Positions 1 to 64,000 of a stretch of DNA of 64,000 nucleotides are shown piece by piece (positions within the stretch are counted from its first letter, which is position 1; each line of letters opens with the position of its first letter). A program made the translations under genes and the position numbers. This DNA is from Candidatus Doudnabacteria bacterium (lineage in GTDB: Bacteria > Patescibacteriota > Doudnabacteria > UBA920). The stretch spans positions 16,235 through 80,234 of the forward strand of contig PLYC01000021.1 of assembly GCA_003151625.1 (NCBI GenBank), read 5' to 3'. A model generated the notes under the pieces. That model did not search any database and was not told where the DNA came from. It worked only from the letters and a program-made list of their open reading frames with translations.

Positions 1-11
1 ATTTAGCCAGA

Positions 12-206
12 ATGGCCAAGGACAAAATTGTCCAAAGCAAAATTGTTCGCAAAGGCCCGCCGGCGGAAGTTACCGTGCCAACGCCCAAAGCTCCAGCCGC
101 GACACCGGCCGCTTCCAAAAAAGAAACCCCGGTCTTGGCCGAAATTAACCAGGAAGAGCTGGATAAAAAAATAGAAGCGGCTCTTTCCGAAGATCTTACA
201 AAATAA
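12..206 (+). CDS. Small Lys/Ala/Pro-rich protein. The reading frame is open to the window start, so it could be the C-terminal tail of ribosomal protein S6 (rpsF) given the downstream ssb-rpsR synteny.
   Basis: No in-frame stop between position 1 and the ATG at 12. Low-complexity basic/acidic tail. The classical rpsF-ssb-rpsR order supports the S6 guess. No diagnostic S6 motif is visible. Confidence 0.3.
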   Translation: MAKDKIVQSKIVRKGPPAEVTVPTPKAPAATPAASKKETPVLAEINQEELDKKIEAALSEDLTK

Positions 207-296
207 ATTATTTATCCACTAATTCACGAATCATCACCAATATCACAAATTTGATATTCGTGTAATTCGTGCAATTAGTGAATTAGTGGAGAATTT

Positions 297-812
297 ATGG
301 ACTTAAACAAAGTCATGATAATCGGGCGCCTGACCCGCGACCCGGAACTGCGCACCATTCCTTCCGGCACCAGCGTCTGCCAAATGGGCGTGGCTACCAG
401 CTACGTTTATACCAACCAAACCACCGGACAAAAAGTGGAACAAACCGAATTTCACAATGTTGTTTTATGGCGCAAGCTTGGCGAGATTGCTCATCAATAT
501 TTAAAAAAGGGTAACCAGGTTTACATTGAAGGCCGCCTGCAAACCCGCAGCTGGGACGGGAAAGACGGGCTAAAAAGAAACCGTACCGAAATTATTGCCG
601 ACAATATGATAATGCTCGGCAGTAAAAATTCCGGCTCCGCACCGACCGCCGGATCATATTCTGCCGCTGCCCCAAAGCCCCAAAGCCCGCCTGCCGAAGA
701 TTCTAATCAGCCCGGACCGGCGGACCCGTCTCGACTAGGCGGAGCCGAGGCGGAGCAATTACCCACCATTCAGCAAGGCGAGGACATTAACGTCGAAGAC
801 ATCCCATTTTAA
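297..812 (+). CDS. ssb: Single-stranded DNA-binding protein
   Basis: The N-terminal OB-fold region 'MIIGRLTRDPELR...' is SSB-like. A Gly/Pro/Gln-rich linker follows, and the acidic C-terminus ends in the canonical DIPF. The gene lies between the S6-like ORF and rpsR. Confidence 0.9.
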   Translation: MDLNKVMIIGRLTRDPELRTIPSGTSVCQMGVATSYVYTNQTTGQKVEQTEFHNVVLWRKLGEIAHQYLKKGNQVYIEGRLQTRSWDGKDGLKRNRTEIIADNMIMLGSKNSGSAPTAGSYSAAAPKPQSPPAEDSNQPGPADPSRLGGAEAEQLPTIQQGEDINVEDIPF

Positions 813-910
813 ATAGAAGCGAAGGTATAAGCGAAAACCGCAACGCGAAAAAGTTGCGAATTCGCATTTATCTTCGCGTATAATTTCGTAATTAATTCGC
901 TTCTAACTAT

Positions 911-1156
911 ATGAGACCATCCAATAACAGAGACCGAGACAGCCAGCCCCAAATAAAAAAACAGTGCTATTTTTGCTCAAACAAAATTAGCACCGTAGAC
1001 TACAAAGATACGCAAACCCTGCGCCGCTTTATGTCGCCCCATGCCAAAATTATGAACCATAACCGCACCGGTACTTGCCCCAAGCACCAGCGCATGGTCA
1101 CCAAAGCCCTCAAGCAAGCCAGACATATGGCGTTATTGCCGTTTGTTGCAGCCTAA
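911..1156 (+). CDS. rpsR: 30S ribosomal protein S18
   Basis: S18 hallmarks: 'CYFC', 'DYKD', 'LRRF' and a C-terminal 'ALLPF'. A TATAAT box at ~879-884 sits upstream. Confidence 0.9.
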   Translation: MRPSNNRDRDSQPQIKKQCYFCSNKISTVDYKDTQTLRRFMSPHAKIMNHNRTGTCPKHQRMVTKALKQARHMALLPFVAA

Positions 1157-1300
1157 TTAATACATCGAATTAACGAATAGAACGACACAGTCATCCGACG
1201 TGTCGCCCTGTCGAATGACAGGGCGAATCTACGAAGAACAACGAATTCGCAGATTCACAAATATTCGTTGATTCGTCTCATTCGTAGATTCGATATATTT

Positions 1301-1861
1301 ATGGATTTAAATGACATGAAAATTGGGACTATCATTCTCTGGGAAAAACAACCGGTAATGATTATTTGGAGCAACCGAATGCGCACGGCCCAAAGAAAGC
1401 CCGTAATGCAAACCAAAATGCGCAACGTAATTACCGGCAAAGTTTACGAATATTCTTTTAAATTTGGTGAAAGCATAGAAGAGGCGGATGTGATTCGTGA
1501 AAAAGCTAATTTTTTGTATACCGACGCCGAAGGCACTCACTTTATGAATAATGAAACTTTCGAGACCATAGATATTGCCAAGGATGTGACCTTAGAACAG
1601 GAAAAATTCCTCAAAGAAGGAATGGAAGTCAGCATTCTGCGCTTTAACAACAAACCGGTATCTATTGAACTGCCAATAAAGATCGAGCTCAAAGTCACCG
1701 AAGCTCCTCCGGACACCAAAGGCAACAGCGGCGGCAATGTAACCAAACCTGTGACCTTAGAAACCGGCCTGGTGGTAGACGCGCCAATGTTTATTAAAGA
1801 AGGCGACACTCTCCGCATCGACACCCGCGACGGCCAATACGTGGAACGCGCCAGCCAGTAA
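1301..1861 (+). CDS. efp: Elongation factor P (the ORF opens at 1268; the likely start is 1301 or 1316)
   Basis: KOW-like N-terminus and OB domains. Motifs 'TDAEGTHFMNNETFE', 'PVSIELP' and 'TKPVTLETGLVV' are typical EF-P. Confidence 0.88.
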   Translation: MDLNDMKIGTIILWEKQPVMIIWSNRMRTAQRKPVMQTKMRNVITGKVYEYSFKFGESIEEADVIREKANFLYTDAEGTHFMNNETFETIDIAKDVTLEQEKFLKEGMEVSILRFNNKPVSIELPIKIELKVTEAPPDTKGNSGGNVTKPVTLETGLVVDAPMFIKEGDTLRIDTRDGQYVERASQ

Positions 1862-1910
1862 TGGAACAAATTAACACGGATCAAAGCAACGAATTAACAC
1901 GGATACAAAA

Positions 1911-1942
1911 CTCCCATACACTGTTGTATGGGAGTTCTTCGT
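1911..1942 (+). terminator. Rho-independent terminator after efp
   Basis: Perfect hairpin ctcccataca-ctgt-tgtatgggag followed by a T-rich tract. Confidence 0.7.
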
Positions 1943-1967
1943 TGTGTTCGTATTATGCCAGACAGTC

Positions 1968-2345
1968 CTATTTTAAAATCAACACCCCAACCACATAAGA
2001 CGCAAAATTCATAACACAGGCTAATAAAAAAAGTTTTCTTGGATTTTCTTTAAATGCCCACCATAATATCAGCCATTCAACTACAACTACAATAATTTCC
2101 AAAAAGCCAATAACAAAAAAATTTATCGTCACCGAAAAAAATAACCTGTTTATTACCAAAATATAATTTAAAAGTGGGTTGGTAATAAGATTTACAAGGA
2201 TAACAGCCAACAGCTGTTTTCTGCTATTGAATCCAATCAACAACGCTACCGATAATTCCACCGTTATGGCCAGTAAAAGTGGCTCAACTAAATTATTTAT
2301 CAGCATTCTTTTTCCGGAATAATCTGAATAAAAGATATACAGCAA
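1968..2345 (-). CDS. Hypothetical polytopic membrane protein
   Basis: ORF of 125 aa made almost entirely of hydrophobic helices. No recognisable motif. Confidence 0.4.
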   Translation of the reverse strand: MLYIFYSDYSGKRMLINNLVEPLLLAITVELSVALLIGFNSRKQLLAVILVNLITNPLLNYILVINRLFFSVTINFFVIGFLEIIVVVVEWLILWWAFKENPRKLFLLACVMNFASYVVGVLILK

Positions 2346-2520
2346 GGACGACTACTCCGATTACAACAACTGCAAATATAGTAAGCTGAAATATACCAAT
2401 AGTAAGTGGCTGGACTTGGGCAGCCTTTTCGCCGGGCGCGATAGGATCTGCAAAAACTTTACCAACAAGTGATAAATTTAAAAAAACAGATAACACCGAT
2501 GCTTTTATTATCTTTACCAT
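2293..2520 (-). CDS. Small membrane or secreted protein, signal-peptide-like; overlaps the 5' end of the previous ORF, so one of the two starts is wrong
   Basis: 75 aa. Hydrophobic N-terminus 'VLSVFLNLSLVGKVFA' and a C-terminal TM segment. Confidence 0.3.
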   Translation of the reverse strand: MVKIIKASVLSVFLNLSLVGKVFADPIAPGEKAAQVQPLTIGIFQLTIFAVVVIGVVVLAVYLLFRLFRKKNADK

Positions 2521-2620
2521 ATTCGTAGCTTTTTAGTTTTTGTCGGAATCCAAATGAATTTAAATAACCTTAACTTTAGTCTACATCAAAGCAAATAATT
2601 TTAAAAGTGACTTGCTCATA

Positions 2621-2652
2621 AAAAACCCCTCTCACGCGAGAGGGGTTTTAAT
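2621..2652 (-). terminator. Rho-independent terminator, probably bidirectional, downstream of the giant repeat protein
   Basis: Stem cccctctc-acgc-gagagggg flanked by A/T runs on both sides. Confidence 0.65.
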
Positions 2653-2693
2653 TTGTGTTTATTCGTAATTAATTCGTGTTTATTTGTTTGCTC

Positions 2694-5630
2694 TTATTGC
2701 ATCCGTGAATCCCCGGAAGTCATAGGGGAAAGAATGTACAGGCGGAAGTCATAGGAGTTGGCCGGGACCACAAATGAGGCTTGGCCGCCATTGTTTAGGA
2801 AAGTGTTCCAGTCGGGAACCGGAATTAGGCCGCTTTGGTGGACAAAATAAATGGTTTGGCCGCTTTTTATCCAGCTGCCCCAGGGGTGATGGACTGCCGT
2901 TGTTGATACGGTATAACCGGAGTCGGCCAAACCTGAATTACCAACCGCCACGACATTGCCAAATTTATATCCTAATCCCAAAAATACGGAGGCACTCGTA
3001 AAAGCAGTTTTGGTATTTTTATAAACTATATACACGGTTGAGCCTTCGGAAATTAGCTGGCCGTTTGCGTAAGCGCTGGCGCCAAGGACGCTGCTTGAAC
3101 CTCCCGGATACTGCAAGCTACCGCCGCCGTTGTTATTGTAAGGATAACCGCTGTTATAAGAATAGCCACCAACGGTAACATATAAACTCTGGCAGGAGTT
3201 GGCGCTGTTTTGGCAAATTTGCAGGGTGGAACTGCCGTTGCTAATTCCGTAAATAGTTATCACGCTACCGTTAAAGCTGGCGGAAATAACGCCGGGGTTG
3301 CTGTTGGAAGAAATATAATAGCCATATCCGCCGTTGCCGGAAACGTTCACCGTGGCGCTCTGGCCGACATTTAAACCTAAAGATGATTGGCTTAATATAA
3401 TATTATTGCCGCCGTAGCCATAACCATTAACGCTAACATATACGCTGGCGCACTGGCTAGAACTTGAGCCGCACAATACTATTGTGCTGCTGCCAGAACT
3501 TTGCCCATAAAAAGTAGCCTGGTTGACCGAAACACTTACCGAAACCACACCGGAATTGCTGTTGGAAGAAACATAAACAGAGGGCACATTGTAAGCCGAA
3601 ATAATCATGCTTTGACCCTGGCTTAAACTTAAACTAGTCTGGCTTAAAGACAGACTGCCACCGTAATTATTAGAAGATCCGCCACCGACTGTTACATAAA
3701 GCGTGCCGCAAAATCCCAAAGCCGTACTGCAAACAGAAATATTGCTGGAACCGTTTTGATTGGCGGTTAAATTTAATACCGTGCCCGAAATATTCGCGGA
3801 CACAACATAAGGACTGCTGTTGGAAGAAATATAATATGCGCTGGAATTATTTAAGTAAGATGTGGCATAGGAACTGCTATTAACAGAAACCGCCAGGCTT
3901 TGCCCAACATAAAGAGTAGGATTAGCCGGACTAAACCACAGGTTGGTGTTGGCTCCCAAAACCCCGCTGACCGTAACATAAAGGGTCGCGCAGGAAGAAC
4001 TATTAGAACTTTGGCAAACTAAAACATTGGTGTTACCGGCGCTTAAAGCGTTAACATATATGCTGCTGCCGGACATGCTGGCCGATGCAACACCGGAGTT
4101 GGAATTGCTGGAAATATAATAACTTCCGTAAGAAATGTTGTTGTTGTAAACGGCAACTGTCGCGCTTTGTCCGGAATTCAAAGACAGGCTGGAAGGACTA
4201 AAAGAAATTGTCCCCGAACTTCCGTTGCCGCCAACCGTAACATATAAGCTTACACAGGAAGAAATATTACTCGCGCAAATGCTTATAGTGCTGGAGCCAA
4301 CAGCCAAACCGTAAAGGCTAATGTTGTTTCCAGAGATGCTGGCCGATGCAACGCTGGAATTGCCATTGTTGGAAATATAAATGCTGTTGCCGTTATTGTA
4401 AGCCGTGACCACAGAAGTTTGGCCAATATTTAAGCTGACGCTGGTCTGGCTTAAAGAAAAAGAACCAATACCGCTGCCGCCGCCAACAGTTACATACAAG
4501 TAACCGCAAGTAGAATTACTCTGGCATACCGTAATTGTGCTGCTGCCAGTGCTCCCCGCCTGCAAATAAAGGGAACTGCCGGTAATGCTGGCAGACACGA
4601 TGCTCGAATTGCTGTTGTTGGAAATGTAAAGAGAAGTTCCAAAATACGAGGCAGAAATAAAGACAGTGGAGCTTTGGCCAACCGATAAATTTACAGAGCT
4701 GGGACTAAAAGTTATTGAGCCGGAACTGCTGCCGCCGCCAACTGTCACATACAAGGTTGCGCACTGGCTGGAACTATTTTGGCAAATACTAATGTTGGTT
4801 GAACCGTTACTAATTCCGTTAACATAAACCGTATTGCCCGAAACGCTGGCGCCGGCCACCGAAGAGTTGCTGTTGCCGGAAATGTAAGCTGAAGATCCGC
4901 TGTTGTATCCATAAACGGTAACCGTGGAGCTTTGGCCAACCGTTAAAGATAAACTAGTCTGGCTCAAAGAAAGACTGCCGGAACCGCATCCGTTGTAGCA
5001 ACTGCCGCCGTTGACTGTGGCATATAAAGTGGCGCAAGAGCTGCTACTGTTGGAACAAACACTAATGTTTGTTGAGCCGCTAACCAATCCATAAACGTTT
5101 ACCTGATTACCGGAAGCGGTCGCGGAAGCGACGCTCGGATTAGAATTGCTGGAAACGTAAAAACTATTACTCTGACCATAAACAGGATAGCTTGCGGTTA
5201 CAGAAGCGGTTTGGCCGACGTTTAAGCTTAGGCTGGTCTGACTCAAAGTTAATCCGCCCACATTGCATCCACTGTAACCGCAGCCGTTATTATTATAGTT
5301 ATTGCCGTTATTGTATCCGTAATTGTTGCTATAGACCTGCTGGCCGCCAACTGTGGCGTTAATTTGCGAACCCACGGCAGAATCAACCATAGTCATAAAA
5401 TTTCCGCTGTAATCCGTGAACCCGCTGACGCTAGTCAGTAAACTGCTGCCGGAAGGCGTGTAATTTATAGCCACTGCGGCGTTAGGCTGGCCGCCGCTAA
5501 TGGAAACTGTCGTGCTGTTTCCGGAGGAATAAACGCTTAATGTTGGGCTATAGGCCAAAACCGAACCGGCAAAACCCATAAAAAAGCTTATAAATAAAGC
5601 AAAAATTAAGCTTTTTGATAATGTCTTCAT
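2694..5630 (-). CDS. Large secreted surface protein with about nine tandem bacterial Ig-like (Big_2-like) repeats; Ser/Gly/Asn-rich
   Basis: N-terminal signal peptide 'MKTLSKSLIFALFISFFMGFAGSVLA'. Units of about 90 aa repeat on the pattern 'LSLSQTSLSLNVGQ[ST]A[ST]VTA...SSN.NSSVASA...G...V.G...GS.NISVC..SSS.CATLYVTVGGG', which resembles Big_2 domains. The DNA shows the same ~270-bp periodicity. Confidence 0.7.
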   Translation of the reverse strand: MKTLSKSLIFALFISFFMGFAGSVLAYSPTLSVYSSGNSTTVSISGGQPNAAVAINYTPSGSSLLTSVSGFTDYSGNFMTMVDSAVGSQINATVGGQQVYSNNYGYNNGNNYNNNGCGYSGCNVGGLTLSQTSLSLNVGQTASVTASYPVYGQSNSFYVSSNSNPSVASATASGNQVNVYGLVSGSTNISVCSNSSSSCATLYATVNGGSCYNGCGSGSLSLSQTSLSLTVGQSSTVTVYGYNSGSSAYISGNSNSSVAGASVSGNTVYVNGISNGSTNISICQNSSSQCATLYVTVGGGSSSGSITFSPSSVNLSVGQSSTVFISASYFGTSLYISNNSNSSIVSASITGSSLYLQAGSTGSSTITVCQSNSTCGYLYVTVGGGSGIGSFSLSQTSVSLNIGQTSVVTAYNNGNSIYISNNGNSSVASASISGNNISLYGLAVGSSTISICASNISSCVSLYVTVGGNGSSGTISFSPSSLSLNSGQSATVAVYNNNISYGSYYISSNSNSGVASASMSGSSIYVNALSAGNTNVLVCQSSNSSSCATLYVTVSGVLGANTNLWFSPANPTLYVGQSLAVSVNSSSYATSYLNNSSAYYISSNSSPYVVSANISGTVLNLTANQNGSSNISVCSTALGFCGTLYVTVGGGSSNNYGGSLSLSQTSLSLSQGQSMIISAYNVPSVYVSSNSNSGVVSVSVSVNQATFYGQSSGSSTIVLCGSSSSQCASVYVSVNGYGYGGNNIILSQSSLGLNVGQSATVNVSGNGGYGYYISSNSNPGVISASFNGSVITIYGISNGSSTLQICQNSANSCQSLYVTVGGYSYNSGYPYNNNGGGSLQYPGGSSSVLGASAYANGQLISEGSTVYIVYKNTKTAFTSASVFLGLGYKFGNVVAVGNSGLADSGYTVSTTAVHHPWGSWIKSGQTIYFVHQSGLIPVPDWNTFLNNGGQASFVVPANSYDFRLYILSPMTSGDSRMQ

Positions 5631-5819
5631 ATATTTAAAAAATTAATAATTAATTCTTGCTGGATTCTATATTATTATCCTTTTATCCCTGTTTGTCAAT
5701 GCAATTTAGGAATTTTTTTATAAAATAATTTGGCTTAAAAGTCAATCAAAAATCTTCCAAATAAAAAAATTGGGCGTTACCCATAGCGGGCAAACGCTCA
5801 ATTTCAATGGAGCTGTTAA

Positions 5820-7049
5820 TTATTCCATTTTATCTATAATCCTTTGCGCGGCTAAAACATAAGCGGCAGTTCTAAAAGTACAGTTGTATTTATTTTTCTG
5901 TTCCAAAACATCGGCAAACGCCAATTTAATTTGTTTGGATAATTTTTCCAGCACCTGTTCCTTGTTCCAGCTTTCACCCTTCATGTTCTGATACCACTCA
6001 TAGTAAGAGACGCACACTCCGCCGCTGTTGGCCAAAATGTCGGGAATAACAGCCACGCCATTTTTGGCAAAAATTATATCCGCCTCCGGTGTTGTTGGCC
6101 CGTTGGCCATCTCCACTATTAATTTGGCTTTAACTTTTTCGGCATTGTCTTTGGTTAAAACATTTTCCAACGCCGCCGGCACCAAAACATCGACAGGCAA
6201 TTCCAACAGCTGTTCATTGGAAATATTTTTTGCTCCCGGAAAATCTTTTAACGCTCCGCTGGATTTTTTGTAAGCCAGCACCTTTTCAAATCCTAAACCT
6301 TCAGGGTTATAAATCCCGCCTTTGGAATCCGATAACGCGACAATCTTGTAACCGATTTTTTCCGCCGCTTGGGCAAAAAAAGTAGAAACGTTGCCGAAAC
6401 CCTGAATGGCAACACTGGCATCTTTTGCCAAACCGACTACTTTGCTTTTTACTACTTCTTCAAAAACGTAAACACCGCCAAAACCGGTAGCCTCTTCCCT
6501 TCCCTGACTGCCGCCGTTGTCCAAAGACTTGCCGGTGAAAGTTGCTTTGGAGCTGTTAAAAGAGCGTTTTTGGTATTCGTCGAGCATCCAGCCCATAATT
6601 TGTCCGGTAGTGTTTACGTCCGGGGCGGGCACGTCTGTTTCCGGACCGATTATGGGATAAATCTTTTTTACGTAACCGCGGCTTAAACGTTCAAGTTCAG
6701 CCGCCGATAATTCTTTTGGGTTTACAATAATGCCGCCCTTGCCGCCGCCAAACGGCACGTTAACCACGGCGTTTTTAAAAGACATCCAAAAACTTAAAGC
6801 GCGCACCTCGTCAAGATTCACGTCCTGATGAAAGCGAATGCCCCCCTTGTAGGGCCCGCGGGCGTTATTGTGCTGGCTTCTGAAACCCGTAAAAATTTTT
6901 TGCGAACCATTATCCATTTTTAACGGAATGGCGACTTCCACGTAACGATCCGGATTTTTTAACTGTTCTACTTTGTCTTTATCCAAGTGGGCTGTTTCTG
7001 CGGCTTGCTGCAGCTGGGATTTGGCCGTCTCAAAAGGGTTTATTGTCAT
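5820..7049 (-). CDS. gdhA: NAD(P)-dependent glutamate dehydrogenase
   Basis: Catalytic Lys loop 'KGGIRFHQDVNLDEVRALSFWMSFKNAVVNVPFGGGKGG' and a Rossmann motif 'GFGNVS'. Confidence 0.9.
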   Translation of the reverse strand: MTINPFETAKSQLQQAAETAHLDKDKVEQLKNPDRYVEVAIPLKMDNGSQKIFTGFRSQHNNARGPYKGGIRFHQDVNLDEVRALSFWMSFKNAVVNVPFGGGKGGIIVNPKELSAAELERLSRGYVKKIYPIIGPETDVPAPDVNTTGQIMGWMLDEYQKRSFNSSKATFTGKSLDNGGSQGREEATGFGGVYVFEEVVKSKVVGLAKDASVAIQGFGNVSTFFAQAAEKIGYKIVALSDSKGGIYNPEGLGFEKVLAYKKSSGALKDFPGAKNISNEQLLELPVDVLVPAALENVLTKDNAEKVKAKLIVEMANGPTTPEADIIFAKNGVAVIPDILANSGGVCVSYYEWYQNMKGESWNKEQVLEKLSKQIKLAFADVLEQKNKYNCTFRTAAYVLAAQRIIDKME

Positions 7050-7076
7050 GTTAGATTAAAGATTAATGATTTAAGA

Positions 7077-8021
7077 TTAAATTGCTTTTTCGTTTTCCAA
7101 CACCGGGCTGTTAAAACTGCCGCCAGTCAAAACCAAAGCTGTTACCGAAGCCAATAATACCAGAGCTCCAACAATTTGCCAAGCGTTTAAAGTAATGCCC
7201 AAAAATTTCCAGTTGACAACAGTCAGCGCCAAAGGATATCCAAGTTCCATTAAAGTGGCAACCGAAGCTTTGGTGTGGCGCAGACCGTAGTAATATAGCC
7301 AAAGAGAGAAAAATCCGGTAACCAGGGCAATAATAATAACGTTACGCCAAAACAGCGGGGTCATTTGGCCAAATTGAAAATGATAGCCTATGACCACATA
7401 AACAGTTAAAAATATAAGCCCAAAAACGAAGCGCATCCCGTTAACCAGCTGTACATCAATATTTGACATTAAAGATCGCCCGACCACGGTACCGCCGGCC
7501 CATAAAATTGCCGCGCCAACTGCTAGAGCCGGTCCAAATAAATGCAAATGTCCACCGGAGCTCCAAAGTCCGGCCGGATTAGCCCAGCCAAACGTGACCA
7601 AATAGGCGCCGAGCAATGCAGGGACGGCAAACAGCCAGAATCTTGGCGAAAGTTTTTCCTTTAAAAAAATTACGGCCAGTGAAATGGCAAATATGGGTTG
7701 TAGTTTTTGTAGCAACGCGGCAATGGTAAAATTATAATTCATGGCCACCGCGGCCTGTACATAAAGTAGGGCGCCCAAGGCCGACGCTCCGGCGCCAATG
7801 TAAAGAAGCCCCGCCCACTGTTTTAAGGTCAAATTTTTAAACCCCGCGCGCTTGGCTAAAAGCCCCGGCATGCTGACAAGGCTGTTAAGCAGGTGCTCTA
7901 AAAACCCGACAAACGGCACCGAAAGGCCGCCCAAAAGCAGCGGTTCCCGAAACGGCGTATCGCCCGCCCACAGCAGTGATGAAAGAAAAACAATTAACGG
8001 TCCGCGCTTTTTTGTATCCAT
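7077..8021 (-). CDS. EamA/DMT-superfamily-like transporter (10-TM permease)
   Basis: 314 aa, with two internally similar halves of five hydrophobic helices each. No catalytic motif. Confidence 0.5.
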   Translation of the reverse strand: MDTKKRGPLIVFLSSLLWAGDTPFREPLLLGGLSVPFVGFLEHLLNSLVSMPGLLAKRAGFKNLTLKQWAGLLYIGAGASALGALLYVQAAVAMNYNFTIAALLQKLQPIFAISLAVIFLKEKLSPRFWLFAVPALLGAYLVTFGWANPAGLWSSGGHLHLFGPALAVGAAILWAGGTVVGRSLMSNIDVQLVNGMRFVFGLIFLTVYVVIGYHFQFGQMTPLFWRNVIIIALVTGFFSLWLYYYGLRHTKASVATLMELGYPLALTVVNWKFLGITLNAWQIVGALVLLASVTALVLTGGSFNSPVLENEKAI

Positions 8022-8026
8022 TGCAA

Positions 8027-8494
8027 TTATTTTTCCAATTTCTTAATATTTTTAATATCTTTTTTTATCTGCGCTTTTAACTCAATCTCCGATGAAAACT
8101 TTTTAAACGGCCTAATAAACTTCCCTAATGTTATTACAATTTTTTTGCCGTACAGGTTTCCTTTAAAACCTATCAGATGAGCTTCAAGTTTGGGCAGATG
8201 ATGTTTATCGAGCGGACCAATTACGATCGCGGCCACATACATTTTGCGATGTAGCGGCGGCCACCCAACTTCGCCAAGGCTTCGTCGGGCAGGCTGGCCG
8301 CCATTATTTTGGAGGCCGATGGCCTCCGCTACAATCACACCTCCCGCATATACCCCCAGCCTAACCTTTAACCCCCGTCTGACATAATCTCTCCTATCCA
8401 AATTTGCCGTAGGAAATCCTAGTTTTTTGCCATAGCTGTCACCATGAACCACCCGGCCTGATACTTGAAAATTTCTGCTTGGTAATTTATTCAT
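8027..8494 (-). CDS. Riboflavin kinase, a monofunctional RibF C-terminal-domain type
   Basis: Motifs 'GRVVHGDSYGKKLGFPTANL' and 'GVYA', and a PTAN flavokinase signature. The start overlaps the trxB stop by 8 bp. Confidence 0.72.
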   Translation of the reverse strand: MNKLPSRNFQVSGRVVHGDSYGKKLGFPTANLDRRDYVRRGLKVRLGVYAGGVIVAEAIGLQNNGGQPARRSLGEVGWPPLHRKMYVAAIVIGPLDKHHLPKLEAHLIGFKGNLYGKKIVITLGKFIRPFKKFSSEIELKAQIKKDIKNIKKLEK

Positions 8495-9416
8495 GTTCTG
8501 TTAAATATTTTTCTACATCTAGCGCGGCCATGCATCCCATACCGGCAGCCGAAACTGCCTGCCTATAGCGCGGATCGTTAACGTCTCCGGCCACAAACAC
8601 CCCCTCTATATTAGTGTGGGTGTGGTTCTTTACAACGATATAACCTTTTTGGTCGGTTTCTATGCCGGCAGCTGCAAAAATTTTCGCGGCTGGAGTATGG
8701 CCAATGGCCACAAACAAACCCTGGACAGGCAAAACCGATTCGTGACCGGATTGATTATCCTTAATCTTTAATCCCTCTACCGATTTTTCCCCCAAGACTT
8801 CCAAAATGGTAGCGTCGCCTATAAATTTAATTTTCGAATTATCCTGCGCCCTTTTGAGCATAATTTTACTGGCTCTAAATTCCGGACGACGATGAACAAT
8901 AGTCACAGTATTGGCAAACTTGGTTAAAAAAGTCGCTTCTTCCATAGCGCTGTCCCCGCCGCCGGCCACAATGATATCTTTTCCCTTAAAGAAAAATCCG
9001 TCGCAGGTCGCGCATGCCGAAACGCCTTTGCCGCGTAGTTTCTGCTCGCTGGGCAAATTTAACCAGTTAGCGTCGGCTCCGGTGGCAATAATTATTGTTT
9101 TTGCAAGATATTCGGCTTTATCGGTAGTGATTTTAAACGGCTGATTTTTAAAATCCGCGGCCGTAACATTTTCCGGCAAAATCTCCGTGCCAAACTTTTT
9201 TACCTGCTTCATCATATTTTCCATTAACTCCGGACCCATAATCCCTTCCGGAAAACCTGGAAAATTTTCCACTTCCGTGGTGTCCATTAGCTGGCCGCCG
9301 GGTTTTAAACCAGCCAATACCAAAGGCTTAAGTTCCGCCCTGGCCGCGTATAACGCGGCAGTCAGTCCGGCCGGGCCAGAACCTATAATTATTGTATTGA
9401 AAATCTGTTTGTCCAT
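8487..9416 (-). CDS. trxB: Thioredoxin-disulfide reductase
   Basis: FAD motif 'IIIGSGPAGLTAALYAAR', redox-active 'CATCDGFF' and NADPH motif 'VAGGGDSAME'. Confidence 0.92.
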   Translation of the reverse strand: MDKQIFNTIIIGSGPAGLTAALYAARAELKPLVLAGLKPGGQLMDTTEVENFPGFPEGIMGPELMENMMKQVKKFGTEILPENVTAADFKNQPFKITTDKAEYLAKTIIIATGADANWLNLPSEQKLRGKGVSACATCDGFFFKGKDIIVAGGGDSAMEEATFLTKFANTVTIVHRRPEFRASKIMLKRAQDNSKIKFIGDATILEVLGEKSVEGLKIKDNQSGHESVLPVQGLFVAIGHTPAAKIFAAAGIETDQKGYIVVKNHTHTNIEGVFVAGDVNDPRYRQAVSAAGMGCMAALDVEKYLTEHE

Positions 9417-9422
9417 AAAAAA

Positions 9423-9749
9423 TTAATTGGTTTTTGAATATAAATTAATTAATTCTGCAATGGCCTGCTTGCGCTTGCTGGTATTTTTGCTGTGCACCGC
9501 ATCCCAGGCGCAAATACCCAAATGGCCGCTTAAAATCATTTGGTTGATTTTTCGCAAAGCTTCGATGACCGCGTGATTTTGGTTAATAATATCCAAGCAA
9601 TAGGCTTCCGTTTCCACCATTTTACTGACCGCTTTTAAATGACCCTCCGCGTAATGCAGCCTGTTTAAAATATCTTTCCTATTTTTGTCGGATTTTTGCA
9701 CAGTTGGCATAATCTTATACTGATAGGACTTACGCGCTTGGTCAAGCAC
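9423..9749 (-). CDS. CsoR/RcnR/FrmR-family (DUF156) metal-sensing transcriptional repressor, CsoR-type x-C-H-C ligand pattern
   Basis: Family pattern 'LNRLHYAEGHLKAVSKMVETEAYCLDIINQ...ALRKINQMILSGHLGIC'. The Cys in helix 2 plus His-x3-Cys in helix 3 match the Cu-CsoR ligand set. Confidence 0.6.
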   Translation of the reverse strand: MLDQARKSYQYKIMPTVQKSDKNRKDILNRLHYAEGHLKAVSKMVETEAYCLDIINQNHAVIEALRKINQMILSGHLGICAWDAVHSKNTSKRKQAIAELINLYSKTN

Positions 9750-9906
9750 AAGGCATTTTCCGAGGATGTTTGGAGACGTAGTTAATCTACGACGACAAAC
9801 ACCGCAGGAAAATAACGAAGTGATTGACCAAGCCCCTGTGGTTGAGGCAACAATAAATAGATTTTTATCTTTTTTGCCTCAAACGCGTAAGTCCTAACTT
9901 ATTAAA

Positions 9907-9921
9907 CCCCCCTGTGGGGGG
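9907..9921. promoter_or_regulatory. C6-TGT-G6 palindrome; candidate CsoR/RcnR-family operator
   Basis: ccccccTGTgggggg lies about 160 bp upstream of the CsoR-like start. Operators of this family are known to be G/C-tract palindromes, for example the RcnR TACT-G6-N-AGTA site. Confidence 0.35.
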
Positions 9922-10115
9922 TAACAAATTAAGTATAGGCCGGGACTTGACAACTGTCAAATAAAAGTTTATACTTGTCGGTCACCCGGCAGGGCATGCC
10001 CGCCTTGGCTAGACGCCAAGTCGAGACAGGTCGATAGCCACTCTGGGTGGTGGAAAAGTTCTTTAACATCGGAACCCAAAAGGTTCCAAAGAAAACGGAG
10101 GGGAAAGGAACTCCC

Positions 10116-10379
10116 ATGTTAACGTTCCTGATTGTAGTAGCGGGATTACTGGTGGTGCTGGCCGCGCGCGAAAGCAAAAAATTGCGCAAAGCGCTGTCCA
10201 AGCATAAAACCAAAACCCGTCTACTGCCGCAAACCGTTAGTTTGCTGGTCATTTGTGCCCAGGTATCTGAACTGCTCAAGGTACTTGACCACGTGACCCT
10301 GACTAACGTCGCCACAACATTGTTTCTGTTGGCGATATTGGCGGCCGGCAAATCAGGAACAGAAAGCGAGCTGTATTAA
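10116..10379 (+). CDS. Small hypothetical membrane protein (about 88 aa)
   Basis: A GGAGG RBS, 'ggaggggaaaggaactcccATG'. Two hydrophobic helices. A hairpin terminator follows at 10448-10482. Confidence 0.3.
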   Translation: MLTFLIVVAGLLVVLAARESKKLRKALSKHKTKTRLLPQTVSLLVICAQVSELLKVLDHVTLTNVATTLFLLAILAAGKSGTESELY

Positions 10380-10447
10380 TTTCCCGAGTGAATTTAGCCT
10401 CGGACGTTTATTCGGCTGGAAAAGAGTTCCTGATAAAGGATAAGCAA

Positions 10448-10482
10448 GGACCCGGTTGTATAACAACAACCGGGTCTTTCTA
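10448..10482 (+). terminator. Hairpin terminator
   Basis: acccggttg-tataacaa-caaccgggt followed by ctttct. Confidence 0.5.
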
Positions 10483-10517
10483 ATTTAGGACGCGTAAGTC
10501 CTATTATTATCTATAAT

Positions 10518-11603
10518 TTATTGCAGTTGCCCCAAAACCACAGGGATATCTATATTAGAGCCGTTGCGCAGAACTTTTAAAGTCACCTGACTGCCGGCCT
10601 TGAATTTGCCGACAACATCATCTAAAGATTCATTCTGGTTTAAAGTAGTAGTGTTAACCCCGGTAATTATGTCCCCTGCTAAAATTCCCGCGACATCTGC
10701 CGGAGAGCCCTGCTTGATATCGGTAATAAGAGCGCCGTTTTGTACTGTCAAATTCTTGATAATTTGCACGGCGGGGCTAATGCTCACAAACATGACGCCC
10801 AAAAACGGACGGGAAACTTTACCAAAAGTTTTTAACTGCAAAACCGCATCCTTAATGGTATTTATTGATATGGCAAACCCCAAACCCGAGCCTTCGGTAT
10901 CTATGAGCGTGTTCATACCCACAACCTGGCCAGCCAAATTAATTAGCGGGCCTCCGGAATTGCCCGGATTAATAGCCGCGTCGGTCTGAATTAAATTGTG
11001 AAGCCTGGAAGAATCGTCGCTTACATCAACCGCCCGTCCCAAACCCGAAATTACTCCGCGGGTCACTGTATATTCATACTTGCCCAAAGAATTGCCAATG
11101 GCAAACACGCTTTGCCCGGTTTCCAAGCTGTCGGAATCCCCTAAAACGGCCGGGATCAAATTGTTAGCGCTAATTTGAAGTAACGCAATATCATCAAATT
11201 TATCCAAATCCAAAATTTTGGCCGAATATTCACTGCCATCGCTAAGCACTACCGTGTAACTCATATTTGGATCTTCTACTACGTGGTTGTTGCTTACAAT
11301 AAGCCCGTCTTTTTCCAACACAAAACCCGTTCCCAAAACTTCATTCGGCGTGGCGCTGATGCTCGGTGTGGAACTTGAATCCGGAGTGCTGGTGGCCTGA
11401 TTTTCAATGCCAATAATATTCACAACGGAGGCCTTGGCGGTGCGCACTGCTAAAATTCCCTGTTGTTCATCGGTTAAAGCCACCCCCGAGGAGTTAGGTT
11501 TAATCGGATTAAAGTTAATTGTCTGGCTTAATGCACCCGCTGCCGACATCACGGCCGCCGTAATAATTATTGTAATAATATATGATTGATATTTTTTGGG
11601 CAT
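10518..11603 (-). CDS. htrA: HtrA/DegP-family periplasmic serine protease with a C-terminal PDZ domain
   Basis: Catalytic triad context: 'NNHVV' (His), 'DIALL' (Asp) and 'GNSGGPLINLAGQVVGMNT' (Ser). An N-terminal TM anchor and a PDZ-like tail. Confidence 0.85.
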   Translation of the reverse strand: MPKKYQSYIITIIITAAVMSAAGALSQTINFNPIKPNSSGVALTDEQQGILAVRTAKASVVNIIGIENQATSTPDSSSTPSISATPNEVLGTGFVLEKDGLIVSNNHVVEDPNMSYTVVLSDGSEYSAKILDLDKFDDIALLQISANNLIPAVLGDSDSLETGQSVFAIGNSLGKYEYTVTRGVISGLGRAVDVSDDSSRLHNLIQTDAAINPGNSGGPLINLAGQVVGMNTLIDTEGSGLGFAISINTIKDAVLQLKTFGKVSRPFLGVMFVSISPAVQIIKNLTVQNGALITDIKQGSPADVAGILAGDIITGVNTTTLNQNESLDDVVGKFKAGSQVTLKVLRNGSNIDIPVVLGQLQ

Positions 11604-11661
11604 GAAATTTTTGAATAAAATTTAAAAAATTATAAATACTTACAGATGTGGCTCAATGCAT

Positions 11662-11697
11662 GTCAATCTTGTCAATCTTGTCAATCTTGTCAATTTT
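11662..11697 (-). promoter_or_regulatory. Four tandem 9-bp repeats (GTCAATCTT x3 plus GTCAATTTT) in the htrA upstream region. On the htrA strand they read as four reiterated TTGACA boxes.
   Basis: Direct read of the sequence. On the minus strand: TTGACAAGA TTGACAAGA TTGACAAGA TTGACA-n18-TAAGTAT. Confidence 0.45.
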
Positions 11698-11699
11698 AT

Positions 11700-12575
11700 T
11701 TACTCTATTCCCTGTTCTTTTAAGTCATCCAAAATTTGCTGAGTGGCGGTAAGCCAATTGGGATTGCAGGGCTGGACATAAACTCCGCACATTTGTTCCA
11801 GCGTCCAGTCGCTGTATTTTTTATCCAGCAGGCGGTTAAAATCCACCACCCAGGCGCTGTAACTGGCATATTGCCGCCAGGAAGGCGCGCCGGGTTTTAC
11901 CCCAATATTGCTGCAGTTATTGTCCGCGCAATTTTTCCCCAGCGTGCTTTCGGCAAAAGCGATGGCCAAAATTAGTTTCCAGTGTGCCTGTTCGGCAATT
12001 GTCTCGGACGCCGGAGCCAAGGGCGAATGCATGTCCGTTAAATATTTCTGCAGCTGATTTTTGCGCCGGTTAATAATGTCCGGTTCTTGGGTGCTCTGAA
12101 AATAACTTTGTAAATATTCTATCGGCGTATTAAATAAAACATCGTTGCCAACAGTTCCGCTGTTCTGGCTTTGCAGTTGTCCCCCAGCTAAGGGTGAGCC
12201 GGCGGGATTGGACATGTCTACGCTGGGACTATTTGTAAACGCGCCCAAAACCTGGGGCTGGGTGTCGGCAATAATGCTCTTGGTGTCCAGAACCGACCAC
12301 ATCCCGGCCACAAAAGCCAGAATTAAAGCCAGCACCGCGGCCGCAATGGGAACTTTTTTCTGGCTGTAAATTTTTCTGATGAATAGCCCCGGCGACGACT
12401 TTTTAACGGCTGATTTTCCATAAACTGACTTTGGTAATTTAACGTCGGCTCTTTTAACTGATCGCTTAACTATGCTATCAATTTTTAAAACCCTCGACTC
12501 TCCGAGCCTGGGCTGTTTTTTTAAATCAACAGTTTTTAGTTTTTTTATCCCGTCAATATTTTTGATATTTTTCAC
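11700..12575 (-). CDS. Hypothetical membrane-anchored protein with an N-terminal TM and a Cys-containing extracytoplasmic domain
   Basis: 291 aa with a TM segment 'IAAAVLALILAFVAGMW'. No recognisable catalytic motif. Confidence 0.4.
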   Translation of the reverse strand: MKNIKNIDGIKKLKTVDLKKQPRLGESRVLKIDSIVKRSVKRADVKLPKSVYGKSAVKKSSPGLFIRKIYSQKKVPIAAAVLALILAFVAGMWSVLDTKSIIADTQPQVLGAFTNSPSVDMSNPAGSPLAGGQLQSQNSGTVGNDVLFNTPIEYLQSYFQSTQEPDIINRRKNQLQKYLTDMHSPLAPASETIAEQAHWKLILAIAFAESTLGKNCADNNCSNIGVKPGAPSWRQYASYSAWVVDFNRLLDKKYSDWTLEQMCGVYVQPCNPNWLTATQQILDDLKEQGIE

Positions 12576-12706
12576 CTAACCATTATAACACTTCCCGGGC
12601 ATAAAAAAAACTTTTTTGAATTTAAAAGCTTTCCCCCCAATTTAGACTGTTGACAATATAATATAATTGATATATACTTTACATATCAATTATTAATCAA
12701 CAAATT

Positions 12707-13117
12707 ATGAAAATCAGCAATAGGCTTAAGTTCCTTATGCAGTTATCCAAAACCCAAAGCACGGTTTCCCGAAAATTAAGCGGGCAGGGTTTGAGTTTTG
12801 GAGATTTAGCGGTGCTCTACGCCATTAGCCAAGCTCAGGAAGGAAAAATCCGCAGAATAGATTTAGCCGAGCAGGTTGGCTTAACCGCTTCCGGTGTGAC
12901 CAGGTTGCTTATCCCCCTGGAAAAAATCGGCATTATTAAAAGACAAGCGCACGAGCGCGACGCTCGGGTTAGTTTTACTTTACTGACCCATGCCGGCAAG
13001 GAACTCCTGGAAGATTCCCTAAAGTGGGCGGAAATGAAATGCGAAGACCTTATTCCGGAAGACCAGGCAAAAAAAATCGACCAGGCTTCATTGTTACTTG
13101 AATCTATGTCCAAATAA
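12707..13117 (+). CDS. MarR-family winged-helix transcriptional regulator
   Basis: wHTH pattern 'LSFGDLAVLYAISQAQEGKIRRIDLAEQVGLTASGVTRLLIPLEKIGIIKRQAHERDARV'. Confidence 0.72.
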   Translation: MKISNRLKFLMQLSKTQSTVSRKLSGQGLSFGDLAVLYAISQAQEGKIRRIDLAEQVGLTASGVTRLLIPLEKIGIIKRQAHERDARVSFTLLTHAGKELLEDSLKWAEMKCEDLIPEDQAKKIDQASLLLESMSK

Positions 13118-13127
13118 GGATCAAATT

Positions 13128-13152
13128 AGGACTTACGCAGTGCGTAAGTCCT
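13128..13152. repeat. Perfect 11-bp inverted repeat with a 1-bp spacer, GGACTTACGCA-g-TGCGTAAGTCC. It belongs to a recurrent TAGGACTTACGC 12-mer family.
   Basis: Direct read. The same 12-mer occurs at about 9724, 9886 (reverse orientation) and 10489 (reverse orientation). Confidence 0.6.
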
Positions 13153-13162
13153 ACAAATTTTA

Positions 13163-13193
13163 AAAGCGCGGCTTCATAGGCCGCGCTTTTAAA
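13163..13193 (+). terminator. Rho-independent terminator after marR
   Basis: aaaagcgcggc-ttcatag-gccgcgctttt. Confidence 0.7.
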
Positions 13194-13264
13194 ATTACCT
13201 AAAACATTTTTTCATCGGCGCTCGGGCTGTAAATTTGCGGAACCGGTATGTTGTTCAGACGCAT

Positions 13265-13465
13265 ATAAAGGTTCCTCGGAGCTTAAGCTCTCGAGGTATT
13301 AGTGCAATGAGCTGCCTGCATTTCGCAGTCCGCCCGCCTAAGGCGGGCGGACGAAGTATTGAACCTGTATTAGCTCCTCGCCCATTCGACAGCGCTCAGG
13401 GCGACCCTGAGTTATACCGAACGGATCGGCTCGCCCCGCCAGGGCGGGATCTCACTCTACGTCGC
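13265..13465 (+). repeat. MITE-like interspersed repeat, copy 1 (about 200 bp)
   Basis: Shares the blocks 'ataaaggttcctcggag', 'ctgcatttcgcagtccgcc', 'taaggcgg', 'acgaagtattgaacctgtatta' and 'ccccgccagggcggg...ctctacgtcgc' with the reverse complements of 14932-15024 and 20181-20343. Confidence 0.65.
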
Positions 13466-13767
13466 AAATAAAAAAAATAATTCGACAATCGAGAACGACC
13501 GCCCCAACGATTAACCAAGCCTCCGACAAAATTAACGGAATTAAAAGATAAAATCGAATATAGCCATAAATTGGAATCAATTTTTACTAATGGCGGCACT
13601 GGACGAAAATATACGGGAAGTATGACAACTTTTTTATTTTCTTTCTTAAACCACAATTTTATAACCGATTCTGAAACTATTCCTATCTAATAAGCGTAAC
13701 ATTAGCACCTAGGACAATTAAGCGAACTATATTATTTACTATCATTATATTGAAAGGGAAAACAAGA

Positions 13768-14424
13768 ATGAACAACCTGAAAAAATATGCAGCGCCATTG
13801 GGCGTATTTGCCCTCCTTGCAACGGGAGCAGCCGCACTGACTTTTGCCCAACCAACGCAGGCGCTAGGCATAAGTAAGACCGTAAAAACACACGTAATAG
13901 CTCCAGGCATCAGCGGCACAGTTGCTTCAGTTAGCGGCAACAACATTATCTTAACCGGCAAAAACAAGACGACCTATACGGTTGATGCCACAAACGCCGC
14001 AATAACTAAAATTGTTAACGGAACTAAGGCCACTCTTACGGTTTCACAAATTGTTACGGGTGATAATTTAAAAGTTTCTGGTACTGTTTCCGGAACAAGT
14101 GTCACAGCCAAGACTATTGTTGATGGCGTACTTTCTATCCTTACCGCCAAACAATCCCCTACCGCGACTGGCACGATTTCGGGAATTTCCGGCAATATTA
14201 TAACATTAACCAAGGGTACCACAACATATACGGTTGATGCCACAAACGCCGCAATAATGATTACAAAGCCGGCCGGCACTTCTTTGGCCAATTCAGGAAT
14301 TATAGTCGGCGACAGCATAACAGTGTCTGGAACAACAACCGGTACCAACATTGTCGCCACTAAAATTACGGACGGCAAACTCGGCTTAGGCAAAGGGACT
14401 GGATTAAAGCCATTGAGCAAATAA
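13768..14424 (+). CDS. Secreted Thr/Gly-rich protein with two ~90-aa internal repeats (the ORF opens at 13750; the likely start is 13768)
   Basis: Signal peptide 'MNNLKKYAAPLGVFALLATGAAALTFAQ'. Repeats 'GNNIILTGKNKTTYTVDATNAAI...' and 'GNIITLTKGTTTYTVDATNAAI...'. An RBS 'aaaggga' lies upstream. Confidence 0.55.
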   Translation: MNNLKKYAAPLGVFALLATGAAALTFAQPTQALGISKTVKTHVIAPGISGTVASVSGNNIILTGKNKTTYTVDATNAAITKIVNGTKATLTVSQIVTGDNLKVSGTVSGTSVTAKTIVDGVLSILTAKQSPTATGTISGISGNIITLTKGTTTYTVDATNAAIMITKPAGTSLANSGIIVGDSITVSGTTTGTNIVATKITDGKLGLGKGTGLKPLSK

Positions 14425-14567
14425 TAGGTATTAAAATTAAAAAGATTACGTTTTCCTAATGGAAGCGTAATCTTTTTTTGTGAATAAAACTAATTTGGAT
14501 GGTTCAAAAATGCTAAATTGGCAGGATTAAAATTAAAGAGTACTGAAAAGTAAAACTAATAGCTATA

Positions 14568-14882
14568 CTACTTTAGCGCAATTATTTCTCGGATGATAGC
14601 GTGGACTATCCGGTTGTCGCCTTTAAGTTTATAGTAAACTTTTTGCCCCTTTCTCTCTTTTTGCAGCATATTACCCTGCTCCAAAATTTTAAGATGCTGG
14701 GAGGTCAAAGGTATGGATATTTTTAAAATTTTCGCAATGTTGCCGACTCTTAGCTCGGGGTACTGGTCTAATATTTGAAAAATTCTGTAACGGTTAGTGT
14801 CGGCCAGAATTTTAAAGACCTCTCTTTGGGAAGCACCATTTAAGCTTTTGCGGATTTTTGTGATTTGCTTGTTGGTCAACAT
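14568..14882 (-). CDS. ArsR/SmtB-family HTH transcriptional regulator
   Basis: 'FKILADTNRYRIFQILDQYPELRVGNIAKILKISIPLTSQHLKILEQGNML' is a typical ArsR wHTH. Confidence 0.72.
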   Translation of the reverse strand: MLTNKQITKIRKSLNGASQREVFKILADTNRYRIFQILDQYPELRVGNIAKILKISIPLTSQHLKILEQGNMLQKERKGQKVYYKLKGDNRIVHAIIREIIALK

Positions 14883-14931
14883 ATTTTTCCTTACCGCTTA
14901 ACAACATAATAATTAAGCTTTTAATTTATTC

Positions 14932-15024
14932 GCGACGTAGAGGGAGGCCCCGCCCTGGCGGGACGCCCAAGGAGTCTAAATACAGGTTCAATACCTCGGG
15001 ACTTGCGGAGAGTGAACCTTTATT
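14932..15024 (-). repeat. MITE-like repeat, copy 2 (truncated, about 93 bp)
   Basis: 'gcgacgtagag...ccccgccctggcggg...aatacaggttcaatacctcg...gaacctttatt' is the reverse complement of the copy-1 ends. Confidence 0.55.
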
Positions 15025-15107
15025 AAACCCAAATTAAAACCCGCAGAGGCTTCATACCCAAGCGGGCATACAAACTATATTTTATGATTTACTTATATAT
15101 GTCGGTT

Positions 15108-16007
15108 TCAATTATAGCTTCTTTTGGGTTTCTGCGCAAAGTTTTTAGACTTTTTCTTTGGCAGGAAATTTTGTTTGGATATTACGGGACGACGGAGCTC
15201 TTTTTCCAGTTCTTTTCTGGCGTTGCCGGCTACCCTGCCGCCGCGGCCAGCGTCTATTTTTAGCTTTGGCACGCCCTGGGATTCCTCATTTTTATGGATT
15301 TCCGTGGTGGAAGCTTCGCCGAGCATATTAAAAATAAGTTCCAAATTACCCATATGATCGCGCAGGTTTTCTCTTTTTAAACCTTTAATTTTTTTATGCT
15401 GGCTTGGAGTTAAATCAAAAGTGGCCTTGGCAATTTCCGCTGTTAAAATTTCGTAATCTTTTTTCTCTTTTGCCCCACGTTTTTGCCATTCGCCAGTTAG
15501 GTCTTCGCGCACTTCAATGCCGCGCATTCGCAACTCTATCCAAGAATCCGGGTAGCCTTTTAATTTATAAAGCATCCTTGTGCGTCGCGCGCCTAGCTCC
15601 GGATCCTCAATTTCCTGTACCCTTTCATACCCAACCTTTGCCAGCCAACGCTTAAAAGGTTCGGCTTTGGGAGATGGAATTGATTGGATAATACGAAAAA
15701 TTCCTTCTGTATTTGCGCAGTCGGTCTCATACATTTTACCGTCGGAAGATTTCAACTTCAGTTGTCTACAAATTGTAGACAACTCAAATCCATCTGCGCT
15801 TTTTACCCGAGACTTCATTGCAAACCAATAAACTCTTGGTTTATTACTGTCCGCTAGTGCCCCCACTACGTCAATAACTGAAAACCACCATTCGTTATTA
15901 AAAATTGTCCTTCTTATTTTGTTACCTTTAAACAAAGCTATACTATTAGTTTCCGTAAATTTACCCCTAATTATATTATACCTATATAGTATACTATCGT
16001 TCACCAT
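15108..16007 (-). CDS. DinD / Bro-N-like (DNA-damage-inducible protein D family) protein
   Basis: Bro-N/DinD core 'NEWWFSVIDVVGAL' and 'PKAEPFKRWLAKVGYERVQEIEDPELG'. A basic C-terminal tail. Confidence 0.55.
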   Translation of the reverse strand: MVNDSILYRYNIIRGKFTETNSIALFKGNKIRRTIFNNEWWFSVIDVVGALADSNKPRVYWFAMKSRVKSADGFELSTICRQLKLKSSDGKMYETDCANTEGIFRIIQSIPSPKAEPFKRWLAKVGYERVQEIEDPELGARRTRMLYKLKGYPDSWIELRMRGIEVREDLTGEWQKRGAKEKKDYEILTAEIAKATFDLTPSQHKKIKGLKRENLRDHMGNLELIFNMLGEASTTEIHKNEESQGVPKLKIDAGRGGRVAGNARKELEKELRRPVISKQNFLPKKKSKNFAQKPKRSYN

Positions 16008-16065
16008 AAATCAAGTCTGGTCTGTGGATAAATCCGGGCGTCTTTTTCCAAGTGTATTTTTGACT

Positions 16066-16422
16066 TTAGTTTGTTTTGTCTTTGTCCGTTTGCAAATGGA
16101 ACTGGTGCAGGAGGCGATGTATTATGGGGGCAAGGAGCACGCCTACGGAGACCAGGAAAATTATGCCGGAGAACAGCGCATAAAAGGAAGCAAAAATCTT
16201 GCCTGCATTGGTATGAAGCTGATCAACCGGCCCCATACCGCCAAGTATCATTGCCGCGTTTAAAGTGGAATCTATCCACGGCAGGCCTTCCAACAAGCGA
16301 TAGCCTAAAATCCCAATCATCCATGAAACCGCCACCAGCAATAAAGCCCACCCCGCAAACCTCCCCATCCTCTTCACAAATTCCCGCCTTGATATTAAAG
16401 GTTGTTTATGATGTTCAAACAT
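16066..16422 (-). CDS. Hypothetical 2-TM membrane protein
   Basis: TM helices 'FAGWALLLVAVSWMIGILGY' and 'IFASFYALFSGIIFLVSVGVLLAPII'. Preferred over the overlapping low-complexity plus-strand ORF. Confidence 0.4.
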   Translation of the reverse strand: MFEHHKQPLISRREFVKRMGRFAGWALLLVAVSWMIGILGYRLLEGLPWIDSTLNAAMILGGMGPVDQLHTNAGKIFASFYALFSGIIFLVSVGVLLAPIIHRLLHQFHLQTDKDKTN

Positions 16423-16585
16423 AGAAGAGTTTATTTATTAATAGCTACTTTAATTATACACCTTTTGCCGTTGTCTTAAACTAAACCATAACCGCCTTTA
16501 TAGAGTTGGCCTCTTGAAAAATTTATGGCTTTATGATACAGTAGTTAGTCCCCCAAAGTTTACAGTCACAATCGAAGGAGAAACA

Positions 16586-17098
16586 ATGAAGCCAAACGCG
16601 GTCGCTTTTGTAAGCGACACCAACCCGGAAACGGTGCCCCTGGCTATGAAGGCATGTCTGAAAGCGGACGCGAAACGCCGCTCTTGGATATTGTCCGTCA
16701 ATACGCCTAACCTCTTTACGCTCATCCGGCAAAACCTCCTGCAGTACAAGCCGGAAGTTATTGCCATCGACGCCAATCTCAGGACGGGCGACCTAGCGCG
16801 ATTGGGCGAACTCGCCCAAATGACCCCGCCCGAACTCAACCGGCTGACGAGCGACCCTGAAGCTAATTTGCCCGCCAGCCTCCGGCTGCTGCGCTTCTTG
16901 GCCAGAGAGAAGTCGCCGACCACGCCGGTCTTCTATTTCACCGACGAGCTCCCCATCTATCTCAACCTAATAGTCTATAGTCTCGGAGCCACCTGGGTTT
17001 GGACCCCGAGAAGCAACGTCGACGGGAGCGAGGAAGATTTTACCTACTTCGCTGACACCCTCATCAGGGGACGGGGCGGCGCTGGAGAGTCAGTTTAA
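16586..17098 (+). CDS. Hypothetical protein (the ORF opens at 16514; the likely start is 16586 after the 'aaggag' RBS)
   Basis: High-GC coding region by eye, with a good RBS. No recognisable motif. Convergent with lctP. Confidence 0.4.
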   Translation: MKPNAVAFVSDTNPETVPLAMKACLKADAKRRSWILSVNTPNLFTLIRQNLLQYKPEVIAIDANLRTGDLARLGELAQMTPPELNRLTSDPEANLPASLRLLRFLAREKSPTTPVFYFTDELPIYLNLIVYSLGATWVWTPRSNVDGSEEDFTYFADTLIRGRGGAGESV

Positions 17099-17279
17099 AC
17101 TATCCCGCATTGGCAAACCGCAGCCCAAAAGGCGGCCCGCACGAAGTCCCGACTTCTGCCGGTCGCCTTGATTTATTTATTTAAACTTATAATTCAACAC
17201 TAAAAACCGCTGCCCTTAACCCAAACCTTGCTAAACTAAAAATTCCACGTGAGTGGATTTTTTAGTTTATAATATTTAT

Positions 17280-19063
17280 TTATTCCTGCGAGTTGGCGGA
17301 GCGATAACGGCGGGAGAAGGAGGCTAGGGTGGTGATTATGAGGATGGAGGCGAGGATGGCCATTAGTTCGGGGAAGGAGAGGGTGGAGCTGGTAGTGGTG
17401 GCGGAGGCTGATGAAATTGCCGGAATCATCCAAGTGGCCCAGCGGGCTTGGATGTAGGTTATTATGCAGACCAGAAAAATTAGGCCGAGACTGTGTAATA
17501 TAGTAAATCGGAAAAGGGTGCCTTCTTGGCCGGGGAGGTGGGCAGAGGCTGTGGCTACGGCTATGCTTTGGGGCGAAATCATTTTTGCCGCCACTCCCCC
17601 GCTGGAGTTGGCGGCAACGCTAAGCACCGGGCTAATGCCCAGAGAGTGCGCGGTTTGGGATTGAATGTTACTAAATAATGCGTTGGACGATGTATCACTC
17701 CCGGTAATAAATACGCCAAACCAACCGAGTAAGGGAGAGAGGAAGGGAAAGAACGCGCCGGTTACGGTAAGCGCGTTGCCAATGGCCGTGGACATGCCGG
17801 AATAGTTGGCCACGTAAGCAAAACCAACAATGGAGCCTATGGTTAATAACGGCTTGGATAATTCTTTCAATGTTTGCCAGGTAACTTCCCAAAAATCTTT
17901 CCACGCCAGATGGAGCATAAGCGCGGTTAAAATTGTGGCCAGTAAAATTGCCGTACCGGCCGCGCCCAGCCAGGCAAAGGTGTAATTAATATTTAAAGTT
18001 ATGCCGTTGCTAATTATTGCGTGATAAATATTTCCAAAAGGAATTAAGAGCGTAACTTGGCCGAGCAGTTGCTGAATACCGGTAATGCCCCAGTTGCCCA
18101 CAAAGACAATGAGTAAAATAAACGGAGTCCAGGCGCGGACAAGTTCGCTTGCGGTATGTTTGGCGCGGATGTTTGGTACGGCGTTGCCCTGCACCGGAGT
18201 CAGACGACTGGTGCAGGGTTGATTAACCCTCTCCTTTGGAAACCGCCAAATTTCTTTAGGATGCCAAATCCGCAAAAATAGCAAAAGACAAATTATAGAA
18301 ACAATCGCGGACAGTACATCGGGCAATGTCGGTCCAAGATAGCTTGCTGTCAGAAACATCGTTAAAGCATACGAAGCGCCGGTCACAAAAATAGCCGGCC
18401 AAATTTGTTTGGCGCCCTTCCATCCCGAGACAACCAACACCAGCCATAGCGGAATAATAAAGGCAATAAACGGTAACTGGTGCGCTATCATTTTGCTTAA
18501 AATATTCGGGTCTATATTGGTTAAATGCCCGGCCGTAATAACCGCAATGCCAATGCCGCCAAAGGCCACTGGCGCGGTGTTGGCAATAAGGCAAATACCG
18601 GCCGCGTACAAAGGCTCAAAACCAAGGCCTACCAGCATACCGGCGGTAATGGCCACGGGCGCGCCAAACCCGGCCGCGCCTTCCAAAAAAGTCCCAAAAC
18701 AAAACCCGATTAACAAAGCCTGCAGGCGCCGGTCGGTAGTAACCGACTCAATACTGTCTCGCACTACATTAAAACTTCCCGTGCGGACGCTAACGTTATA
18801 AAGCAGTACGGCGTTAAAAACAATCCAACCAATAGGAAACAAACCGTTTAAAAACCCATATAGGCCGGACATAACGCCCAGCCCCACGGGCATAGTGAAT
18901 ATGGTAACCGCGATAATTAATCCCAGTAAGAGCGTCAGGAGTGTGGCAATATGGCCGGCAACTTTGCGGCTAAGCAGTAAGGCGAACAAAAAAATAATCG
19001 GAACCGAGGCGGCAAAGGCGGAAAACATTACGCTATGCAATGGGTTGGAAGTTTGTGTCCACA
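17280..19063 (-). CDS. lctP: L-lactate permease, LctP family (the ORF extends to 19124; the likely start is at MWTQTS)
   Basis: LctP hallmark helices 'LLTLLLGLIIAVTIFTMPV' and 'FGTFLEGAAGFGAPVAITAGMLVGLGFEPLYAAGICLIANTAPVAFGGIGIAV', with more than 12 TM segments. Noticeably GC-richer than the neighbours by eye. Confidence 0.85.
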
Positions 19064-19244
19064 TACGCGAGTATGGATTGGTTGGAACCCATTTTAAAAA
19101 TCCTTTGGGCTGCAATTCCAGCATTTTGGCGTCTTGGCCTTAAAAATTTTTCCGCTTAGCTTCGGCTAAACGTCAAAATTTATTAAGAGCCAATCCGCTC
19201 AAAATCCTGAAATTTCGCCTACAAATTATTTTTAAAATGAGTTC

Positions 19245-20147
19245 TTAATTATTTTGCACGTAAGCCTGAACAATATAGCTTGTGGTGGAATCAACTGTTT
19301 GCTTGGTATAATCCTGGGAATTTTTGTGGCCGAGAATTTGCAGTTTTGAAGAAAAAAATTCATTTTGCAAACGCATCTGCACGTATTGGCATGCTATTGA
19401 ATCTAAATTGTCAGGCTGGTTTAAAAGGAATAATTGTTCCGGATCCCCGCTTTGTAAAACTTTTACGGTTTGTTCATCATGATTTTCCGCGTTGGTCGCC
19501 GTCAGATAATGAGAAAAGTCCGTACTTTGGACGACTAATGAATTTTTATCCAAAACTTTTTTTAAAGCCTCAACCATTTGTTCCAGTTCCCATTTAGGCG
19601 TAGATTCTTTAAACGTAACGGCAATAATTTTAGCACTGGGAAAATAATATTTAATAAACGGCAATTCGGCGCCCAGCCCGTGCTCCCGATAGAAAAAATT
19701 CTGGACATTTACAAACGGCAGGTTAAGAAATTTTTGCGTCGCCTGTTTGTCGGTGTCCAGGGTGCCAAAAACCGTGGAGAAATCGCTTAAAGAAATTGAA
19801 ATATCCGTTTGGCCCAAATTAAAATGGTCTGGGCTAATTAACAATATTTGATTGGGGCTGCTTGAGGCGGCAAACTTAAAAGCATTAGCAATAAGGTCTG
19901 TGGCCAATAAATGGTGCGGCACGGTTATGCCGGTAACTTTTTCCGTGGTGGGAGTGGCCGTGCTAAAGTTTATTGGGGTTAAAAAAATTGATTCGTCTTC
20001 AAATTGCGGAGGCACGGTCATGGTTTGCAGGGTGCCAAGCGGCGCCGCGTTTGCGCGTACAAATGAATATTTTTGACGCTGCCATAACACTCCGGCCAAT
20101 CCGGCAAGCACAATAAAAAATATAATAAGCGCGAGTTTGAATTTCAT
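19245..20147 (-). CDS. Hypothetical exported or membrane-anchored protein
   Basis: N-terminal TM or signal sequence 'MKFKLALIIFFIVLAGLAGVLW'. Conserved-looking His/Asp patches 'VPHH', 'SPDHF' and 'TDFSHY'. Family not identified. Confidence 0.4.
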   Translation of the reverse strand: MKFKLALIIFFIVLAGLAGVLWQRQKYSFVRANAAPLGTLQTMTVPPQFEDESIFLTPINFSTATPTTEKVTGITVPHHLLATDLIANAFKFAASSSPNQILLISPDHFNLGQTDISISLSDFSTVFGTLDTDKQATQKFLNLPFVNVQNFFYREHGLGAELPFIKYYFPSAKIIAVTFKESTPKWELEQMVEALKKVLDKNSLVVQSTDFSHYLTATNAENHDEQTVKVLQSGDPEQLFLLNQPDNLDSIACQYVQMRLQNEFFSSKLQILGHKNSQDYTKQTVDSTTSYIVQAYVQNN

Positions 20148-20180
20148 TTTGTTTGTAAAGTGCGCGTTTAGCTTTATTGA

Positions 20181-20343
20181 GCTGTGTAGAGCGAGTGAAA
20201 GTCATCCGCCTAAGGCGGATAACCTTCCGAGCCCAAGGAGTCTTAATACAGGTTCAATACCTCGTCCGCCTTAGGCGGACTGCAAAATGCAGTCTGCTCT
20301 TTGGGCTCAATACCTTGGAGTTCTACTCCGAGGAACCTTTATT
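20181..20343 (-). repeat. MITE-like repeat, copy 3 (about 160 bp)
   Basis: Its reverse complement begins 'ataaaggttcctcggag' and carries 'ctgcattttgcagtccgcc...taaggcgg...acgaggtattgaacctgtatta', matching copy 1 block for block. Its terminus supplies the last codons and the stop of the 818-aa gene. Confidence 0.6.
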
Positions 20344-22795
20344 TCGCGATTAAAGAATCATACCAAAAATTCTTTACCGGTAATTTGTCGGTTTGGTCAT
20401 AAACCCAACCCTTCCAGTCTTCGTCGGTCAGCCTTTGGCCGCCGAGCGGATTGGTAAATTCGTACTGGTTATAGGCCAAACCGGTTACCACTCTCGGAGT
20501 TTTCTCGTTATCGACAATGGCCAGCATCACATACGGCCTGCCATCGGCTTCATAAAGAATTTGGTTTTTTATCGCGTCCGTATGAATGTCGGCAATTAAA
20601 GCCGTTTTGCCGCTGTCCTGATCGGGCTGGGCGGCGGTATCAAACGGCTGAACCATAAACGAGAGCGTTGTGGTTCTTAATTTTTCGTAATCGCTTTCAC
20701 TTATATTTTTACCCTGTGTTTCTTGGTCGGCTAGAGAAGAATAAAATGTGGTAATGTCCTGGAAATTTTGCAGCCGGGCGGAAACCTCGCTGTCGCTAAA
20801 CAATTTATTTTGGCTAAAAACTTGTTTGGTTTGGCTAATTAATTGGCTAAAACGATTCCAAAAATCCATATTCGGTTCCACAAAACCTTTAACTACCGGG
20901 GGCAAAGGCGGATTTTCATCTCCCCCGCCGCCCCTTTCCGCGTAGCTCTGTTTAGCGTAAAGCAGGGTGTCGTGTTTGAGTTCGGTAAATGATCCCAAAA
21001 AAGTCTGGAGCTGTTTGTCCAAAAAAAACGGCTCCTGCATATAGGCGGGATAGGTGGAATTATAGGAGTGGGTCAAAGAGCCGAGCACATAAAGCCAGGC
21101 GCTGCCCATGGAAGCAAACCACTCCCCTTGGGTAACCTTGCCAATGTCTGACTGCTTTTGGGAAAGTTTGGTTAAAAACCCCTGCGTGTCGCTGTCAGTA
21201 AAGCCCGCGTCTTTTTGGAGAAACTCTGTGGTGTACTTTTGCGCCTGCGCGTCGCCAAACGCCGCCGGGACAAACAGCGCCGAAGGAGTAGACGGCAGTT
21301 TTACGTCGGTTTTTTCCTGACCCGCGGTTAAGTCGTTAAGCACCCAGGCGTCAAAACTAAACCTTTGGCCAAAAATTCTAAAAGACAAAGATTGTCTTAA
21401 CAAATCGCTTTTGGTTTCGGAAGAAATATTATTGTCCATCACCACGTCGGATAAAATTTTTGGCAGCCTCACCTGATTTAAATTATCGGCTATTTTTTGG
21501 ATGTCGGCCTGGGCAACCAAATCCGCGTCCGCCGGCTGGTTCGTGCCCAGTACCCGAGTTTCAAAATCCTGCCATTGGGTATAAGTTAAATCATCGCTCT
21601 GACCGGCATAAAAAGCCGTCACTGTCATAATTTTTTGCCACGGATCAACCGGAGTAATGCCAATCTTACTTTTAATCTGAAATTGTTTGGCCAATAAACT
21701 TGAGTCGGTTATGCCCACATCTTTTTGCAAAAAATAACTGCTGCGCCCCAAATACATCATTGTCCGGAAGTAAGCGCGCAAAGCGGAATTTTCCGTATAA
21801 TGGCTGCGCGGGGTGAATTGGGTGTAATCGGTCTGCAGGGTGTCGGAATATTGCGCAAACAACGGCGACTTGCCGACATCACTGGCTTTATAAATAGACT
21901 CCAATTCGGTTTGAACGGCGCTAATAAGATCCGGGGTCAAACCAGCGGAATATTTGGACATGATGGTTTTGGCATTGCCAAAACCATCTATTGTTTGGTC
22001 TTGCTGGTTATAGGCAGTTTCCTGATCCGGGGTCTCAAAAGAAGCGGGCTTTGGCGGGTTTTTATTTTCAAACACAACTCGCGCCACGGTAATTTGAGCC
22101 AGTAAATTTTGATAACGGGTTTTGGTGTAACCGGTATTGCTCTGAACGGCCGTAAGCAAATTGCTGTACAAGCTGTTAAGAAAATCGCCTAGGGACTGTG
22201 CCAGCTCCTTTTGTTCCAGCTGCTGCAAAGTCATATCAAAAAATTTATGGTAAGTATGCAGAACAATATCGGGCGTGACAAATTTAGTATTATCCGGGGT
22301 ACGGTAGTATTCGGAGGGAGCCCCGGTTAAGAAATCAAAATCCGTAAGCATCTCGTCAAAATTATTGCCGTAGTTGGAAGCAAAAGCCGTGTCGGCCGGA
22401 TTAATCAAGACAAAATGATTATCTTCCAAATACTTTTGCTCGGCCGGGGTAAGGTTTAGGCCGTATTTCTCCGCAACCGCCATAAAATTCGGAATGGCTT
22501 TTAAAGCGTCGTCCACCGGATATTGAATGGCGGTTGTGGAAGCAGAATCGGCAACAGGCTGTGAGCTGCTCGCCTGCTGTCCCGCAGGAACCTGATTCAG
22601 GGACGTAGACGTAGGCTTGGCCGGAAAAAATTTAACGGCCAAAATCGCCACGATTATTAAAAACACAACCACCGCCCCAACAATAATATATATAGTGCGT
22701 TTACTTAAGCCGCGCGGTTGCGAATTCTGCGGAGGCATGTCTGGCTGATTGTTTTGCGGGGGCACCGAATTTTGATTTTGGTTATTTGTTTCCAT
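20339..22795 (-). CDS. Large hypothetical membrane-anchored extracytoplasmic protein (818 aa)
   Basis: Gln/Pro-rich N-terminus, a single TM 'IYIIVGAVVVFLIIVAILAVKFF' and a large globular remainder. No identifiable catalytic motif. Confidence 0.5.
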   Translation of the reverse strand: METNNQNQNSVPPQNNQPDMPPQNSQPRGLSKRTIYIIVGAVVVFLIIVAILAVKFFPAKPTSTSLNQVPAGQQASSSQPVADSASTTAIQYPVDDALKAIPNFMAVAEKYGLNLTPAEQKYLEDNHFVLINPADTAFASNYGNNFDEMLTDFDFLTGAPSEYYRTPDNTKFVTPDIVLHTYHKFFDMTLQQLEQKELAQSLGDFLNSLYSNLLTAVQSNTGYTKTRYQNLLAQITVARVVFENKNPPKPASFETPDQETAYNQQDQTIDGFGNAKTIMSKYSAGLTPDLISAVQTELESIYKASDVGKSPLFAQYSDTLQTDYTQFTPRSHYTENSALRAYFRTMMYLGRSSYFLQKDVGITDSSLLAKQFQIKSKIGITPVDPWQKIMTVTAFYAGQSDDLTYTQWQDFETRVLGTNQPADADLVAQADIQKIADNLNQVRLPKILSDVVMDNNISSETKSDLLRQSLSFRIFGQRFSFDAWVLNDLTAGQEKTDVKLPSTPSALFVPAAFGDAQAQKYTTEFLQKDAGFTDSDTQGFLTKLSQKQSDIGKVTQGEWFASMGSAWLYVLGSLTHSYNSTYPAYMQEPFFLDKQLQTFLGSFTELKHDTLLYAKQSYAERGGGGDENPPLPPVVKGFVEPNMDFWNRFSQLISQTKQVFSQNKLFSDSEVSARLQNFQDITTFYSSLADQETQGKNISESDYEKLRTTTLSFMVQPFDTAAQPDQDSGKTALIADIHTDAIKNQILYEADGRPYVMLAIVDNEKTPRVVTGLAYNQYEFTNPLGGQRLTDEDWKGWVYDQTDKLPVKNFWYDSLIAK

Positions 22796-22845
22796 GGAAA
22801 TTTGTTTTTGGTCTCCGAGATTACATACGGAGGTTAACTATTAAT

Positions 22846-23640
22846 TTATGACAGCAGTGCTCCCCCATCCACAACCACCTGCGTGCCGGTCACATAGCTG
22901 GAAAGGTCAGAGGCCAAAAACAGAGCGGTTTTGCCTATGTCGTCGGGTTCGCCCAGCCGCTTTTGCGGAATTTTGTCTAAAAACTTTTGTGCTTGCGCTT
23001 CCATTTCCTGAGTTTTTGGCTGGCCGGCTCCGGCTCCCGGCGTGCTAATGCCGCCCGGGGCAATGGCATTTACCTGAATATTTTGCGGGGCAAGTTCCAG
23101 CGCCGTATTTTTGGTAAAACCCCACAGCCCGTGTTTGGACGCATCGTAAACCGCCAACCCGACCGAGGAAGGATGCAGCGCGTCTATAGATGTAATATTA
23201 ATAATTTTCCCTCCCCTGTTTTGCTTTATCATAACTTCGGCCGCGGCTTTGGTAAAAAAGAACGCGCTCTTTAGGTTAACGGCCAGGATTTTTTCAAAAT
23301 CCTCCGCCTGCATTTTCATAACCGGGATTACGGGATAAATGCCGGCGTTATTTACTAAAATATCAACACCGCCGAATTTTTTCACGGCAAAGTCCGTGGC
23401 GCTTTTTACTTCCTCTTGCTTGGAGACATCGGTTTTTACAAATGCCGCCTGCCAGCCGGCATTAATCAGCTGTTTGACCGCCGCCTCTCCGGCTTGTTCA
23501 TTTAGGTCCGCAATTACCACTTCTGCGCCGGCTTCGGCTAAACGGTAAGCAATACCATAACCAATTCCCATAGCCCCGCCGGTCACAATGGCCGTCTTTC
23601 CCTTAAGGTTAATGAGTTGCTGTAATGAAGGTAAATTCAT
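22846..23640 (-). CDS. Short-chain dehydrogenase/reductase, FabG-like
   Basis: Cofactor motif 'TGGAMGIGYGIA', 'NNAGI' and the catalytic 'YDASKHG' (YxxxK). Confidence 0.85.
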   Translation of the reverse strand: MNLPSLQQLINLKGKTAIVTGGAMGIGYGIAYRLAEAGAEVVIADLNEQAGEAAVKQLINAGWQAAFVKTDVSKQEEVKSATDFAVKKFGGVDILVNNAGIYPVIPVMKMQAEDFEKILAVNLKSAFFFTKAAAEVMIKQNRGGKIINITSIDALHPSSVGLAVYDASKHGLWGFTKNTALELAPQNIQVNAIAPGGISTPGAGAGQPKTQEMEAQAQKFLDKIPQKRLGEPDDIGKTALFLASDLSSYVTGTQVVVDGGALLS

Positions 23641-23938
23641 ATCTTAAAATTTAATTATTTAAAAAGATTCCCAAAAAATCCAAAATAAAGTGGGCTTTGC
23701 CTGTCCTCCGTAGCCTTGCCTGCCCGCCGAAGCTACAGCGAAGGAGGGGCGAAAGGAAAAAACCTCAAAAATTCTTAACTTCAACATTTTAAGTATACCA
23801 CAAATTAGTCGGCGTCCTCTGTAATCCCCGAACACCTTGAAAAACCTGGGATTTTATGGTAAACTGTGATAAGTTACTTTAAATTTTGAGGATTTTCCAA
23901 TCTTTCAATCTAAAACCTTCAATCTTAAATCTATATAT

Positions 23939-24013
23939 GGCGCTATCATCTAATGGTTAGGATAAGTGGTTTTCATCCACTAAATCGGGGTTCGATTCCC
24001 CGTAGCGCTACCA
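23939..24013 (+). tRNA. tRNA-Glu (anticodon UUC), CCA encoded
   Basis: Manual fold. Acceptor GGCGCTA/TAGCGCT with a G1-U72 wobble. Anticodon stem AGTGG/CCACT with loop TTTTCAT. T-arm CGGGG-TTCGATT-CCCCG. Discriminator A plus CCA. Confidence 0.75.
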
Positions 24014-25508
24014 AAGCAGAATTGCCGCCTTCAAGGGCGGTTTTTGCTTGATAGATATAAGAAAGTTTCGGGGTTGTAAAAGTTTGATAATTATAAATGG
24101 GCTTAATTGGAAAAATCATACCCATCAATTTTAATTTTTGCCAGTAGGTAGTTTTAGGCCAGAGTTTTGGCAAGTCGGCTATAAAGTCAAAAACAAAGCT
24201 CACAGTGTCATCAGCGTTAAAGTCCTGGGTCGCGCTGTCGCTAATTTCCAACTGCTTATCCGCCAGTAATTCCTTGACCTTGGCAAATTCAATTTTAAAA
24301 TCCTCATCGGGCAGTAAATCTCTTTTAACCAAATCCAGCAGTTTGGCTTTTTCCTGTTTTAAGTTTTCTATTTCCTTTTTGGCCTGTTCCTGCTGTTGAT
24401 TCTGCTGTTTAAGCCTGTTTTGGCCGACATCGGTTAGCACCTTTTTAAAGGTTTCCATTATTTCTTTGGTGGGCGTAATTTTGGCCAGACACTTGTCAAA
24501 CTCGTCCTCCAAAGTTTTTTTGGTGATGGCTTTTTTAGACGGGCAGTTTTTATTGTAACAGCGGTAGTAATAATACATACTGCCCCAGCGGTTTTCCGAA
24601 GTATGGGCGGTTAAAGGCCGGGAGCATAAGCCGCAGTCAACTTGGTGGCGCAGGGGGAATAACTCATTAGTCCGACTACCGGCGATAATGTCGCCTTTGG
24701 TGAATCGTTTTAAAAGCTTTTGGTTTTTGTAATAAATATCCTCGGTAATGAGCGTGGGGTGAGAACCTTTAAATTCGCCGCGCTTGTTGCAGATGAGGCC
24801 GAAATAAAATTTGTTGGTTAAAATTTTATGCATCAGCTGAAAGGAAATTTCTTTGCCCGAAGGCGAACGCAAGCCCATTTTGTTTACCTTAATCCGTAAT
24901 TCTTCCTGGGTATACATGCCTTTGAAATACTCTTCAAGCAAAAACTTAACAAGGCCAAACCGGGCAGGGTCTAAGATTATGGTTTTGTCGTGCTTGCCGT
25001 GGTTTTGGTTGAGGTAGCCAAAAGGCGCGCGGTGCGGGAAGCGGCCGGACTTAAGGCACTGGATTATGCCGTCGGTAACTCTCTCACTGCGAACATCGTT
25101 ATCAAGCTGGGCAATGCTAGCCATCATATTTCCCATAAACTTGCCAAAGGAATTTTCGCCAATGGCTTCGGTGGTGGAAATTAACTGGACGCTGATTTTA
25201 TCCAGCAGGCTTTTTATGGCCGAGTAGTCGTTGACGTTGCGGGACAGGCGGTCAACTTTGTTGACGATGACAAAGCTGATTTTGTTTTTCTTGTCGGCGA
25301 CAAACTTAAGCATAGCCTGGAGTCCGGGGCGGTCTGCGGTCTTGGCAGATTCGCCCTCATCGGAAAAAAGCTTAATGGCCTTAATGCCTTTGTCCTGTGC
25401 GTATTTTAAGCAGGCTTCTTTTTGGTTTCCGAGGCTAAAGCCGTCCACTTGGTCGGCGGTGGATACGCGGTAATAAATCACTCCCAGTTTTTGGTTTTCT
25501 TGGTTCAT
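23973..25508 (-). CDS. Large serine recombinase (resolvase/invertase catalytic domain, recombinase domain and a zinc-ribbon). Its 3' end overlaps the tRNA antisense strand, so the true C-terminus is uncertain.
   Basis: Active-site 'YYRVSTADQ' with 'VVNKVDRLSRN'. A 'CGLCSRP...YYYYRCYNKNC' zinc ribbon. A coiled-coil tail. Confidence 0.85.
   Translation of the reverse strand: MNQENQKLGVIYYRVSTADQVDGFSLGNQKEACLKYAQDKGIKAIKLFSDEGESAKTADRPGLQAMLKFVADKKNKISFVIVNKVDRLSRNVNDYSAIKSLLDKISVQLISTTEAIGENSFGKFMGNMMASIAQLDNDVRSERVTDGIIQCLKSGRFPHRAPFGYLNQNHGKHDKTIILDPARFGLVKFLLEEYFKGMYTQEELRIKVNKMGLRSPSGKEISFQLMHKILTNKFYFGLICNKRGEFKGSHPTLITEDIYYKNQKLLKRFTKGDIIAGSRTNELFPLRHQVDCGLCSRPLTAHTSENRWGSMYYYYRCYNKNCPSKKAITKKTLEDEFDKCLAKITPTKEIMETFKKVLTDVGQNRLKQQNQQQEQAKKEIENLKQEKAKLLDLVKRDLLPDEDFKIEFAKVKELLADKQLEISDSATQDFNADDTVSFVFDFIADLPKLWPKTTYWQKLKLMGMIFPIKPIYNYQTFTTPKLSYIYQAKTALEGGNSALVALRGIEPRFSG
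24022..24047 (+). terminator. Hairpin plus T-run immediately after the tRNA
   Basis: gccgcc-ttcaa-gggcgg ttttt. Confidence 0.55.
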
Positions 25509-25561
25509 AAAATTATTTTAAAATTAAGAATCTTCGGTCAAAATATTATACACCCGAAAAC

Positions 25562-25720
25562 TCATCCGGCAAAATTATTTTGCCTTTTTTCCTTGGCCCA
25601 CAGGTCAAAACCGATTTCAGCCAACTGATACATATCCTGCCGGAGCTGTTCCAGTTCTTCCCGGGTGAACCTGTTGCCGTAATCCCCAAGCGAATTTTTA
25701 AAATCATCCAGGGAAATCAT
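25562..25720 (-). CDS. Possible small protein (52 aa, 'MISLDDFKNSLGDYGNRFTREELEQLRQDMYQLAEIGFDLWAKEKRQNNFAG')
   Basis: Hand translation of an ORF absent from the track because it is under 60 aa. Helical and charged. Next to the recombinase, as for an excisionase or RDF, but no motif supports that. Confidence 0.2.
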   Translation of the reverse strand: MISLDDFKNSLGDYGNRFTREELEQLRQDMYQLAEIGFDLWAKEKRQNNFAG

Positions 25721-25740
25721 GGCTAAATTTTGTAATGTTT

Positions 25741-25915
25741 AAAAGCATTGAATTTATTGGTAAATTTTCTTAATTCTCTAGTTAAGAGGTATATATCAAG
25801 TCAATGGAAATTAAAAAATATAATTATTTGGCCAAGAAACCTTGAAATTTAAAATCATTGAATTTATTAAGGAATTTTATTTATTTCCAAGATATGAGGT
25901 ATAGATCAAGTCAGC
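25741..25915. repeat. Two imperfect ~65-bp direct repeats (25741-25805 and 25852-25915) beside the recombinase
   Basis: 'aaaa[gt]cattgaatttatt..gtaaatttt.tt.att.c.ag.ta.gaggtata[tg]atcaagtca' is repeated with about 111-bp spacing. Confidence 0.55.
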
Positions 25916-26247
25916 AAAAACATTAAGGTTTTAGTTGTTATGGTAATATGTTATCGCTTAGTAACAAGCTTACGGCCGCGCCCCTGCGGGGCGGCGGCCT
26001 GCGCCGTTGTCCCACTGGCCGCTTTGCTGGCCGTGGGACACGGCGTCTCAAGGTTGGATCTGGAAAATTGCGGTTAAATCAGCCGGGCAGTCAGGGCAGG
26101 TTCAGAGGGAAATTAGGCAGTAAACTTAAATGTTTGTCAAAGTCAAAATGGGGGCAAAATTAAAAAACAATCTTCACTACTTGAAGATTATCGTTTAGGT
26201 CAAAAACAAACAAAGAGTTAAGCGTGCTACATAAGAATTCTTCTGTG

Positions 26248-26991
26248 CTACACTTCTTTTCGCATATTGGAGATTATTTTGTTAACGGTTCCCTCATCTA
26301 AAAACTCGCCAGTTTGTTTCCGGACGGCTCTGCGTATCTCTATTCGGGGCAAATCCCGCAAAGACCAGATAAGCTGGTTGCGCTTGGTAACGGCCGGGTC
26401 TTTGACTCTTAATTTGCCGAGCTTAATTTTAGGGTTTTGGTATTTGAGTTGTAACGGGTGGATGCTTGTCTTAAACTCTTTGGTAATAAAGTCCCTAATA
26501 ACGCGTTCTGAAGCGTAGGGGCTGATTTTAATGGCTAAGGGATAAGCGGCTAATTCGTTGTCTATGTGGGTTTTACCGTATTTATGTTTGGGCTTTTGTT
26601 TTAAGTCCGAGACTTTGCAAAGGCCTAAATTTTCGTCTTCCAGGTAAGTAATAAAATCCAAATCGTGAAAGATATGATACCAAATGGCGTAGGCAAAGCT
26701 ATTATTAAGCGCGTACTTTTTTATGAATTTTTCCCGAATTTCTTTTTCTATCTGTTCGGTCTTCTCATACAGAAAAGCCTCGCCTTCTAGAGATACGGGA
26801 TAAAATCGGGGCTTTACAGGCTTATCTTCCGGATTATCCGAACTAAGATATTCCGCCGGCACCACCTTGTCCGGCATATACTTGGCCCGCATTTCCCAAA
26901 CAGCATCGTTAAAATCCTGCTTTGCGGAAACTTCGTAAAAATATTCCAAGGCTTTTTTACGGCTTTCGGAGGGTTGTTTTTGTTTTGGCAT
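26248..26991 (-). CDS. Hypothetical protein (247 aa) in the island
   Basis: ORF with an acidic C-terminal portion. No recognised motif. Confidence 0.45.
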   Translation of the reverse strand: MPKQKQPSESRKKALEYFYEVSAKQDFNDAVWEMRAKYMPDKVVPAEYLSSDNPEDKPVKPRFYPVSLEGEAFLYEKTEQIEKEIREKFIKKYALNNSFAYAIWYHIFHDLDFITYLEDENLGLCKVSDLKQKPKHKYGKTHIDNELAAYPLAIKISPYASERVIRDFITKEFKTSIHPLQLKYQNPKIKLGKLRVKDPAVTKRNQLIWSLRDLPRIEIRRAVRKQTGEFLDEGTVNKIISNMRKEV

Positions 26992-27154
26992 AATTTATAA
27001 ATCTAAATCGTCAACATCAATACCCAAAGCTTCCATTCGGTTTAAGGCCTCATCCGGGTCATCCTGAAATTGCTCGGCCAGTTCTTCCTTTAAGCCGTCC
27101 TCGTCCAATTCCATTCTGATTTCGTCTTCCAAATCTTCAAGAGGCATAAAATAA

Positions 27155-30100
27155 TTACGCGGTCACTAAACTCTTGTTGTCATAGTAGTTTTCATAAACA
27201 AAATTATAAACTTCAAATTTTTTGAATTCACAATCTTGCTCTGTGTAGGTAGGCGCGGGTAGTTTCTCAAATAATATATCTGATATGGCGCTCTTTACCC
27301 CCGAGCGGTTGGTTTCAAAATCTCTCCAATGTGGGACAAGAAGCGGCTTAAGATTTTCCAATAATTCGTGTGCCGTGCCTTTAATTTTAGCAACTTCATC
27401 CGGGTTAAGATTTTCTTTAACCAATAAGTCAAAAATTGCCAACTCCTCCTCATTTAAATTTTCCTTCACCGCACGTTGTTCTTCCACGCTCAAATCTTTT
27501 GCAAGGGAAATAAGATCGTCAAAAAGCTTGTCAACATCATGCGCGCCACTGTTATATTCCTGTAACAAAGCAAGTAAGCGATCCATAAATTTGGTTCGTT
27601 TTTTGTTCTTTCTTACCATTTCCGCTATTTTTTGTTCTAGCTCTGCGCTCATGGCCTCCACTTGAAGGTTTTTGTTTTCTAGACCCTCAAAAAATGTATG
27701 CAGTGCTTCGGAATCCAACTTACTTAAATCTTTCAACTTTTTATGTGGCGATATTACGTACTCACCAGCTTGAATAGACTTATCAAGTAAGTCCTCTAAA
27801 TCTTTTTTTACCTGGGTAACATCCACACTTTGAGCGCCTACATCTCGAATACGCGAAGCCAATACGCGAACGGCAGTCACTTCTTTATAATAATCTTCCG
27901 CGCTTGGATCCGGCAACACCGATCGGTAGGCACTTTGTAAATCCGAGGCTAAGTTTAAAAACTTTTTTTTAATTTCCTGTTTGCCAATTATTAAGTCGGC
28001 GAATTTTTCTAACAATAACAATTTTTGATCACCTGGCGCTTCCAACAAAGGCTTAAGTTCAATTTGTATAGCGCTCAAGAAATGTTTTACGGTTTTAAGT
28101 GTACTTTTTAAATCTTCTAAAAGCTCGTCTTTGCTTTTGATTATTTCATCTTTGTCTACACCGCTGGCCGCATACAATGCCAAGGCACGCTCAATATTTT
28201 TGAATACGCCAATGTAATCAACTATTAGCCCGTTCTTTTTGTCTGCGTCAGCTACGCGGTTGGCGCGGGCAATCGTCTGCATTAAAGTATGATTTTTGAG
28301 TGGTTTGTCCAAATATAATGTGGAGAGGTTTGGCACGTCAAAGCCGGTCATCCACATAGCGCAGACAAAAATAATCCGCAGATTGCTGTCGGCTTTCTTG
28401 AATTCTTCTTCCAAATTTCCGTGAATTATCCTATCCCGAATCGGCTTAACGTCAATCTCAAACTCTTCCATATCGGCGATTTCGTTCTGATTGTCGCCCA
28501 GACTTACCATTACCGCCATGTCAACATTTTCGTGCTGTTCCAGTTTTGCCAGTATTTTTTCGTGCTCACGTTCATCCTTGGCTCGGGAAAGGTCCATGCG
28601 CAATTTAGCGATGTAGCGATCCCACTCTTTTTTAACTTTGTCGTACATCCGGAACGTGGTTTTTTTATCAATACAAACCACCATGGCCTTGCCATTATAA
28701 CCCCGCCCAATGTAGTGTTCTACAATATCCCGAGCAATAACATTTAAGCGATCTTCGCGGGTAATAATTTCGTAAAAATTGGAGTACTCGCGTTCTAATC
28801 TTTCTTCTTCATCTTCATCCAAATCATACCTATCCATAAGCTGGCCTAACTGCTCCTCAAGGTTTTCGTTGACGTTTTTTAGCCTCGGCACCCTGTTTTC
28901 ATAATACAGCGGCACAGTTGCGCCATCGGCCACGGACTGGCCAAAATTATACACCGAAACATAACTGCCAAAAGTTTTTACCGTTTCGGCTTCACCGTCT
29001 GTCATTAGCGGAGTGCCGGTAAATCCAATAAAAGATGCATTGGGAAGTGCTTTTCGCATATTTAGCGCCATGCGGTCATATTGGGTACGGTGCGCCTCAT
29101 CGGTCATTACGATAATATCCTCTCGTTCGGAAATGGCGCTGGCGATATCTTGAAATTTCTGAATTGTCGTAAATACTTGCCTATGGTCTGCTCTCAGCAA
29201 TTTTTTAAGATCTTCTACAGAATCCGCATGTACTTCTTTTTCATACACCGCGCCAACATTGGCAAAATTATCGTATGCTTGTCCGTCCAACTGTTTCCTG
29301 TCTGTAACAATAACAAAAGTAAAATTACCGGTAAGTTTTCGCAAAACCTTTTGCGAAAGCCAAACCATAGAATATGATTTGCCCGAGCCTTGGGTATGCC
29401 AAAACACGCCAAGTTTGCCGTCCATTTGCTTACGATTAACAACATGTTCAAACGCCCGGTTAACACCGTAATATTGGAAATACCGCGGCACTATCTTTTT
29501 AGTCTCTCCCTTTGATTCATCAAACAAAATAAAATTTTCAAAAATATCCAAAAGCCTTGTTTTATCGCATACTCCGCTAATTATCGTAGACAAATCTGTT
29601 CTTGGTTTATTATCTTCGCTGTCGGCTTTTTTCCACTCATTGAAAAATTCGTAGGGTGCTGTCAGCGAGCCAAATTTATTTTCTATGCCATTGCTGATAA
29701 TAATTCCCATATTATACCAAAACAATTTGGGAATAGTATCTTTGTAATCGCGAATGTTGTCTTTATATGCATCCACCAAACTCTTGTGAGACGCTTTGAG
29801 TTCTAATAATACAAGCGGAATACCATTTACAAACAGCACAACGTCGGTTCTTCTGGTATACATTTCTCCTACGATCCACAATTGCGAAACGGCCAGAAAA
29901 TGATTATTCTTTGGATTTTCAAAGTCAAAAAACCTTACCCGCTCCGGCTTGCTTTCGCCGTTGGATTGGACGACATTCACGCTCACGCCGTCCCGTAAAA
30001 GTTTGTAAATTTCCTGATTAGCTTTAACCAAGCTTAAATTTGACCTGTCCCGCGTCAATGCGTCCATTGCCTGAACTAAAGATTCTTGTGACAAACCTTT

Positions 30101-30286
30101 ATTTAATTTTACCAGAGCAGGTAACAAAAACTTTTTCAATACCACTTCACCTTGATTTTCCCTTCCAAGCTTTAAATCATCCTCATCCGCAAATGCGTTT
30201 ATATGACAATCCGAATTGCCCCAAACTTCCTTAATAAGTTTGATGACAGTCTGTTCAACCAAATTGTCTTCAGAAAATGGGTTCAT
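27155..30286 (-). CDS. hsdR: Type I restriction enzyme R subunit
   Basis: 1043 aa. Helicase motifs include 'MTDEAHRTQ' (DEAH box) and 'GFTGTP'. A long coiled C-terminal domain. Adjacent to hsdS and hsdM. Confidence 0.9.
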   Translation of the reverse strand: MNPFSEDNLVEQTVIKLIKEVWGNSDCHINAFADEDDLKLGRENQGEVVLKKFLLPALVKLNKGLSQESLVQAMDALTRDRSNLSLVKANQEIYKLLRDGVSVNVVQSNGESKPERVRFFDFENPKNNHFLAVSQLWIVGEMYTRRTDVVLFVNGIPLVLLELKASHKSLVDAYKDNIRDYKDTIPKLFWYNMGIIISNGIENKFGSLTAPYEFFNEWKKADSEDNKPRTDLSTIISGVCDKTRLLDIFENFILFDESKGETKKIVPRYFQYYGVNRAFEHVVNRKQMDGKLGVFWHTQGSGKSYSMVWLSQKVLRKLTGNFTFVIVTDRKQLDGQAYDNFANVGAVYEKEVHADSVEDLKKLLRADHRQVFTTIQKFQDIASAISEREDIIVMTDEAHRTQYDRMALNMRKALPNASFIGFTGTPLMTDGEAETVKTFGSYVSVYNFGQSVADGATVPLYYENRVPRLKNVNENLEEQLGQLMDRYDLDEDEEERLEREYSNFYEIITREDRLNVIARDIVEHYIGRGYNGKAMVVCIDKKTTFRMYDKVKKEWDRYIAKLRMDLSRAKDEREHEKILAKLEQHENVDMAVMVSLGDNQNEIADMEEFEIDVKPIRDRIIHGNLEEEFKKADSNLRIIFVCAMWMTGFDVPNLSTLYLDKPLKNHTLMQTIARANRVADADKKNGLIVDYIGVFKNIERALALYAASGVDKDEIIKSKDELLEDLKSTLKTVKHFLSAIQIELKPLLEAPGDQKLLLLEKFADLIIGKQEIKKKFLNLASDLQSAYRSVLPDPSAEDYYKEVTAVRVLASRIRDVGAQSVDVTQVKKDLEDLLDKSIQAGEYVISPHKKLKDLSKLDSEALHTFFEGLENKNLQVEAMSAELEQKIAEMVRKNKKRTKFMDRLLALLQEYNSGAHDVDKLFDDLISLAKDLSVEEQRAVKENLNEEELAIFDLLVKENLNPDEVAKIKGTAHELLENLKPLLVPHWRDFETNRSGVKSAISDILFEKLPAPTYTEQDCEFKKFEVYNFVYENYYDNKSLVTA

Positions 30287-30298
30287 AGATTGTTGTAA

Positions 30299-31765
30299 TT
30301 ATTCTATCCATTCTGGTTTAATTTTCCAATCTGTTTTTGGTAAAATTCCAAAATTGGATAGACAAAGTGTATTTCTTGGATCATCCATTGAAAAAGTTAT
30401 GGTAAAACCTCTACCGTCGTTATCTTTTGGTGGTTTAATTTTTCTTTCTAAATAATATTTCAGAGCATAAACTACCTTGAATCCCTTTATTTTGAATTCA
30501 TCAACAAATTTTGTAATCCTATTCACTCCTTTCTTTATTTCTCTAGCCTTGTCTGAATTTACGAAATAAGTACAATCGTATACATAACTTCCAACGATAG
30601 AACAATTGCATAATCGCGCTTCAATTCTCCCATTTTTAAATTCTTTGGCTTCAAAAAGAAGTTTATCCGATTTGATAACAAATTCAATTGATTCATGGCC
30701 AGTACATTTTATATAGAAAAGACACCCCTGTACGTCTTTGTCATTCGACTCATTTTTTACCTCCGTAATAACCTCGTCTGTTTTGCCATAAAAAAGTATG
30801 GGGCGCCAAGCACAAGGACTGTTATATCGAGTATTTTTTTCCCTAAAAATTTTGCCATTAAATAACCATTTCCTTTGCAATTTTGCTAGTTCGCCAACAA
30901 AAAAATTAATATGATCTTTTTCCAGCATGACATTGATACCATGAACTCGCTCTTTTCTTCTTTCCCAAAATGCTTGCGAACCATTTGAAAAATGCATTTT
31001 AAACCCAACCAACCCCTCTTTCTTATCGGTCAGCAACTCAAATACTTCATAATTTGGCATTCGGTGTAGTTTCTTTGTTTTTTTAAAAGAGTACCTAATC
31101 TGCCTGTATAGATCAAAAAAAGCTTGGTAAAAAGCAAAGCAGCGGGATAATTTTTCTGACAGTTCCTCAAAGGAAACTACTTTTGGTAGTCCATTTTCAC
31201 AAATTCTAAATTCAGTATCAGTTAGAGAATAATCGGAATGATAAAATGCATTCCTTATGTCATCATCAAAAAATGAATTAATTTTACTAATCAATTCTTG
31301 CTCGCCAATCTTTTCCGCTTCATTTTTAAGTGTTACTAATTTTTTTGTTGGCGACTGTGGTCTTACATGAAATGGTTTCTTTTTCCCCAATGATTCTCCT
31401 GGGAAAGGGAAAGGAACATAGTTTTTACCTTGTGCGCACCCCAATAAATTATACAGTATTTGGTACGGGGCCGACATCTCAATCGAGTGACAATATATAA
31501 GTAAGGCAACTCGAAAAGAGGATTTTTTTATACCCTTTTTGCTAATTTTTTGAAGTATTTTACTAAACTCGATTAAGGCTTCTTGTGCCTCAATAAAAGG
31601 GTCCCATCCGCCATCTTGTACACCGCTTACACGAAGCAGTGTGTAAATATACTGTAGCCCATTTGTGTCGCGTGCACGTTCAAAAAGATGGTCAAGATAA
31701 CTACGATATTCTTGATAATATGCTTTTTGTGAATCTTGGGTCTTATATTTTACAGTTGTGCCCAT
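30299..31765 (-). CDS. Uncharacterised 488-aa protein embedded between hsdS and hsdR. Candidate HEPN-domain abortive-infection-type effector.
   Basis: It sits where prrC sits in prr loci. It has no P-loop. It contains 'DDDIRNAFYHSDY' (an Rx4H HEPN-like motif). It has a Cys-rich C-terminal half. Confidence 0.55.
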   Translation of the reverse strand: MGTTVKYKTQDSQKAYYQEYRSYLDHLFERARDTNGLQYIYTLLRVSGVQDGGWDPFIEAQEALIEFSKILQKISKKGIKKSSFRVALLIYCHSIEMSAPYQILYNLLGCAQGKNYVPFPFPGESLGKKKPFHVRPQSPTKKLVTLKNEAEKIGEQELISKINSFFDDDIRNAFYHSDYSLTDTEFRICENGLPKVVSFEELSEKLSRCFAFYQAFFDLYRQIRYSFKKTKKLHRMPNYEVFELLTDKKEGLVGFKMHFSNGSQAFWERRKERVHGINVMLEKDHINFFVGELAKLQRKWLFNGKIFREKNTRYNSPCAWRPILFYGKTDEVITEVKNESNDKDVQGCLFYIKCTGHESIEFVIKSDKLLFEAKEFKNGRIEARLCNCSIVGSYVYDCTYFVNSDKAREIKKGVNRITKFVDEFKIKGFKVVYALKYYLERKIKPPKDNDGRGFTITFSMDDPRNTLCLSNFGILPKTDWKIKPEWIE

Positions 31766-31773
31766 AAGTGTAA

Positions 31774-33024
31774 TTATTTTAGTTCTCGTTTTCCTGTGAC
31801 TAACTGGGGAATCAAAAGATCGCGAATCTGGGAAAGATTTTGATTTTCATCCTGCAAAGACAATACTAAATCAAAATGTTTTTTTACTAGGTGGCTAAAT
31901 TCATTAAGAATTTCTGAACTTGGAATAATGACCTTAACATCCTTAACTTGTATCGGACTTAAATTTTGCTGGGCAGCACCATTAGACATCCCCTCCAGTT
32001 TTTGCTGAAATCTCTTTTGCCTAAATAATAAGTAAATGTATTCTCTTTTATTTGTTCCCGTTGGATTTAATTTCGCGACTCGTTGATTTAACAAATAATC
32101 TGAACCATATACAACACAAATACGTCCAACATTCCCAGTCAATGAAAGTAGAATGTCACCACTATTCAAAATGCAATTTTCTGGCAATTTTGAAGGTAGG
32201 TCATCAATAAACGAGTCAAAATTTAATACAAATTTTCCATCATGAACATTTTTTATGGTAACTATTTTATACTTTCCGCTTTCTTGGTATGTTGACCCTT
32301 TGAAAGGAAACCCTGAAATAACATTTACGAGTTCACTAATCTTTCCAACTTTCCAACCCTCTGGAATCATACCGTATTCGGTGCCGCTGTTAATCATTTT
32401 TTCTTTTTCATGGCCGGGAAATTTGAATTTTATAAACCACTCGGTATAGAGAAGCTGGGACATTTGCTCCAGGGCTTTGATGCGTTTTTCGTTATTTTCT
32501 ATTAGGTCGTCGTAGGCGGAGAGGACAGAAGCAATGCGTGTTTGGGTTGGGAGCTCTGGAAGCTCAATTTGCAAACCGTAAAGTAAATTTATTGTGTACG
32601 CTTTTTGGGACGATCCAATAGTACATTTATTTAATTCTGATTTACCTTGCGGTGAAAGAAGCCAATAATATAACCATTGACCATTTATTCCATGAAAATT
32701 TCTAAACCATGTTAAATTTCCATCCTTAAAATAAAATTCTTCGTTCTCTTTTACCAAATACGGATTTCCGATTGTTCCGACAGAGGTCAACAATAGATCA
32801 CCCTTTTGAGGCACACCGTATTTGGCCTTTATTTCCTCAAATTTATCTCTAGAAATATATATTAAGTCGCTTACTTCTGCAGAGCTTCTTTGTTTTTCGC
32901 TGATTTCCTTTCCACGATAGAAAGGAACGCCTGATGATAAATACTCATCAGCAAAAATTCTCTTGCTTGAGGTTATTTCACAATAATCCTTAATTTTTAC
33001 TTTTTGAAAACTTACCATAATCAT
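31774..33024 (-). CDS. hsdS: Type I R-M specificity subunit with two target-recognition domains
   Basis: The TRD starts 'KIKDYCEITSSKRI...GVPFYRGKEI' and 'LPEGWKVGKISELVNVISGFPFKG' are repeated. The conserved C-terminal 'LIPQLVTGKREL'. Confidence 0.82.
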   Translation of the reverse strand: MIMVSFQKVKIKDYCEITSSKRIFADEYLSSGVPFYRGKEISEKQRSSAEVSDLIYISRDKFEEIKAKYGVPQKGDLLLTSVGTIGNPYLVKENEEFYFKDGNLTWFRNFHGINGQWLYYWLLSPQGKSELNKCTIGSSQKAYTINLLYGLQIELPELPTQTRIASVLSAYDDLIENNEKRIKALEQMSQLLYTEWFIKFKFPGHEKEKMINSGTEYGMIPEGWKVGKISELVNVISGFPFKGSTYQESGKYKIVTIKNVHDGKFVLNFDSFIDDLPSKLPENCILNSGDILLSLTGNVGRICVVYGSDYLLNQRVAKLNPTGTNKREYIYLLFRQKRFQQKLEGMSNGAAQQNLSPIQVKDVKVIIPSSEILNEFSHLVKKHFDLVLSLQDENQNLSQIRDLLIPQLVTGKRELK

Positions 33025-34602
33025 TTATAAAATACTTTCCCAATCGTCCTGGATATTTTTTTCCAGCTTGTGAGCTTCGACGGTTAAACCTGTAAATTCA
33101 CTCATTAATTCTTTCATTCGCGCGTTAAAGTCCACATCGCTCATTTCTTTTTCTATAATCTCCACATAACGCCCAGGATTAAGTGAGTAGTCGTTAGCTC
33201 GAATTTCCTCAAGAGTTGCAACTTTGCATCGGCCTTTAATGTCTTGATATTTTTCTTCGCCTTTTTCTTTGCGATAGCGGCGAACAACACCGGCGATTTC
33301 TTGTATTTGCTCATCTGTCCAGTCGCTATGAGCACGGTCAATTTCGGTAAAAATATCTTGCGCGTTTATAAATAAAACTTTGTTTTGCCGTTCGCTGCCG
33401 CTTTTGCGTTTGTCAAAAAACCACAAGGTACAGGAAAGTGTAGCGTTCATAAACATATTTGTGCCAACGGAAACAATTGCATCCACCATTCCGGCGTCTA
33501 CCATTTTTTTGCGGATTTCTTTTTCCGCATTTCCGGCATCACTGGAAGCGTTTGACATAACAAAGCCTGCCCGTCCTTGCGGGTTTAAAGCACTAGCAAA
33601 CATTTGCATCCATAAATAATTAGCGTTGCTGATTTCACCTTTACCAGTAAGCGGCAATCCTAAATTGTATCGCGGGTCGCCTTGAATTTTTGCTGGATCA
33701 ATTACAATTTGTTTGTTCTTGTCTTTGCCTTTTACATTAAACGGCGGATTTGCAAGGACAAAGTCAAAAGCGCCAACGCTGTTAAACGTATCGGTATAAA
33801 AAGAATTTACTTCCGCAATTTTACCCGACAAACCGTGAATAGCTAGGTTCATTTTGGCCGTGCGAATGTTGCTACTACCTTTTTCTTGGCCATACAGTGC
33901 AACTTCGTTCATAACTTGAGTTTTCTTTTCGGAATGCGCTTTAACAAAATTTGCAGACTGCACAAACATACCGCCGCTTCCGCAGGCGGGGTCGTATATT
34001 TTTCCATGGTATGGCTCAATAATTTCTACCAGTAATTTAACAATAGATTGCGGCGTAAAAAACTCGCCGCCTTTGGCTCCTTCGGCGCGCGCAAACTCAC
34101 CAAGGAAATATTCGTAAATTTCCCCGAATGCGTCACCCTCAATGTCATCGGGGATTTGATTAAAATTTTTCAGTAAGGTGATTAATATCTGACTATTTTC
34201 GCCTGGAATTTTGTGAAGCGAAGTATAATCTTGCGGCAAAACACCGGCAAGATCGGTATTTTCTTCTTCTATTGCCTTCATCGCATCATTAATTTTTTTG
34301 CCAATATTTGCACTCTCAGGTAGGCTCATTAAATAAGAATACGTGGCAATTTCTGGCAAATACAGAACACCCTTGGATTTATAATGGTCAGGCGTAATAG
34401 GTTTATTTCTTCCGGAATAAGCTTTAACAGCGCGCTCTGCAACAATCTCCGACTGGAATCTCTTAAAACGTACGTCCGCAAACTTAAGAAAAATAAGCCC
34501 TAAAATTGGCTCGGAAATTTCGTTTAATTTTAGCCCGGAGTTTGCCCGAAGCTGTACCGCCGCAGACCAAAGCCTTTCGTGAAGTTGTTTTCTGGTTGTC
34601 AT
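33025..34602 (-). CDS. hsdM: Type I R-M N6-adenine DNA methyltransferase subunit
   Basis: Motif IV 'VLANPPFN', motif I 'DPACGSGGMF' and an HsdM N-terminal domain. Confidence 0.9.
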   Translation of the reverse strand: MTTRKQLHERLWSAAVQLRANSGLKLNEISEPILGLIFLKFADVRFKRFQSEIVAERAVKAYSGRNKPITPDHYKSKGVLYLPEIATYSYLMSLPESANIGKKINDAMKAIEEENTDLAGVLPQDYTSLHKIPGENSQILITLLKNFNQIPDDIEGDAFGEIYEYFLGEFARAEGAKGGEFFTPQSIVKLLVEIIEPYHGKIYDPACGSGGMFVQSANFVKAHSEKKTQVMNEVALYGQEKGSSNIRTAKMNLAIHGLSGKIAEVNSFYTDTFNSVGAFDFVLANPPFNVKGKDKNKQIVIDPAKIQGDPRYNLGLPLTGKGEISNANYLWMQMFASALNPQGRAGFVMSNASSDAGNAEKEIRKKMVDAGMVDAIVSVGTNMFMNATLSCTLWFFDKRKSGSERQNKVLFINAQDIFTEIDRAHSDWTDEQIQEIAGVVRRYRKEKGEEKYQDIKGRCKVATLEEIRANDYSLNPGRYVEIIEKEMSDVDFNARMKELMSEFTGLTVEAHKLEKNIQDDWESIL

Positions 34603-34653
34603 ACTAATTTATATTTAAAAATAACTGCTCGCGCTTTAATTTTTAGTCCTTTG

Positions 34654-35922
34654 CTATTTCAATAAATCCTCAAGCTCACAGGAGAGCAGGGCGGATTTGT
34701 TAAGCACGATTTGTTCTTTCTGGTTTAGGTTGTCCGCGGTAAGTCTAATAACTTTTGTGATTATAGCGTTGCCAATAACAACGTGGTTGGTTTTCTTTAA
34801 GTAGTTTTCGGTTTTTTCGTAAAACAGTGTTATAAAGCGCTTTAGCTTGTCGCTTAGTTTATCTTTCATATTTCCCGTAACCAATGCGACTACTTTTTCG
34901 TTTATTTCCGTCGGTATATTCCCCTCCGCGAATACTATCCAATAATCGCTTATGGCATAGGCAAAGCGCACTGGCATTTTATCTTTAGTTTCGTAAAAAT
35001 AAACAAAACGGTAATTCTGGGAACTAAAATCCTGGCCAATGGCTATTTCGCGCAACTCGCCGACTGTATTTATATCGTAAGAGTTTACAAGCCGGAGATA
35101 ATTTTCCAGCCAAGTTTCAAGCCAATGCGTAATAAAAGTCTGATCCACAAATAGCGGAGTTAAATCCTGCTGTAAGTTTGTTTTGTTTACTTTGTTCATT
35201 TGCACGGTCAGCCGGTCAAACAGCGCCTGCAAATGCGTAACATCAACCTCCTTGGCTTTAAGATAGTCCAAATCGGGGACAGTTTTCTTTTCCATATACC
35301 ACAGCAGGTCGTAAATGTCGCGGCCTTTTTCTTCGTATATTTCCTTGCCCACGCCACGCTGTCCACGTAAAAATATAGCGGCAATTTTACTGGCCATAAG
35401 CGCAGACATATTGTAAGTCTTTATTACGAATGACAGCTGGTCGTGGTTTACGGGTATCCGTTCCGTAACCGCTTTGGGAGCCGTAAAATGGTTCAAATCA
35501 ATTTTAACGTGCACCTGTTTTGAAGGGTGGCTCATTCCCAGCTCGTCGCCGATAATGAATTTTAAAAGCAACCCGCGGCCGTTGGTAATTTTTATGTTCA
35601 AAAGATCCGGCCCGGTGCTGTAGGTTTCCAAAAAATGTTCCTGCAACGCTTCCTTAAGGTTGTTAAGCAAGCTGTCGGTAGGGGCTTCCGCAATTTCAAA
35701 ATCCAAATCAACGGACATTCTGTTCAACTCATGGCAAATGCGCAAGGCGGAGCCGCCGTACATAGTCCAATTGCTGTAGACCGGGTGGTGATAAATAAAA
35801 TTTAACAGGTAATACTGCAATTCCTCTTTTAAGGCGTTGCGCTGAACTTCAATATCCACCTGTCCGTAACGAGACAGGTCTTCAAGTTTTCTTTTTAGTA
35901 AAATAATTATTTGGTTATTCAT
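34654..35922 (-). CDS. AbiEii/AbiGii-family nucleotidyltransferase (DUF1814) toxin-like protein
   Basis: 'TMYGGSALRICHELNRMSVDLDF' matches the AbiEii NTase signature 'GGTAL...R.S.DLDF'. It overlaps the upstream partner by 8 bp. Confidence 0.65.
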   Translation of the reverse strand: MNNQIIILLKRKLEDLSRYGQVDIEVQRNALKEELQYYLLNFIYHHPVYSNWTMYGGSALRICHELNRMSVDLDFEIAEAPTDSLLNNLKEALQEHFLETYSTGPDLLNIKITNGRGLLLKFIIGDELGMSHPSKQVHVKIDLNHFTAPKAVTERIPVNHDQLSFVIKTYNMSALMASKIAAIFLRGQRGVGKEIYEEKGRDIYDLLWYMEKKTVPDLDYLKAKEVDVTHLQALFDRLTVQMNKVNKTNLQQDLTPLFVDQTFITHWLETWLENYLRLVNSYDINTVGELREIAIGQDFSSQNYRFVYFYETKDKMPVRFAYAISDYWIVFAEGNIPTEINEKVVALVTGNMKDKLSDKLKRFITLFYEKTENYLKKTNHVVIGNAIITKVIRLTADNLNQKEQIVLNKSALLSCELEDLLK

Positions 35923-36535
35923 TGTTTAAATATTTTTTAATCATCTCATAAAATAAAGTCTGCTCCTTTTTGTCCATTTCTTCAATATCAATGCGCAGGT
36001 CGCGGATTAGCCCATCCACCATTTCCGGCTTTATCCCCCGAAACTGTCTGGTCTTAAAATACAACAGGTCAAACAATGCTTTGGAAGGCGCGGCAATAAA
36101 AAAATCAAATTTTCCTTTTACCAAAGAGAATCCGGAAAATAATTCTTTTTTAATTGAATTGTAGCCAAAGTTTCCGGCCCGCGTCTGGTAGTCTCTGGTA
36201 ACTTTTAGCGTAACCGAGGTAATAGTCTGGATGGCTTCGGTTGTTAGTTCGTAATACTGCAAAGCCGCCCAGGAGCTGACGTAAGACGGCGTCCTAATGA
36301 CGTTGGCCAGATAAAATTTGTAGGAAATATCCGCCCTGTTGTTTTCGTAAAAGTAAGTTGTTGTATACAGCCCTTTTTTAAACTGGATAATATCCTTGGA
36401 CTTCAAAGAGCGGCCGATATAGCTATCAACCGTGGTATTTTTTAGGCCGTACTGCTTGCTTAACTGGTAAATAGCGCTTTTGTTAAAATACGGCAAACTC
36501 TTGAGCTGTTCTAACAATATTTCTCTATATTTCAT
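35915..36535 (-). CDS. Probable AbiEi-type antitoxin/transcriptional regulator, partner of AbiEii
   Basis: 206 aa immediately upstream of, and overlapping, the AbiEii-like gene. This is the typical AbiEi size and arrangement. No strong motif, so it is called by context. Confidence 0.45.
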   Translation of the reverse strand: MKYREILLEQLKSLPYFNKSAIYQLSKQYGLKNTTVDSYIGRSLKSKDIIQFKKGLYTTTYFYENNRADISYKFYLANVIRTPSYVSSWAALQYYELTTEAIQTITSVTLKVTRDYQTRAGNFGYNSIKKELFSGFSLVKGKFDFFIAAPSKALFDLLYFKTRQFRGIKPEMVDGLIRDLRIDIEEMDKKEQTLFYEMIKKYLNNE

Positions 36536-36631
36536 AATTGTGATGTAATCATAACAATGATGAAATACTTTGTCAATATGGATAGTTATTTGGATATAAA
36601 TTTAAGAAAATACCCTTTATTTATGGGTATT

Positions 36632-36790
36632 TTGCTTCCTTATGGCTTTTTATTGTAATTCTGGATCCCGTCCAGTCAAGGGTAAAACCAAATTATTTGC
36701 CATAGGCCATAAATTGGTTTTAATCCCGTTGACTGTCCAGGCGTTCCAGAATTTTGTTTTCGCCATAATCAGTAAGCAAAAAAGATTATG
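36632..36790 (+). promoter_or_regulatory. Conserved ~160-bp intergenic module, copy A (divergent region between abiEi and the radC-like gene)
   Basis: Aligns along its length with 38489-38651. Shared blocks: 'ttgcttccttatggctt', 'gtcaagggtaaa', 'tttatttgcc.t.ggccataaa', 'tttaatccc.ttgactg' and 'gccataat.agtaa'. The hairpin positions carry compensatory differences between the copies. Confidence 0.6.
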
Positions 36791-37270
36791 GAATACCAAG
36801 TCAATGTCAATTATCGGTTTCAAGCAGTTAATGAAAAGGAGGCAAAAGAAAAAGCTGTAAAATATTTAGCTAACACCCTAAAAGTCCAGCCAATGTCCAA
36901 GGCAGTATGCAGTCCCCTTGAGATTGCCGACCAGTGCTGGGATTTTAGGAAAAAGGACAAGGAGCACTTTTGCGTGTTCTTTTTAAATACCCAAAACCAA
37001 ATTATCAGCCGGGAGATTATTAGCATTGGAACTTTGAACGCCAGTCTAATTCACCCGCGGGAATGTTTTAGGACGGCAATATCTAAAAACTGCGCCTCAG
37101 TCATTTTTGTCCATAACCATCCAAGCGGCAGTCTAGAACCCTCGGACGAAGACATTGCCGTAACCAAGCGCCTTAAAGATGCCGGCAAACTTATCGGCAT
37201 CGAAGTTTTGGACCATGTGATTGTAACGGCTGAGTCCCATAAAAGCCTTAAGGAACAAGGCTTGGTATAA
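36788..37270 (+). CDS. RadC-like JAB-domain protein (DUF2466)
   Basis: JAMM/RadC signature 'VIFVHNHPSGSLEPSDEDIAVTKRLKDAGKLIGIEVLDHVIV'. Confidence 0.8.
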   Translation: MEYQVNVNYRFQAVNEKEAKEKAVKYLANTLKVQPMSKAVCSPLEIADQCWDFRKKDKEHFCVFFLNTQNQIISREIISIGTLNASLIHPRECFRTAISKNCASVIFVHNHPSGSLEPSDEDIAVTKRLKDAGKLIGIEVLDHVIVTAESHKSLKEQGLV

Positions 37271-37276
37271 GCCAGA

Positions 37277-38062
37277 CTAACTCTTTGAGCCCTTTTCGGT
37301 TTCGATTTTGAATTCTTCAAATTTGTTTTTATATGCAATAAAAAGATCTTGGGCCAAATCCAAAATTACTTTGGTATGTTTTTCCATTGTCGGCGATATT
37401 CTCTGACGCCTTGTTCTATAGCCTCGAGTTTTTAATAAGTTATCCGAGGTATTTATATCCATCTCGTGAATAATTTGATTCCTTACGGTAAAAGCATCTT
37501 TAAGTGCGTTCATTCTGTCAGCAGTGAATATCTTATTTGTGCTTAACCCAGAAGCGTCAGAAACCATACACAGTTGTCCAACGGACTGGAGGCTGTCTTT
37601 GGTCATACTGCTTAAGTATTCTTTTAAAAATATTTCCCTTGGATTTTGGTCTATCAAAGCCAAGGCAACTGTATTTAATATCTTTTCCGGACTCTTTTTG
37701 TCTATACCATTTTTAACGTAATTTCTAAATTTTTCTTGGGCATTTTTGTCTACAGTTATCAATTTTGAAAGTTTGGTTTTGGTCAGCTGTTTAACAAATA
37801 CGTCAAGTCCAGCGCAAGCAAAAATCAGCATTGCACGATATAGGTCTTGTTGGTAATGGGTAGATGGGCCACCCTTTGAGCCGCGTCTGATAATTTTATA
37901 CAGCAAATTGAAGTTATTAACGGACTCTGCTGTCTTTAGCAAAATATTGTATTCAAAACTAAAAAGACTGTCGTCCTTCTCAGCCGAAAGGTGAATTTTA
38001 TAAAATCCTAATTCCCGTTTTTTAACAGCCTTTTTCGCCTTACTGGATTTAAGCTTTGCCAT
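37277..38062 (-). CDS. Hypothetical 261-aa protein with a C-terminal HEPN-like Rx4HxxD motif
   Basis: 'AFTVRNQIIHEMD' resembles the HepT/HEPN motif R-N-x-x-x-H. The N-terminus is Lys-rich. Convergent with radC-like and preceded by a 112-aa ORF. Confidence 0.45.
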   Translation of the reverse strand: MAKLKSSKAKKAVKKRELGFYKIHLSAEKDDSLFSFEYNILLKTAESVNNFNLLYKIIRRGSKGGPSTHYQQDLYRAMLIFACAGLDVFVKQLTKTKLSKLITVDKNAQEKFRNYVKNGIDKKSPEKILNTVALALIDQNPREIFLKEYLSSMTKDSLQSVGQLCMVSDASGLSTNKIFTADRMNALKDAFTVRNQIIHEMDINTSDNLLKTRGYRTRRQRISPTMEKHTKVILDLAQDLFIAYKNKFEEFKIETEKGSKS

Positions 38063-38074
38063 AAAGATTTTACT

Positions 38075-38413
38075 TCAGGAAACATTATCGCCGTCAGATG
38101 GCATGGCCGTTGCAATTGCGTTGGTAAATAACGAATCACAGTGGACTAACAAAGACTCAATTAAACGCCCATGGTATATTGCGTAGACTTCGGAACTGAT
38201 AGTTTTGCTCTTAGGTTTAATAATAAAAAAGGTCAGCTCTTTGCCACTTTCTACTTCCGGACGGAACCACGCCAAATATTTCCATTGTTGCGCCGTATGT
38301 GTAAAATCGCCATCTTTATCATAAGACCAAGTGACTATTAGCCCGTCATCAATTGCCTTCTTAAAAGAGGATAGCACTTTATTCGGAGTGGAAGTTTCTA
38401 AATGTACGGCCAT
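38075..38413 (-). CDS. Hypothetical 112-aa protein, upstream partner of the HEPN-motif ORF
   Basis: ORF tightly linked to the HEPN-motif gene, with a 12-bp gap. No MNT (GSxxxGxxxxxSDxD) motif seen. Confidence 0.4.
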   Translation of the reverse strand: MAVHLETSTPNKVLSSFKKAIDDGLIVTWSYDKDGDFTHTAQQWKYLAWFRPEVESGKELTFFIIKPKSKTISSEVYAIYHGRLIESLLVHCDSLFTNAIATAMPSDGDNVS

Positions 38414-38488
38414 AAAATTTTCATTATTTATAGCACTATTTTAAAACTTTACTAATATAAAGTCAATTTTGCAAAAAAACCAATTCCT

Positions 38489-38651
38489 TTGCTTCCTTAT
38501 GGCTTCTCATTATACTGGCCGTTTACGGCCGGTCAAGGGTAAATTTCATTTATTTGCCGTGGGCCATAAAATCAATTTAATCCCTTGACTGCCGTAACCT
38601 GCGGCCAGTATATGATTGCCATAATAAGTAATCAAGAAAGGAGTTAATATG
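38489..38651 (+). promoter_or_regulatory. Conserved ~160-bp intergenic module, copy B
   Basis: See copy A. Hairpin 'ctggccgtttacggccgg' here versus 'ctggatcccgtccag' in A. A downstream 'ggccag' here versus 'tccag' in A. Confidence 0.6.
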
Positions 38652-38846
38652 CCTAAAGTCAAAAAGGCAGTTAGCAAGAGGCAGGGAATCACGCCGGAGA
38701 TGAAGTTAAACATCATCAAGGCGTCCTTGCAGAGAAGTATCAATTACTTTATGGAATTGAGACACTCTGTAGACCCCTCTTCCAGCGATTATCACGATTT
38801 CGGAAAAAAGGTTTCCGCGTATATCGCTGTAAAGCAGACAGTCTAA
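38649..38846 (+). CDS. Small hypothetical protein (65 aa) downstream of module B
   Basis: ORF with an 'aaaggag' RBS. Basic N-terminus. Confidence 0.35.
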   Translation: MPKVKKAVSKRQGITPEMKLNIIKASLQRSINYFMELRHSVDPSSSDYHDFGKKVSAYIAVKQTV

Positions 38847-38898
38847 CAAACACCAAAACAAAAACAAAAATCTTTCTTTAATTTTTAACCTTATCCCA

Positions 38899-39057
38899 AT
38901 GAAAATTATGACTGCACAGTTTGTCTACGAGATTACCTGTCCAAGATGCCAATACACATGGAGCGCTACCAAGGAAGAGACCTTTGACCTTGATATTGTG
39001 TCCTGCTCCCAATGTGGTTCCTGTGAGCTTGAAATTACCAAAAAGTTAGAAGCTTAA
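38899..39057 (+). CDS. Small zinc-ribbon protein (52 aa, 'MKIMTAQFVYEITCPRCQYTWSATKEETFDLDIVSCSQCGSCELEITKKLEA')
   Basis: Hand-translated. A CPRC...CSQCGSC four-Cys ribbon. Not in the track because it is under 60 aa. Confidence 0.3.
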   Translation: MKIMTAQFVYEITCPRCQYTWSATKEETFDLDIVSCSQCGSCELEITKKLEA

Positions 39058-39298
39058 AATCAAAACAAAAACAAAATTTTTTTATGGTCGCAAATTTGCT
39101 AAAACCTCCAAAAACGCGTTAAACTGAATTCATTAGCGGAATAAAATCACGGAATTGCCGTAATTCCTGGATTAAGAGGTTGTAATGCTGTGAACAGAAG
39201 GCTACCACAAAAGCCCGAACTTTGGTTCGGGTTTTTATTTATGGTAACTTAGACATTCCTTTGTCTTTTATGCCAAAGTCTGGTAAGTTTAATACATT

Positions 39299-40387
39299 AT
39301 GAACAAACAAATTATAGTGTTTTTGGGCATTGCCCAATTGGTGCTAATTGCTTTTAATCTGATTATTTACGGCTTGCTTTTAACTTTTTTCCCGGCGCTT
39401 GGTACGCACAAAGTAGAGGTGCTAATAACCGTGCTTTTGCTGGCAATATCATTTTTAATTTTTTCTGTACTAACTTTCAAATACGAAAATATTGTTCTAA
39501 GAATCGGTTACAAACTTTCGTCAATTTGGCTGGTTCTTGGCTTTTATTTTGTTTTGGCCTCGCTTATTGCGCTTATTATATATCTGCTATCCCCCATCAA
39601 CTTGTTATATTATGGTCTGGCCGCAGTGTTTGTTAGCTCGGTTTTAACTATTTACGGACTTATCAATGCCCGGGTGACCAGACTCACGAAGATAAAAATC
39701 AGCCTCCCCAACCTGCCGGCATACTGGAAAGACAAAAGCGCCATAATGGTTTCCGATTTGCACTTAGGCCAGGTCTTGCGAAAAGGTTTTGCCAATAAAA
39801 TCATAAATTTAATAAACCGCGAAAGTCCGGAAATAGTTTTTATTCCGGGAGACTTTTACGACGGCGTGCATACGGGATTTCAAAATTTAGCCAATGAATT
39901 TAAAAAAATCAGCGCGCCCCAAGGCATATATTTTTGTTCCGGCAATCACGAAATGTTCGCTGGCTACGGGCAATGTGAACAGGCATTAAGAGGCGCGGGC
40001 ATAAAAATTTTGGAAAATCAAAAAGTGGAAATCCAGGGACTCCAAATTGCCGGTGTGTCTTACAAACACGATGTTATGCCCGATTTGTCCCAGACTCTAC
40101 AAAATATAAGCCTCGATAAAAATAAGCCCAGTGTTTTACTCAAACACGTACCGCTGCAGTTAAAGGAGGTTTGGGAAGCCGGTTTTAACCTGGTGCTGTG
40201 CGGCCATTCCCACCATGGTCAAATATGGCCGGGCAGGCTAATTACCAAGCGCTACTTTAAAGGTTTTGATTACGGTTTAAAAACCTTTAACAATTTACTG
40301 GTTTACACCAGTAGCGGAGCAGGCACCTGGGGTCCGCCCATGCGCATATTTACCAAATCCGAAGTTGTCAAAATAATATTTATATGA
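39299..40387 (+). CDS. Membrane-anchored calcineurin-like metallophosphoesterase
   Basis: N-terminal multi-TM region, then 'MVSDLHLG', 'FIPGDFYDG', 'CSGNHE' and 'GHSHHGQ' phosphoesterase motifs. Confidence 0.75.
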   Translation: MNKQIIVFLGIAQLVLIAFNLIIYGLLLTFFPALGTHKVEVLITVLLLAISFLIFSVLTFKYENIVLRIGYKLSSIWLVLGFYFVLASLIALIIYLLSPINLLYYGLAAVFVSSVLTIYGLINARVTRLTKIKISLPNLPAYWKDKSAIMVSDLHLGQVLRKGFANKIINLINRESPEIVFIPGDFYDGVHTGFQNLANEFKKISAPQGIYFCSGNHEMFAGYGQCEQALRGAGIKILENQKVEIQGLQIAGVSYKHDVMPDLSQTLQNISLDKNKPSVLLKHVPLQLKEVWEAGFNLVLCGHSHHGQIWPGRLITKRYFKGFDYGLKTFNNLLVYTSSGAGTWGPPMRIFTKSEVVKIIFI

Positions 40388-40434
40388 TAACAAAAAAATC
40401 CGCCAAAAGAGGCGGAATTTTTTTATGTAAGATT

Positions 40435-40938
40435 TTATTGCATTCCACCCTGAGTTAAAGTATGAGACCCCGGCCCCAATGCCCCAACTTTTGTTCCTAT
40501 ACAAAAAGTAATAATATAAGTAGTGGTTACTAACTGAGTTCCGGCGACATTGGCATATATATAATAATCATTGGTGCCATTGCCCGGCCCACCGCCGCAA
40601 GTGCCGTCGGAAGGAAGCACTGTTTTGGGCATCGAACTTAAATAATTCGGGACTAAAAGTCCGGCAATAGTGCCGTTGCCTAGAGCTGCGCCGGGTGTAA
40701 TGGTCGGGTAGCTGTTTTTGTCATTAAAATAAAGTTCAAATGCTTTGGCTAACTGGTTCATATCCGCGACCCTTTTGGCGTCTCTAGCTTTAGTCCTGGC
40801 ACCATTTAGCGCCACTAAAACAACGGAAGCCAAAAGACCAATAATGGCAATAACCACTAAAAGTTCAATTAGGGTAAATCCAGCACCACTTTTTGATTTA
40901 TTTTTAGTATATTTATTTGCAAAGAAAAATCCGACCAT
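40435..40938 (-). CDS. Type IV pilin / pseudopilin-like protein with a class III signal peptide (the ORF extends to 41022; the likely start is at MVGFFF)
   Basis: Prepilin motif 'G|[24 protein letters not shown]' with Glu at +5. Confidence 0.7.
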
Positions 40939-41078
40939 TGATAAACACGACCCTAGCCGCTGTTTCAAAGAGTGGTGCTGGGTAAATCCCTGCATATTAT
41001 GATTGATTTTTTTTGTTTCCATTAAAATCTTAAAATAAGTCCGTTCTTATTATAGCACGAAATAAATAAAATTATCCA

Positions 41079-41654
41079 CTATTGGATAATTTTATCTATA
41101 ATTCCATATTTTTTAGCCTCGTCCGCGGTCATAAAATAGTCTCGGTCGGTATCTTTTTCTATCTTACTTATAGGCTGATTCGTGTGTTTGGCTAAAATGG
41201 CGTTTATTTGATTTTTAATGCGCATCATTTCTCTGGCCTGAATTTCCACGTCCTTTTGCTGGCCTTCCACCCCGCCCATTACCTGATGGATAAGTACGCG
41301 AGCATTGGGCAAGGAAAAACGCTTGCCTTTGGCACCGCAAGCAAGTAAGACAGCGGCGGCCGAAGCGGCCTGTCCCAAACAAATGGTGGAAACATCGGCT
41401 TTAACGTGCTGCATGGTGTCATAAAGAGCCATGGCAGAGGTAACCGACCCGCCCGGGGAATTTATATATAATTTAATGTCTTCTTTGCTGGTTTCGGCGT
41501 CTAAAAATAGCAATTGCGCTATTAGAGTATTGGCAACCGCGTCGTCTATTGGTTCGCCCAAAAAAATAATTCTTTCTTTGAGCAAACGGCTGTAAATATC
41601 GTAAGCCCTCTCCCCCATTGAGGACTTCTCAATCACCATCGGTACTAGAGGCAT
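41079..41654 (-). CDS. clpP: ATP-dependent Clp protease proteolytic subunit
   Basis: '[15 protein letters not shown]', the active-site Ser in '[13 protein letters not shown]', and 'LIHQVMGG'. Confidence 0.9.
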
Positions 41655-41782
41655 AGGAGTAGTTGTTAGTAATTAGTTGTTAGTTTGTAGCGTGCCGATT
41701 TATCGGCTGCATTATTAATCAAAGAGGTTTGATTCTAATCTTTCTGACATTATAAAATTAGAACAGTTAGGTCAATTATAAA

Positions 41783-42997
41783 CTATTCCTTAGTTTCATC
41801 AGCTTTAACTTCTTCAACTGCTACCGCTTCTTTTGAAGCTTCCGATGTTTCCGCAACAGTTTCCTCGCCACCTAGTTTTTCCCCGTTAATATCTATTTTC
41901 CATCCCGTCAAACGCGCGGCGAGGCGGACGTTTTGTCCGGCTTTGCCAATGGCTAAAGACAACTGATCTTCTAACACGCCGACTTTGGCTTCTTTGGCTT
42001 GGTCGTTTAATTGGACGTTTAAAATTTTGGCCGGTGAAAGAGCGTTGGCAATAAATTTTACCTGGTCATCGGAAAATTCTATAATATCAATTTTCTCCCC
42101 GCCCAGTTCGGCCATTACGGTTTGCACTCGGCTGCCCTTTTGCCCCACGCAACTGCCAATTGGGTCTATGCCGTCCTGGTTACTAAACACGGCAATTTTG
42201 GAGCGCGAACCCGCTTCCCTGGCCAGGGCTTTAATTTCCACACTGCCGTTAAAAATTTCCGGCACTTCCAGTTCAAAAAGCTTGCGCACCATATCGGGAT
42301 GCGAACGGGACAAAGTAATTTTTGGCCCCTTAGTAGCCGGTTCAACATGGAGGATTAAAACTTTTATGCGCTGGCCAATGGTATATTTTTCCCCGCGAAT
42401 TTGCTCGCTGGGGAACAGCACGCCGGCGGCTTTGCCTAAGTCTACCAGCACGGTGTCGCCTTCCACTCTCTGGACAACCCCGTTTTGCAAAGTGCGCTCT
42501 TTGGCTTTGAAATCGGAAAACTGAACATTTCTTTCGGCTTCGCGTAATTTTTGGATAATAACCTGCTTGGCGGTTTGCGCGGCAATGCGGCCGTACGAGG
42601 TGCCGGTTTTGGGAGTGATTTCCGTGCGGATTTCGTCACCGACTTTGTGTTTATGAGATTTTTTTCCGCCGGTCGTTCGAGACCCTGAGGGGTCCTCAGA
42701 CCCCCGAAGGGAGGAGGATCCGCCTTTGGCGGAAATTTCCTGCGCCGCTTCCAGGGTAATGAATTTTTGGGGGTCTTCTTCCGCCTCGGTCTCGGTTTCT
42801 ACCACGGTTTTTACGTCAAAAACTTTGGTAGCCATATTCTCCGGGTCAAATTCCACCACAATATTCTGGTTCTTCTCGCCGTAATCTTTCCGGAAAGCCG
42901 CGGCCAAAGACGCTTCTATCATAGAAACTAAATCCTGGCGGCTAATGCCTTTTTCTTCTGCTATTTGGTCTAAAGCTTGTTCTAGCTGTTCGTTCAT
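41783..42997 (-). CDS. nusA: Transcription termination/antitermination factor NusA, carrying an in-frame repeat-element insertion in the N-terminal linker
   Basis: S1 'VVQRVEGDTVLVDLG', and KH domains 'GSRSKIAVFS' and 'IGSCVGQKGSRVQTVMAELGGEKIDII'. The insert 'GGSSSLRGSEDPSGSRTTGGK' is shared with tsaD. Confidence 0.9.
   Translation of the reverse strand: MNEQLEQALDQIAEEKGISRQDLVSMIEASLAAAFRKDYGEKNQNIVVEFDPENMATKVFDVKTVVETETEAEEDPQKFITLEAAQEISAKGGSSSLRGSEDPSGSRTTGGKKSHKHKVGDEIRTEITPKTGTSYGRIAAQTAKQVIIQKLREAERNVQFSDFKAKERTLQNGVVQRVEGDTVLVDLGKAAGVLFPSEQIRGEKYTIGQRIKVLILHVEPATKGPKITLSRSHPDMVRKLFELEVPEIFNGSVEIKALAREAGSRSKIAVFSNQDGIDPIGSCVGQKGSRVQTVMAELGGEKIDIIEFSDDQVKFIANALSPAKILNVQLNDQAKEAKVGVLEDQLSLAIGKAGQNVRLAARLTGWKIDINGEKLGGEETVAETSEASKEAVAVEEVKADETKE
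42667..42733 (-). repeat. Palindromic ~63-bp element inserted in-frame in nusA
   Basis: 'ggcggatcc.cctcccttcg.gggtctgaggacccctcagggtctcgaacgaccggcgg' is near-identical to 53751-53815 in tsaD. Confidence 0.7.
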
Positions 42998-43004
42998 TTT
43001 AATA

Positions 43005-43083
43005 CAAACTAATTAACACGGATTTAGAAACGAATGAACACGGATCTGTGTTAATTCGTCTGCGATATTAGTGTTCATCCGTG
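43005..43083. repeat. About 80-bp promoter-proximal repeat, copy 1, upstream of nusA
   Basis: 'caaactaattaacacggatttagaaacgaat.aacac.gatc.gtgtt.attcgt.tgc..tattagtgtt.at.cgt' is shared with 44066-44146. Confidence 0.6.
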
Positions 43084-43158
43084 GTTTCTAATAAAAAAGA
43101 TGAGCATCGCTCATCCAATGAATCTGTACAATCTTTTCTTCAACTGGTAACTGTAAAC

Positions 43159-43578
43159 TTAATTCCAGTCTTCAACTGCATTCGGTATTATTATAGCAGG
43201 TTTAAAGGTTTTGTCAAACTCTCCATATTCCATTAAACATACGTCAATTTGAGGCCTAAATTCAAGCATTTTCGGATTTCGCAAAAAATACATTTTTATG
43301 GCTCGCAAAAGTTTTTGCTGTTTGTAAATATTTACCGATTCCACTCCCTTCCCAAACTTGTCCGCGCCCGCAGTCCTGGTTTTAACTTCCACAAAGACAA
43401 TGGAGTGTTTATCTTTGGCGATAAAGTCTATCTCACCCAAGCGCTTGCCCTTTTTATTGTACTCGTTTCTGGCAATAATTTTGTAACCCAGTTTTTTATA
43501 TTCTTCCTGCGCGGCTTCCTCCCCAAGCTGGCCAAGGGTTTTTGGATTTTTATTTTTCGATGTAAACCATCTTGGCAT
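43159..43578 (-). CDS. YraN/UPF0102-family endonuclease-like protein
   Basis: 'GEEAAQEEYKKLGYKIIARNEYNKKGKRLGEIDFIAKDKHSIVFVEVKTR' is a UPF0102 signature. Confidence 0.65.
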   Translation of the reverse strand: MPRWFTSKNKNPKTLGQLGEEAAQEEYKKLGYKIIARNEYNKKGKRLGEIDFIAKDKHSIVFVEVKTRTAGADKFGKGVESVNIYKQQKLLRAIKMYFLRNPKMLEFRPQIDVCLMEYGEFDKTFKPAIIIPNAVEDWN

Positions 43579-43661
43579 AAAAATTTCTACTAAATACTAA
43601 AAAAACTAAAATACTAAATCGGCCAGCTTTCGTATTTCGTTACTTTAATATTTAGTAGAGG

Positions 43662-44060
43662 TTATTTAGGTAAATATTTCAGCCTCACCTGCTCTTTTTC
43701 CCAAACGTCTTTTTCTTTTTTATAATTTTTAAGCATACCGGTTAAAATTGCAACCAGCCAAACAAGTCCGATTAAAACAATTAATAAAGCCACAAAATGG
43801 GTGCCAAAAAACATGGCATTTTCATAACGGCACAGGTACCATAAAATTTCCACAAGCCCAATGCTCAAAAACAAATGATAAAACTTCTGCCTGTATTTGC
43901 CGTCCACGGGATTGGGCGCCAAAATCGAAGAAATTTTTAGCACAATGCTCAACAAAATTAAAATAACCCCACTCAAAAAAAACAGCTTTTCCCGCGGGCT
44001 AATGAAAGCTGTATTTATTTGAAAAAGGTTTTGGTAAGTAAATAACTGTTTTATGTTCAT
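43662..44060 (-). CDS. Hypothetical membrane protein (3-4 TM)
   Basis: Hydrophobic ORF. Preceded by repeat copy 2. Confidence 0.4.
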   Translation of the reverse strand: MNIKQLFTYQNLFQINTAFISPREKLFFLSGVILILLSIVLKISSILAPNPVDGKYRQKFYHLFLSIGLVEILWYLCRYENAMFFGTHFVALLIVLIGLVWLVAILTGMLKNYKKEKDVWEKEQVRLKYLPK

Positions 44061-44065
44061 ATAAA

Positions 44066-44146
44066 TTCAAACTAATTAACACGGATTTAGAAACGAATTT
44101 ACACAGATCAGTGTTCATTCGTTTGCAGTATTAGTGTTTATTCGTT
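44066..44146. repeat. About 80-bp promoter-proximal repeat, copy 2
   Basis: See 43005-43083. Confidence 0.6.
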
Positions 44147-44150
44147 ATTG

Positions 44151-44678
44151 CTACTTCTCGTACAATACCGCGTAGTGATAGCCATCGGCCTGGAGGTCTT
44201 TGTCTTTTCGGAAACCCGCGGACTGCAGCATAATTTCCAGTTTTTCCTGATCCAATCTCTTGTCCAGCGGCGGACCAAAAGGAGTGGCGGTGCGTTTCCA
44301 TTCTACCGCGACCACGCGCCCGCCGGATTTTAACACGCGATAAATGTTTTTAATCAATTCCTGTTTTTGGTCTATTTCGTGCAAAATACTGCCAATAATA
44401 ACCAAGTCGCAGGAGCCGGGCAAAATATCCAAAAGCGGTTTGCTTAAATTGGCCTGAATAACCCGCACATTTTTATATCCAAACTGGTTGGCAATGGAAA
44501 TTGTGGCGGCCAATTTAACCGTTTGTACGTCAACCGCGTAAACCGTTCCGGTGGGGCCAATCATTTGCGCGGCCGGTAAAACATAAAACCCGTTGCCGCA
44601 GCCCAAGTCTGCCACTGTCTGGCCCATCATAAGCCCTGTTTGCGCCATAACAGCGCTTGGATTTAAAAATTGACTCAT
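44151..44678 (-). CDS. Class I SAM-dependent methyltransferase
   Basis: Motif I 'VADLGCGNGFY', with acidic motifs II/III. Confidence 0.7.
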   Translation of the reverse strand: MSQFLNPSAVMAQTGLMMGQTVADLGCGNGFYVLPAAQMIGPTGTVYAVDVQTVKLAATISIANQFGYKNVRVIQANLSKPLLDILPGSCDLVIIGSILHEIDQKQELIKNIYRVLKSGGRVVAVEWKRTATPFGPPLDKRLDQEKLEIMLQSAGFRKDKDLQADGYHYAVLYEK

Positions 44679-44747
44679 ATAATTTTCTAAGAGAAAATTA
44701 GTGTGGATTAACTTTTGTTTCCTGATGAAACCTTTGTTGTTTATTAC

Positions 44748-45167
44748 TTACTTTAAAGCACCAATTACAGCTTTTAAGTATTCAGTGTAAGCCGGGATGA
44801 AAGAATTTTTTATGGAATCGTAAAATTTTCTGTTGTCTAACTCAAAATCATACTCATGGACAAGCCCATTGCGCAAACTCACGGAATCGACAAGTTTTTT
44901 ACACAAATCTCCCCCTATTATACCTAATTTATTCAGCCATTGAAAGGAATCTTTGTAAGTGTCCGGCGTTTTACCCTGTTTTTGCTGGACAATACTACTG
45001 TTAATGTCGCTAGACAACTCAACTAATAATTCCAAATTTCGCTCGCTAGACCTTATTAAAGTTACTGTTTTGTCAAAAACTTCAAACTCAACATCCGTCC
45101 ATTCCTTTAGTTCCTGAATGAACGAATGGATTTGTTCCGACTTTTTTTCTATAATTTCGTTACCCAT
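44748..45167 (-). CDS. hepT: HepT-like HEPN toxin (DUF86)
   Basis: 'LRNGLVHEYD' is the Rx4HxY HEPN motif. 139 aa. Overlaps the upstream MNT gene by 8 bp. Confidence 0.75.
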   Translation of the reverse strand: MGNEIIEKKSEQIHSFIQELKEWTDVEFEVFDKTVTLIRSSERNLELLVELSSDINSSIVQQKQGKTPDTYKDSFQWLNKLGIIGGDLCKKLVDSVSLRNGLVHEYDFELDNRKFYDSIKNSFIPAYTEYLKAVIGALK

Positions 45168-45525
45168 ATATTGACTGTAAATATTCGTGTCTCATTTTTC
45201 TGAACTTAGCCGTATGCTGATATCGCTTCCAAGCCGATAACTTAAATTTAAAAAAATCTTCTTCGCTACCCTTTAGCAATTTGCCGCTTTGGGCCGCTTC
45301 CATCTGGAGTAACGGCGAAGCCTCGTTTAAATCCACGAGATCAATTTTGTCTTCGGGAAATGAAAGCTCTTTGGAAAGATCTTCTCTTAATTTATCCTTA
45401 GTTTCCAAACTTAAAGGTTGTCCCGCCACCACGCCAATGTCAAAATCTGATGTAGCGTTGGCGCTCCCTTTGCTTTGAGAACCAAAAAGGATAAATAAAG
45501 ATGGGTTCGAAAATTTTGAAAACAT
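45160..45525 (-). CDS. mntA: MntA-like minimal nucleotidyltransferase antitoxin
   Basis: 'LFGSQSKGSANATSDFDIGVV' is the GSx9-11SDxD NTase motif. Confidence 0.75.
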   Translation of the reverse strand: MFSKFSNPSLFILFGSQSKGSANATSDFDIGVVAGQPLSLETKDKLREDLSKELSFPEDKIDLVDLNEASPLLQMEAAQSGKLLKGSEEDFFKFKLSAWKRYQHTAKFRKMRHEYLQSIYG

Positions 45526-45528
45526 TTT

Positions 45529-45882
45529 TTACCTCAACGGGTTTATTAAATAATTCCAAAAAAAGAATATAAAAAATAAGTTTAAAATTGTTACAAAGCT
45601 CCAATACAGAGCCACTAGAGCAACGCCAACGATGCGTTTTGTGTCTAAATATTTATATGCAATCCTGCCTAAGCCATAAATTAACGCTGCTAATAAAACC
45701 GTAAACAAACCAGATTCGCATATCATTCTACCGACAGTTACAAATACCCCGATTCGTGTCGTAGCCTGCTGAAGACCATATTGAGGTTGTCCAGAAAATA
45801 CACTATTAACTAACAAACTAATATATAGTAACCACCAGAAAATAACAGAATAAAATCCAAATTTTTGATTAAAAATTCTCAC
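45529..45882 (-). CDS. Hypothetical small membrane protein
   Basis: Three hydrophobic helices. No motif. Confidence 0.35.
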   Translation of the reverse strand: MRIFNQKFGFYSVIFWWLLYISLLVNSVFSGQPQYGLQQATTRIGVFVTVGRMICESGLFTVLLAALIYGLGRIAYKYLDTKRIVGVALVALYWSFVTILNLFFIFFFWNYLINPLR

Positions 45883-45936
45883 TGTTTATCTTATAAATTA
45901 GGAACTCACTTTTATTTAAAAATTAAAATAATTAGA

Positions 45937-46767
45937 TCAATTAGAAATTTCTTGGTAGAGTTTTGTTATCGCTTGCGCTTTCCCATCAGCTGATGTTTCT
46001 ACCAGCACACCATTGATTTGCAACATCCCGTCTTCTTCCACCTCATTTTTAAACTTCCCTTCCGGATGCAAAAACTTTTCTAAGACAGCTTCTTTTTTTA
46101 CTCCTATTACCCCGTTTAGCGCGCCGGTCATCCCTACGTCTGTAATGTGGGCGGTGCCGTTTGACAATACGCGGGCGTCCGCGGTCGGCACATGGGTATG
46201 GGTTCCTAAGACCGCCGTTACGCGGCCGTCCGTGTAATATCCGAACGCTACTTTCTCCGAGGTGGCCTCCGCGTGCAAATCCACTATTATTATATCACCT
46301 TTTTGTCCTTCCTGCGCCAAGAGCTTATCAAATGCCAAAAACGGGTTTGCAATTCCGCCATTAAACTGATTTTCCATAAACACCTGGCCGTTTAGGTTGA
46401 TAACCAGGAATTGTTGGCTATTTTTGGCAAAACGATAATACCCGTGCCCAGGTACAGGTTGTTTTTGTTTGGCCTTATCGAGCAAAAATTCGTAGTTTGC
46501 CGGTCTTATCAGCTTATCGTATTTTTCAAAACACGTTGCCGCATCTTTGTTAAAAATATGGTTACCCGATGTATAGCAGTCTATATCCAATTCATCCAAC
46601 TCCCCCAAAGTTGATGGCGTCACCCCTTTTCCATGCGCCAAGTTTTCCACATTTACAATTACAACATCAGGATTATATTTTTCTCTCCACTGGGGCAAGA
46701 CCTCACGGAGTATTTTCCGCCCGCCTTTACCTACAATGTCGCCAATGAATAAAATTTTATGCTGCAT
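45937..46767 (-). CDS. ymdB: YmdB-family (TIGR00282) metallophosphoesterase, a 2',3'-cNMP phosphodiesterase
   Basis: 'MQHKILFIGDIVGKGGR' and 'VNVENLAHGKG'. Located downstream of rny, as in Bacillus. Confidence 0.8.
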   Translation of the reverse strand: MQHKILFIGDIVGKGGRKILREVLPQWREKYNPDVVIVNVENLAHGKGVTPSTLGELDELDIDCYTSGNHIFNKDAATCFEKYDKLIRPANYEFLLDKAKQKQPVPGHGYYRFAKNSQQFLVINLNGQVFMENQFNGGIANPFLAFDKLLAQEGQKGDIIIVDLHAEATSEKVAFGYYTDGRVTAVLGTHTHVPTADARVLSNGTAHITDVGMTGALNGVIGVKKEAVLEKFLHPEGKFKNEVEEDGMLQINGVLVETSADGKAQAITKLYQEISN

Positions 46768-46859
46768 AAAATTTTAAGAATCAAGATCCAAGAACACAAG
46801 AACCAAACCCGTATTGCGGTCTTTGAATCTGGCATCTTGGTTCTTGGATTTTATTACTA

Positions 46860-48446
46860 TTATCTTGCGTACTCAATAACCCTGGTCTCCCTAATTACAT
46901 GCACTTTAATTTCACCCGGGAATTTTAATTCCTGTTCCAAGCGATTGGCAATGTCCCTGGCCAATCTTTGACAGCCAAGGTCATCGAGTTTCGATGGAGT
47001 GACAAACACGCGAATTTCGCGGCCGCCCTGAATGGCGTAGGTTTTTTCCACGCCTTCGTAAGAGTTGGCAATATTTTCCAAATCCGTTAAACGCTTAATA
47101 TAATTTTCCAAAGAATCTTTACGTGCGCCTGGGCGGGCGCCGGAGATGTTGTCGCAGGCATCCACAATTATGGCTTCCACACTCTGCGCCGCTTCGGCTT
47201 TGCCGGTCACATCGGTATCGGCATGATGGCTGGCAATAGCTTCTATTACTCTGGCATCCAAATTAAACTTTTCGGCAACTTTCTTGCCAAGCTCCACATG
47301 GCTGCCTTCCAAGTCCTGGTCCAACGCTTTGCCAATATCGTGTAACAGCGCGCCCTGTTTGGTAATTTGCACATCCGCGCCCAGTTCCTCGGCCATTAAC
47401 GCACCAATTTTGGCCATTTCAATGGAGTGACGAAGAATATTCTGGCCGTAAGAGGTTCTAAACAAAAGTCTGCCAATTAAATGTACCAACTTTGGCGGAA
47501 AACTGGTAATTCCCAAATCGTAAACCGCCTGCTGGCCAGCTTCTTTAATTTGGTCGTTAATTTCCGCTTTGCTTTTTTCGTAAGCCTCTTCTATTCTGGC
47601 CGGATGAATACGCCCGTCGGCAACCAATTTTTCCAAAGTCAGCTTGGCAATATGCCTGCGGATGGAGTTAAAGCCGGAAATGACCACGGTATCCGGGCTG
47701 TCGTCAATTAAAATTTCCACACCCATCATCTGCTCAAAGGCGCGGATGTTGCGGCCTTCTTTGCCGATAATTCTGCCTTTCATTTCTTCGCTGGGAATTT
47801 GTACCGTAGTGGTGGTAACTTCGGCGGTGACTTCGCTGGCCACGCGCTCTATGGCTTGAGCCACAATATTGCGGCCTTCCCGTTCGGCGTCTTCGTGGGT
47901 TTGAGCTAAAAGCTTTCTGTATAATTCCAGCATTTCCACTTTGACGGTTTTTTCCGCGTTATCAAGCAGTACTTTAGCCGCTTGCTCACGCGTCATACCG
48001 GCGATTTTTTCCAAATTTTCTAGCTGTTTTACTTTAAGCTCCTTAATTTCCTCCTGAATCTGCTTTATTTGTTCGGCTTTCTGCTCCAATTCAGTTTTTT
48101 GCCTGTCTAAGCTGGAAGATTTTACGTCCAGTTCTTTTTCCTTACGATCTATTCTCTCCTCAAACCTGACAATTTGGGAACGGAATTCGCTCTCCTGTTT
48201 TTTGGCCTGGTCAATAATTTCCAAAGAGCGGGTTTTGGCCTCCAGTAAAAGTTCCCTTTCCCGGACCTTGGCTTCTTCTAAAATTTTCTCGGCGCGCGCT
48301 TCGGCACTGCCAACTTTTTTGGAAACCAAGCTTTGGCGAATTAAATAACCAACGCCAAGGCCAACCAAAGCGGCAACCAAACCCACTATAAATAACATCA
48401 TAAAAATAGCCTTACATCGCAAAGTAAAGTTATTTAGGCTACGCAA
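46860..48446 (-). CDS. rny: Ribonuclease Y
   Basis: N-terminal TM and coiled-coil. KH domain 'IGKEGRNIRAFEQMMGVEILIDD'. HD domain 'LRHSIEMAKIGALMAEELGADVQITKQGALLHDIGKA'. Confidence 0.9.
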   Translation of the reverse strand: MRSLNNFTLRCKAIFMMLFIVGLVAALVGLGVGYLIRQSLVSKKVGSAEARAEKILEEAKVRERELLLEAKTRSLEIIDQAKKQESEFRSQIVRFEERIDRKEKELDVKSSSLDRQKTELEQKAEQIKQIQEEIKELKVKQLENLEKIAGMTREQAAKVLLDNAEKTVKVEMLELYRKLLAQTHEDAEREGRNIVAQAIERVASEVTAEVTTTTVQIPSEEMKGRIIGKEGRNIRAFEQMMGVEILIDDSPDTVVISGFNSIRRHIAKLTLEKLVADGRIHPARIEEAYEKSKAEINDQIKEAGQQAVYDLGITSFPPKLVHLIGRLLFRTSYGQNILRHSIEMAKIGALMAEELGADVQITKQGALLHDIGKALDQDLEGSHVELGKKVAEKFNLDARVIEAIASHHADTDVTGKAEAAQSVEAIIVDACDNISGARPGARKDSLENYIKRLTDLENIANSYEGVEKTYAIQGGREIRVFVTPSKLDDLGCQRLARDIANRLEQELKFPGEIKVHVIRETRVIEYAR

Positions 48447-48731
48447 AAATTTGCTAATTTAAAACGTAAATTAGCGGGTTATCTTTTTTGTAAGTTCACT
48501 TTTTACAAACCGTTTGTGAAAAGTGGCACCCAGTACCGGCAAACTAACGACTGGTACCGAGGTGAAAAAAATTGGCTTAGAAAAAGACCGGATTTGCATA
48601 AAGAGCCTAAACTGCAACTACTATGCGGAAAATTATCAATACTTTCAACACCCAAACATTACCATATTTTGCCAAACCTGTCAAAATCCCCCGGAAAAAA
48701 AATTGGGCGCCCAATGTGCTATTATTAAATA

Positions 48732-50039
48732 ATGATTGGTGATTTAACCTTCACTCAAAATTCCCAAAAAACCCCCGCCGGAGGCAAACTCGCCTTTTGC
48801 CGGAAATACGACATTTGGCTAATTATGCTTTTGGCTTTTTTTGTCAGAATAATTGGCTATAAATGGATGGGCTATACAAATTTTCCGGAATTTTACCGCG
48901 ACTACTATATGGTCAGTGGCATAGCCCACGGCACCCAGGCAGTCTTGCTGGGTCCGCCCTCTATGCTTCATGGATTTCATTTTGGTCCGTTTTATTATTA
49001 TTCCATGCTGCCATTTTTTTTGTTGTTTGGCGGCCACCCTTTTGGCTTAATCTTTACCGGAATTGTGTTCTCTGTTTTAACCGTCTACGTTTTTTTTAAA
49101 ATTTTGCTGCTTTGGTCTAACAACCGCGGCCTGGCATTAGCCGGCGCGCTATTTACGGCGCTGTCGGTTTACAGCCTGCATTTGGCCTCATATACCTCCA
49201 ATCCGAACTTTTTACCGCTGTTTGTGCTGTGGTACTTTTATTATTTAACAAAAATTTTAGGCGGAGCCAAAAATAAAGATTATATATTATTAGGGTTGGC
49301 TTTTGGACTTGCCACCCAACTCCATGCCACGGCCATGATTGTACTCCCGCTAGTTACCATAACCACTCTAATTATAAACAAATATCGTCCACGGATAAAA
49401 ACCGTCGCAATTTTTTTGGCCACAGTCGTCCTTACCTATCTACCATACTTATTTTATGAGTGTACCCATCGTTTCACGAATTTTAGCAGGCTGTTTATTT
49501 TAGGAACCAAGGAGTTGGGCGGCCGGCATTTAGGCGCGGGGCTTTACGCGATTTGGAATTTTTTTCAGGGAACCTTAACGCCGTTTAACTACTGGTACAG
49601 CTACAGCAACATCCAGCCAAATATTTTATACCTGGTCGTTGCCGCGGCGGCGCTTTTTGTCCTGTTTGACCTGCTGTACAAAATTTTTAAAAAGCAAAAA
49701 GGGGCGCAAACCAACGTTAAGATTTCCAAAGAAGGGCTGACCATAATTTTATCCTGGATATTTTTTACGTGCGCAGTTTTGCTTATGTTTGACCGCGGGG
49801 TACACGACCACTATATTATTATTCTCTGGCCGGTGCCCATGATAATTTTAGCCTACGCCGTTTTTTGGATGAAGGCCAGATTCAACATTTTTGCCTCCCT
49901 GATAATGTTGATTGTTGTTACCTCCCTGCTGCAAATTTATTCTTTTTACCAATTCGGCCGCACGCCCTGGTCGGCTTTTTGGCCGGAATACCAAAACCAC
50001 TACCAAAACCAGCCCGGAGTTTCGGAGATTGGTTCTTGA
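48732..50039 (+). CDS. Polytopic membrane protein, possibly a GT-C-fold (ArnT/PMT-like) glycosyltransferase
   Basis: About 12 TM segments with a large first extracytoplasmic loop. Assignment by architecture only. Confidence 0.45.
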   Translation: MIGDLTFTQNSQKTPAGGKLAFCRKYDIWLIMLLAFFVRIIGYKWMGYTNFPEFYRDYYMVSGIAHGTQAVLLGPPSMLHGFHFGPFYYYSMLPFFLLFGGHPFGLIFTGIVFSVLTVYVFFKILLLWSNNRGLALAGALFTALSVYSLHLASYTSNPNFLPLFVLWYFYYLTKILGGAKNKDYILLGLAFGLATQLHATAMIVLPLVTITTLIINKYRPRIKTVAIFLATVVLTYLPYLFYECTHRFTNFSRLFILGTKELGGRHLGAGLYAIWNFFQGTLTPFNYWYSYSNIQPNILYLVVAAAALFVLFDLLYKIFKKQKGAQTNVKISKEGLTIILSWIFFTCAVLLMFDRGVHDHYIIILWPVPMIILAYAVFWMKARFNIFASLIMLIVVTSLLQIYSFYQFGRTPWSAFWPEYQNHYQNQPGVSEIGS

Positions 50040-50069
50040 TAACATCCAGTTTTTCTATATAATAGCAAT

Positions 50070-50561
50070 ATGGCTAAACTAAAGTTCAAAAATTTAGGGA
50101 TCAAAATTAAGGGCTTCCCCAATAAACCCGACAAAAATATTCTGGAAAGCTTTCCCAACCGGCACCCTGAACAGTTATACTTGGTGTCTTTGGTGTGTTT
50201 GGAGTTTACCGCCATCTGCCCCATTACCGACCAGCCCGATTTCGGCAAATTTGAAATTGTTTACGTTCCCGGCAAAAAAATGGTTGAGTCAAAGTCTTTA
50301 AAACTTTATTTATTTTCCTTCCGCAATCACGGAGAATTCCACGAAGACGTTACGAATCGAATTTTTAAAGATTTATGGGGGCTTATGCAGCCAAAATTTA
50401 TGAGGATTTTGGGAGACTTTAACCTCCGTGGCGGGATTGCCATAAAACCATTGGTGCAAAAATTCGCCGCTGGCACAAAAAGCCCAGCCGAAAAATCAAT
50501 TTTACAAATGCTGCAAAGCTGGGATAGTTCAAAAAATAAAAACTCTTATGGACCAACTTAA
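50070..50561 (+). CDS. queF: NADPH-dependent 7-cyano-7-deazaguanine reductase (unimodular type)
   Basis: QueF motif 'EFTAICPITDQPDF' and 'ESKSLKLYLFSFRNHGEFHE'. Confidence 0.8.
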   Translation: MAKLKFKNLGIKIKGFPNKPDKNILESFPNRHPEQLYLVSLVCLEFTAICPITDQPDFGKFEIVYVPGKKMVESKSLKLYLFSFRNHGEFHEDVTNRIFKDLWGLMQPKFMRILGDFNLRGGIAIKPLVQKFAAGTKSPAEKSILQMLQSWDSSKNKNSYGPT

Positions 50562-51888
50562 TTACGGCCGCGCCTTAATGGGCGACAGTTTAGGATATCA
50601 TATTTTGTTTGCCCTGCTCGGTGTCGGCATTCCCCTGCTAATTTCCCTGTCTGAACTTATTGGGCTAATAAAAAAAGACAACCACTACTACACTATGGCT
50701 CGCCGCTGGAGCTTTGCCTTGGGAGTATTATTTGTGGTTGGGGCGGCCAGCGGCACCATAATTTCCATCCAACTTAACGCCTTGTGGCCAAGCTTTATGA
50801 CGCTGGCCGGCAAAATCATTGGTCTGCCGTTTTTTTTGGAAGGCTTTGCCTTTTTTATAGAAACAATTTTTCTGGGAATTTACTTGTACTCCTGGGACAG
50901 ATTTTCCAACAAATGGACACACTGGCTGTGTAGTTTGCCAATTGTTTTGGCTTCCGCCACTTCCGCGTTTTTTATTACCACGGCCAATGCCTGGATGAAC
51001 AACCCGGCGGGATTTAGCTACAGCAACGGAGTTGTCTCGGGCATCAACCCCATAAAAGCCATGTTTAACGCGGCCACGCCAACCGAGACTTCCCACTCCA
51101 TTTTTGCCTACTACTTAACCACGGTTTTGGCTTTTGCCGGTTTATACGCCATTTTTTTATGGCGGGAAAAACTCGATATTCAGCAAAAAATATATTACAA
51201 AAAAGTCATCGGCATGGCCATGGCTTTAGGGTTAATTTTTGCCTGCGCTACAGCTTTGACCGGAGACTTCTCCGGCAAATATCTGGCTAAATATGAACCG
51301 CTAAAACTGGCCGCGGCCGAAGGCTTGCAACAAAGCGGGAGCGATGCGGATTTGTCTGTGGGAGGAATTTTCCACCGCGATGAAAATGAACCCGGCGAAA
51401 AGCTGGACGGCGCGCTGCGGTTTCCCGGAATGCTAAGCTTTTTGGCCACCGGTAGTATTCACGGTTTTGTCCGGGGCTTAAATTCCTTTGACCCAAATAC
51501 CTGGCCGCCGTTATGGATTCACTATATGTTCGACTTCATGGTTTTTATCGGTATATTTTTAACTACGGTACCCTTAATATTTTTATTACTGCTCTGGAAA
51601 AAACGACAATGGGCGTTCAATAAATTTTTATTGCTTTTAACAATTGTCGCGGGGATTTCCGGATTTTTTGCCGTTGAATTCGGCTGGATATTAACCGAAG
51701 TCGGCCGCCAGCCTTATGCCATCCGCGGCATAATGACAACAACCCAGGCTTTTACCACCAACCCTGACGTCGCCCGATGGGGATTTATTTTTCCGTTAAT
51801 GTACTTGGCCTTATTTATAATTACTCCTTGGATATTGCTCAGATATTACAAAAAAAATAAGCTGGATTTGAAAAAAAATTATTTTTAG
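50548..51888 (+). CDS. cydA: Cytochrome bd ubiquinol oxidase subunit I
   Basis: The N-terminal 150 aa parallel E. coli CydA ('HILFALLGVGIP...GLPFFLEGFAFFIETIFLGIYLYSWDRF...ANAWMNNPAGF'). Its start overlaps the queF stop by 14 bp. Confidence 0.8.
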   Translation: MDQLNYGRALMGDSLGYHILFALLGVGIPLLISLSELIGLIKKDNHYYTMARRWSFALGVLFVVGAASGTIISIQLNALWPSFMTLAGKIIGLPFFLEGFAFFIETIFLGIYLYSWDRFSNKWTHWLCSLPIVLASATSAFFITTANAWMNNPAGFSYSNGVVSGINPIKAMFNAATPTETSHSIFAYYLTTVLAFAGLYAIFLWREKLDIQQKIYYKKVIGMAMALGLIFACATALTGDFSGKYLAKYEPLKLAAAEGLQQSGSDADLSVGGIFHRDENEPGEKLDGALRFPGMLSFLATGSIHGFVRGLNSFDPNTWPPLWIHYMFDFMVFIGIFLTTVPLIFLLLLWKKRQWAFNKFLLLLTIVAGISGFFAVEFGWILTEVGRQPYAIRGIMTTTQAFTTNPDVARWGFIFPLMYLALFIITPWILLRYYKKNKLDLKKNYF

Positions 51889-51892
51889 TATT

Positions 51893-52816
51893 ATGCAGCC
51901 GTTTGCTCTAATTTTATCTTCCATCTTTTTATACTGCTATATTATTCTTTCGTCTATAGAATTCGGGGCGTCAGTTTTTAATATTTACCCCGAACTGCTC
52001 GGCGACCACTCTAAGTTAAATGAGTATCTAAGTCCGGTCTGGGAAACCACCAATGTTTTTTTGGTATTTTTTATAGTTGGAATTTTTACTTTTTTCCCCG
52101 GCTCTGTAATTTACTACGGCACCAATTTAATGCCGCTGCTGTTTACCGCGCTGGTTTTTGCCGTACTTCGCGTTGTTTGTATGCTGCTAGTTTTTTACGG
52201 CGAAATCCAGAACCAATACATTAATCTGCTTTTTGTTATTTCCCGCTTTTTCTTTCCTTTAATCCTTTGCGGTTTTTACTTTTATTGTCTAACGGGACAG
52301 CTTGCTATAATCCCGGAAAGTTTTTTGGGCTTGGCTTTATGGTTGTTTGCCATAGCCGTAATTTTGCTTATTTCCGCGACATTTTTTCAATATTATTCTG
52401 GCGTCAATCTAAAAAAATATATTGAAAAACTGGCCATTTTATTTACTTTGGCGCTGGCTGTTTTAATTACCGCCTTAGCCAACAGCGCACCTTACTTGTT
52501 TGCCAATGGCTACCAAAATTTATTAGCAGGATTAGTCTTACTAATAAGCGCGGCGGGGTTTATTTGGATTTTTTACAAACAAAAATTTCTACATTTATTT
52601 TTGTCCGTTTGCAGTATTATTGGGACAATCTTTTTTAGCTTAATTAGCCTCCATTTGCCTTACTTAATCTATCCAAATGTAACGGTTTACAGCGCTTTCA
52701 CCGATCCGGCCGTTTTTAAAATTATGATGTGGTGCCTGCCGTTCGGGTTAATTGTTGTTGCCCCGGCATTATTTTTGCTGTATTCCCTGTTTGGTTCTAA
52801 ACAATCCCATAACTGA
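51893..52816 (+). CDS. cydB: Cytochrome bd oxidase subunit II (short form)
   Basis: Immediately downstream of cydA. A CydB-like 'SPVWETTNVFLVFFIVGIFTFFP', cf. 'W..VWLI..G...F..FP'. Eight or nine TM segments. Confidence 0.6.
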   Translation: MQPFALILSSIFLYCYIILSSIEFGASVFNIYPELLGDHSKLNEYLSPVWETTNVFLVFFIVGIFTFFPGSVIYYGTNLMPLLFTALVFAVLRVVCMLLVFYGEIQNQYINLLFVISRFFFPLILCGFYFYCLTGQLAIIPESFLGLALWLFAIAVILLISATFFQYYSGVNLKKYIEKLAILFTLALAVLITALANSAPYLFANGYQNLLAGLVLLISAAGFIWIFYKQKFLHLFLSVCSIIGTIFFSLISLHLPYLIYPNVTVYSAFTDPAVFKIMMWCLPFGLIVVAPALFLLYSLFGSKQSHN

Positions 52817-52827
52817 TTTTAAAAAAA

Positions 52828-54000
52828 ATGACAAAAAAAATTTTAGCCATAGAAACCAGTTGTGACGAAACAGCGGCGGCAGTTTTGGAATTGCGCGATA
52901 GCAAAACTTGGCCGAAAATAGCTTCGCTTTCTTCCGTGGTCAAATCCCAAATTTCCCTCCATAAATCTTTTGGCGGGGTGGTGCCGGAAGTTGCGGCGCG
53001 GGCGCACGTAAAAAATATTTTACCGGTCGTAAAAAAAGTCCTGTCAGACAGCAATTTAACAAAGACAAGTGAAATTCACGGCCGTGAATTTCACTTGTCT
53101 TTGCAAAAAATAGATTATATTGCGGTAACCGTAGGACCTGGTTTAATTCCCTCACTAATTGTGGGCGTGGAATTTGCCAAAGCGCTTTCACTGGCAACCG
53201 GCAAACCGATTATCCCTGTCAACCATATGTTGGGACACCTGTACTCGCCATTCGGAAAATTGGAAAATGAGGAAATTGAAAAATTATTTCCAATGATTTC
53301 ACTAATAGTTTCGGGTGGTCACACAATAATTGTGCTTATAAAAAATATTAAAGAATACAAAGTCCTGGGACAAACCGTGGACGATGCCGCGGGAGAAGCT
53401 TTTGATAAAGTCGCAAAACTCCTTGGCCTCCCCTATCCCGGAGGCCCCGAGGTCAGTAGGCTGGCCAAACTGTCTAAATCTTCCGCGATTGTGTTTCCGC
53501 GGCCAATGATAAACAGTAAAAATTATGATTTTTCTTTTTCCGGCCTAAAAACCGCGGTACTATATTATTTGCGCGACAACCCAAACGCGAAAAAAGAAGA
53601 CGTCTGTAAAGCTTTCCAGGAAGCCGCCGTAGACGTCCTGGCTACCAAAACCATGCGCGCCGCAAAAGAATATGGGGCAAAGTCAGTCAGCCTGTCCGGA
53701 GGCGTAGCCGCTAACGAACCCTTACGGAGCGCCTTAAATCTTTCCGCCAGAGGCGGATCCGCCTCCCTTCGAGGGTCTGAGGACCCCTCAGGGTCTCGAA
53801 CGACCGGCGGAAAATCTAAAATCTTAAACCCGTCTCGTTCGACGCGAGCCGAGGCGGATCTGAATTTTTTTGTTCCCCAAAAAAATTTATGCACTGACAA
53901 CGCCGAAATGATAGGCGTGGCCGCCTGCTTTATGCTGCACAACGGGTTTAAGCCAAAAAACTACAAGCAAATTAAGGCCGACCCGAACCTTGAACTTTAA
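52828..54000 (+). CDS. tsaD: tRNA N6-adenosine threonylcarbamoyltransferase (Kae1/Gcp family), with an in-frame ~35-aa repeat-element insertion near the C-terminus
   Basis: 'ILAIETSCDETAAAV', 'GVVPEVAARAHV', 'GPGLIPSLIVGVEFAK', 'SGGVAAN' and 'LCTDNAEMIG'. The insertion 'RGGSASLRGSEDPSGSRTTGGKSKILNPSRSTRAEAD' sits between 'ALNLSA' and 'LNFFVP'. Confidence 0.85.
   Translation: MTKKILAIETSCDETAAAVLELRDSKTWPKIASLSSVVKSQISLHKSFGGVVPEVAARAHVKNILPVVKKVLSDSNLTKTSEIHGREFHLSLQKIDYIAVTVGPGLIPSLIVGVEFAKALSLATGKPIIPVNHMLGHLYSPFGKLENEEIEKLFPMISLIVSGGHTIIVLIKNIKEYKVLGQTVDDAAGEAFDKVAKLLGLPYPGGPEVSRLAKLSKSSAIVFPRPMINSKNYDFSFSGLKTAVLYYLRDNPNAKKEDVCKAFQEAAVDVLATKTMRAAKEYGAKSVSLSGGVAANEPLRSALNLSARGGSASLRGSEDPSGSRTTGGKSKILNPSRSTRAEADLNFFVPQKNLCTDNAEMIGVAACFMLHNGFKPKNYKQIKADPNLEL
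53751..53860 (+). repeat. Palindromic element (~63-bp core plus ~40-bp partial duplication) inserted in-frame in tsaD, flanked by GAGGCGGATC direct repeats
   Basis: The core is near-identical to the nusA copy. 'gaggcggatc' occurs at 53751 and 53851. An internal near-duplicate, 'gtctcgaacgac' / 'gtctcgttcgac'. Confidence 0.7.
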
Positions 54001-54179
54001 AGCCCGATGGATTATAATAAAGTCAAGCTTATGTTCCGGCTGTCACCGGAACAGCGCGGGAAGAAATCGATGCTTGTAGTCTGCCGATTTATCGGCCATC
54101 AAAAGTAGAGCCCGCCGGGATTGCCCGTTATAGCGATCAAATTAAGTTAAATTCACGATGGTACCGCCCGCGAGGGCTT

Positions 54180-54647
54180 GTGAACACCACTTTTGTGGTG
54201 TTTTTATTTAACAACAAACTTATGGAAACCTATCAAACTCCAATATCTGTCAAAGCAATAATTTTCGAAGGCTCCAAGGTATGGTTAAGAAAAAACGAAA
54301 GAAACGAATGGGAACTGCCGGGAGGAAAACTGGAAAAACAAGAACAGCCGGAACAGACAGTTACCCGGGAAATTAAAGAGGAGCTAGATTCAGATATTGA
54401 AATAATTGAGATTATACAAGCCTATGTTTACCAAATAACAAAATCGGCAGATGAGCAATACGGAGTAATGGTTATAACATATCTGTGCAAATTATTATCT
54501 TTGGGCAAAAACTTTGAAACCCAAGGCGAAGCAGGAACTGCAGAATTCAAAAAAATTTCTATCAAAGATATTCCGGCTCTAAAGATGCCTTCGTTTTACA
54601 AAGATTCTATACAAAAAGCTTGGAACAAATTAAACAAAACATTATGA
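54180..54647 (+). CDS. NUDIX hydrolase (the start may be the internal Met at 54222)
   Basis: Nudix box 'GGKLEKQEQPEQTVTREIKEELD'. The stop overlaps the valS ATG (ATGA). Confidence 0.7.
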   Translation: MNTTFVVFLFNNKLMETYQTPISVKAIIFEGSKVWLRKNERNEWELPGGKLEKQEQPEQTVTREIKEELDSDIEIIEIIQAYVYQITKSADEQYGVMVITYLCKLLSLGKNFETQGEAGTAEFKKISIKDIPALKMPSFYKDSIQKAWNKLNKTL

Positions 54648-56833
54648 TCGAACTTGATAAAGCCTACGACCATTCCACGGTCGAAGAAAAAATTTATAAG
54701 ATGTGGGAGACTTCGGGATATTTTAATCCGGACAAGCTTCCGGGCGACCGTAAACAACCCTATACCATAATTATGCCCCCGCCGAATGCCAACGCTCCAA
54801 TGCATTTGGGGCACGCTTTGTTTGTGACCATAGAAGACATCCTAATAAGGTATAAAAGGATGCAAGGATACAAGACGCTATGGCAGCCGGGCACCGACCA
54901 CGCGGGTTTTGAAACCCAGGTGGTTTTTGAAAAAAAACTGGAAAAGGAAGGCCGGTCGCGTTTTAAAATGCAACGGGAAGAATTTTACAAGGAAATTTGG
55001 GAGTTTGTCCAAAGCAACAAGCATATAACAGAAAACGGACTGCGCCGTCTCGGAGCATCCTGCGATTGGGACAGGAACATTTTTACCCTGGACCCGGAAA
55101 TCGTAAGAATAGTCTACGCGACTTTTAAAAAAATGCACGAAGACGGGCTAATGTACCGCGGCGACCGCATTGGCAACTGGTGTTTTAAGCACCAAACCGC
55201 TTTGTCTGACTTGGAAACCAAATACGAAGAACGCGTTGAGCCATTTTATTATTTTAAATATGGCCCGTTTACCATAGGCACCAGCCGCCCGGAAACCAAG
55301 TTTGGTGACAAATACGTGGTTATGCATCCGAACGATAAACGTTACGCCCAATATAAAAACGGCGATACTTTTGAAGCGGAATGGATTAACGGGTCAATAA
55401 AGGCAACCATTATTAAAGACGAAGCCGTGGATATGGAATTCGGTAGTGGGGTTATGACTATTACGCCGTGGCATGATCCCGTGGACTTTGATTTGGCGCA
55501 AAAGCACAAGCTGGACAAAGAACAAATAATCGACAAATTTGGGAAGCTTTTGCCGATTGCCGGTGAGTTCGCGGGAATGAAAAACGCGATTGCCCGCCCT
55601 CTAATTGTGGAAAAATTAAAAAACAAAACCCTCCTGGTAAAAGTTGATGAGAATTACAAGCACAATGTAAATGTTTGCTATAAATGCGGCGCCATAATAG
55701 AGCCGCAAATAATCCCCCAGTGGTTCGTGGCTATGGCCAAACCGCTCCCCGATGGTCGGCCAAGCCTCCGCGATATGGCCATTAACGCCATAAAAAATAA
55801 GGAAGTAGAGATTGTCACGGAAAAATTCGAAAAAATTTTTATGCACTGGATGGAGAACCTCCGCGACTGGCCGGTAAGCAGGCAAATTTGGTGGGGAATC
55901 CCGATTCCGGTAAAATATTGTGTCGATTGCAAAGAGGTTATTGTAGACACGGACGATTCCATAAAAGTATGTCCAAAATGCCAATCACCCAAACTCGAAA
56001 AGGATCAGGATACTTTTGACACCTGGTTTTCCAGCGGTCAGTGGCCATATGCGACTTTAATGGCGAACGATGTTAAAAGAGGCACTAAGGACTTTGAAAA
56101 TTATTTTCCAACGCAAGTCATGGAAACCGGTTGGGATATTTTATTTTTCTGGGTGGCCAGAATGGTAATGATGTCGTATTACCGCACCGGAAAACAACCT
56201 TTTGAAAAAGTTTATTTGCATGGTTTGGTGCGAGACAAAGACCGGCAAAAAATGAGCAAAAGCAAAGGTAATGTTATTGACCCGCTTGGTGTTATTGATA
56301 CCTATGGCTGTGACGCTTTGCGCTTTGCGCTCATATTTTCCACCTCGGCCGGCAACGACATTCCCCTGGCTGAAGACAAAATTAAAGGCATGAAACATTT
56401 TGCCAACAAGCTTTGGAATATTGCGAGATACATTTTGGCAAATGTAAGTGTCCCCATTCCCCCCCTTGCAGAGGGGGGGCTAGGGGGGGTTACCGATGCA
56501 GACAAAGAGATTTTAACCAAACTCAATCAAACAATTAAAAATACCACGGTCCACCTGGATAATTTTCGCCTGCACGAAGCCGCCCAGGAAATTTACCAGT
56601 TTACCTGGCACGAGCTGGCGGATATTTACGTGGAAGCGTCCAAAAAACAGCTGGCTGATGAAACCTTAAAAGAAAATACCCAAAAATTGCTGCTGCATAA
56701 TTTAATTAACATCATAAAATTACTCCATCCGTTTATGCCATTCATTACCGAGGAACTTTGGGGAATACTGGGACAAGCCGATTTATTGGGTCGTCATGAC
56801 TTGCTAATAATTGAAAAATGGCCTATAGTATAA
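54644..56833 (+). CDS. valS: Valine--tRNA ligase, compact form (the ORF opens at 54620; the likely start is 54644, MIELDKAYD...)
   Basis: HIGH motif 'PNANAPMHLGHA' and 'WQPGTDHAGFETQ'. ValRS-specific 'TSRPETKFGD' and 'ITPWHDPVDFD'. 'KMSKSKGNVIDP'. Confidence 0.85.
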   Translation: MIELDKAYDHSTVEEKIYKMWETSGYFNPDKLPGDRKQPYTIIMPPPNANAPMHLGHALFVTIEDILIRYKRMQGYKTLWQPGTDHAGFETQVVFEKKLEKEGRSRFKMQREEFYKEIWEFVQSNKHITENGLRRLGASCDWDRNIFTLDPEIVRIVYATFKKMHEDGLMYRGDRIGNWCFKHQTALSDLETKYEERVEPFYYFKYGPFTIGTSRPETKFGDKYVVMHPNDKRYAQYKNGDTFEAEWINGSIKATIIKDEAVDMEFGSGVMTITPWHDPVDFDLAQKHKLDKEQIIDKFGKLLPIAGEFAGMKNAIARPLIVEKLKNKTLLVKVDENYKHNVNVCYKCGAIIEPQIIPQWFVAMAKPLPDGRPSLRDMAINAIKNKEVEIVTEKFEKIFMHWMENLRDWPVSRQIWWGIPIPVKYCVDCKEVIVDTDDSIKVCPKCQSPKLEKDQDTFDTWFSSGQWPYATLMANDVKRGTKDFENYFPTQVMETGWDILFFWVARMVMMSYYRTGKQPFEKVYLHGLVRDKDRQKMSKSKGNVIDPLGVIDTYGCDALRFALIFSTSAGNDIPLAEDKIKGMKHFANKLWNIARYILANVSVPIPPLAEGGLGGVTDADKEILTKLNQTIKNTTVHLDNFRLHEAAQEIYQFTWHELADIYVEASKKQLADETLKENTQKLLLHNLINIIKLLHPFMPFITEELWGILGQADLLGRHDLLIIEKWPIV
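56459..56490 (+). repeat. C7-ttgcaga-G7-ctag-G7 palindromic G/C-tract element inside valS, translated as 'PIPPLAEGGLGG'
   Basis: Direct read. It resembles the C6-TGT-G6 site at 9907-9921. Confidence 0.55.
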
Positions 56834-57054
56834 TTAATTACATGGTTGATTCAAAATACTTAACAGAATATCGCTGTCCGGGATGTCGCAAGCTTCTTTG
56901 TAAAGGTCTTTTAACAGACCAAAGCAATGTTTTGGAAGTAAAATGCCGCGGGTGTGGACAAATTTGCCAGTTTGCCGGTGAAGATGCCCACATTATCAGC
57001 GAACGCTCCGTGTTAATTAGGCAACGCCTTATACCGGATACCGACACCACCTAG
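56818..57054 (+). CDS. Small Com-like zinc-ribbon protein (78 aa)
   Basis: 'YRCPGCRKLLCKG...LEVKCRGCGQICQF' is a two-CxxC-pair pattern like the Mu Com translational regulator. Overlaps the valS 3' end by 16 bp. Confidence 0.35.
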   Translation: MAYSIINYMVDSKYLTEYRCPGCRKLLCKGLLTDQSNVLEVKCRGCGQICQFAGEDAHIISERSVLIRQRLIPDTDTT

Positions 57055-57064
57055 TATAAAATTT

Positions 57065-57100
57065 AAAACAGCGGACGCCATAGCGTCCGCTGTTTTTTTA
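57065..57100. terminator. Strong bidirectional rho-independent terminator
   Basis: aaaacagcggacgc-cata-gcgtccgctgttttttt. Confidence 0.8.
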
Positions 57101-57108
57101 TCTCTATA

Positions 57109-58308
57109 TTATTTAGCCAGGTATGCCTTTAAGCCTTCGCGCAAAATTTCCATGGCTTCTTTTAAGATCTTGCTGTCCAAAACATATGCCACGCGAATTT
57201 CGCTGTGGCCGCGGCCGGGCGTAATGTAAAAATCCTGCATCGGGGTAACCATTACGGTTTTACCTTTATAGCTAAATTCGCTAATCATAAACTTTACAAA
57301 ATCTTCGGACTCTTTTACCGGTATTTGTAAAGATTGATAAATCGCGCCCTGTGCCGGCTTAAACACCACGCCTGGAATTTTGGCCAAGCCTTCGGCTATA
57401 ACGTCGCGGCGCTTATGATATTCCTTAACCAGCTTTGTTACATAAGGTTTGCTGTTGTTTAAAACCGGGATTAAACCCAGCTGTTCCAGCGTCGGAGTGG
57501 ACAGCCTGGCCTGGGCAAACTTTAAAATGGTATGCATTACATCGGTGTTAAAACTTGCCACAACGCCTGTGCGCGCGCCCGGCATGGTAAAGCGCTTGCT
57601 GGCGCTGTCGCAGACTATTACGTACTCTCGGGCGGCTTTGTTGGCCAAAAGAGAAGTGGGTTTTTTGCCGTCAAAACGGATTTCACGGTAAGTCTCATCG
57701 GAAATTATAAATAGGTTGTGTTTTTTCGCAATGGCGACTACGGTATTCAGCTCTTTTTCCGTCCAGAGTTTTCCGGTCGGGTTGTCCGGATTAATTACCA
57801 CCACCGCTTTGGTTTTTTTGGTAATCTTTTTTTCTATTTCCGCGGCTGTGGGCAACGCGAAATTTTTTTCAAAAGGCAGCAGTACCGGCACCAGCTTAAT
57901 TCCGGTCATTACGGCAAAAGATTTATAGCTGGCATATAGCGGCTCAAAAACCAACAGCTCTTCGCCGGGGTCGCAAACCGCCTGCATGGCCAAAAGTATG
58001 GCCTCGGCACAGCCCACGGCAGGGATAATCCCGGACATCGGCAAATCTACGCCAAACTGCTTAAAATATGTTTGCCAGGCGGCCGTGTGCGCGGGAATTC
58101 CAGGGGACGGCGTATAAGGCAAAGTCTTTCCGGCATAAGCCCGAATAACTTTAAAAAAATCCTGCGGCGGCACCAAATCGGGATCACCAACATTAATTTT
58201 AATTACCTTTATCCCCTTTTTCTCCGTGGCCTGCACATAAGGCAAAAACTTGCGTATTGGCGAAGCAATAACATCTCTGCCCCTTTTTGAAACCTGCAAT
58301 TTAGACAT
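57109..58308 (-). CDS. PLP-dependent aminotransferase, class I/II (aspartate/aromatic aminotransferase family)
   Basis: 'NPDNPTGKLWT', and 'SASKRFTMPGARTG' (SK....G.R.G, the PLP-Lys motif). Confidence 0.85.
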   Translation of the reverse strand: MSKLQVSKRGRDVIASPIRKFLPYVQATEKKGIKVIKINVGDPDLVPPQDFFKVIRAYAGKTLPYTPSPGIPAHTAAWQTYFKQFGVDLPMSGIIPAVGCAEAILLAMQAVCDPGEELLVFEPLYASYKSFAVMTGIKLVPVLLPFEKNFALPTAAEIEKKITKKTKAVVVINPDNPTGKLWTEKELNTVVAIAKKHNLFIISDETYREIRFDGKKPTSLLANKAAREYVIVCDSASKRFTMPGARTGVVASFNTDVMHTILKFAQARLSTPTLEQLGLIPVLNNSKPYVTKLVKEYHKRRDVIAEGLAKIPGVVFKPAQGAIYQSLQIPVKESEDFVKFMISEFSYKGKTVMVTPMQDFYITPGRGHSEIRVAYVLDSKILKEAMEILREGLKAYLAK

Positions 58309-58463
58309 ATTTTGTTTATTTAAGGCTTAAATTTAAAAAGTATGATACTGTCATACAATTCAGTAAAACTATTATAACAAAAATCCCTGCTCTTTGATAG
58401 GGCAGGATTAAAAATCATTAAACTTTTATCATTATATATAACTCTGCCGCCAATTTTCTCCCT

Positions 58464-59090
58464 CTAAATAGAAGTTTCAAATATTTTCTTTACTAAACTT
58501 GTTCTTGCGTAAAAAGCACGGCTTATCGATCCATGACCCGCCCCTTTTGTTCGTGCTTGTATCCACTTCCCATCTGAGCCTGTAAGACTGGCAAAACCTT
58601 TTTTTATTAGCTTATTTCTTATAAGATCGTAATCAGCCTTTATCTCTTTAATCAGCTCGTCTGTTTCGGCAAAATCCAGACTAGTTACTTTTATCAATTC
58701 TGCTTTTTCTGCATTTTTTCCATACCACATTACCGCACAAAAAATTATGGATTTTAGTTTAGACCAGCAATGACTTTTATAGAACTCATTGTCTTTAAGC
58801 TCTTGCGGATTAATCATTGTTATTGCCATGGTCTCTTTTGGCACGAGCAGGTTTTTTACATTGTGAAAACTTACGGACTTTAATTCCCAAGAAAGTCCAT
58901 TTGGAGCTTTGGACACATTATTTTCCAAACCGGCTAGCCTTTCTAAAATTAAACCTTTCCAACCTTTGTTTTGTTTTCCCGTCTCATATGTTGTAATTTT
59001 AAAATTCTTAGCAAGTTTTCTCAAATCCTTGCCTATATATTTATTTAAGTTCTTTATTGCAACTGCTCTAGTAATAATTTTCTTAGGCAT
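58464..59090 (-). CDS. MutH/Sau3AI-family endonuclease (probable GATC-type restriction endonuclease or MutH homologue)
   Basis: Collinear with E. coli MutH: 'NKGWKGLILERLAGL' (cf. DKGWIGVLLEIWLG), 'GLSWELKS' (cf. GVELKT), 'WIQARTK' (cf. YLQIRPK) and 'RAFYARTSLVKKIF' (cf. RGFYLKKNFTSALL). Confidence 0.65.
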   Translation of the reverse strand: MPKKIITRAVAIKNLNKYIGKDLRKLAKNFKITTYETGKQNKGWKGLILERLAGLENNVSKAPNGLSWELKSVSFHNVKNLLVPKETMAITMINPQELKDNEFYKSHCWSKLKSIIFCAVMWYGKNAEKAELIKVTSLDFAETDELIKEIKADYDLIRNKLIKKGFASLTGSDGKWIQARTKGAGHGSISRAFYARTSLVKKIFETSI

Positions 59091-59093
59091 AAA

Positions 59094-60014
59094 TTACTTA
59101 AATAATTCTTCCTGCTTCATTGAAAGTCTATTTGCCATAATTTCTACTTGTTTTTTACTAGGAGCTTTATTATAAACCTGATTTAGCTCTTTAATTAGAC
59201 TTTCCAATTCGGCGTGCCTCTTAATAGACAGATCCAAATATTTCTTCTCCATATCTATACCAATAAACTTACGTTTAAAAGCGCTGGCCGCTATGCCGGT
59301 GGTGGAACTTCCGGTAAAAGGATCTAAGACTACGTCCCCTTCTTTGGTGCTGGCCAACACAATGCGTTTAAGCAAATCTATTGGTTTTTGTGTTGGATGT
59401 TTGCCAAAGTGTTTTTCAGCCTTTCTTGGAGTAAGAATTGACCAAACGGAGCGCATTTGCAAACCCTCTTTTTTTAAAAAGTCTTCAGGCCACTGGCCAT
59501 TCTTCATCAAATCATAGTTAAAAGTATGTTTGGCCTTTTTGTCTTTGCGTGCCCATATAATTGTTTCGTGGCTGGCGGTAAAAAACCGGCAGCTTAAATT
59601 TGGCGAGGCGTTTGGTTTAAACCAGGAAATGTCGTTTAAAATATGGTAACCCAAAGACTGAAGGGCGTGGCCGCACTGGTAAATAGAGTGATAAGTTCCG
59701 CTAACCCAAAGGCTACCTTCCGGTTTTAAGACCCTTTTACAGGCTTCCATCCATTTGTAGTGAAAATCGTAATCATCTTGAAAACCTCTGCTTTTGTCCC
59801 AGTCCCCTTTATTCACGCTAACCATTCTTCCTGCGTGCACGGAAAAGCCTCCGTTAGAAAGGTTGTACGGAGGGTCAGCAAAAATCATATCTACGCTATT
59901 TTCCGGAAGCTGGCTTAAAACATCCAAGCAGTTTGAGTGGTACAAAACAAAATTATCCTTCGTGAAATAAGGCTTTTGGGCGACATTTGATAGGATTTTC
60001 GCTCCGGTTTCCAT
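59094..60014 (-). CDS. Beta-class N6-adenine/N4-cytosine DNA methyltransferase (the ORF extends to 60059; the likely start is METGAK)
   Basis: Motif IV 'DMIFADPPYNLS' precedes motif I 'VVLDPFTGSSTTGIAA'. 4-bp gap to the endonuclease gene. Confidence 0.85.
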   Translation of the reverse strand: METGAKILSNVAQKPYFTKDNFVLYHSNCLDVLSQLPENSVDMIFADPPYNLSNGGFSVHAGRMVSVNKGDWDKSRGFQDDYDFHYKWMEACKRVLKPEGSLWVSGTYHSIYQCGHALQSLGYHILNDISWFKPNASPNLSCRFFTASHETIIWARKDKKAKHTFNYDLMKNGQWPEDFLKKEGLQMRSVWSILTPRKAEKHFGKHPTQKPIDLLKRIVLASTKEGDVVLDPFTGSSTTGIAASAFKRKFIGIDMEKKYLDLSIKRHAELESLIKELNQVYNKAPSKKQVEIMANRLSMKQEELFK

Positions 60015-60115
60015 TTTTTTTCTTTTGTTGATTTTTCGTCTTTTTTTCATAGTATACAATCGTTCACCTTATGTCAAGTGGATAACTTTTAAGACTTTTA
60101 TACAGTTATTCTATC

Positions 60116-60146
60116 AAAAAACCCCGCTCTTTACGAGCGGGGTTTT
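60116..60146. terminator. Rho-independent terminator downstream of rpoC
   Basis: aaaaaccccgctc-tttac-gagcggggttttt. Confidence 0.7.
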
Positions 60147-60183
60147 TGTTGCCGATGTTATAGTTATCAATTATCGTTCTCCC

Positions 60184-63100
60184 CTACTCCCCTTCTTCCA
60201 CCATACTGGCGGCGGCGGAGACTTCAAGTTGGAGGTTTTCTTTGGCAATTTGGTCGGTAAAACCGGTACCGGCAGGAATTAATTTACCGATAATTACATT
60301 CTCTTTTAGGCCTCTTAAATAGTCGGTCTTGCCAGTAACAGCGGCTTCGATAAGCACGCGGGTTGTTTCCTGGAAAGAAGCGGCGGCTAAAAAGGAATCG
60401 GTGTTCAAGGAAACTTTGGTAATTCCCATTAGCAACTGCTCGGATGCCACAGGGCGCTTGCCCGCAGCCTTAAGCTCTTCGTTAATAAAACCGAGCTTGG
60501 CTTTGTCGGCGACTTCGCCAACCGTTAGTTCGCTCTCGCCGGAATCGGTTATTCTGACTTTGCTGAACATTTGCTTCACAATTATTTCAATGTGCTTGTC
60601 ATGAATGTTCTGCCCCTGAGAAACGTAAATATCCTGAACTTCCTTAACAATATATTTTTGTGCCGGTTCTAAACCGCGTAGAACCATTATTTGTCCCGGA
60701 TTTAAGTTGCCTTCGGTTAACTGCTGACCCTGAGTCACCAAGTCTCCGTCTTTAACCACAAGCGACAAAGTTGCCGGAATAATATATTCCTTCACCTGAT
60801 CGCTTTCGTGCACCACAATAATGTGGCCTTTTTCCAAGCGCACCAACCCGGCTGTTTTGGCTTTAATGGCTTTGCCGGCTTCGTCTATGTATAAAGTTTC
60901 GCCGGACTCCACCTTAATACCGTCTTTAATGGTGGATTGCGCCTGCCCCAAAGTGTAATTGTCTTTGGTAACATCCGCACCCTGGATTCTGACAATAAAT
61001 TCTTTATTATTTGGTTTGGCAATATACACCTGGCCGTCGATTTCCGAGACATAAGCCTGTCCTTTTGGTTCTCTGGCTTCAAACAACTCTTCCACTCTCG
61101 GAAGACCCTGGGTAATATCTTTAACCGAGGCCGAGCCCCCTGTGTGGAAGGTTCTCATGGTCAGCTGGGTACCCGGTTCACCAATAGATTGAGCGGCCAC
61201 AATACCCACGGCCGCGCCAAGGCGCACCATATCGTTAAAGCCCAAATCATAACCGTAGCACAAGCGGCAAACTCCGCGTGACAGTTTGCACTTTAAAACG
61301 CTGCGGCATTTAACTTCCTCAATACCAGCGTCGGTAATTTCTTTGGCCTGGATGTCGTCTATGCCGTGATTTTTTTCCACAATCACCTTGCCGCTCTTAT
61401 CTTTTAAATCCTCGGCAACCACGCGGCCGAACAACCTTCTGTCGAACGGTTTGTTCATGCGCTTGCTGTCTTCCTGCGTTATTAAATCGTAATCTTCCGT
61501 GCCACAGTCTTCGCTGTTAACCACAATGTCCTGGGCTACGTCTACCAGACGGCGGGTAAGATACCCGGCATCGGCTGTACGCATAGCGGTATCGGACATT
61601 CCTTTTCTGCTGCCGTGAGTGGAAATAAAATATTCCAAAACGTTTAATCCTTCTTTAAAACTGCCTTTAACCGGAAGTTCAATAACATCGCCGGCCGGGT
61701 TAACCACCAAGCCTTTCATTCCGGACATTTGGGTAATTTGAGAAAACGACCCTCTGGCGCCGGAAGATACAAAGTAATTGACGCTGCCGTATTCAGCCAC
61801 CGTGCCGTTAACCGACTTGGCGATTTTTTCCGAAACATCGGCCCAAATTTCCACCACGCGGTTATAACGCTCGTCTTCGGTAAGCAACCCTTCCTGATAC
61901 TGCTGATAAGTTCCTTCCACTTCCCCATCGGCAATTTTTAACGTTTCATATTTTCCCGGCGGAACCAGCAGGTCGTCCATGCCCCAGGACAATCCGGATT
62001 TCTTCATATAGTAAAAACCCGTGCGCTTAATTTCATCAATTAATTCCGCGGTTTTTTCATTGCCCAGCAGACGGTGCGCTTCGCGCACTAAGCCCTGAAG
62101 TTTCTTTTTGTCAAAATTATCGTTTCTAAAACCAAGTTCTTTGGGTACAACTTTGTTAAAAATCAAACGGCCAACAGAGGTTTCCACGGTTTCGCCGCTT
62201 TCTATTCTAACTTTAACTTTGGCCTGAATGTGAACATAACCGTTGTTGTAAGCCATAATAGCTTCGCTTGGGGAAGAAAATATTTTTCCTTCGCCCTTTT
62301 GGCCGGGATGGATTCTGGTAATGTAATAACAGCCCACAACCACGTCTTTGTCCGGAGTCATAACCGGGTCACCGGAAGCAGGCTTGAGCAGGTTGTGCGC
62401 GGAGACCATAATTTCGCGCGCTTCCTTTTGGGCGGCTTCGGTTAACGGCACGTGCACGGCCATTTGGTCGCCGTCAAAGTCCGCGTTAAATGCGGCACAA
62501 ACCATTGGGTGCAGTTGAATGGCTTTTCCTTCTATTAATACCGGCTGGAAAGCCTGGAAGCCCAAACGGTGCAAGGTAGGAGCGCGGTTAAGCAACACGT
62601 AATGGTCTTTAGTAACTTCTTCCAAAATATCATAGACTTCGGTTCTGCCCTGCTCGATTAAACGGTTGGCACTGCGCACGTTGTGCGCAAACTCGCGGCC
62701 TATAAGCTTGCTAATGACAAAAGGTTTAAACAATTCCAAAGCCATCATTTTTGGCAAACCACACTGATGCAAGCGCAAGCGAGGACCCACCACAATAACA
62801 CTGCGTCCGGAATAGTCCACGCGCTTACCGAGGAGGTTCTGGCGAAAACGCCCCTGCTTGCCTTTAAGCATGTCGGCCAGGGAGCGCAATTTTCTTTTTT
62901 GGCCCGTGCTAGCGGTAACTTCCTTGCCGTGGCGGATGCTGTTGTCTATAAGCGCGTCCACCGCTTCCTGAAGCATGCGTTTTTCGTTTCTGGTAATAAC
63001 TTCCGGGGCCTTAATTTCCAAAAGTTTCTTTAAGCGATTGTTACGGTTGATAACACGGCGGTATAAATCGTTTAAGTCCGAAGCGGCAAAGCGTCCGCCG

Positions 63101-64000
63101 TCTAACTGAACCATTGGGCGCAGATCCGGCGGAATAACCGGCAACATGGTAATTAACATCCATTCGGGGCGCAGACCGGAATTAATTAAAGATTTTACCA
63201 GCTTCATGCGCTTAAGAACTTTCCTTTCGGCTTGTCCTTCCAAATTCGGCAAAGCGGTTTGCAAATCCAAAAGCAGCTGCTCCAGATTCACTTCTTCCAA
63301 AAGTCCTTTTATGCCCTCGGCGCCAATAGAGGCGTTAAAAACCGGTCCGTACTTTAAAGACAAATCACGATATTGCAGTTCGCTGATGATTTGCATTTTT
63401 TTAATGGACTTTAGCTCGCTACGCGCCTGATCGCGGATGCTCTCCAAAGCTTCCAGCTCTTTGCCCCAGGCGTCTTTGAGGCGGGTAACTTCGGTGTCAA
63501 TTTCTGCCTGTAAAACATCCGGATCTTTTTGAGCGAATTTTTGCCCAATGGCGCTTTTAGATTTGCCAATAAGCGTTTCAAATTTTTCTTCTATGACTTT
63601 TTTCTTGGCTTTAAATTCGTGCTCAATTTGTTCCAGTGTAGACATGCGGGCTTCTTCGTCTACGGAATTAATAATGTAGGCGGCAAAGTAAACCACCTTC
63701 TCCAGTTCCTGTACGCCCAAATCCAAAATAAGTCCCAAGCGCGATGGCACGCCGCGCAAAAACCAAATGTGCGCGGTCGGCACGGCCAATTTAATATGAC
63801 CCATTCTTTCGCGCCTGACCGAAGACTTGGTAACTTCCACGCCGCACTTGTCGCAAACAATTCCTTTATAACGAATCCTCTTATATTTGCCGCAATAACA
63901 TTCCCAGTCCTTAATGGGACCAAAAATCTTTTCATCAAAAAGCCCGTCCTTTTCCGGACGTTGTGTTCTATAGTTAATGGTTTCCGGCTTAGTGACCTCC
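60184..64000 (-). CDS. rpoC: DNA-directed RNA polymerase subunit beta' (3' portion; the 5' end is beyond the window)
   Basis: '[12 protein letters not shown]', and a zinc finger '[23 protein letters not shown]'. Hand translation of 63841-64000 stays in the same frame, so the gene runs off the window edge. Confidence 0.95.

Follow-up and report, generated by a model that had tools for sequence, protein, structure and literature searches.

The window, by which we mean the whole 64-kb stretch of Candidatus Doudnabacteria DNA that was analysed, includes, on its minus strand, the operon csoR-trxB-riboflavin kinase-EamA together with its control region. The genes of this operon and the features around its start are given below in order of position; the promoters and start sites among them are consensus predictions.

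7077 to 8021, minus strand: gene for an EamA transporter, the last gene listed for the operon, whose part after csoR occupies 7077 to 9416.
8027 to 8494, minus strand: gene for a monofunctional riboflavin kinase (ribF-like).
8487 to 9416, minus strand: trxB, matching TIGR01292 at 404 bits against a cutoff of 343.
9423 to 9712, minus strand: csoR, encoding 95 aa from the ATG at 9712, a PF02583 protein with ligands C38-H63-C67, plus Y37 and E86.
9724 to 9896, minus strand (the strand co-transcribed with csoR): three-way-junction element of 173 nt in the predicted csoR 5' UTR, with stems P1 (9724-9736 with 9884-9896), P2 (9842-9882), and the long hairpin P3 (9736-9834).
9906 to 9922, no strand: predicted operator A-CCCCCC-TGT-GGGGGG-T, a type-2-like CsoR site at about +4 to +18 of the predicted csoR promoter.
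9932 to 9960, minus strand: predicted csoR promoter, with -35 box TTGACA (9960-9955), a 17-nt spacer, and -10 box TATACT (9937-9932), 11 of 12 positions agreeing with consensus.
9947 to 9975, plus strand: predicted divergent promoter of a small ORF, TTGACA-17-TATACT, its -35 box overlapping the csoR -35 box back to back (TTGACAacTGTCAA).
9976 to 10115, plus strand: 5' leader of the small-ORF mRNA, which opens with a short GC hairpin (GUCGG-UCAC-CCGGC) and holds a 32-nt hairpin insertion (9999-10030).
10116 to 10379, plus strand: ORF for a conserved membrane protein of 87 aa, with Shine-Dalgarno motifs GGAGGGG/AAGGA upstream.
10449 to 10476, no strand: bidirectional intrinsic terminator common to the small ORF (plus) and htrA (minus).
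10486 to 10503, no strand: 18-nt hairpin TAGGAC-GCGTAA-GTCCTA, a short derivative of the P1 stem; it is strain-specific (an indel found only in the window, 10489-10504).
13127 to 13153, no strand: stand-alone palindrome TAGGACTTACGCA-g-TGCGTAAGTCCTA, 10 nt past a MarR-family gene, P1-like and with no interior.

The CsoR-like protein scores 72.8 bits against PF02583 (cutoff 22.8), and its best relatives in the PDB are the CsoR proteins of Mycobacterium tuberculosis (Mtb) and Geobacillus. In the alignment to Mtb CsoR, residues C38, H63, C67, Y37, and E86 correspond to C36, H61, C65, Y35, and E81. Across 32 homologues no variation is seen in the two Cys residues, the Tyr, or the Glu; about 90% keep the His, and two have Tyr in its place. 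Six nucleotides separate the csoR stop codon from the trxB start. Linkage of csoR to trxB was found in 30 of 30 loci from CPR genomes, usually with the flavokinase and EamA genes next in order, and one locus, L039, adds ribE and ribH to the operon. The initial annotation had trxB and a ribF-like gene following the regulator in the same orientation, which is confirmed, the latter gene encoding the flavokinase only. It had also remarked that no efflux ATPase or copper chaperone follows; this is true here and is a conserved property, as neither copA nor copZ occurs near csoR in the window or in the CPR loci examined. A literature search for CsoR-trxB operons yielded nothing pertinent.

The sequence CCCCCCTGTGGGGGG (C6-TGT-G6) occurs exactly at 9907-9921 and is the sole such site in the window. 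Taken alone the motif is weak evidence, since 14 of 100 shuffles yield at least one match at no more than one mismatch. Phylogenetic footprinting, however, finds a single A-C5-6-N3-G5-6-T palindrome per locus, 6-11 nt past the -10 box, in all 30 of the CPR csoR loci, with invariant tracts and a variable central triplet. This footprint, together with the position of the site over the predicted transcription start, supports the assignment of C6-TGT-G6 as a conserved CsoR-family operator and bears out the earlier suggestion that the palindrome is of the kind bound by CsoR/RcnR repressors. The csoR -35 box reads TTGACA in 26 of the same 30 loci, and the spacer measures 17 nt in 19 loci and 18 nt in 8. 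This near-consensus sigma-70 promoter, TTGACA-17-TATACT, would fire leftwards into the csoR operon. The palindrome starts about 10 nt past the -10 box, and therefore a bound repressor would sit on the transcription start. A CsoR-family repressor on C6-TGT-G6 would be expected to shut off its own operon until an inducer frees the site, which two tetramers would occupy, by analogy with type-2 CsoR sites.

Judging from the ligand set, Cu(I) is the most likely inducer, with a thiol-reactive signal as the alternative. The x-C-H-C ligand pattern is the signature of Cu(I) sensors in the CsoR family (PMC8643695). Of the properties of the Cu(I)-sensing CsoR subgroup, the PF02583 domain, the x-C-H-C ligands with second-shell Tyr and Glu, and a G/C-tract operator at the promoter are present, and copA/copZ in the neighbourhood are not. 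The lack of copA and copZ nearby speaks against a classical copper regulon and makes the inducer less certain. It is conceivable, although we hold it to be the less probable case, that the regulator senses thiols, persulfides, or oxidants instead of copper, and that its Cys pair switches on thioredoxin reductase and flavin salvage. The company of trxB, flavokinase, and EamA genes in essentially all loci, the ribE and ribH genes of L039, and the lack of nearby copper genes fit such a sensor, as does the stricter conservation of the two Cys residues than of the His. Members of the CsoR family with the same dithiol pair sense persulfides, and the CstR proteins lack the Y-position His (PMC8643695). 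The regulator here, however, retains the Y-position His together with the Tyr before it and an equivalent of Glu81, a set that marks Cu(I) sensors, and a copper pump could be encoded outside the 64 kb examined. CstR-type persulfide sensors are marked by loss of the Y-position His and by sulfur-oxidation genes in the neighbourhood; here the His is present and no cst or sqr genes lie nearby.

On the other side of the control region, homologues of the 87-aa protein occupy the same divergent position at 12 loci by tblastn, and no Pfam or NCBIfam model matches the protein above cutoff. The palindromic -35 pair is found in 12 of 12 loci with the small ORF and in a few loci without it by tblastn, and it is missing from most loci that lack the ORF. 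The second consensus promoter would drive the membrane protein through a GC-rich leader. A small membrane ORF preceded by a ribosome-binding site and followed by its own terminator had been described initially, and both ORF and terminator are present. The description of a structured GC-rich stretch did not hold up. Positions 9980-10125 fold no better than shuffles (z = -1.38). The inverted repeat ccggg...cacccgg exists as described, but it spans two divergent promoters and therefore does not lie within one transcript. The palindrome gggcatgccc and the pair cttggc/gccaag lie in, or at the junction of, the 32-nt insertion, which is strain-specific. The supposed GC-rich hairpins are two back-to-back promoters plus the mRNA leader of the 87-aa membrane protein.

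The 13-nt sequence TAGGACTTACGCG occurs at 9724-9736, with reverse-complement copies at 9884-9896 and 10491-10503; the initial annotation had the first position right and placed the other two at 9886 and 10489. Two more copies, each with one mismatch, form the 13-1-13 palindrome at 13127-13153. The total of five matches at no more than two mismatches compares with 0.74 expected, and none of 100 shuffles reached five. Arms of 17 nt, 94% complementary, pair the copy at 9724 with that at 9884 and close the 173-nt hairpin element; the third copy belongs to the 18-nt hairpin, located after the htrA stop codon. The repeats are thus the closing stem of one element plus a separate small hairpin, and not the ends of a 770-bp insert.

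That last reading, which takes the whole of 9724-10504 as one miniature insertion with 13-bp inverted repeats at its ends, was the one first proposed, and extended arms of 20 nt (9717-9736 and 10491-10510, 90% complementary) speak for it. Comparison with a syntenic locus, a check proposed with it, decides the matter. A sister strain of the same species (L011/L038), whose CsoR, TrxB, and small ORF are 98%, 97%, and 100% identical to those of the window, retains the interior (operator, both promoters, and small ORF) at about 99% identity without the flanking repeats, so that no bounded 770-bp unit exists, and the block as a single insert is ruled out by this strain. The interior is moreover ancestral, its operator, promoters, and small ORF being found together in at least 12 relatives that lack the repeats, and each repeat has a nearer partner. 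We therefore give this reading hardly any credence. A miniature inserted element does exist at the locus, but it measures 173 nt (9724-9896). What the sister strain lacks is this element, the 18-nt hairpin, and the 32-nt leader hairpin; it does have the 13127-13153 palindrome, with one mismatch. Three strain-specific hairpin indels thus fall within the same 870-bp region, which indicates fast hairpin turnover in DNA that is otherwise about 99% identical.

We also considered TAGGACTTACGCG as a half-site bound by a protein, such as the adjacent MarR-family regulator, with no structural role. All five copies lie within 3.5 kb, and at 10 nt from the MarR gene there is a perfect 13-1-13 palindrome that the sister strain also keeps. 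No copy is in a promoter, however; the sites follow two stop codons or fall within a 5' UTR. The pair of copies in the UTR, 147 nt apart, forms a helix that covaries in other genomes (CTTATG/CATAAG and TTTCCACA/TGTGGAAA), and the sister strain lacks two of the three sites. Binding of this kind appears improbable.

The 173-nt element folds at -78 kcal/mol, with z = -10 on either strand. It is located between the operator and the csoR start codon, and from the position of the predicted promoter it would therefore be transcribed within the csoR 5' UTR. A covariance model finds homologues in four loci of other Doudnabacteria (L004, L020, L022, and L043). The resulting five copies represent three types of site, namely three csoR UTRs, one position upstream of htrA, and one antisense position beside a gene for a T4SS coupling protein, and both orientations are represented. 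Over the five copies 21 of 61 predicted consensus pairs covary, including 9 of 14 in P1. For P3, 10 of 37 pairs are compensatory and 96.6% of cells are paired, a result reached by none of 500 shuffles. The P1 ends are the most variable part of the element and the core is the most conserved. The P3 internal loops CUU/CCU and UC/UC are invariant. Two G-U pairs in P3 are invariant on the csoR-sense strand, but the opposite strand has G-U pairs at other positions, which offset them. A strand test by fold energy and G-U counts gave mixed results, the antisense strand being at least as stable in four of the five copies.

Searches for known relatives were negative. With Rfam 15 at gathering thresholds the whole window returned only a tRNA, at permissive thresholds 9600-10650 returned nothing better than E = 0.1, and the element copies in L004, L020, and L022 had no match at permissive thresholds. 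Weak Rfam matches to Pistol, mir-303, and NsiR1 were dismissed as noise or as the terminator, and ARAGORN reported neither a tRNA nor a tmRNA for the region. The Rfam scan that had been suggested to look for an unannotated ncRNA thus shows no known family at either threshold. The conserved core CGTAGNNNNACTACGYCTCCAAANATCCTCG had 0 matches in viral contigs, and phage and plasmid collections held no blastn match to the element. A literature search for CPR MITEs or structured repeats yielded nothing pertinent. On grounds of anatomy, 6S RNA, SRP RNA, k-turn, attC, CtsR/CIRCE boxes, and a dif site were rejected.

The explanation we favour overall, at a probability of roughly 0.6, is control of the csoR-trxB operon by a conserved operator, with an ERIC/MITE-like element that is probably tolerated in the leader. 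The copies would represent a small family of intergenic elements that conserve their structure, are shuffled laterally, and are gained or lost between strains. In the csoR UTR the element would most likely be tolerated, perhaps stabilising the mRNA as a hairpin, and not be required for control of csoR. Unrelated hairpins stand at this csoR UTR position in other loci, which suggests that the site tolerates insertions. Several observations fit shuffling less well. The conservation of core over ends is the opposite of what is seen in a MITE recognised by a transposase, and the conservation of P3 with its invariant loops would fit a selected function as well as recent spread. Location of three of five copies at one UTR position could reflect inheritance with repeated loss instead of mobility, and the genome of the window shows one full copy in 64 kb and the sister strain L038 none in 20 kb. 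At the position of the element the sister-strain UTR has a different sequence of 46 nt and not a precise empty site, so that neither a target-site duplication nor a clean empty site is definable against it. The outer-stem motifs of L004, L020, and L022 were not found elsewhere in their loci, and the scan listed no outward promoter or terminator inside the element.

The element of about 170 nt might instead be a functional structured RNA associated with stress genes, acting in cis in the 5' UTR or as a small RNA from either strand. We consider this unlikely, but it accounts well for part of the evidence. Stems vary with covariation while internal loops stay invariant, and P3 identity between genomes is 77-88%, higher than that of trxB DNA (68-74%, and 39-49% at third codon positions). 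Four of the five copies are sense to the next start codon and lie 10-27 nt upstream of it, and the neighbours include htrA, trxB, and clpB. Against this, most csoR loci lack the element, among them that of the sister strain with its 98% identical CsoR, and one copy is antisense to its neighbours. Neither stability nor G-U content shows a strand bias, as expected of a palindrome at the level of DNA. The element sequesters no ribosome-binding site or start codon, has no terminator tail, and has no Rfam relative. A broader proposal, a shade more doubtful still, has two separate parts, one on the RNA and one on the regulator. In the first, the element would constitute a new functional class of structured RNA in Doudnabacteria, recruited to the leaders of stress operons (csoR-trxB and htrA) to bind a protein or ligand, with three covarying helices and the selected loops CUU/CCU and UC/UC (on the other strand AGG/AAG and tandem GA). 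In the second, CsoR would be a master switch for thioredoxin and flavin, a CsoR-type repressor that in minimal genomes governs a redox module and not copper efflux.

Overall, we judge the operator to be of an ordinary kind, although the regulon it serves is unusual, and the element beside it to be a new structured one of ERIC/MITE-like type. Transcriptional regulation in the CPR/Patescibacteria is almost unstudied, and the locus offers a cleanly footprinted promoter-operator pair, with consensus sigma-70 boxes and an operator invariant in about 30 genomes. Wiring of a copper-type CsoR to thioredoxin reductase and flavin salvage, not to copper export, may inform views of redox homeostasis in minimal genomes. 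As for the 173-nt element, it gives a small and well-supported case of structure-conserved DNA/RNA that varies between strains in a genome of roughly 1 Mb. These findings overturn no current views.

Among known repeats, REP/REPIN sequences (RAYT-mobilised hairpins of 20-40 nt with a 5' GTAG, in high copy) were rejected for the element, which has no GTAG and occupies only three loci in the window. Classical MITEs share with it terminal inverted repeats (here the 17-nt arms), small size, a lack of coding sequence, and insertion polymorphism. Unlike theirs, its termini are less conserved than the rest and show helical covariation; a target-site duplication is not definable, and no parent IS was seen; multiple copies with conserved termini were not found in the 64 kb of the window plus 20 kb of L038. 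ERIC, Correia/NEMIS, and RUP sequences are transcribed palindromic units. Like ERIC, the element is an imperfect palindrome of 100-200 nt in intergenic DNA that is transcribed (here as judged from promoter position), occurs in either orientation, is conserved across species with compensatory changes, differs in presence or absence between strains, and has short derivatives. The likeness is functional, and no sequence relationship between the two is known. The element differs from ERIC in forming a three-way junction rather than a simple hairpin, in its low apparent copy number (one full copy and two short derivatives in 64 kb), and in its setting, a CPR lineage with a small genome and three of five copies at one specific UTR position.

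The regulator resembles the CstR persulfide sensors in fold family, conserved Cys pair, G/C-tract operator, and a non-metal regulon; it differs in keeping the Y-position His and in having no sqr, rhodanese, or cst genes near csoR. With the CsoR proteins of Streptomyces lividans, Bacillus subtilis, and M. tuberculosis it shares the x-C-H-C ligands, a Tyr that precedes the first Cys, and the counterpart of Glu81. Published type-2 CsoR operators have two G/C tracts, a short spacer, and TA/AT flanks, and the Streptomyces consensus is ATATACCCCTNAGGGGTATAT (PMC3902906). The site described here has the same two tracts, short spacer, and A/T (TA...TA) flanks as the operators of those three species, although its tracts are longer, with C6-N3-G6 or TAC-X13-GTA in many loci versus TAC-X9-GTA. 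As in the autoregulated csoR promoters of the same species, the site overlaps the regulator's own promoter; unlike in the classical systems, the operon that follows encodes thioredoxin reductase, riboflavin kinase, and EamA in place of CopZ and CopA.

Every gene flanking the CsoR-like regulator lies on the minus strand, so the interval 9724-10504 described in the initial annotation is the htrA-csoR intergenic region viewed from its far side. It contains one divergent gene, a small ORF encoding an 87-residue membrane protein. Features of the locus are as follows.

7077-8021, minus strand: EamA transporter
8027-8494, minus strand: flavokinase-only ribF-like gene
8487-9416, minus strand: trxB
9423-9712, minus strand: csoR, with an ATG start
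-35 at 9960-9955 and -10 at 9937-9932, minus strand: predicted csoR promoter (consensus scan)
-35 at 9947-9952 and -10 at 9970-9975, plus strand: predicted small-ORF promoter (consensus scan)
10116-10379, plus strand: small ORF
10449-10476, both strands: bidirectional terminator
10518-11603, minus strand: htrA

The regulator contains PF02583 and, by published criteria (PMC8643695), a Cu(I) signature, C38-H63-C67 plus Y37 and E86, aligned with C36, H61, C65, Y35 and E81 of Mtb CsoR. Its nearest named relatives are from MAGs of Candidatus Doudnabacteria. Loci with csoR homologs were pooled from genome contigs, metagenome contigs and exact-protein look-ups. A csoR-trxB operon occurs in all 30 CPR loci, usually followed by the flavokinase and EamA genes; the same survey saw no copA or copZ, in agreement with the earlier remark that no copper efflux partner accompanies the regulator. 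A single relative, L039, additionally has ribE and ribH in the operon, in the order csoR-trxB-flavokinase-riboflavin synthase (Lum_binding)-DMRL synthase-EamA (L039 4092-6489). This gene order strengthens a flavin theme for the putative CsoR regulon, in which EamA may act as a transporter of the riboflavin type.

The C6-TGT-G6 palindrome is present exactly at 9907-9921, its sole occurrence in the window. It begins 10 nt past the minus-strand -10 box, covering approximately +4 to +18 of the predicted csoR transcript, and about 26 nt separate it from the plus-strand -35 box, which it precedes. Within 700 nt upstream of csoR, each of the 30 CPR loci has a single site of the form A-C5-6-N3-G5-6-T, placed 6-11 nt (mostly 9-10) past a -10 box. 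Of the 30 loci, 26 have TTGACA as the -35 box, and of the 29 with a callable spacer, 27 have one of 17 or 18 nt. Across these loci both tracts are invariant, as are the A and T on either side, and the central triplet varies freely, the hallmark of a site bound by protein. Published type-2 CsoR operators (PMC3902906) have the same form, although the tracts here are longer. Site conservation, the PF02583 domain with its Cu(I) signature, and csoR-trxB linkage together make the proposed assignment as a CsoR-family operator well supported from comparative sequence. In the mechanism we infer, both promoters would fire as predicted, the repressor would bind the palindrome and block initiation, and copper or a thiol-reactive signal may act as inducer.

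The two predicted sigma-70 promoters each match 11 of 12 consensus positions, and their -35 boxes overlap back-to-back (TTGACAacTGTCAA), forming a 14-bp palindrome, TTGACA-NN-TGTCAA, at 9947-9960. Every locus that has the divergent small ORF also has this palindrome, and most loci without the ORF lack it; in L012/L017, where the small ORF is shortened to about 16 codons, the palindrome is degenerate (TTGACAgttgCCAA).

A structured GC-rich stretch had been proposed next to the operator. It resolves into promoters and mRNA leader. Positions 9930-9975 hold both predicted promoters, so the ccggg/cacccgg repeat does not fall within one transcript, and the small-ORF leader, from a predicted start at about 9982, is not more stable than shuffled sequences (z = -1.38). 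Leader length varies from roughly 30 to 145 nt among loci. On direct reading, leaders have in common an AGGAGG ribosome-binding site and, at the 5' end, a short GC hairpin whose stem varies in a compensatory way (CCGG/CCGG, CGGG/CCCG, CAGG/CCUG, CGAG/CUCG). At 9976-9995 and in the leaders of L004, L011, L018, L019, L026 and L027 this hairpin has a UCMU-type loop on a GC stem of 4-5 bp, and it may serve to stabilize the 5' terminus. The small ORF and its own terminator, both noted initially, are present. The protein, conserved in 12 loci, combines a hydrophobic helix at the N terminus, a linker that is basic or His-rich, the motif SELLK..(E/D)H and, at the C terminus, KSGTExEL; it matched no known family.

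The 13-bp repeat TAGGACTTACGCG had suggested a 770-bp inserted segment. Five matches are observed against 0.74 expected, two of them one-mismatch copies that form a palindrome at 13127-13153, common to the window strain and its sister strain, L011/L038. That same-species relative has 92.7% DNA identity over 18 kb and protein identities of 98% for CsoR, 97% for TrxB, 98% for HtrA and 100% for the small ORF. Repeats, and blocks that alignment finds in the window only, are as follows.

9724-9736, plus strand: TAGGACTTACGCG
9884-9896, minus strand: TAGGACTTACGCG
10491-10503, minus strand: TAGGACTTACGCG
173 nt, operator to csoR ATG: block 1, absent from L011/L038
16 nt with a TAGGAC...GTCCTA hairpin, past the htrA stop codon: block 2, absent from L011/L038
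9999-10030, 32-nt hairpin in the small-ORF leader: block 3, absent from L011/L038

Between strains, identity is about 99% across the operator, both promoters and the small ORF. The sister strain retains this interior and lacks the three small blocks; the interior is therefore ancestral, the 13-bp repeats are parts of distinct small insertions, and a single 770-bp element is ruled out. A smaller inserted element, the structured 173 nt of block 1, is real.

Other differences separate the strains. About 1.5 kb in several blocks at 15147-17150 is missing from the sister strain; it carries small ORFs and a gene with a Bro-N domain, and probably represents the remains of a mobile element or prophage. 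The sister strain in turn has a HicA/HicB toxin-antitoxin pair (L038 18216-18749; window ~1861-1881) and, separating trxB from the flavokinase gene, an extra 137-residue gene (L038 11233-11667; window ~8450-8500), both absent from the window. The htrA/small-ORF terminator hairpin (window 10449-10476; L011 1918-1950) has a wholly different stem sequence in each strain between flanks about 99% identical; the entire hairpin has been exchanged, not mutated. Past the MarR gene, a GC-rich intergenic block (13235-13470) is made of hairpin modules: perfect hairpins at 13275-13310 and 13327-13351 are window-specific, and a module at ~13380-13430 (GCCCATTCGACAGCGCTCAGGGCGACCCTGAG...) has an extra copy elsewhere in L038 (4994-5042). 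The block had no Rfam match at the gathering threshold.

Unrelated hairpins occupy the operator-to-ATG spacer in other loci, including a 23-bp perfect hairpin in L027 (~5894-6000) and GTCATCCCGAGC/GTCATTCCGAGC-type hairpins in L007 (~3911-4000) and L032 (~269-345). The spacer is therefore a tolerated landing place, and the csoR leader seems, by this comparison, to be a hairpin-insertion hotspot.

With a fold energy of -78 kcal/mol and z = -10 for each strand, the 173-nt element (9724-9896) forms a three-way junction of these helices.

P1: formed by the 13-17-nt repeats
9842-9882: P2
9736-9834: P3, a long hairpin

At this UTR position L004 has a homolog of the element in which P3 is conserved and P1 differs. 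A covariance model of P3 found copies in the csoR UTR of L043, positioned as in L004; in L020, where a 299-residue gene and htrA flank it and the htrA ATG follows after 27 nt; and in L022, antisense to its neighbors, adjoining a T4SS coupling-protein gene and lying downstream of clpB. No additional copies were found in ~300 kb of sequence from ~30 genomes. Compensatory changes occur at 10 of 37 P3 pairs, with 96.6% of cells paired, a result reached by 0 of 500 shuffles. Given the five full elements, RNAalifold predicted 61 pairs. Covariation is seen in 21 of them, and in P1 it affects 9 of 14 pairs. Internal loops are invariant in the five copies, and the apical loop is free.

Our direct observations comprise sequence features, conservation, presence/absence polymorphism and covariation. 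Genomes with trxB genes 68-74% identical overall and 39-49% at third positions have P3 sequences that are 77-88% identical; being more conserved than trxB, the core is either under selection or recently spread. The element would be co-transcribed with csoR and might affect it, and a noncoding RNA had been suggested for the region. Neither energy nor G-U content shows a strand preference, and searches of Rfam, phage, plasmids and viral contigs gave no match. We consider it unlikely that the element is a functional RNA. The element belongs to a family not described before, whose behavior resembles that of ERIC-type palindromic units.

Follow-up and report, generated by a model that had tools for sequence, protein, structure and literature searches.

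A family of structured, AATAAA-bounded repeats in Doudnabacteria with the marks of non-autonomous mobile DNA

A 64-kb stretch of DNA from Candidatus Doudnabacteria, analysed at its full length and called the window below, carries three copies of a previously undescribed family of repeats. The family is very probably a non-autonomous mobile repeat that inserts at the hexamer AATAAA. It is not a classical MITE, and is classed here as a bacterial non-autonomous structured repeat, whose unusual feature is the pairing of both ends with one central core. In total, about 110 copies were found in genomes and metagenomes of the Doudnabacteria type, which places the family in Candidatus Doudnabacteria and related ultra-small Patescibacteria. 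The genomes of Patescibacteria are very small and thought to be poor in mobile elements, and transposase-less repeats with insertion polymorphism point to a mobilising activity not yet recognised in this group. The insertions are also usable as markers of strain variation.

Copies in the window and plan of the element

Analysis of the window identified copies c1, c2 and c3 (Table 1), in the number and orientations claimed by an earlier reading made from the sequence only. The shared sequence blocks listed there were present, and the exact 16-mer GTATTGAACCTGTATT was common to all three copies, where 0.59 matches would be expected even at three mismatches. A profile HMM built from relatives found c1–c3 only, with no fourth copy in the 64 kb. 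The 17-nt left terminus was identical in c1 and c3, the right terminus CTCTACGTCGC was common to c1 and c2, and the 3′ end of c3 was degenerate (CTCTACACAGCTCAATAAA). The sequence-only reading had placed the loci correctly; the true limits are slightly wider, as conservation in the family runs from AATAAA to AATAAA.

The copies differ in their modules. The 3′ domain of c1 contains an extra hairpin module of about 60 nt (CTCGCCCATTCGAC...CTCAGGGCGACCCTGAG...CCGAACGGATCGG), which recurs in the copy at L214 (L numbers denote loci). Copy c2 has a degenerate first hairpin and no second hairpin module, which is optional in the family. It had been taken for an internal deletion, but is instead an ordinary short form of about 100 nt, present in many genomes, with its length class shared by L143, L147, L164, L172 and others. 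Copy c3 lies between a DUF3160 gene (20339–22795) and a Memo-like gene (19245–20147). GC contents were 56.5% (c1), 55% (c2) and 48.5% (c3), against 42.8% for the window, and the palindrome CCGCC-N3-GGCGG was found five times in the window, against 0.2 expected. No ORF was retained across copies, in agreement with their description as non-coding, and ORFs called over these repeats call for caution in annotation.

Table 1. Positions of repeat copies, their parts and an unoccupied target in the window
Feature	Position	Strand	Remarks
Unoccupied AATAAA target	202–207	+	Overlaps stop (204–206) of an ORF running off the window start
Copy 1 (c1)	13264–13472	+	209 nt, full-length long form; nhmmer E = 2.4e-28 across whole model
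c1 left hexamer	13264–13269	+	TATAAA, variant of AATAAA (family profile)
c1 P1 5′ arm, AGGTTC	13269–13274	+	Partner GAACCT at 13361–13366
c1 nested palindrome, CCGCCTAAGGCGG	13334–13346	+	
c1 central core, GTATTGAACCTGTATTAGC	13356–13374	+	Includes P1 3′ arm (13361–13366) and P3 5′ arm (13368–13374)
c1 P3 3′ arm, GCAAATA	13464–13472	+	Overlaps right hexamer AATAAA (13467–13472)
Copy 2 (c2)	14925–15024	−	100 nt, short form; nhmmer E = 9.2e-12
c2 left hexamer	15019–15024	−	
c2 core	14979–14994	−	
c2 right hexamer	14925–14930	−	
Copy 3 (c3)	20173–20343	−	171 nt, long form; nhmmer E = 2e-23
c3 left hexamer	20338–20343	−	
c3 core	20245–20260	−	
c3 right hexamer	20173–20178	−	
c3 palindromes	20206–20218 and 20266–20278	−	

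Across the family, 71 distinct full-length copies of 68–234 nt followed a common plan. The 5′ part reads AATAAA-GGTTCC-(hairpin H1)-GGTATT-(optional: linker, hairpin H2, GGTATT)-GAACC-TG, and is directly followed by the 3′ part, TATTAGC-TCCTCGGCTCG-(hairpin H3)-CTCGCTCTACGTC-GCTAATA-AA. The unit of hairpin plus GGTATT is present once or twice per copy. Sequences of H1, H2 and H3 vary even inside one genome, and small GC palindromes, for example TCCGCCAGAGGCGGA or CCTGCCGGCAGG, frequently take their place or lengthen them at loops and junctions. The remaining element sequence is made up of interchangeable GC-rich hairpins, some of them nested.

Conservation stopped exactly at the AATAAA hexamer on both sides. 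This flanking hexamer was AATAAA in 65–70 of 70 copies at either end, and the sequence outside it was random, except for an A-rich stretch immediately 3′ of the right hexamer. The search for terminal inverted repeats suggested by the sequence-only reading found none: the left end AATAAAGGTTCC and the right end, which reads TTTATTAGCGAC when reverse-complemented, do not match. Each end pairs instead with the internal core. The left end AATAAAGGTTC matches the reverse complement of the core at 10 of 11 positions, and the central 14-nt core GAACCTGTATTAGC agrees at 13 of 14 positions with the reverse complement of a right end fused to a left end. Such a junction, with the ends joined via one hexamer, reads GCTAATAAAGGTTC and exists physically in head-to-tail tandem copies; arrays of this kind, with one common AATAAA, were found in L132, L174 and a second subfamily. 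The term MITE-like therefore held for a small, non-coding, multi-copy insertion, but not for inverted ends or a variable target duplication, the flank being a constant AATAAA.

Two hairpin domains, P1 (AGGTTC/GAACCT) and P3 (TATTAGC/GCTAATA), close onto one central core. Pairing in P1 and P3 reached 92.5% over 41 distinct end/core combinations, against at most 46.5% with slid partners. Compensatory variants of P3 were found in the second subfamily (TATTTTCAGCG/CGCTTGAAAATA), in L199 (TATTGTC/GACAATA) and in L124 (TATTAAC/GTTAATA). RNAalifold applied to MAFFT alignments found P1 only, because the variable hairpins were misaligned.

The second subfamily (L202, L203, L237, L250, L264, L170 and L187) has the same 5′ domain and another 3′ domain, ending in CTCGCTTGAAAATAAA. 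Its head-to-tail arrays consist of minimal units of about 90 nt (AATAAAGGTTTGTTGACCTGTAGTTT...) that share the hexamer.

Insertion sites and range of the family

The element is regarded as an insertion because orthologous sites without it, in related genomes, carry a single AATAAA. The junction of the DUF3160 and Memo genes is contiguous in L158, L159 and L161, where the genes overlap or abut in two cases and are 9 nt apart in the third; in the window, the spacer is 191 nt and contains c3. By flank alignment, a copy in L206 (L206:5881–5983) occupies the site orthologous to the empty target near the window start (Table 1). At another orthologous site, L172 is filled and L214 is empty. The spacer upstream of ArsR holds a copy in one direction in the window and in L214, and in the opposite direction in L172; these are independent insertions. 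The comparison of relatives for presence and absence, which the sequence-only reading had proposed, thus revealed both filled and empty sites. The window contains 169 AATAAA sites and only 3 of them hold a copy, which indicates that the hexamer alone is insufficient to define a target. The window copies are probably neutral passengers of intergenic DNA.

It had also been suggested that c3 donates the last codons and the stop of the 818-aa gene. The TAA of this gene (20341–20339) does lie within the left AATAAA of c3. However, the gene ends GCG AAA TAA in the window, and its orthologues without the element end GCC AAA TAA (L159) and GCT AAA TGA (L158). As these end alike, the stop is ancestral and part of the target hexamer, and the suggestion was wrong. 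Stop-codon coupling was rejected as a rule: among 30 upstream ORFs, just 2 had their end in the hexamer, with L206 as a separate case. In L124, L125 and L126, a long upstream ORF in another frame runs across the left hexamer and terminates within the element; in L124 (3801–3952 and neighbours), this is a 449-codon ORF ending 44 nt inside. The element can thus supply C-terminal codons in some relatives, though not in the window.

A block at 12600–19240, with genes for MarR, a 224-aa secreted repeat protein, ArsR, Bro-N and lactate permease, is missing from L158, although the two are syntenic elsewhere. In L158, GIY-YIG and small ORFs come after Memo, ahead of a 291/307-aa gene and a trypsin-PDZ gene. 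The block forms a variable island, with c1 and c2 inside and c3 at its boundary.

The range of the family was determined with the pattern GARGTATTGAACCTGTATT, run on one genome per species and on metagenome contigs. The genome scan gave 37 loci, about 26 of them true copies, with up to 8 per MAG; the MAGs with copies were labelled Candidatus Doudnabacteria, 'Saccharibacteria' or unclassified. In metagenome contigs, the pattern matched 106 loci, with about 80 copies, many at contig ends. Contig ends frequently fall within copies, and the family accounts for some of the assembly breaks in MAGs. The DUF3160 protein of the window had a 100% identical counterpart encoded on a 247-kb contig, and was 77–78% identical to proteins on Doudnabacteria-labelled contigs, from which the host was taken to be a Doudnabacteria-like patescibacterium.

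Outside these sources, no counterpart was found. The window copies had no match in Rfam 15 at the gathering score or at E ≤ 10, nor had eight further copy-bearing loci. A tRNA or tmRNA origin was rejected, as ARAGORN reported only a tRNA-Glu at 23939. In viral contigs, a 16-mer scan gave chance matches only, with no left-end motif upstream, while a 19-mer gave 10 chance matches and the right-end motif none. BLAST against plasmids and phages returned nothing, and the literature searched yielded no description of the family. The copies are not fragments of a known RNA gene, and among known IS ends none turned up that matches them; either case would have told against the sequence-only reading, whose proposal of a new interspersed multi-copy repeat is supported. 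Searches for left-only or right-only ends, as might mark an autonomous copy, gave only fragments, variants and chance matches, and none of the roughly 110 copies was a long version with an internal gene.

Possible routes of movement

No protein family was enriched beside copies: 557 ORFs from 93 element-bearing loci fell into clusters of ordinary housekeeping families. With no internal gene and no recurring neighbour protein, the copies are considered non-autonomous. With somewhat less than even confidence, we favour movement of a folded DNA single strand, driven in trans by an IS200/IS605-like enzyme or another that depends on structure. The element would leave and insert as a folded single strand, on which the central core would pair as a duplex with both AATAAA ends, or with the junction of a circular intermediate; the trans-acting enzyme would then cut and rejoin at the hexamer. 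The likeliest enzyme, we infer, would be a Y1 HUH transposase of the IS200/IS605 or RAYT type, a class that inserts beside a short fixed sequence without inverted ends. This HUH single-strand route is itself put forward tentatively. On such a model, the active strand would be 5′-TTTATT|AGCGACG...GGAACCTTTATT-3′. The window ORFs that were scanned included no Y1 transposase, TnpB, RAYT or recombinase of any kind.

Comparison with IS200/IS605 elements and their non-autonomous derivatives, the palindrome-associated transposable elements, showed both likenesses and differences. IS200/IS605 elements move by 'peel and paste', with insertion 3′ of a fixed short sequence and a circular single-strand intermediate (PMC5027513; PMC3201880). 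Like the repeat described here, they have no inverted ends, asymmetric hairpin ends, a short fixed sequence at the end and an internal sequence complementary to the cleavage or target sequence; the implied circular single-strand junction is a further likeness, and an orientation bias related to replication may be another (PMC5027513; PMC3201880). The tandem arrays of the repeat also match this family. In the repeat, however, the same fixed 6 nt stand at either end, compared with targets of 4–5 nt; one core pairs with both ends, where IS200/IS605 elements use separate guides for each end; neither TnpA nor TnpB turned up among the scanned window ORFs or the neighbours of copies; and the hairpins vary between copies, whereas TnpA binds specific hairpins. 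The left end of IS200/IS605 always lies 3′ of an element-specific tetra- or pentanucleotide, without duplication (PMC5027513). A fixed hexamer beside both ends looks the same whether one copy is carried along or the target is duplicated, and the fixed flank would be explained equally well by genuine duplication of a 6-bp target or by a recombinase with an overlap of 6 bp.

The distribution of copies between strands may reflect a single-strand route. Of 65 loci, 46 had the AATAAAGGTTCC strand on whichever strand was richer in C locally (46:19, p = 0.001, with GC skew as a proxy on short loci); in the window, the orientations of the three copies are mixed. IS200/IS605 elements prefer the lagging-strand template, in replication-coupled single-strand transposition (PMC5027513), and by analogy the bias would fit transposition of this kind. 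The bias, about 70:30, also correlates with gene orientation (r = 0.70), so selection could generate it as well.

A tyrosine-type site-specific recombinase was considered as another means of joining a circular form to AATAAA sites, with the hexamer as the crossover and the junction-core duplex as the folded site. We regard this as unlikely; in its fit, a tyrosine recombinase whose 6-bp overlap is AATAAA, acting on a single strand that is folded, comes almost as close as the HUH route. An overlap of 6–8 bp predicts a hexamer at both junctions and a single one in empty sites, as observed, and junction and core would make a 14-bp duplex with one central mismatch. The hexamer common to neighbouring units in tandem arrays is also in keeping with it, and enzymes acting on folded single strands would likewise predict a strand bias. 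However, the element-side flanks, ACGTCGCT and GGTTCC, are not inverted copies, unlike the usual arms, the target flanks are random, and no integrase was found among the scanned window ORFs or recurred beside copies. Integron attC sites and the attP hairpin of CTX-phi are similar to the element in having structure conserved beyond sequence and inverted segments that fold into the substrate, and attC also in its short conserved core at both cassette boundaries. They differ in that the element has no GTTRRRY core, neighbouring integrase or cassette ORF, and targets scattered AATAAA sites, not one attachment site. Membership of the integron attC class was rejected on the same grounds, the RYYYAAC/GTTRRRY cores being absent from the consensus and the attC-type GTTRRRY core from the element sequences.

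A multi-copy structured non-coding RNA gene or ribozyme, with functional single-stranded blocks and peripheral hairpins, would account for other features. The linker blocks are near-invariant, though orthologous proteins are only about 78% identical between genomes; the helices covary; the variable hairpins are located at loops and junctions; and c1 and c3 fold far better than shuffled sequences, with z-scores of −3.5 and −6.0, respectively (c2, −1.5). Against this stand the lack of any Rfam match at any threshold and the arrangement of copies relative to adjacent genes, which is symmetric: both neighbours run in the same direction as the copy in 24 cases and in the opposite direction in 25, and the copy lies between divergent genes in 11 and convergent genes in 9. 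A regulatory element of 3′ or 5′ UTRs was rejected for the same symmetry. Single mismatches in the stems were balanced between the G·T type (12) and the A·C type (10), so that wobble-type mismatches are equal on both strands; together with the symmetric gene orientation, this argues against a strand-specific RNA role. By eye, no promoter- or terminator-like sequence was noticed in common across copies, whose flanks are random, and mobile DNA typically produces what was observed here, namely orthologous sites with and without the element, tandem arrays and breaks in assemblies. An RNA gene thus seems improbable, and symmetry, mismatch balance and insertion polymorphism favour mobile DNA.

The core can also be read as the internal organiser of a new kind of minimal mobile element, with its 14 nt pairing with both ends and with the target hexamer (AATA/TATT). 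Recognition would then be encoded in cis, with no dedicated element-specific protein, and the element might move as a dumbbell single-stranded circle or an RNA form, by a generic host enzyme; it would also belong to a broader system in which nested GC palindromes, in these reduced genomes, invade essential genes in frame. We give this proposal little credence. The complementarity of core and ends also prompted consideration of an IS110-type bridge RNA, which was rejected, as target flanks beyond the hexamer are random and no DEDD recombinase was found.

Cut-and-paste movement of a classical MITE by a DDE transposase, with AATAAA as the duplication of a strongly preferred target, has small size, non-coding sequence and multiple copies in its favour, as well as the hexamer on each side and the single one in empty sites; a 10/11 inverted repeat, AATAAAGGTTC...GAACCTGTATT, encloses the 5′ domain taken by itself. 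The actual termini are not inverted repeats, however, no DDE transposase was found nearby, and double-strand cut and paste predicts no strand bias, which makes this explanation very improbable. Pneumococcal BOX, ERIC and Correia elements resemble the family as small intergenic non-coding sequences with strong structure and modular internal units (general knowledge and PMC3184786). Their ends carry inverted repeats or modules that are complementary, where the family has internal-core pairing, and Correia elements have TA duplications, which is not so here; no sequence resemblance was noticed in this comparison, which was by description only.

Least credible is a repeat that is not itself mobile, but owes its spread to duplication, recombination or gene conversion and its retention to a role in the host, for example in stabilising mRNA or binding protein, a role suggested for some REP or BOX repeats: it would suit the low number of copies (1–8 with an exact core per MAG) and the strong conservation of linker blocks, but not the precise boundaries given by the same hexamer in unrelated contexts, the independent, opposite insertions in one spacer, or the insertion right at a gene junction that is overlapping, abutting or 9 nt wide in relatives. 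REP, BIME and REPIN sequences, mobilised by RAYT, are, like the family, GC-rich extragenic multi-copy palindromes, probably moved in trans by a single-copy enzyme (PMC3333891). REPs are imperfect palindromes of 20–40 nt with a conserved 5′ tetranucleotide, often in inverted doublets, and REPINs symmetric doublets, whereas the element is asymmetric, measures 100–210 nt, is bounded by fixed AATAAA ends and includes long conserved blocks that are not palindromic; membership was rejected on this basis. For the favoured route, through folded single strands, as for a recombinase, the architecture of both ends pairing with one core provides a testable substrate for single-strand transposases or recombinases.

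Other repeats in the window

A different, 74-nt GC-rich nested palindrome occurs in two genes of the window, at 42662–42735 in nusA (41783–42997, −) and at 53741–53814 in tsaD (52828–54000, +). The two are 96% identical and in the same orientation relative to the coding strand. They are read in frame, as ...SAKGGSSSLRGSEDPSGSRTTGGK... in NusA and ...SARGGSASLRGSEDPSGSRTTGGK... in TsaD, and exactly those 25 residues are missing from the NusA orthologue of L158, which is 83% identical. A protein search with the 25-aa peptide gave no matches. This looks like an insertion of the Rickettsia-palindromic-element type in housekeeping genes, the likeness to Rickettsia palindromic elements concerning only the nested GC palindromes of these inserts. 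A 25-nt sub-palindrome is identical to one nested in L123, L133, L151, L154 and L156; otherwise, the 74-nt element is smaller than the AATAAA-bounded family and has nothing but this palindrome in common with it.

Three further kinds of repeat were found. An ORF of 978 aa at 2694–5630 (−) consists of tandem repeats of about 258 nt, and L206 encodes a serine/asparagine-rich repeat protein similar to its product. A separate intergenic repeat with the motif (A)ATTAACACGGAT and internal inverted repeats is found at 1860–1904, 42992–43090 and 44055–44153; it is 99 nt long, with 84% identity between two copies, and unrelated to the AATAAA-bounded family. Finally, a 97-nt direct repeat, 75% identical between its copies at 36631–36727 and 38488–38584, lies on either side of a HEPN-domain gene and adjoins AbiEii and type I restriction-modification specificity genes, a neighbourhood that suggests a defence island.

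What the first reader, a model, noticed from the sequence alone, without database searches (positions are those of the whole stretch)
23939..39100. About 15-kb low-GC defence/mobile island integrated next to tRNA-Glu
Immediately 3' of tRNA-Glu lies a large serine recombinase whose ORF even runs antisense into the tRNA. The cargo behind it is, in order: a full Type I R-M system with an embedded HEPN-like gene, AbiEi/AbiEii, a radC-like gene, an HEPN-like pair and small ORFs.

By eye this block is markedly more AT-rich than the flanking housekeeping genes.

The far boundary is not marked by an obvious direct repeat of the tRNA 3' end, as expected for serine-recombinase elements. I place it before the metallophosphoesterase or pilin genes.
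Basis: partly seen in the sequence, partly recalled or inferred. Interest (0 to 1): 0.6.

Follow-up and report, generated by a model that had tools for sequence, protein, structure and literature searches.

The report
Serine-recombinase defence island in tRNA-Glu
This is a real 15.2-kb mobile defence island in a Patescibacteria (CPR) genome, inserted into the last 7 bases of tRNA-Glu by a large serine recombinase whose own gene spans the attachment site, so insertion swaps the enzyme's C-terminal tail.

Summary
tRNA-Glu(UUC) lies at 23939-24013. A 511-aa large serine recombinase (LSR, 23973-25508, minus strand) overlaps it antisense by 41 nt. The cargo is as described: HsdR/HsdS/HsdM with an embedded 488-aa unknown gene, AbiEi/AbiEii, a short RadC, a RiboL-PSP HEPN protein and small ORFs. 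GC is 39.3% against 44.8% and 43.0% in the flanks, a modest and patchy drop.

I could place the far boundary. GCTACCA (39201-39207) repeats the tRNA 3' end (24007-24013). A terminator follows it, and a conserved arm precedes it. Island length is 15,194 bp.

The unexpected part concerns the LSR gene. Read in the LSR frame, that arm encodes FCSQHYNLLIQELRQFRDFIPLMNSV*. This matches the C-termini of family members found on a circular 10.8-kb contig and at a tandem-element junction. So attP lies inside the LSR gene. Integration replaces a native 26-aa tail with 10 residues read antisense from host tRNA.

108 of the 120 best homologues, which are Patescibacteria or unclassified metagenome sequences, carry such a tRNA-antisense tail. 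Four integrated relatives including this one share the same attR layout.

No empty site or excision junction was found for this copy. What the tail swap does is inference. Tyrosine-integrase precedents exist (Mx8, SSV). I found none for serine recombinases.

The parts
23939..24013 (+). tRNA-Glu(UUC), the integration target. Positions 1-69 are host DNA. The last 7 nt are shared with, or supplied by, the element.
   Evidence: ARAGORN; Rfam tRNA 62.5 bits
24007..24013 (+). attL core GCTACCA (tRNA positions 70-76). The crossover must lie within it.
   Evidence: The only sequence shared by the two island ends. The equivalent 6-8 nt cores occur in L085, L088 and L167.
24024..24041 (+). Element-borne rho-independent terminator for the regenerated tRNA. 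It is encoded antisense inside the LSR C-terminal coding region (residues AKTALEGGN).
   Evidence: Terminator scan; sequence. The same arrangement is seen in L086.
23973..25508 (-). Large serine recombinase in its integrated form, 511 aa. Residues 502-511 (LRGIEPRFSG) and the stop codon are read from host tRNA DNA. The stop TGA is antisense to anticodon positions 35-36 plus A37.
   Evidence: Pfam PF00239 E 3e-32, PF07508, PF13408; NCBIfam XisF/Ccr-like hits below cut-off; 584 homologues.
39119..39207 (-). attR P arm. In the LSR frame it encodes the native LSR tail FCSQHYNLLIQELRQFRDFIPLMNSV plus a stop codon. In the excised circle it would be joined to LSR codon 501, giving a 527-aa protein.
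   Evidence: Best of 2,924 six-frame window peptides against the native-tail profile, E 5.9e-5, next best 0.089. DNA alignment with three other attR sites.
39201..39207 (+). attR core GCTACCA, the displaced original 3' end of tRNA-Glu.
39209..39236 (+). Original terminator of tRNA-Glu, now stranded at the far end of the island.
   Evidence: 12-pair hairpin plus T-run. The same layout is seen at the attR of L085, L088 and L167.
25562..25720 (-). 52-aa helical protein directly upstream of the LSR, conserved in position and sequence across the family. Candidate directionality factor or regulator (inferred).
   Evidence: Alignment of 10 orthologous small ORFs from 9 loci.
25738..25913 (.). Two 66-nt direct repeats (D2, 80% identical) between the 52-aa ORF and the conserved non-coding block. 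The relative L083 has one copy.
25914..26249 (.). 336-nt non-coding block with a GC-rich hairpin core (about 25960-26110). It is about 95% identical in L082 and L083. It may be a structured RNA or a replication origin. Function unknown.
   Evidence: z -3.8 and -3.1; no Rfam match.
26248..26991 (-). 247-aa protein of an unannotated family (482 representative clusters). It is shared with L083 only among the loci examined.
26995..27147 (-). 50-aa acidic protein, conserved in L083.
27155..30286 (-). Type I restriction subunit HsdR.
   Evidence: Pfam; PADLOC REase_I E 5.5e-180.
30299..31765 (-). 488-aa gene embedded between hsdS and hsdR. Family of 78 proteins, none with Pfam. Nearly invariant R171-N-x-F-x-H176. 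Confident AF2 model with no PDB match.
31774..33024 (-). Type I specificity subunit HsdS.
33025..34602 (-). Type I methyltransferase HsdM.
34654..35922 (-). AbiEii nucleotidyltransferase toxin (422 aa, with a C-terminal extension beyond the AbiEii match).
   Evidence: Pfam PF08843; PADLOC AbiEii E 6.5e-31.
35915..36535 (-). AbiEi antitoxin/regulator.
   Evidence: PADLOC AbiEi E 1.4e-34.
36631..36745 (+). D1a, a conserved hairpin element in the divergent region between abiEi and radC.
36788..37270 (+). Short RadC-like JAB-domain protein (160 aa).
   Evidence: Pfam PF04002 E 3e-43; PHROG 10276.
37277..38062 (-). RiboL-PSP-type HEPN protein (261 aa, RNQIIH motif).
   Evidence: Pfam PF18735, 36.3 bits against a cut-off of 28.4.
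38075..38413 (-). 112-aa ORF upstream of the HEPN gene in the same operon. No family hit.
38488..38602 (+). D1b, the second copy of the hairpin element.
38649..39057 (+). Two small plus-strand ORFs: 65 aa (38649-38846) and a 52-aa CxxC...CxxC zinc ribbon (38899-39057).

Best explanation
The segment from 24007/24014 to 39200/39207 (15,194 bp) is the integrated form of a circular element of a Patescibacteria host.

How it integrated:
- Its large serine recombinase recombined an element site (attP) with the extreme 3' end of the tRNA-Glu gene (attB). The crossover lies within GCTACCA, tRNA positions 70-76.
- The element supplies the last few bases of the tRNA and a new terminator. Both are encoded antisense within the 3' end of the LSR gene.
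- The original 3' end and its terminator are displaced to the far end of the island.

Consequence for the LSR gene:
- attP lies inside the LSR open reading frame, so the gene is split by integration.
- The free circle encodes a 527-aa enzyme ending in a conserved, predicted helical 26-aa tail (motif N-x-L-I-x-E-I/L-K/R-x-W/F).
- The integrated copy encodes a 511-aa enzyme whose last 10 residues and stop codon come from the antisense strand of the host tRNA (T-arm to anticodon loop).

Cargo:
- A Type I R-M system with an embedded unknown gene.
- AbiEi/AbiEii.
- A HEPN protein with a small partner.
- A RadC-like protein and small ORFs.

Shown computationally: gene content, both junctions, the in-frame tail, family-wide generality, and a circular relative.

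Inferred: the exact crossover dinucleotide; that this copy can still excise; that the 52-aa upstream protein is a directionality factor; and that the tail swap changes LSR activity, by analogy with Mx8 IntP/IntX.
For: Domain content and cargo.

Family-wide tRNA-antisense tail:
- 108 of the 120 best LSR homologues carry a T-arm-antisense motif (GIEP, GFEP, RIEL) in the last 30 aa.
- In 96 of them the motif starts exactly 8 residues from the C-terminus.
- The tRNAs found overlapping homologues are Glu-UUC, Glu-CUC and Arg-UCU. A tRNA-Lys-UUU lies about 200 nt beyond the truncated LSR of L089.

attR layout (terminator hairpin, 6-8 nt tRNA 3' remnant, conserved arm) is found in four places:
- L085:1503 and L088:5374.
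- L167, about 7066.
- The window at 39201-39236. The four sites are aligned.

The native tail, tested without reference to the repeat:
- A profile of four annotated non-tRNA C-termini (P0024, P0031, P0100, P0104) was searched against all six-frame peptides of the window and four loci. Its two best hits were the predicted arms of L088 (E 3e-4) and L085 (E 0.045).
- A six-tail profile ranks window 39238-39122(-) first of 2,924 window peptides (E 5.9e-5, next best 0.089). The hit is in the LSR frame through TGGTAGC.
- The same profile finds L167:7053-7148 at E 9e-7.

Other forms of the element:
- Free form: L091, carrying native-tail LSR P0024, is a 10,823-nt contig with a 30-nt terminal overlap and no tRNA.
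- Tandem elements at tRNA-Arg: LSR1 reads into the arm of element 2 and keeps the native tail. LSR2 reads into the tRNA.
- The L083 contig (LSR 72% identical, different cargo) breaks exactly at ...GCTTTGGTG, inside the core.

Supporting points:
- Variable defence cargo sits on a conserved LSR plus small-ORF backbone. Replication genes (REP_ORF2-G2P, Prim-Pol, Toprim primase) occur in relatives.
- The native tail is predicted helical.
- Composition.
Against: - No empty tRNA-Glu site and no attP or attB junction was found for this element. The exact-protein look-ups returned only this same contig.
- The flanking SDR gene is not syntenic with tRNA-Glu in other genomes.
- The direct repeat is only 7 nt, and TGGTAGC occurs 5 times on that strand of the window. 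The repeat alone proves nothing.
- The four-sequence tail profile alone scores the window arm weakly (E 7). Its significance depends on adding the L085 and L088 tails, which are themselves predictions.
- No recognisable replication, transfer or packaging gene lies in this copy. How it moves between cells is unknown.
- Part of the cargo has much lower GC3 (27-31% for the 488-aa gene and hsdS) than the LSR (54%). The island is therefore mosaic and may include secondary insertions.
- Nothing here tests whether the 511-aa and 527-aa proteins differ in activity.
Confidence: 0.85

Rival explanations
1. A fixed relic. The block was once mobile but is now an immobile defence island. The integrated LSR with its tRNA-derived tail is inactive, or retained for another role.
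For: No excised junction or empty site was found for this copy. This copy has no identifiable replication or transfer gene. The truncated LSRs P0004 and P0005 in relatives show that decay does happen.
Against: The LSR ORF, the 52-aa partner, both att arms and the in-frame tail with its stop codon are all intact. A 97%-identical LSR and a 72%-identical LSR with different cargo exist in another metagenome, which implies recent mobility of the lineage. A circular relative exists.
Confidence: 0.2
2. The boundary is elsewhere. The GCTACCA at 39201 is a chance match, and the island ends at 38960 (GGAGCGCTACCA), or extends past clpP/nusA, or has no defined end.
For: GGAGCGCTACCA at 38960-38971 is an 11/12 match to the tRNA 3' end. 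A weak 30-nt inverted match lies at 48631-48660.
Against: The 38960 site lies inside a plausible zinc-ribbon ORF, has no terminator, and has no tail-coding arm beside it. Only 39122-39207 carries the in-frame native tail and the arm plus terminator layout shared with L085, L088 and L167. Genes from 39299 onward are housekeeping-like: phosphoesterase, pilin, ClpP, NusA.
Confidence: 0.04
3. The tRNA is cargo of the element, or the LSR is an invertase or resolvase unrelated to integration and the overlap with the tRNA is incidental.
For: The ORF overlap could in principle arise by read-through. An open frame of about 13 codons is not rare.
Against: The frame and the end point are the same in 96 of 120 homologues. 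The circular relative has no tRNA. In the tandem array only the tRNA-proximal LSR has the tRNA tail. Displaced tRNA ends with terminators sit at the far end of four elements.
Confidence: 0.02

Closest known systems
Large serine recombinase (serine integrase) integrative elements: phiC31, Bxb1, A118, SPbeta, SCCmec Ccr, XisF
   Same: Same domain architecture: resolvase catalytic domain, recombinase domain, zinc ribbon with a long coiled coil. Very short identity between attL and attR (6-8 nt). The recombinase gene sits at one end of the element. A small adjacent protein could be a directionality factor.
   Different: The target is a tRNA gene 3' end rather than a protein-coding gene. attP lies inside the recombinase ORF. 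NCBIfam XisF and Ccr models score far below their cut-offs, so this is a separate clade. The host is Patescibacteria. Only one relative was found in IMG/VR.
Myxophage Mx8 IntP/IntX and SSV-type (fusellovirus) integrases
   Same: attP lies within the integrase coding sequence, so integration into a tRNA gene gives the prophage integrase a new 3' end (Mx8) or splits it (SSV) (PMC6070905, PMC4383910).
   Different: Those are tyrosine recombinases, which are unrelated enzymes with a different mechanism. Here only the last 26 codons are exchanged, and the replacement tail is the antisense reading of the tRNA itself.
Serine-recombinase elements already reported at tRNA genes: Mycobacterium AICEs at tRNA-Leu; phage phiRSM1 at the tRNA-Ser 3' end
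   Same: Serine-recombinase integration at a tRNA gene. This is described as rare (PMC3218068). The Islander paper stated that none were known (PMC4383910).
   Different: Different hosts. phiRSM1 uses a small resolvase-like enzyme. The passages I read make no mention of attP inside the gene or of a tail swap. I did not compare sequences with those enzymes.
tRNA-flanked genomic/defence islands (Islander/TIGER signature)
   Same: An intact tDNA at one end, a displaced tDNA fragment at the other, the integrase next to the tDNA, and cargo of R-M and abortive-infection genes.
   Different: The displaced fragment is only 7 nt, and my local alignment did not pick it up. The integrase is a serine recombinase, not a tyrosine recombinase.
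PrrC/RloC-type genes embedded in Type I R-M loci (recalled from my own knowledge, not checked in a paper here)
   Same: The 488-aa gene sits between hsdS and hsdR and has a conserved R-N-x-F-x-H motif of the HEPN Rx4-6H type.
   Different: No ABC-ATPase domain. No profile or fold similarity to any HEPN or other family.

Membership tests
Large serine recombinase (serine integrase) | N-terminal resolvase catalytic domain with the serine nucleophile motif | tested here: met
   PF00239 E 3e-32 over residues 10-155. The Y-R-V-S-T block (R14, S16) is invariant in 30 homologues.
Large serine recombinase (serine integrase) | C-terminal recombinase domain plus zinc ribbon with an inserted coiled coil | tested here: met
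   PF07508 at 36 bits (cut-off 21.1). PF13408 at 24.1 bits, just under its cut-off of 25.3. Four invariant Cys. Long helices 347-424 in the AF2 model of P0024.
Large serine recombinase (serine integrase) | attP x attB recombination at a 2-bp crossover, giving attL and attR with minimal shared sequence | tested here: inconclusive
   6-8 nt shared cores in four elements fit this. The crossover dinucleotide and attB were not observed.
Large serine recombinase (serine integrase) | A recombination directionality factor for excision | not testable with these tools
   A conserved roughly 50-aa ORF lies upstream of the LSR in all loci. It is a candidate only.
tRNA-targeting genomic island (Islander signature) | An intact tDNA at one end and a displaced tDNA fragment at the other, with the integrase inside | tested here: met
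   tRNA-Glu 23939-24013. Displaced GCTACCA plus terminator at 39201-39236. The fragment is only 7 nt.
tRNA-targeting genomic island (Islander signature) | Tyrosine-family integrase | tested here: not met
   The only recombinase in the island is a serine recombinase.
Integrases whose gene spans attP (Mx8 / SSV type) | attP lies inside the integrase ORF, so the C-terminus differs between free and integrated forms | tested here: met
   In-frame conserved tail across the P arm. Native-tail proteins on a circular contig and at a tandem junction.
Integrases whose gene spans attP (Mx8 / SSV type) | Tyrosine recombinase homologous to IntP or SSV Int | tested here: not met
   Serine recombinase domains only.
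Type I restriction-modification system | HsdR, HsdM and HsdS all present and intact | tested here: met
   Pfam and PADLOC hits for all three, as full-length ORFs.
AbiE (type IV toxin-antitoxin / abortive infection) | Adjacent AbiEi and AbiEii genes | tested here: met
   PADLOC AbiEi E 1.4e-34 and AbiEii E 6.5e-31. The two genes overlap by 8 nt.
HEPN ribonuclease (for the 488-aa gene embedded in the R-M system) | Profile or fold similarity to a HEPN family, plus the Rx4-6H motif | tested here: inconclusive
   The RNxFxH motif is nearly invariant. There is no Pfam, PADLOC or NCBIfam hit, no hhalign match to the neighbouring RiboL-PSP HEPN, and no PDB hit.
Prophage | Capsid, tail, terminase or lysis genes | tested here: not met
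   No structural hits in Pfam (all ORFs of 80 aa or more) or in PHROGs (the unannotated ORFs, RadC and HEPN). The family is nearly absent from IMG/VR.
ICE / IME | Relaxase, oriT, or type IV secretion/coupling proteins | tested here: not met
   None among the Pfam hits of island ORFs of 80 aa or more. oriT is not testable here.
Integrative plasmid (AICE-like) | A replication initiator on the element | tested here: inconclusive
   Relatives carry REP_ORF2-G2P, Prim-Pol or Toprim primase. In this copy the 247-aa protein shows no similarity to those Reps.

The most novel reading that the evidence does not exclude
The C-terminal tail exchange could be a built-in state switch for a serine integrase.

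- The free circle makes a 527-aa enzyme with a helical tail that favours, or is needed for, attP x attB integration.
- The integrated copy makes a 511-aa enzyme with a tRNA-antisense tail and different directionality or activity.
- Directionality would then be partly hard-wired in DNA topology, rather than depending on a separate factor alone.
- The family would also be a large natural set of serine integrases aimed at conserved tRNA 3' ends.
Probability: 0.25. Interest if true: 0.8.

Novelty: new variant of a known kind. Interest (0 to 1): 0.66.

Why it matters
Serine integrases are prized genome-engineering tools, and the control of their directionality is an active structural question. Three points follow.

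- This is a large, previously undescribed clade: 584 homologues at E <= 1e-30. The classified members are Patescibacteria.
- It targets tRNA 3' ends. One source calls that rare for serine recombinases (PMC3218068) and another called it unknown (PMC4383910).
- Its gene is remodelled by its own reaction. That gives a directly testable case of state-dependent integrase isoforms.

It also shows how CPR bacteria, which have tiny genomes, acquire and exchange defence systems. Type I and Type III R-M, AbiE, OLD/UvrD-like genes and a DGR all ride on the same LSR backbone.

Finally, it gives a rule for delimiting these islands that repeat-based tools may miss, because the repeat is only 6-8 nt long.

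Tried and rejected
- **Empty-site search through the left-flank SDR gene.** 80 loci were found, but none is syntenic with tRNA-Glu. The SDR gene occurs in many unrelated CPR contexts.
- **Exact-protein look-ups of the LSR and SDR for strain variants.** Only the source contig came back.
- **Local alignment of the tRNA plus or minus flanks against the window.** It found no remnant, because the repeat is only 7 nt.
- **Candidate remnant at 38960-38971.** Rejected: it lies inside a zinc-ribbon ORF, with no terminator and no tail-coding arm.
- **A 30-nt inverted match at 48.6 kb.** Not pursued. It is weak and lies beyond housekeeping genes.
- **Rfam searches** at gathering and at E <= 5. Nothing but the tRNA was found for the D1 repeats, the D2 repeats or the GC-rich block.
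- **247-aa protein as a rolling-circle Rep.** No BLASTP similarity and no Pfam hits across 32 family members.
- **488-aa protein as HEPN.** No profile or fold support.
- **IMG/VR scan with an LSR profile.** One close relative only.
- **attR search in L086, L087 and L163.** No attR within the 10-kb flank. Those elements are probably longer.
- **Literature searches** for CPR serine-recombinase elements or attP inside an LSR gene. Nothing was found. This shows absence from the held library only.

Full report
**Source.** The window is part of a 246.8-kb metagenome contig (ENA ERZ27254241 k141_694420). The best matches to its flanking SDR gene are MAGs labelled Paceibacteria or Patescibacteria, so the host is a CPR bacterium.

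**Checking the observation.** ARAGORN and Rfam place tRNA-Glu(UUC) at 23939-24013 on the plus strand. On the minus strand, ORF 23973-25508 (511 aa) has Resolvase, Recombinase and zinc-ribbon domains. It is a large serine recombinase (LSR). Its last 41 nt are antisense to the tRNA from the anticodon loop to the CCA end.

- HsdR
- an unannotated 488-aa gene
- HsdS
- HsdM
- AbiEii and AbiEi
- a short RadC
- a RiboL-PSP HEPN protein
- a 112-aa ORF
- small ORFs

GC is 39.3% in the island, against 44.8% on the left and 43.0% on the right. The island holds the lowest-GC 15-kb stretch of the window. The deviation is concentrated in the Type I R-M genes and the HEPN gene. The LSR, AbiE and RadC genes have host-like GC3. 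'Markedly AT-rich' is therefore an overstatement, but the direction is right.

**The overlap with the tRNA is a family trait.**
- A search with the LSR found 584 homologues at E <= 1e-30. Most are 505-515 aa. Those that carry a source name are Patescibacteria or unclassified metagenome bacteria.
- Of the best 120, 108 end with a motif such as ...LVA(P/L)RGIEP(L/R)xxG. This is the antisense translation of a tRNA: CCA, acceptor 3' strand, T-arm, variable loop and anticodon stem.
- In 96 of them the motif starts exactly 8 residues from the C-terminus.
- Fetched contexts show tRNA-Glu(UUC), tRNA-Glu(CUC) and tRNA-Arg(UCU) overlapping the LSR end. A tRNA-Lys(UUU) lies about 200 nt beyond a truncated LSR in L089.
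- In the window the stop codon TGA is the complement of anticodon positions 35-36 plus A37 (read directly from the sequence).
- By the same logic, anticodons NUC, NUU and NCU all give a stop codon at that place. This fits the tRNAs seen, but it is my inference.

**Finding the far end.** A local alignment of the tRNA against the window found no remnant. The relative L085 (LSR 56% identical) did show remnants. About 10 kb from its LSR there are two copies of a terminator hairpin followed by the tRNA 3' end.

Searching for the antisense of the last 7 nt (TGGTAGC) to the left of each LSR then revealed the same layout in three places:
- L085:1503
- L088:5374
- the window at 39201-39207

The layout is a terminator hairpin, a short spacer, TGGTAGC, then CTT and a conserved arm. 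A fourth case came from L167. The four sites align.

In the window, GCTACCA at 39201-39207 repeats tRNA positions 70-76 (24007-24013). A 12-pair terminator follows it at 39209-39236. In all four elements attL and attR share only 6-8 nt. The identity ends exactly where attL continues into the tRNA and attR continues into the arm. The crossover must therefore lie in that core.

The island is 15,194 bp. The 7-nt repeat alone means nothing, because TGGTAGC occurs five times on that strand. The case rests on what sits next to it.

**attP is inside the LSR gene.**
- If the crossover is in GCTACCA, the last 10 codons and the stop of the integrated LSR are host tRNA DNA.
- In the circle the ORF would instead continue into the far-end arm.
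- The three continuations are similar peptides: LVA|FCSQHYNLLIQELRQFRDFIPLMNSV* in the window, LVA|FAFQNYNSIVEEIKHFADVFKLVEGV* in L085, and LVA|FTKQNLNPLMQEIKSW... in L088.
- They resemble the C-termini of the few family members that lack a tRNA tail: P0024, P0031, P0100 and P0104.

I tested this without using the repeat.
- A profile of those four annotated tails was searched against every six-frame peptide of the window and four loci. Its two best hits were the predicted arms of L088 (E 3e-4) and L085 (E 0.045). The window arm scored only E 7.
- A profile of six tails ranks window 39238-39122(-) first of 2,924 peptides (E 5.9e-5, next best 0.089). The hit is in the same codon phase through TGGTAGC as the LSR.
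- The same profile picks L167:7053-7148 at E 9e-7.

The reconstructed free-form protein is 501 + 26 = 527 aa. The native-tail relatives are 523-530 aa. In an AF2 model of P0024 the tail (residues 498-525) is helical at moderate confidence.

**Free and tandem forms exist in relatives.**
- L091, which encodes P0024, is a 10,823-nt contig with a 30-nt terminal direct overlap and no tRNA. That is a circular element. It carries a Type III-like R-M system.
- P0104 sits in a chromosome, but at the junction of two tandem elements at tRNA-Arg.
- Its ORF runs into the arm of the next element and keeps the native tail. The second LSR runs into the tRNA.
- The two sequences are the same up to ...CCGAAAGTACCCC and then diverge.
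- The L083 contig (LSR 72% identical, different cargo) stops at ...GCTTTGGTG, inside the core. That is what an assembly-graph branch at att would produce.

**Element anatomy.**
- A roughly 50-aa helical protein sits directly upstream of the LSR in all nine loci compared and is clearly homologous. It is the obvious candidate for a directionality factor or regulator, but that is inference.
- The C-terminal coding region of the LSR also encodes, antisense, a rho-independent terminator placed right after the regenerated tRNA (24024-24041).
- Relatives carry REP_ORF2-G2P, Prim-Pol or Toprim-primase genes next to the LSR.
- Their cargo varies: Type IIG and Type III R-M, PIN, an OLD-like ATPase with a UvrD helicase, nSTAND/Mrr, Fic, and a DGR.
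- This fits small integrative plasmid-like elements that shuttle defence genes.
- In this copy no replication gene is recognisable. The 247-aa protein belongs to an unannotated family of 482 representative clusters. It shows no similarity to the Reps.
- No phage structural or conjugation genes were found. An IMG/VR scan found one close relative only.

**The 488-aa gene inside the R-M system.**
- It belongs to a family of 78 proteins with no Pfam domains. Some members consist of the N-terminal roughly 300 aa only.
- R171-N-x-F-x-H176 is nearly invariant. That is the form of a HEPN Rx4-6H motif.
- The AF2 model is confident (pLDDT 88.5).
- Foldseek against the PDB, a profile search of PDB sequences, and hhalign against the neighbouring RiboL-PSP HEPN protein all gave nothing.
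- 'HEPN-like' therefore remains a guess.

**Comparison with what is known.**
[quoted passage not shown] It also notes that the Mx8 and SSV integrases extend across attP (PMC4383910).
- A survey of actinobacterial elements calls serine-recombinase integration into tRNA genes rare. It cites Mycobacterium AICEs (tRNA-Leu) and phiRSM1 (PMC3218068).
- For Mx8, integration gives int a new 3' end, and the altered protein has changed specificity (PMC6070905).
- I found no paper on CPR serine-recombinase elements, or on an LSR gene that spans attP. That is absence from the held library, not proof of absence.
- I therefore rate this a new variant of a known kind. It works like other serine-integrase elements and like Mx8 in its gene remodelling, but it combines the two in a new clade and host group.

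**What is not shown.**
- No empty site and no excision junction was found for this copy.
- The crossover dinucleotide is not known.
- It is not known whether this copy is still mobile.
- It is not known whether the tail swap changes activity.
- The route between cells is unknown.

Noticed in passing
window 36631-36745 and 38488-38602; L089:2400-2527 and 3045-3175; L084:8-140 and 660-788: A roughly 115-nt conserved element (D1) occurs twice per element, in divergent intergenic regions upstream of radC and of a small ORF.

- It forms a long hairpin with 32 predicted pairs, 13 of them with compensatory changes across six copies.
- It has no Rfam match.
- Both window copies also contain a strong minus-strand sigma-70-like promoter that points at the abiEi/Eii operon and at the 112-aa/HEPN operon.

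It could be an RNA leader, an operator or a single-stranded DNA structure.
   Followed up: partly
window 25914-26249: A 336-nt non-coding block lies between the 247-aa gene and the LSR module.

- It has a GC-rich hairpin core, GTAGCAC direct repeats around an EcoRI-site palindrome, and a terminator-like hairpin.
- It is about 95% identical in L082 and L083, in line with the neighbouring 247-aa gene (94%), although the LSR of L083 is only 72% identical. The module looks recently exchanged.
- It folds better than shuffles on both strands (z -3.8 and -3.1).
- It has no Rfam hit.

It may be an origin of replication or a non-coding RNA.
   Followed up: partly
window 25738-25803 and 25848-25913: A tandem-like duplication of a 66-nt segment (80% identical) lies upstream of the 52-aa ORF. 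L083 has a single copy.
   Followed up: no
window 22846-23640; loci L002-L081: The SDR (FabG-like) gene left of the tRNA has 60-82% identical copies in many different CPR lineages, and in MAGs labelled as other phyla. None has conserved neighbours and none has tRNA-Glu beside it. This suggests wide horizontal spread of this gene.
   Followed up: partly
L085:1240-1520: Two copies of 'host downstream sequence, then terminator, then tRNA 3' end' lie about 197 nt apart. A GC-rich 120-nt stretch sits between them at the distal end of the element. It looks like the scar of an earlier integration or of a miniature derivative.
   Followed up: partly
L167:11470-21331: The LSR element abuts only a 3' half of tRNA-Glu(CUC). 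The intact tRNA-Glu lies 9.7 kb further on, next to a tyrosine integrase gene. Two unrelated integrase types appear to have used the same tRNA in series.
   Followed up: partly
L092/L094/L096 (relatives of P0104): A related LSR element carries a diversity-generating retroelement (bAvd plus reverse transcriptase) next to pilin-like Fib_succ_major genes.
   Followed up: no
window 23690-23750: A GC-rich, hairpin-prone stretch in the otherwise AT-rich spacer between the SDR gene and tRNA-Glu. Not examined.
   Followed up: no
window 15108-16007, 43159-45525 and 58464-60059: Other low-GC genes or patches in the window: a Bro-N domain protein near MarR-type regulators, a run of small ORFs including UPF0102/NERD, and a 208-aa plus 321-aa gene pair. 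They may be further foreign DNA.
   Followed up: no
window 34654-35922: AbiEii is 422 aa, but the AbiEii models cover only about residues 16-276. The C-terminal roughly 145 aa are unassigned.
   Followed up: no
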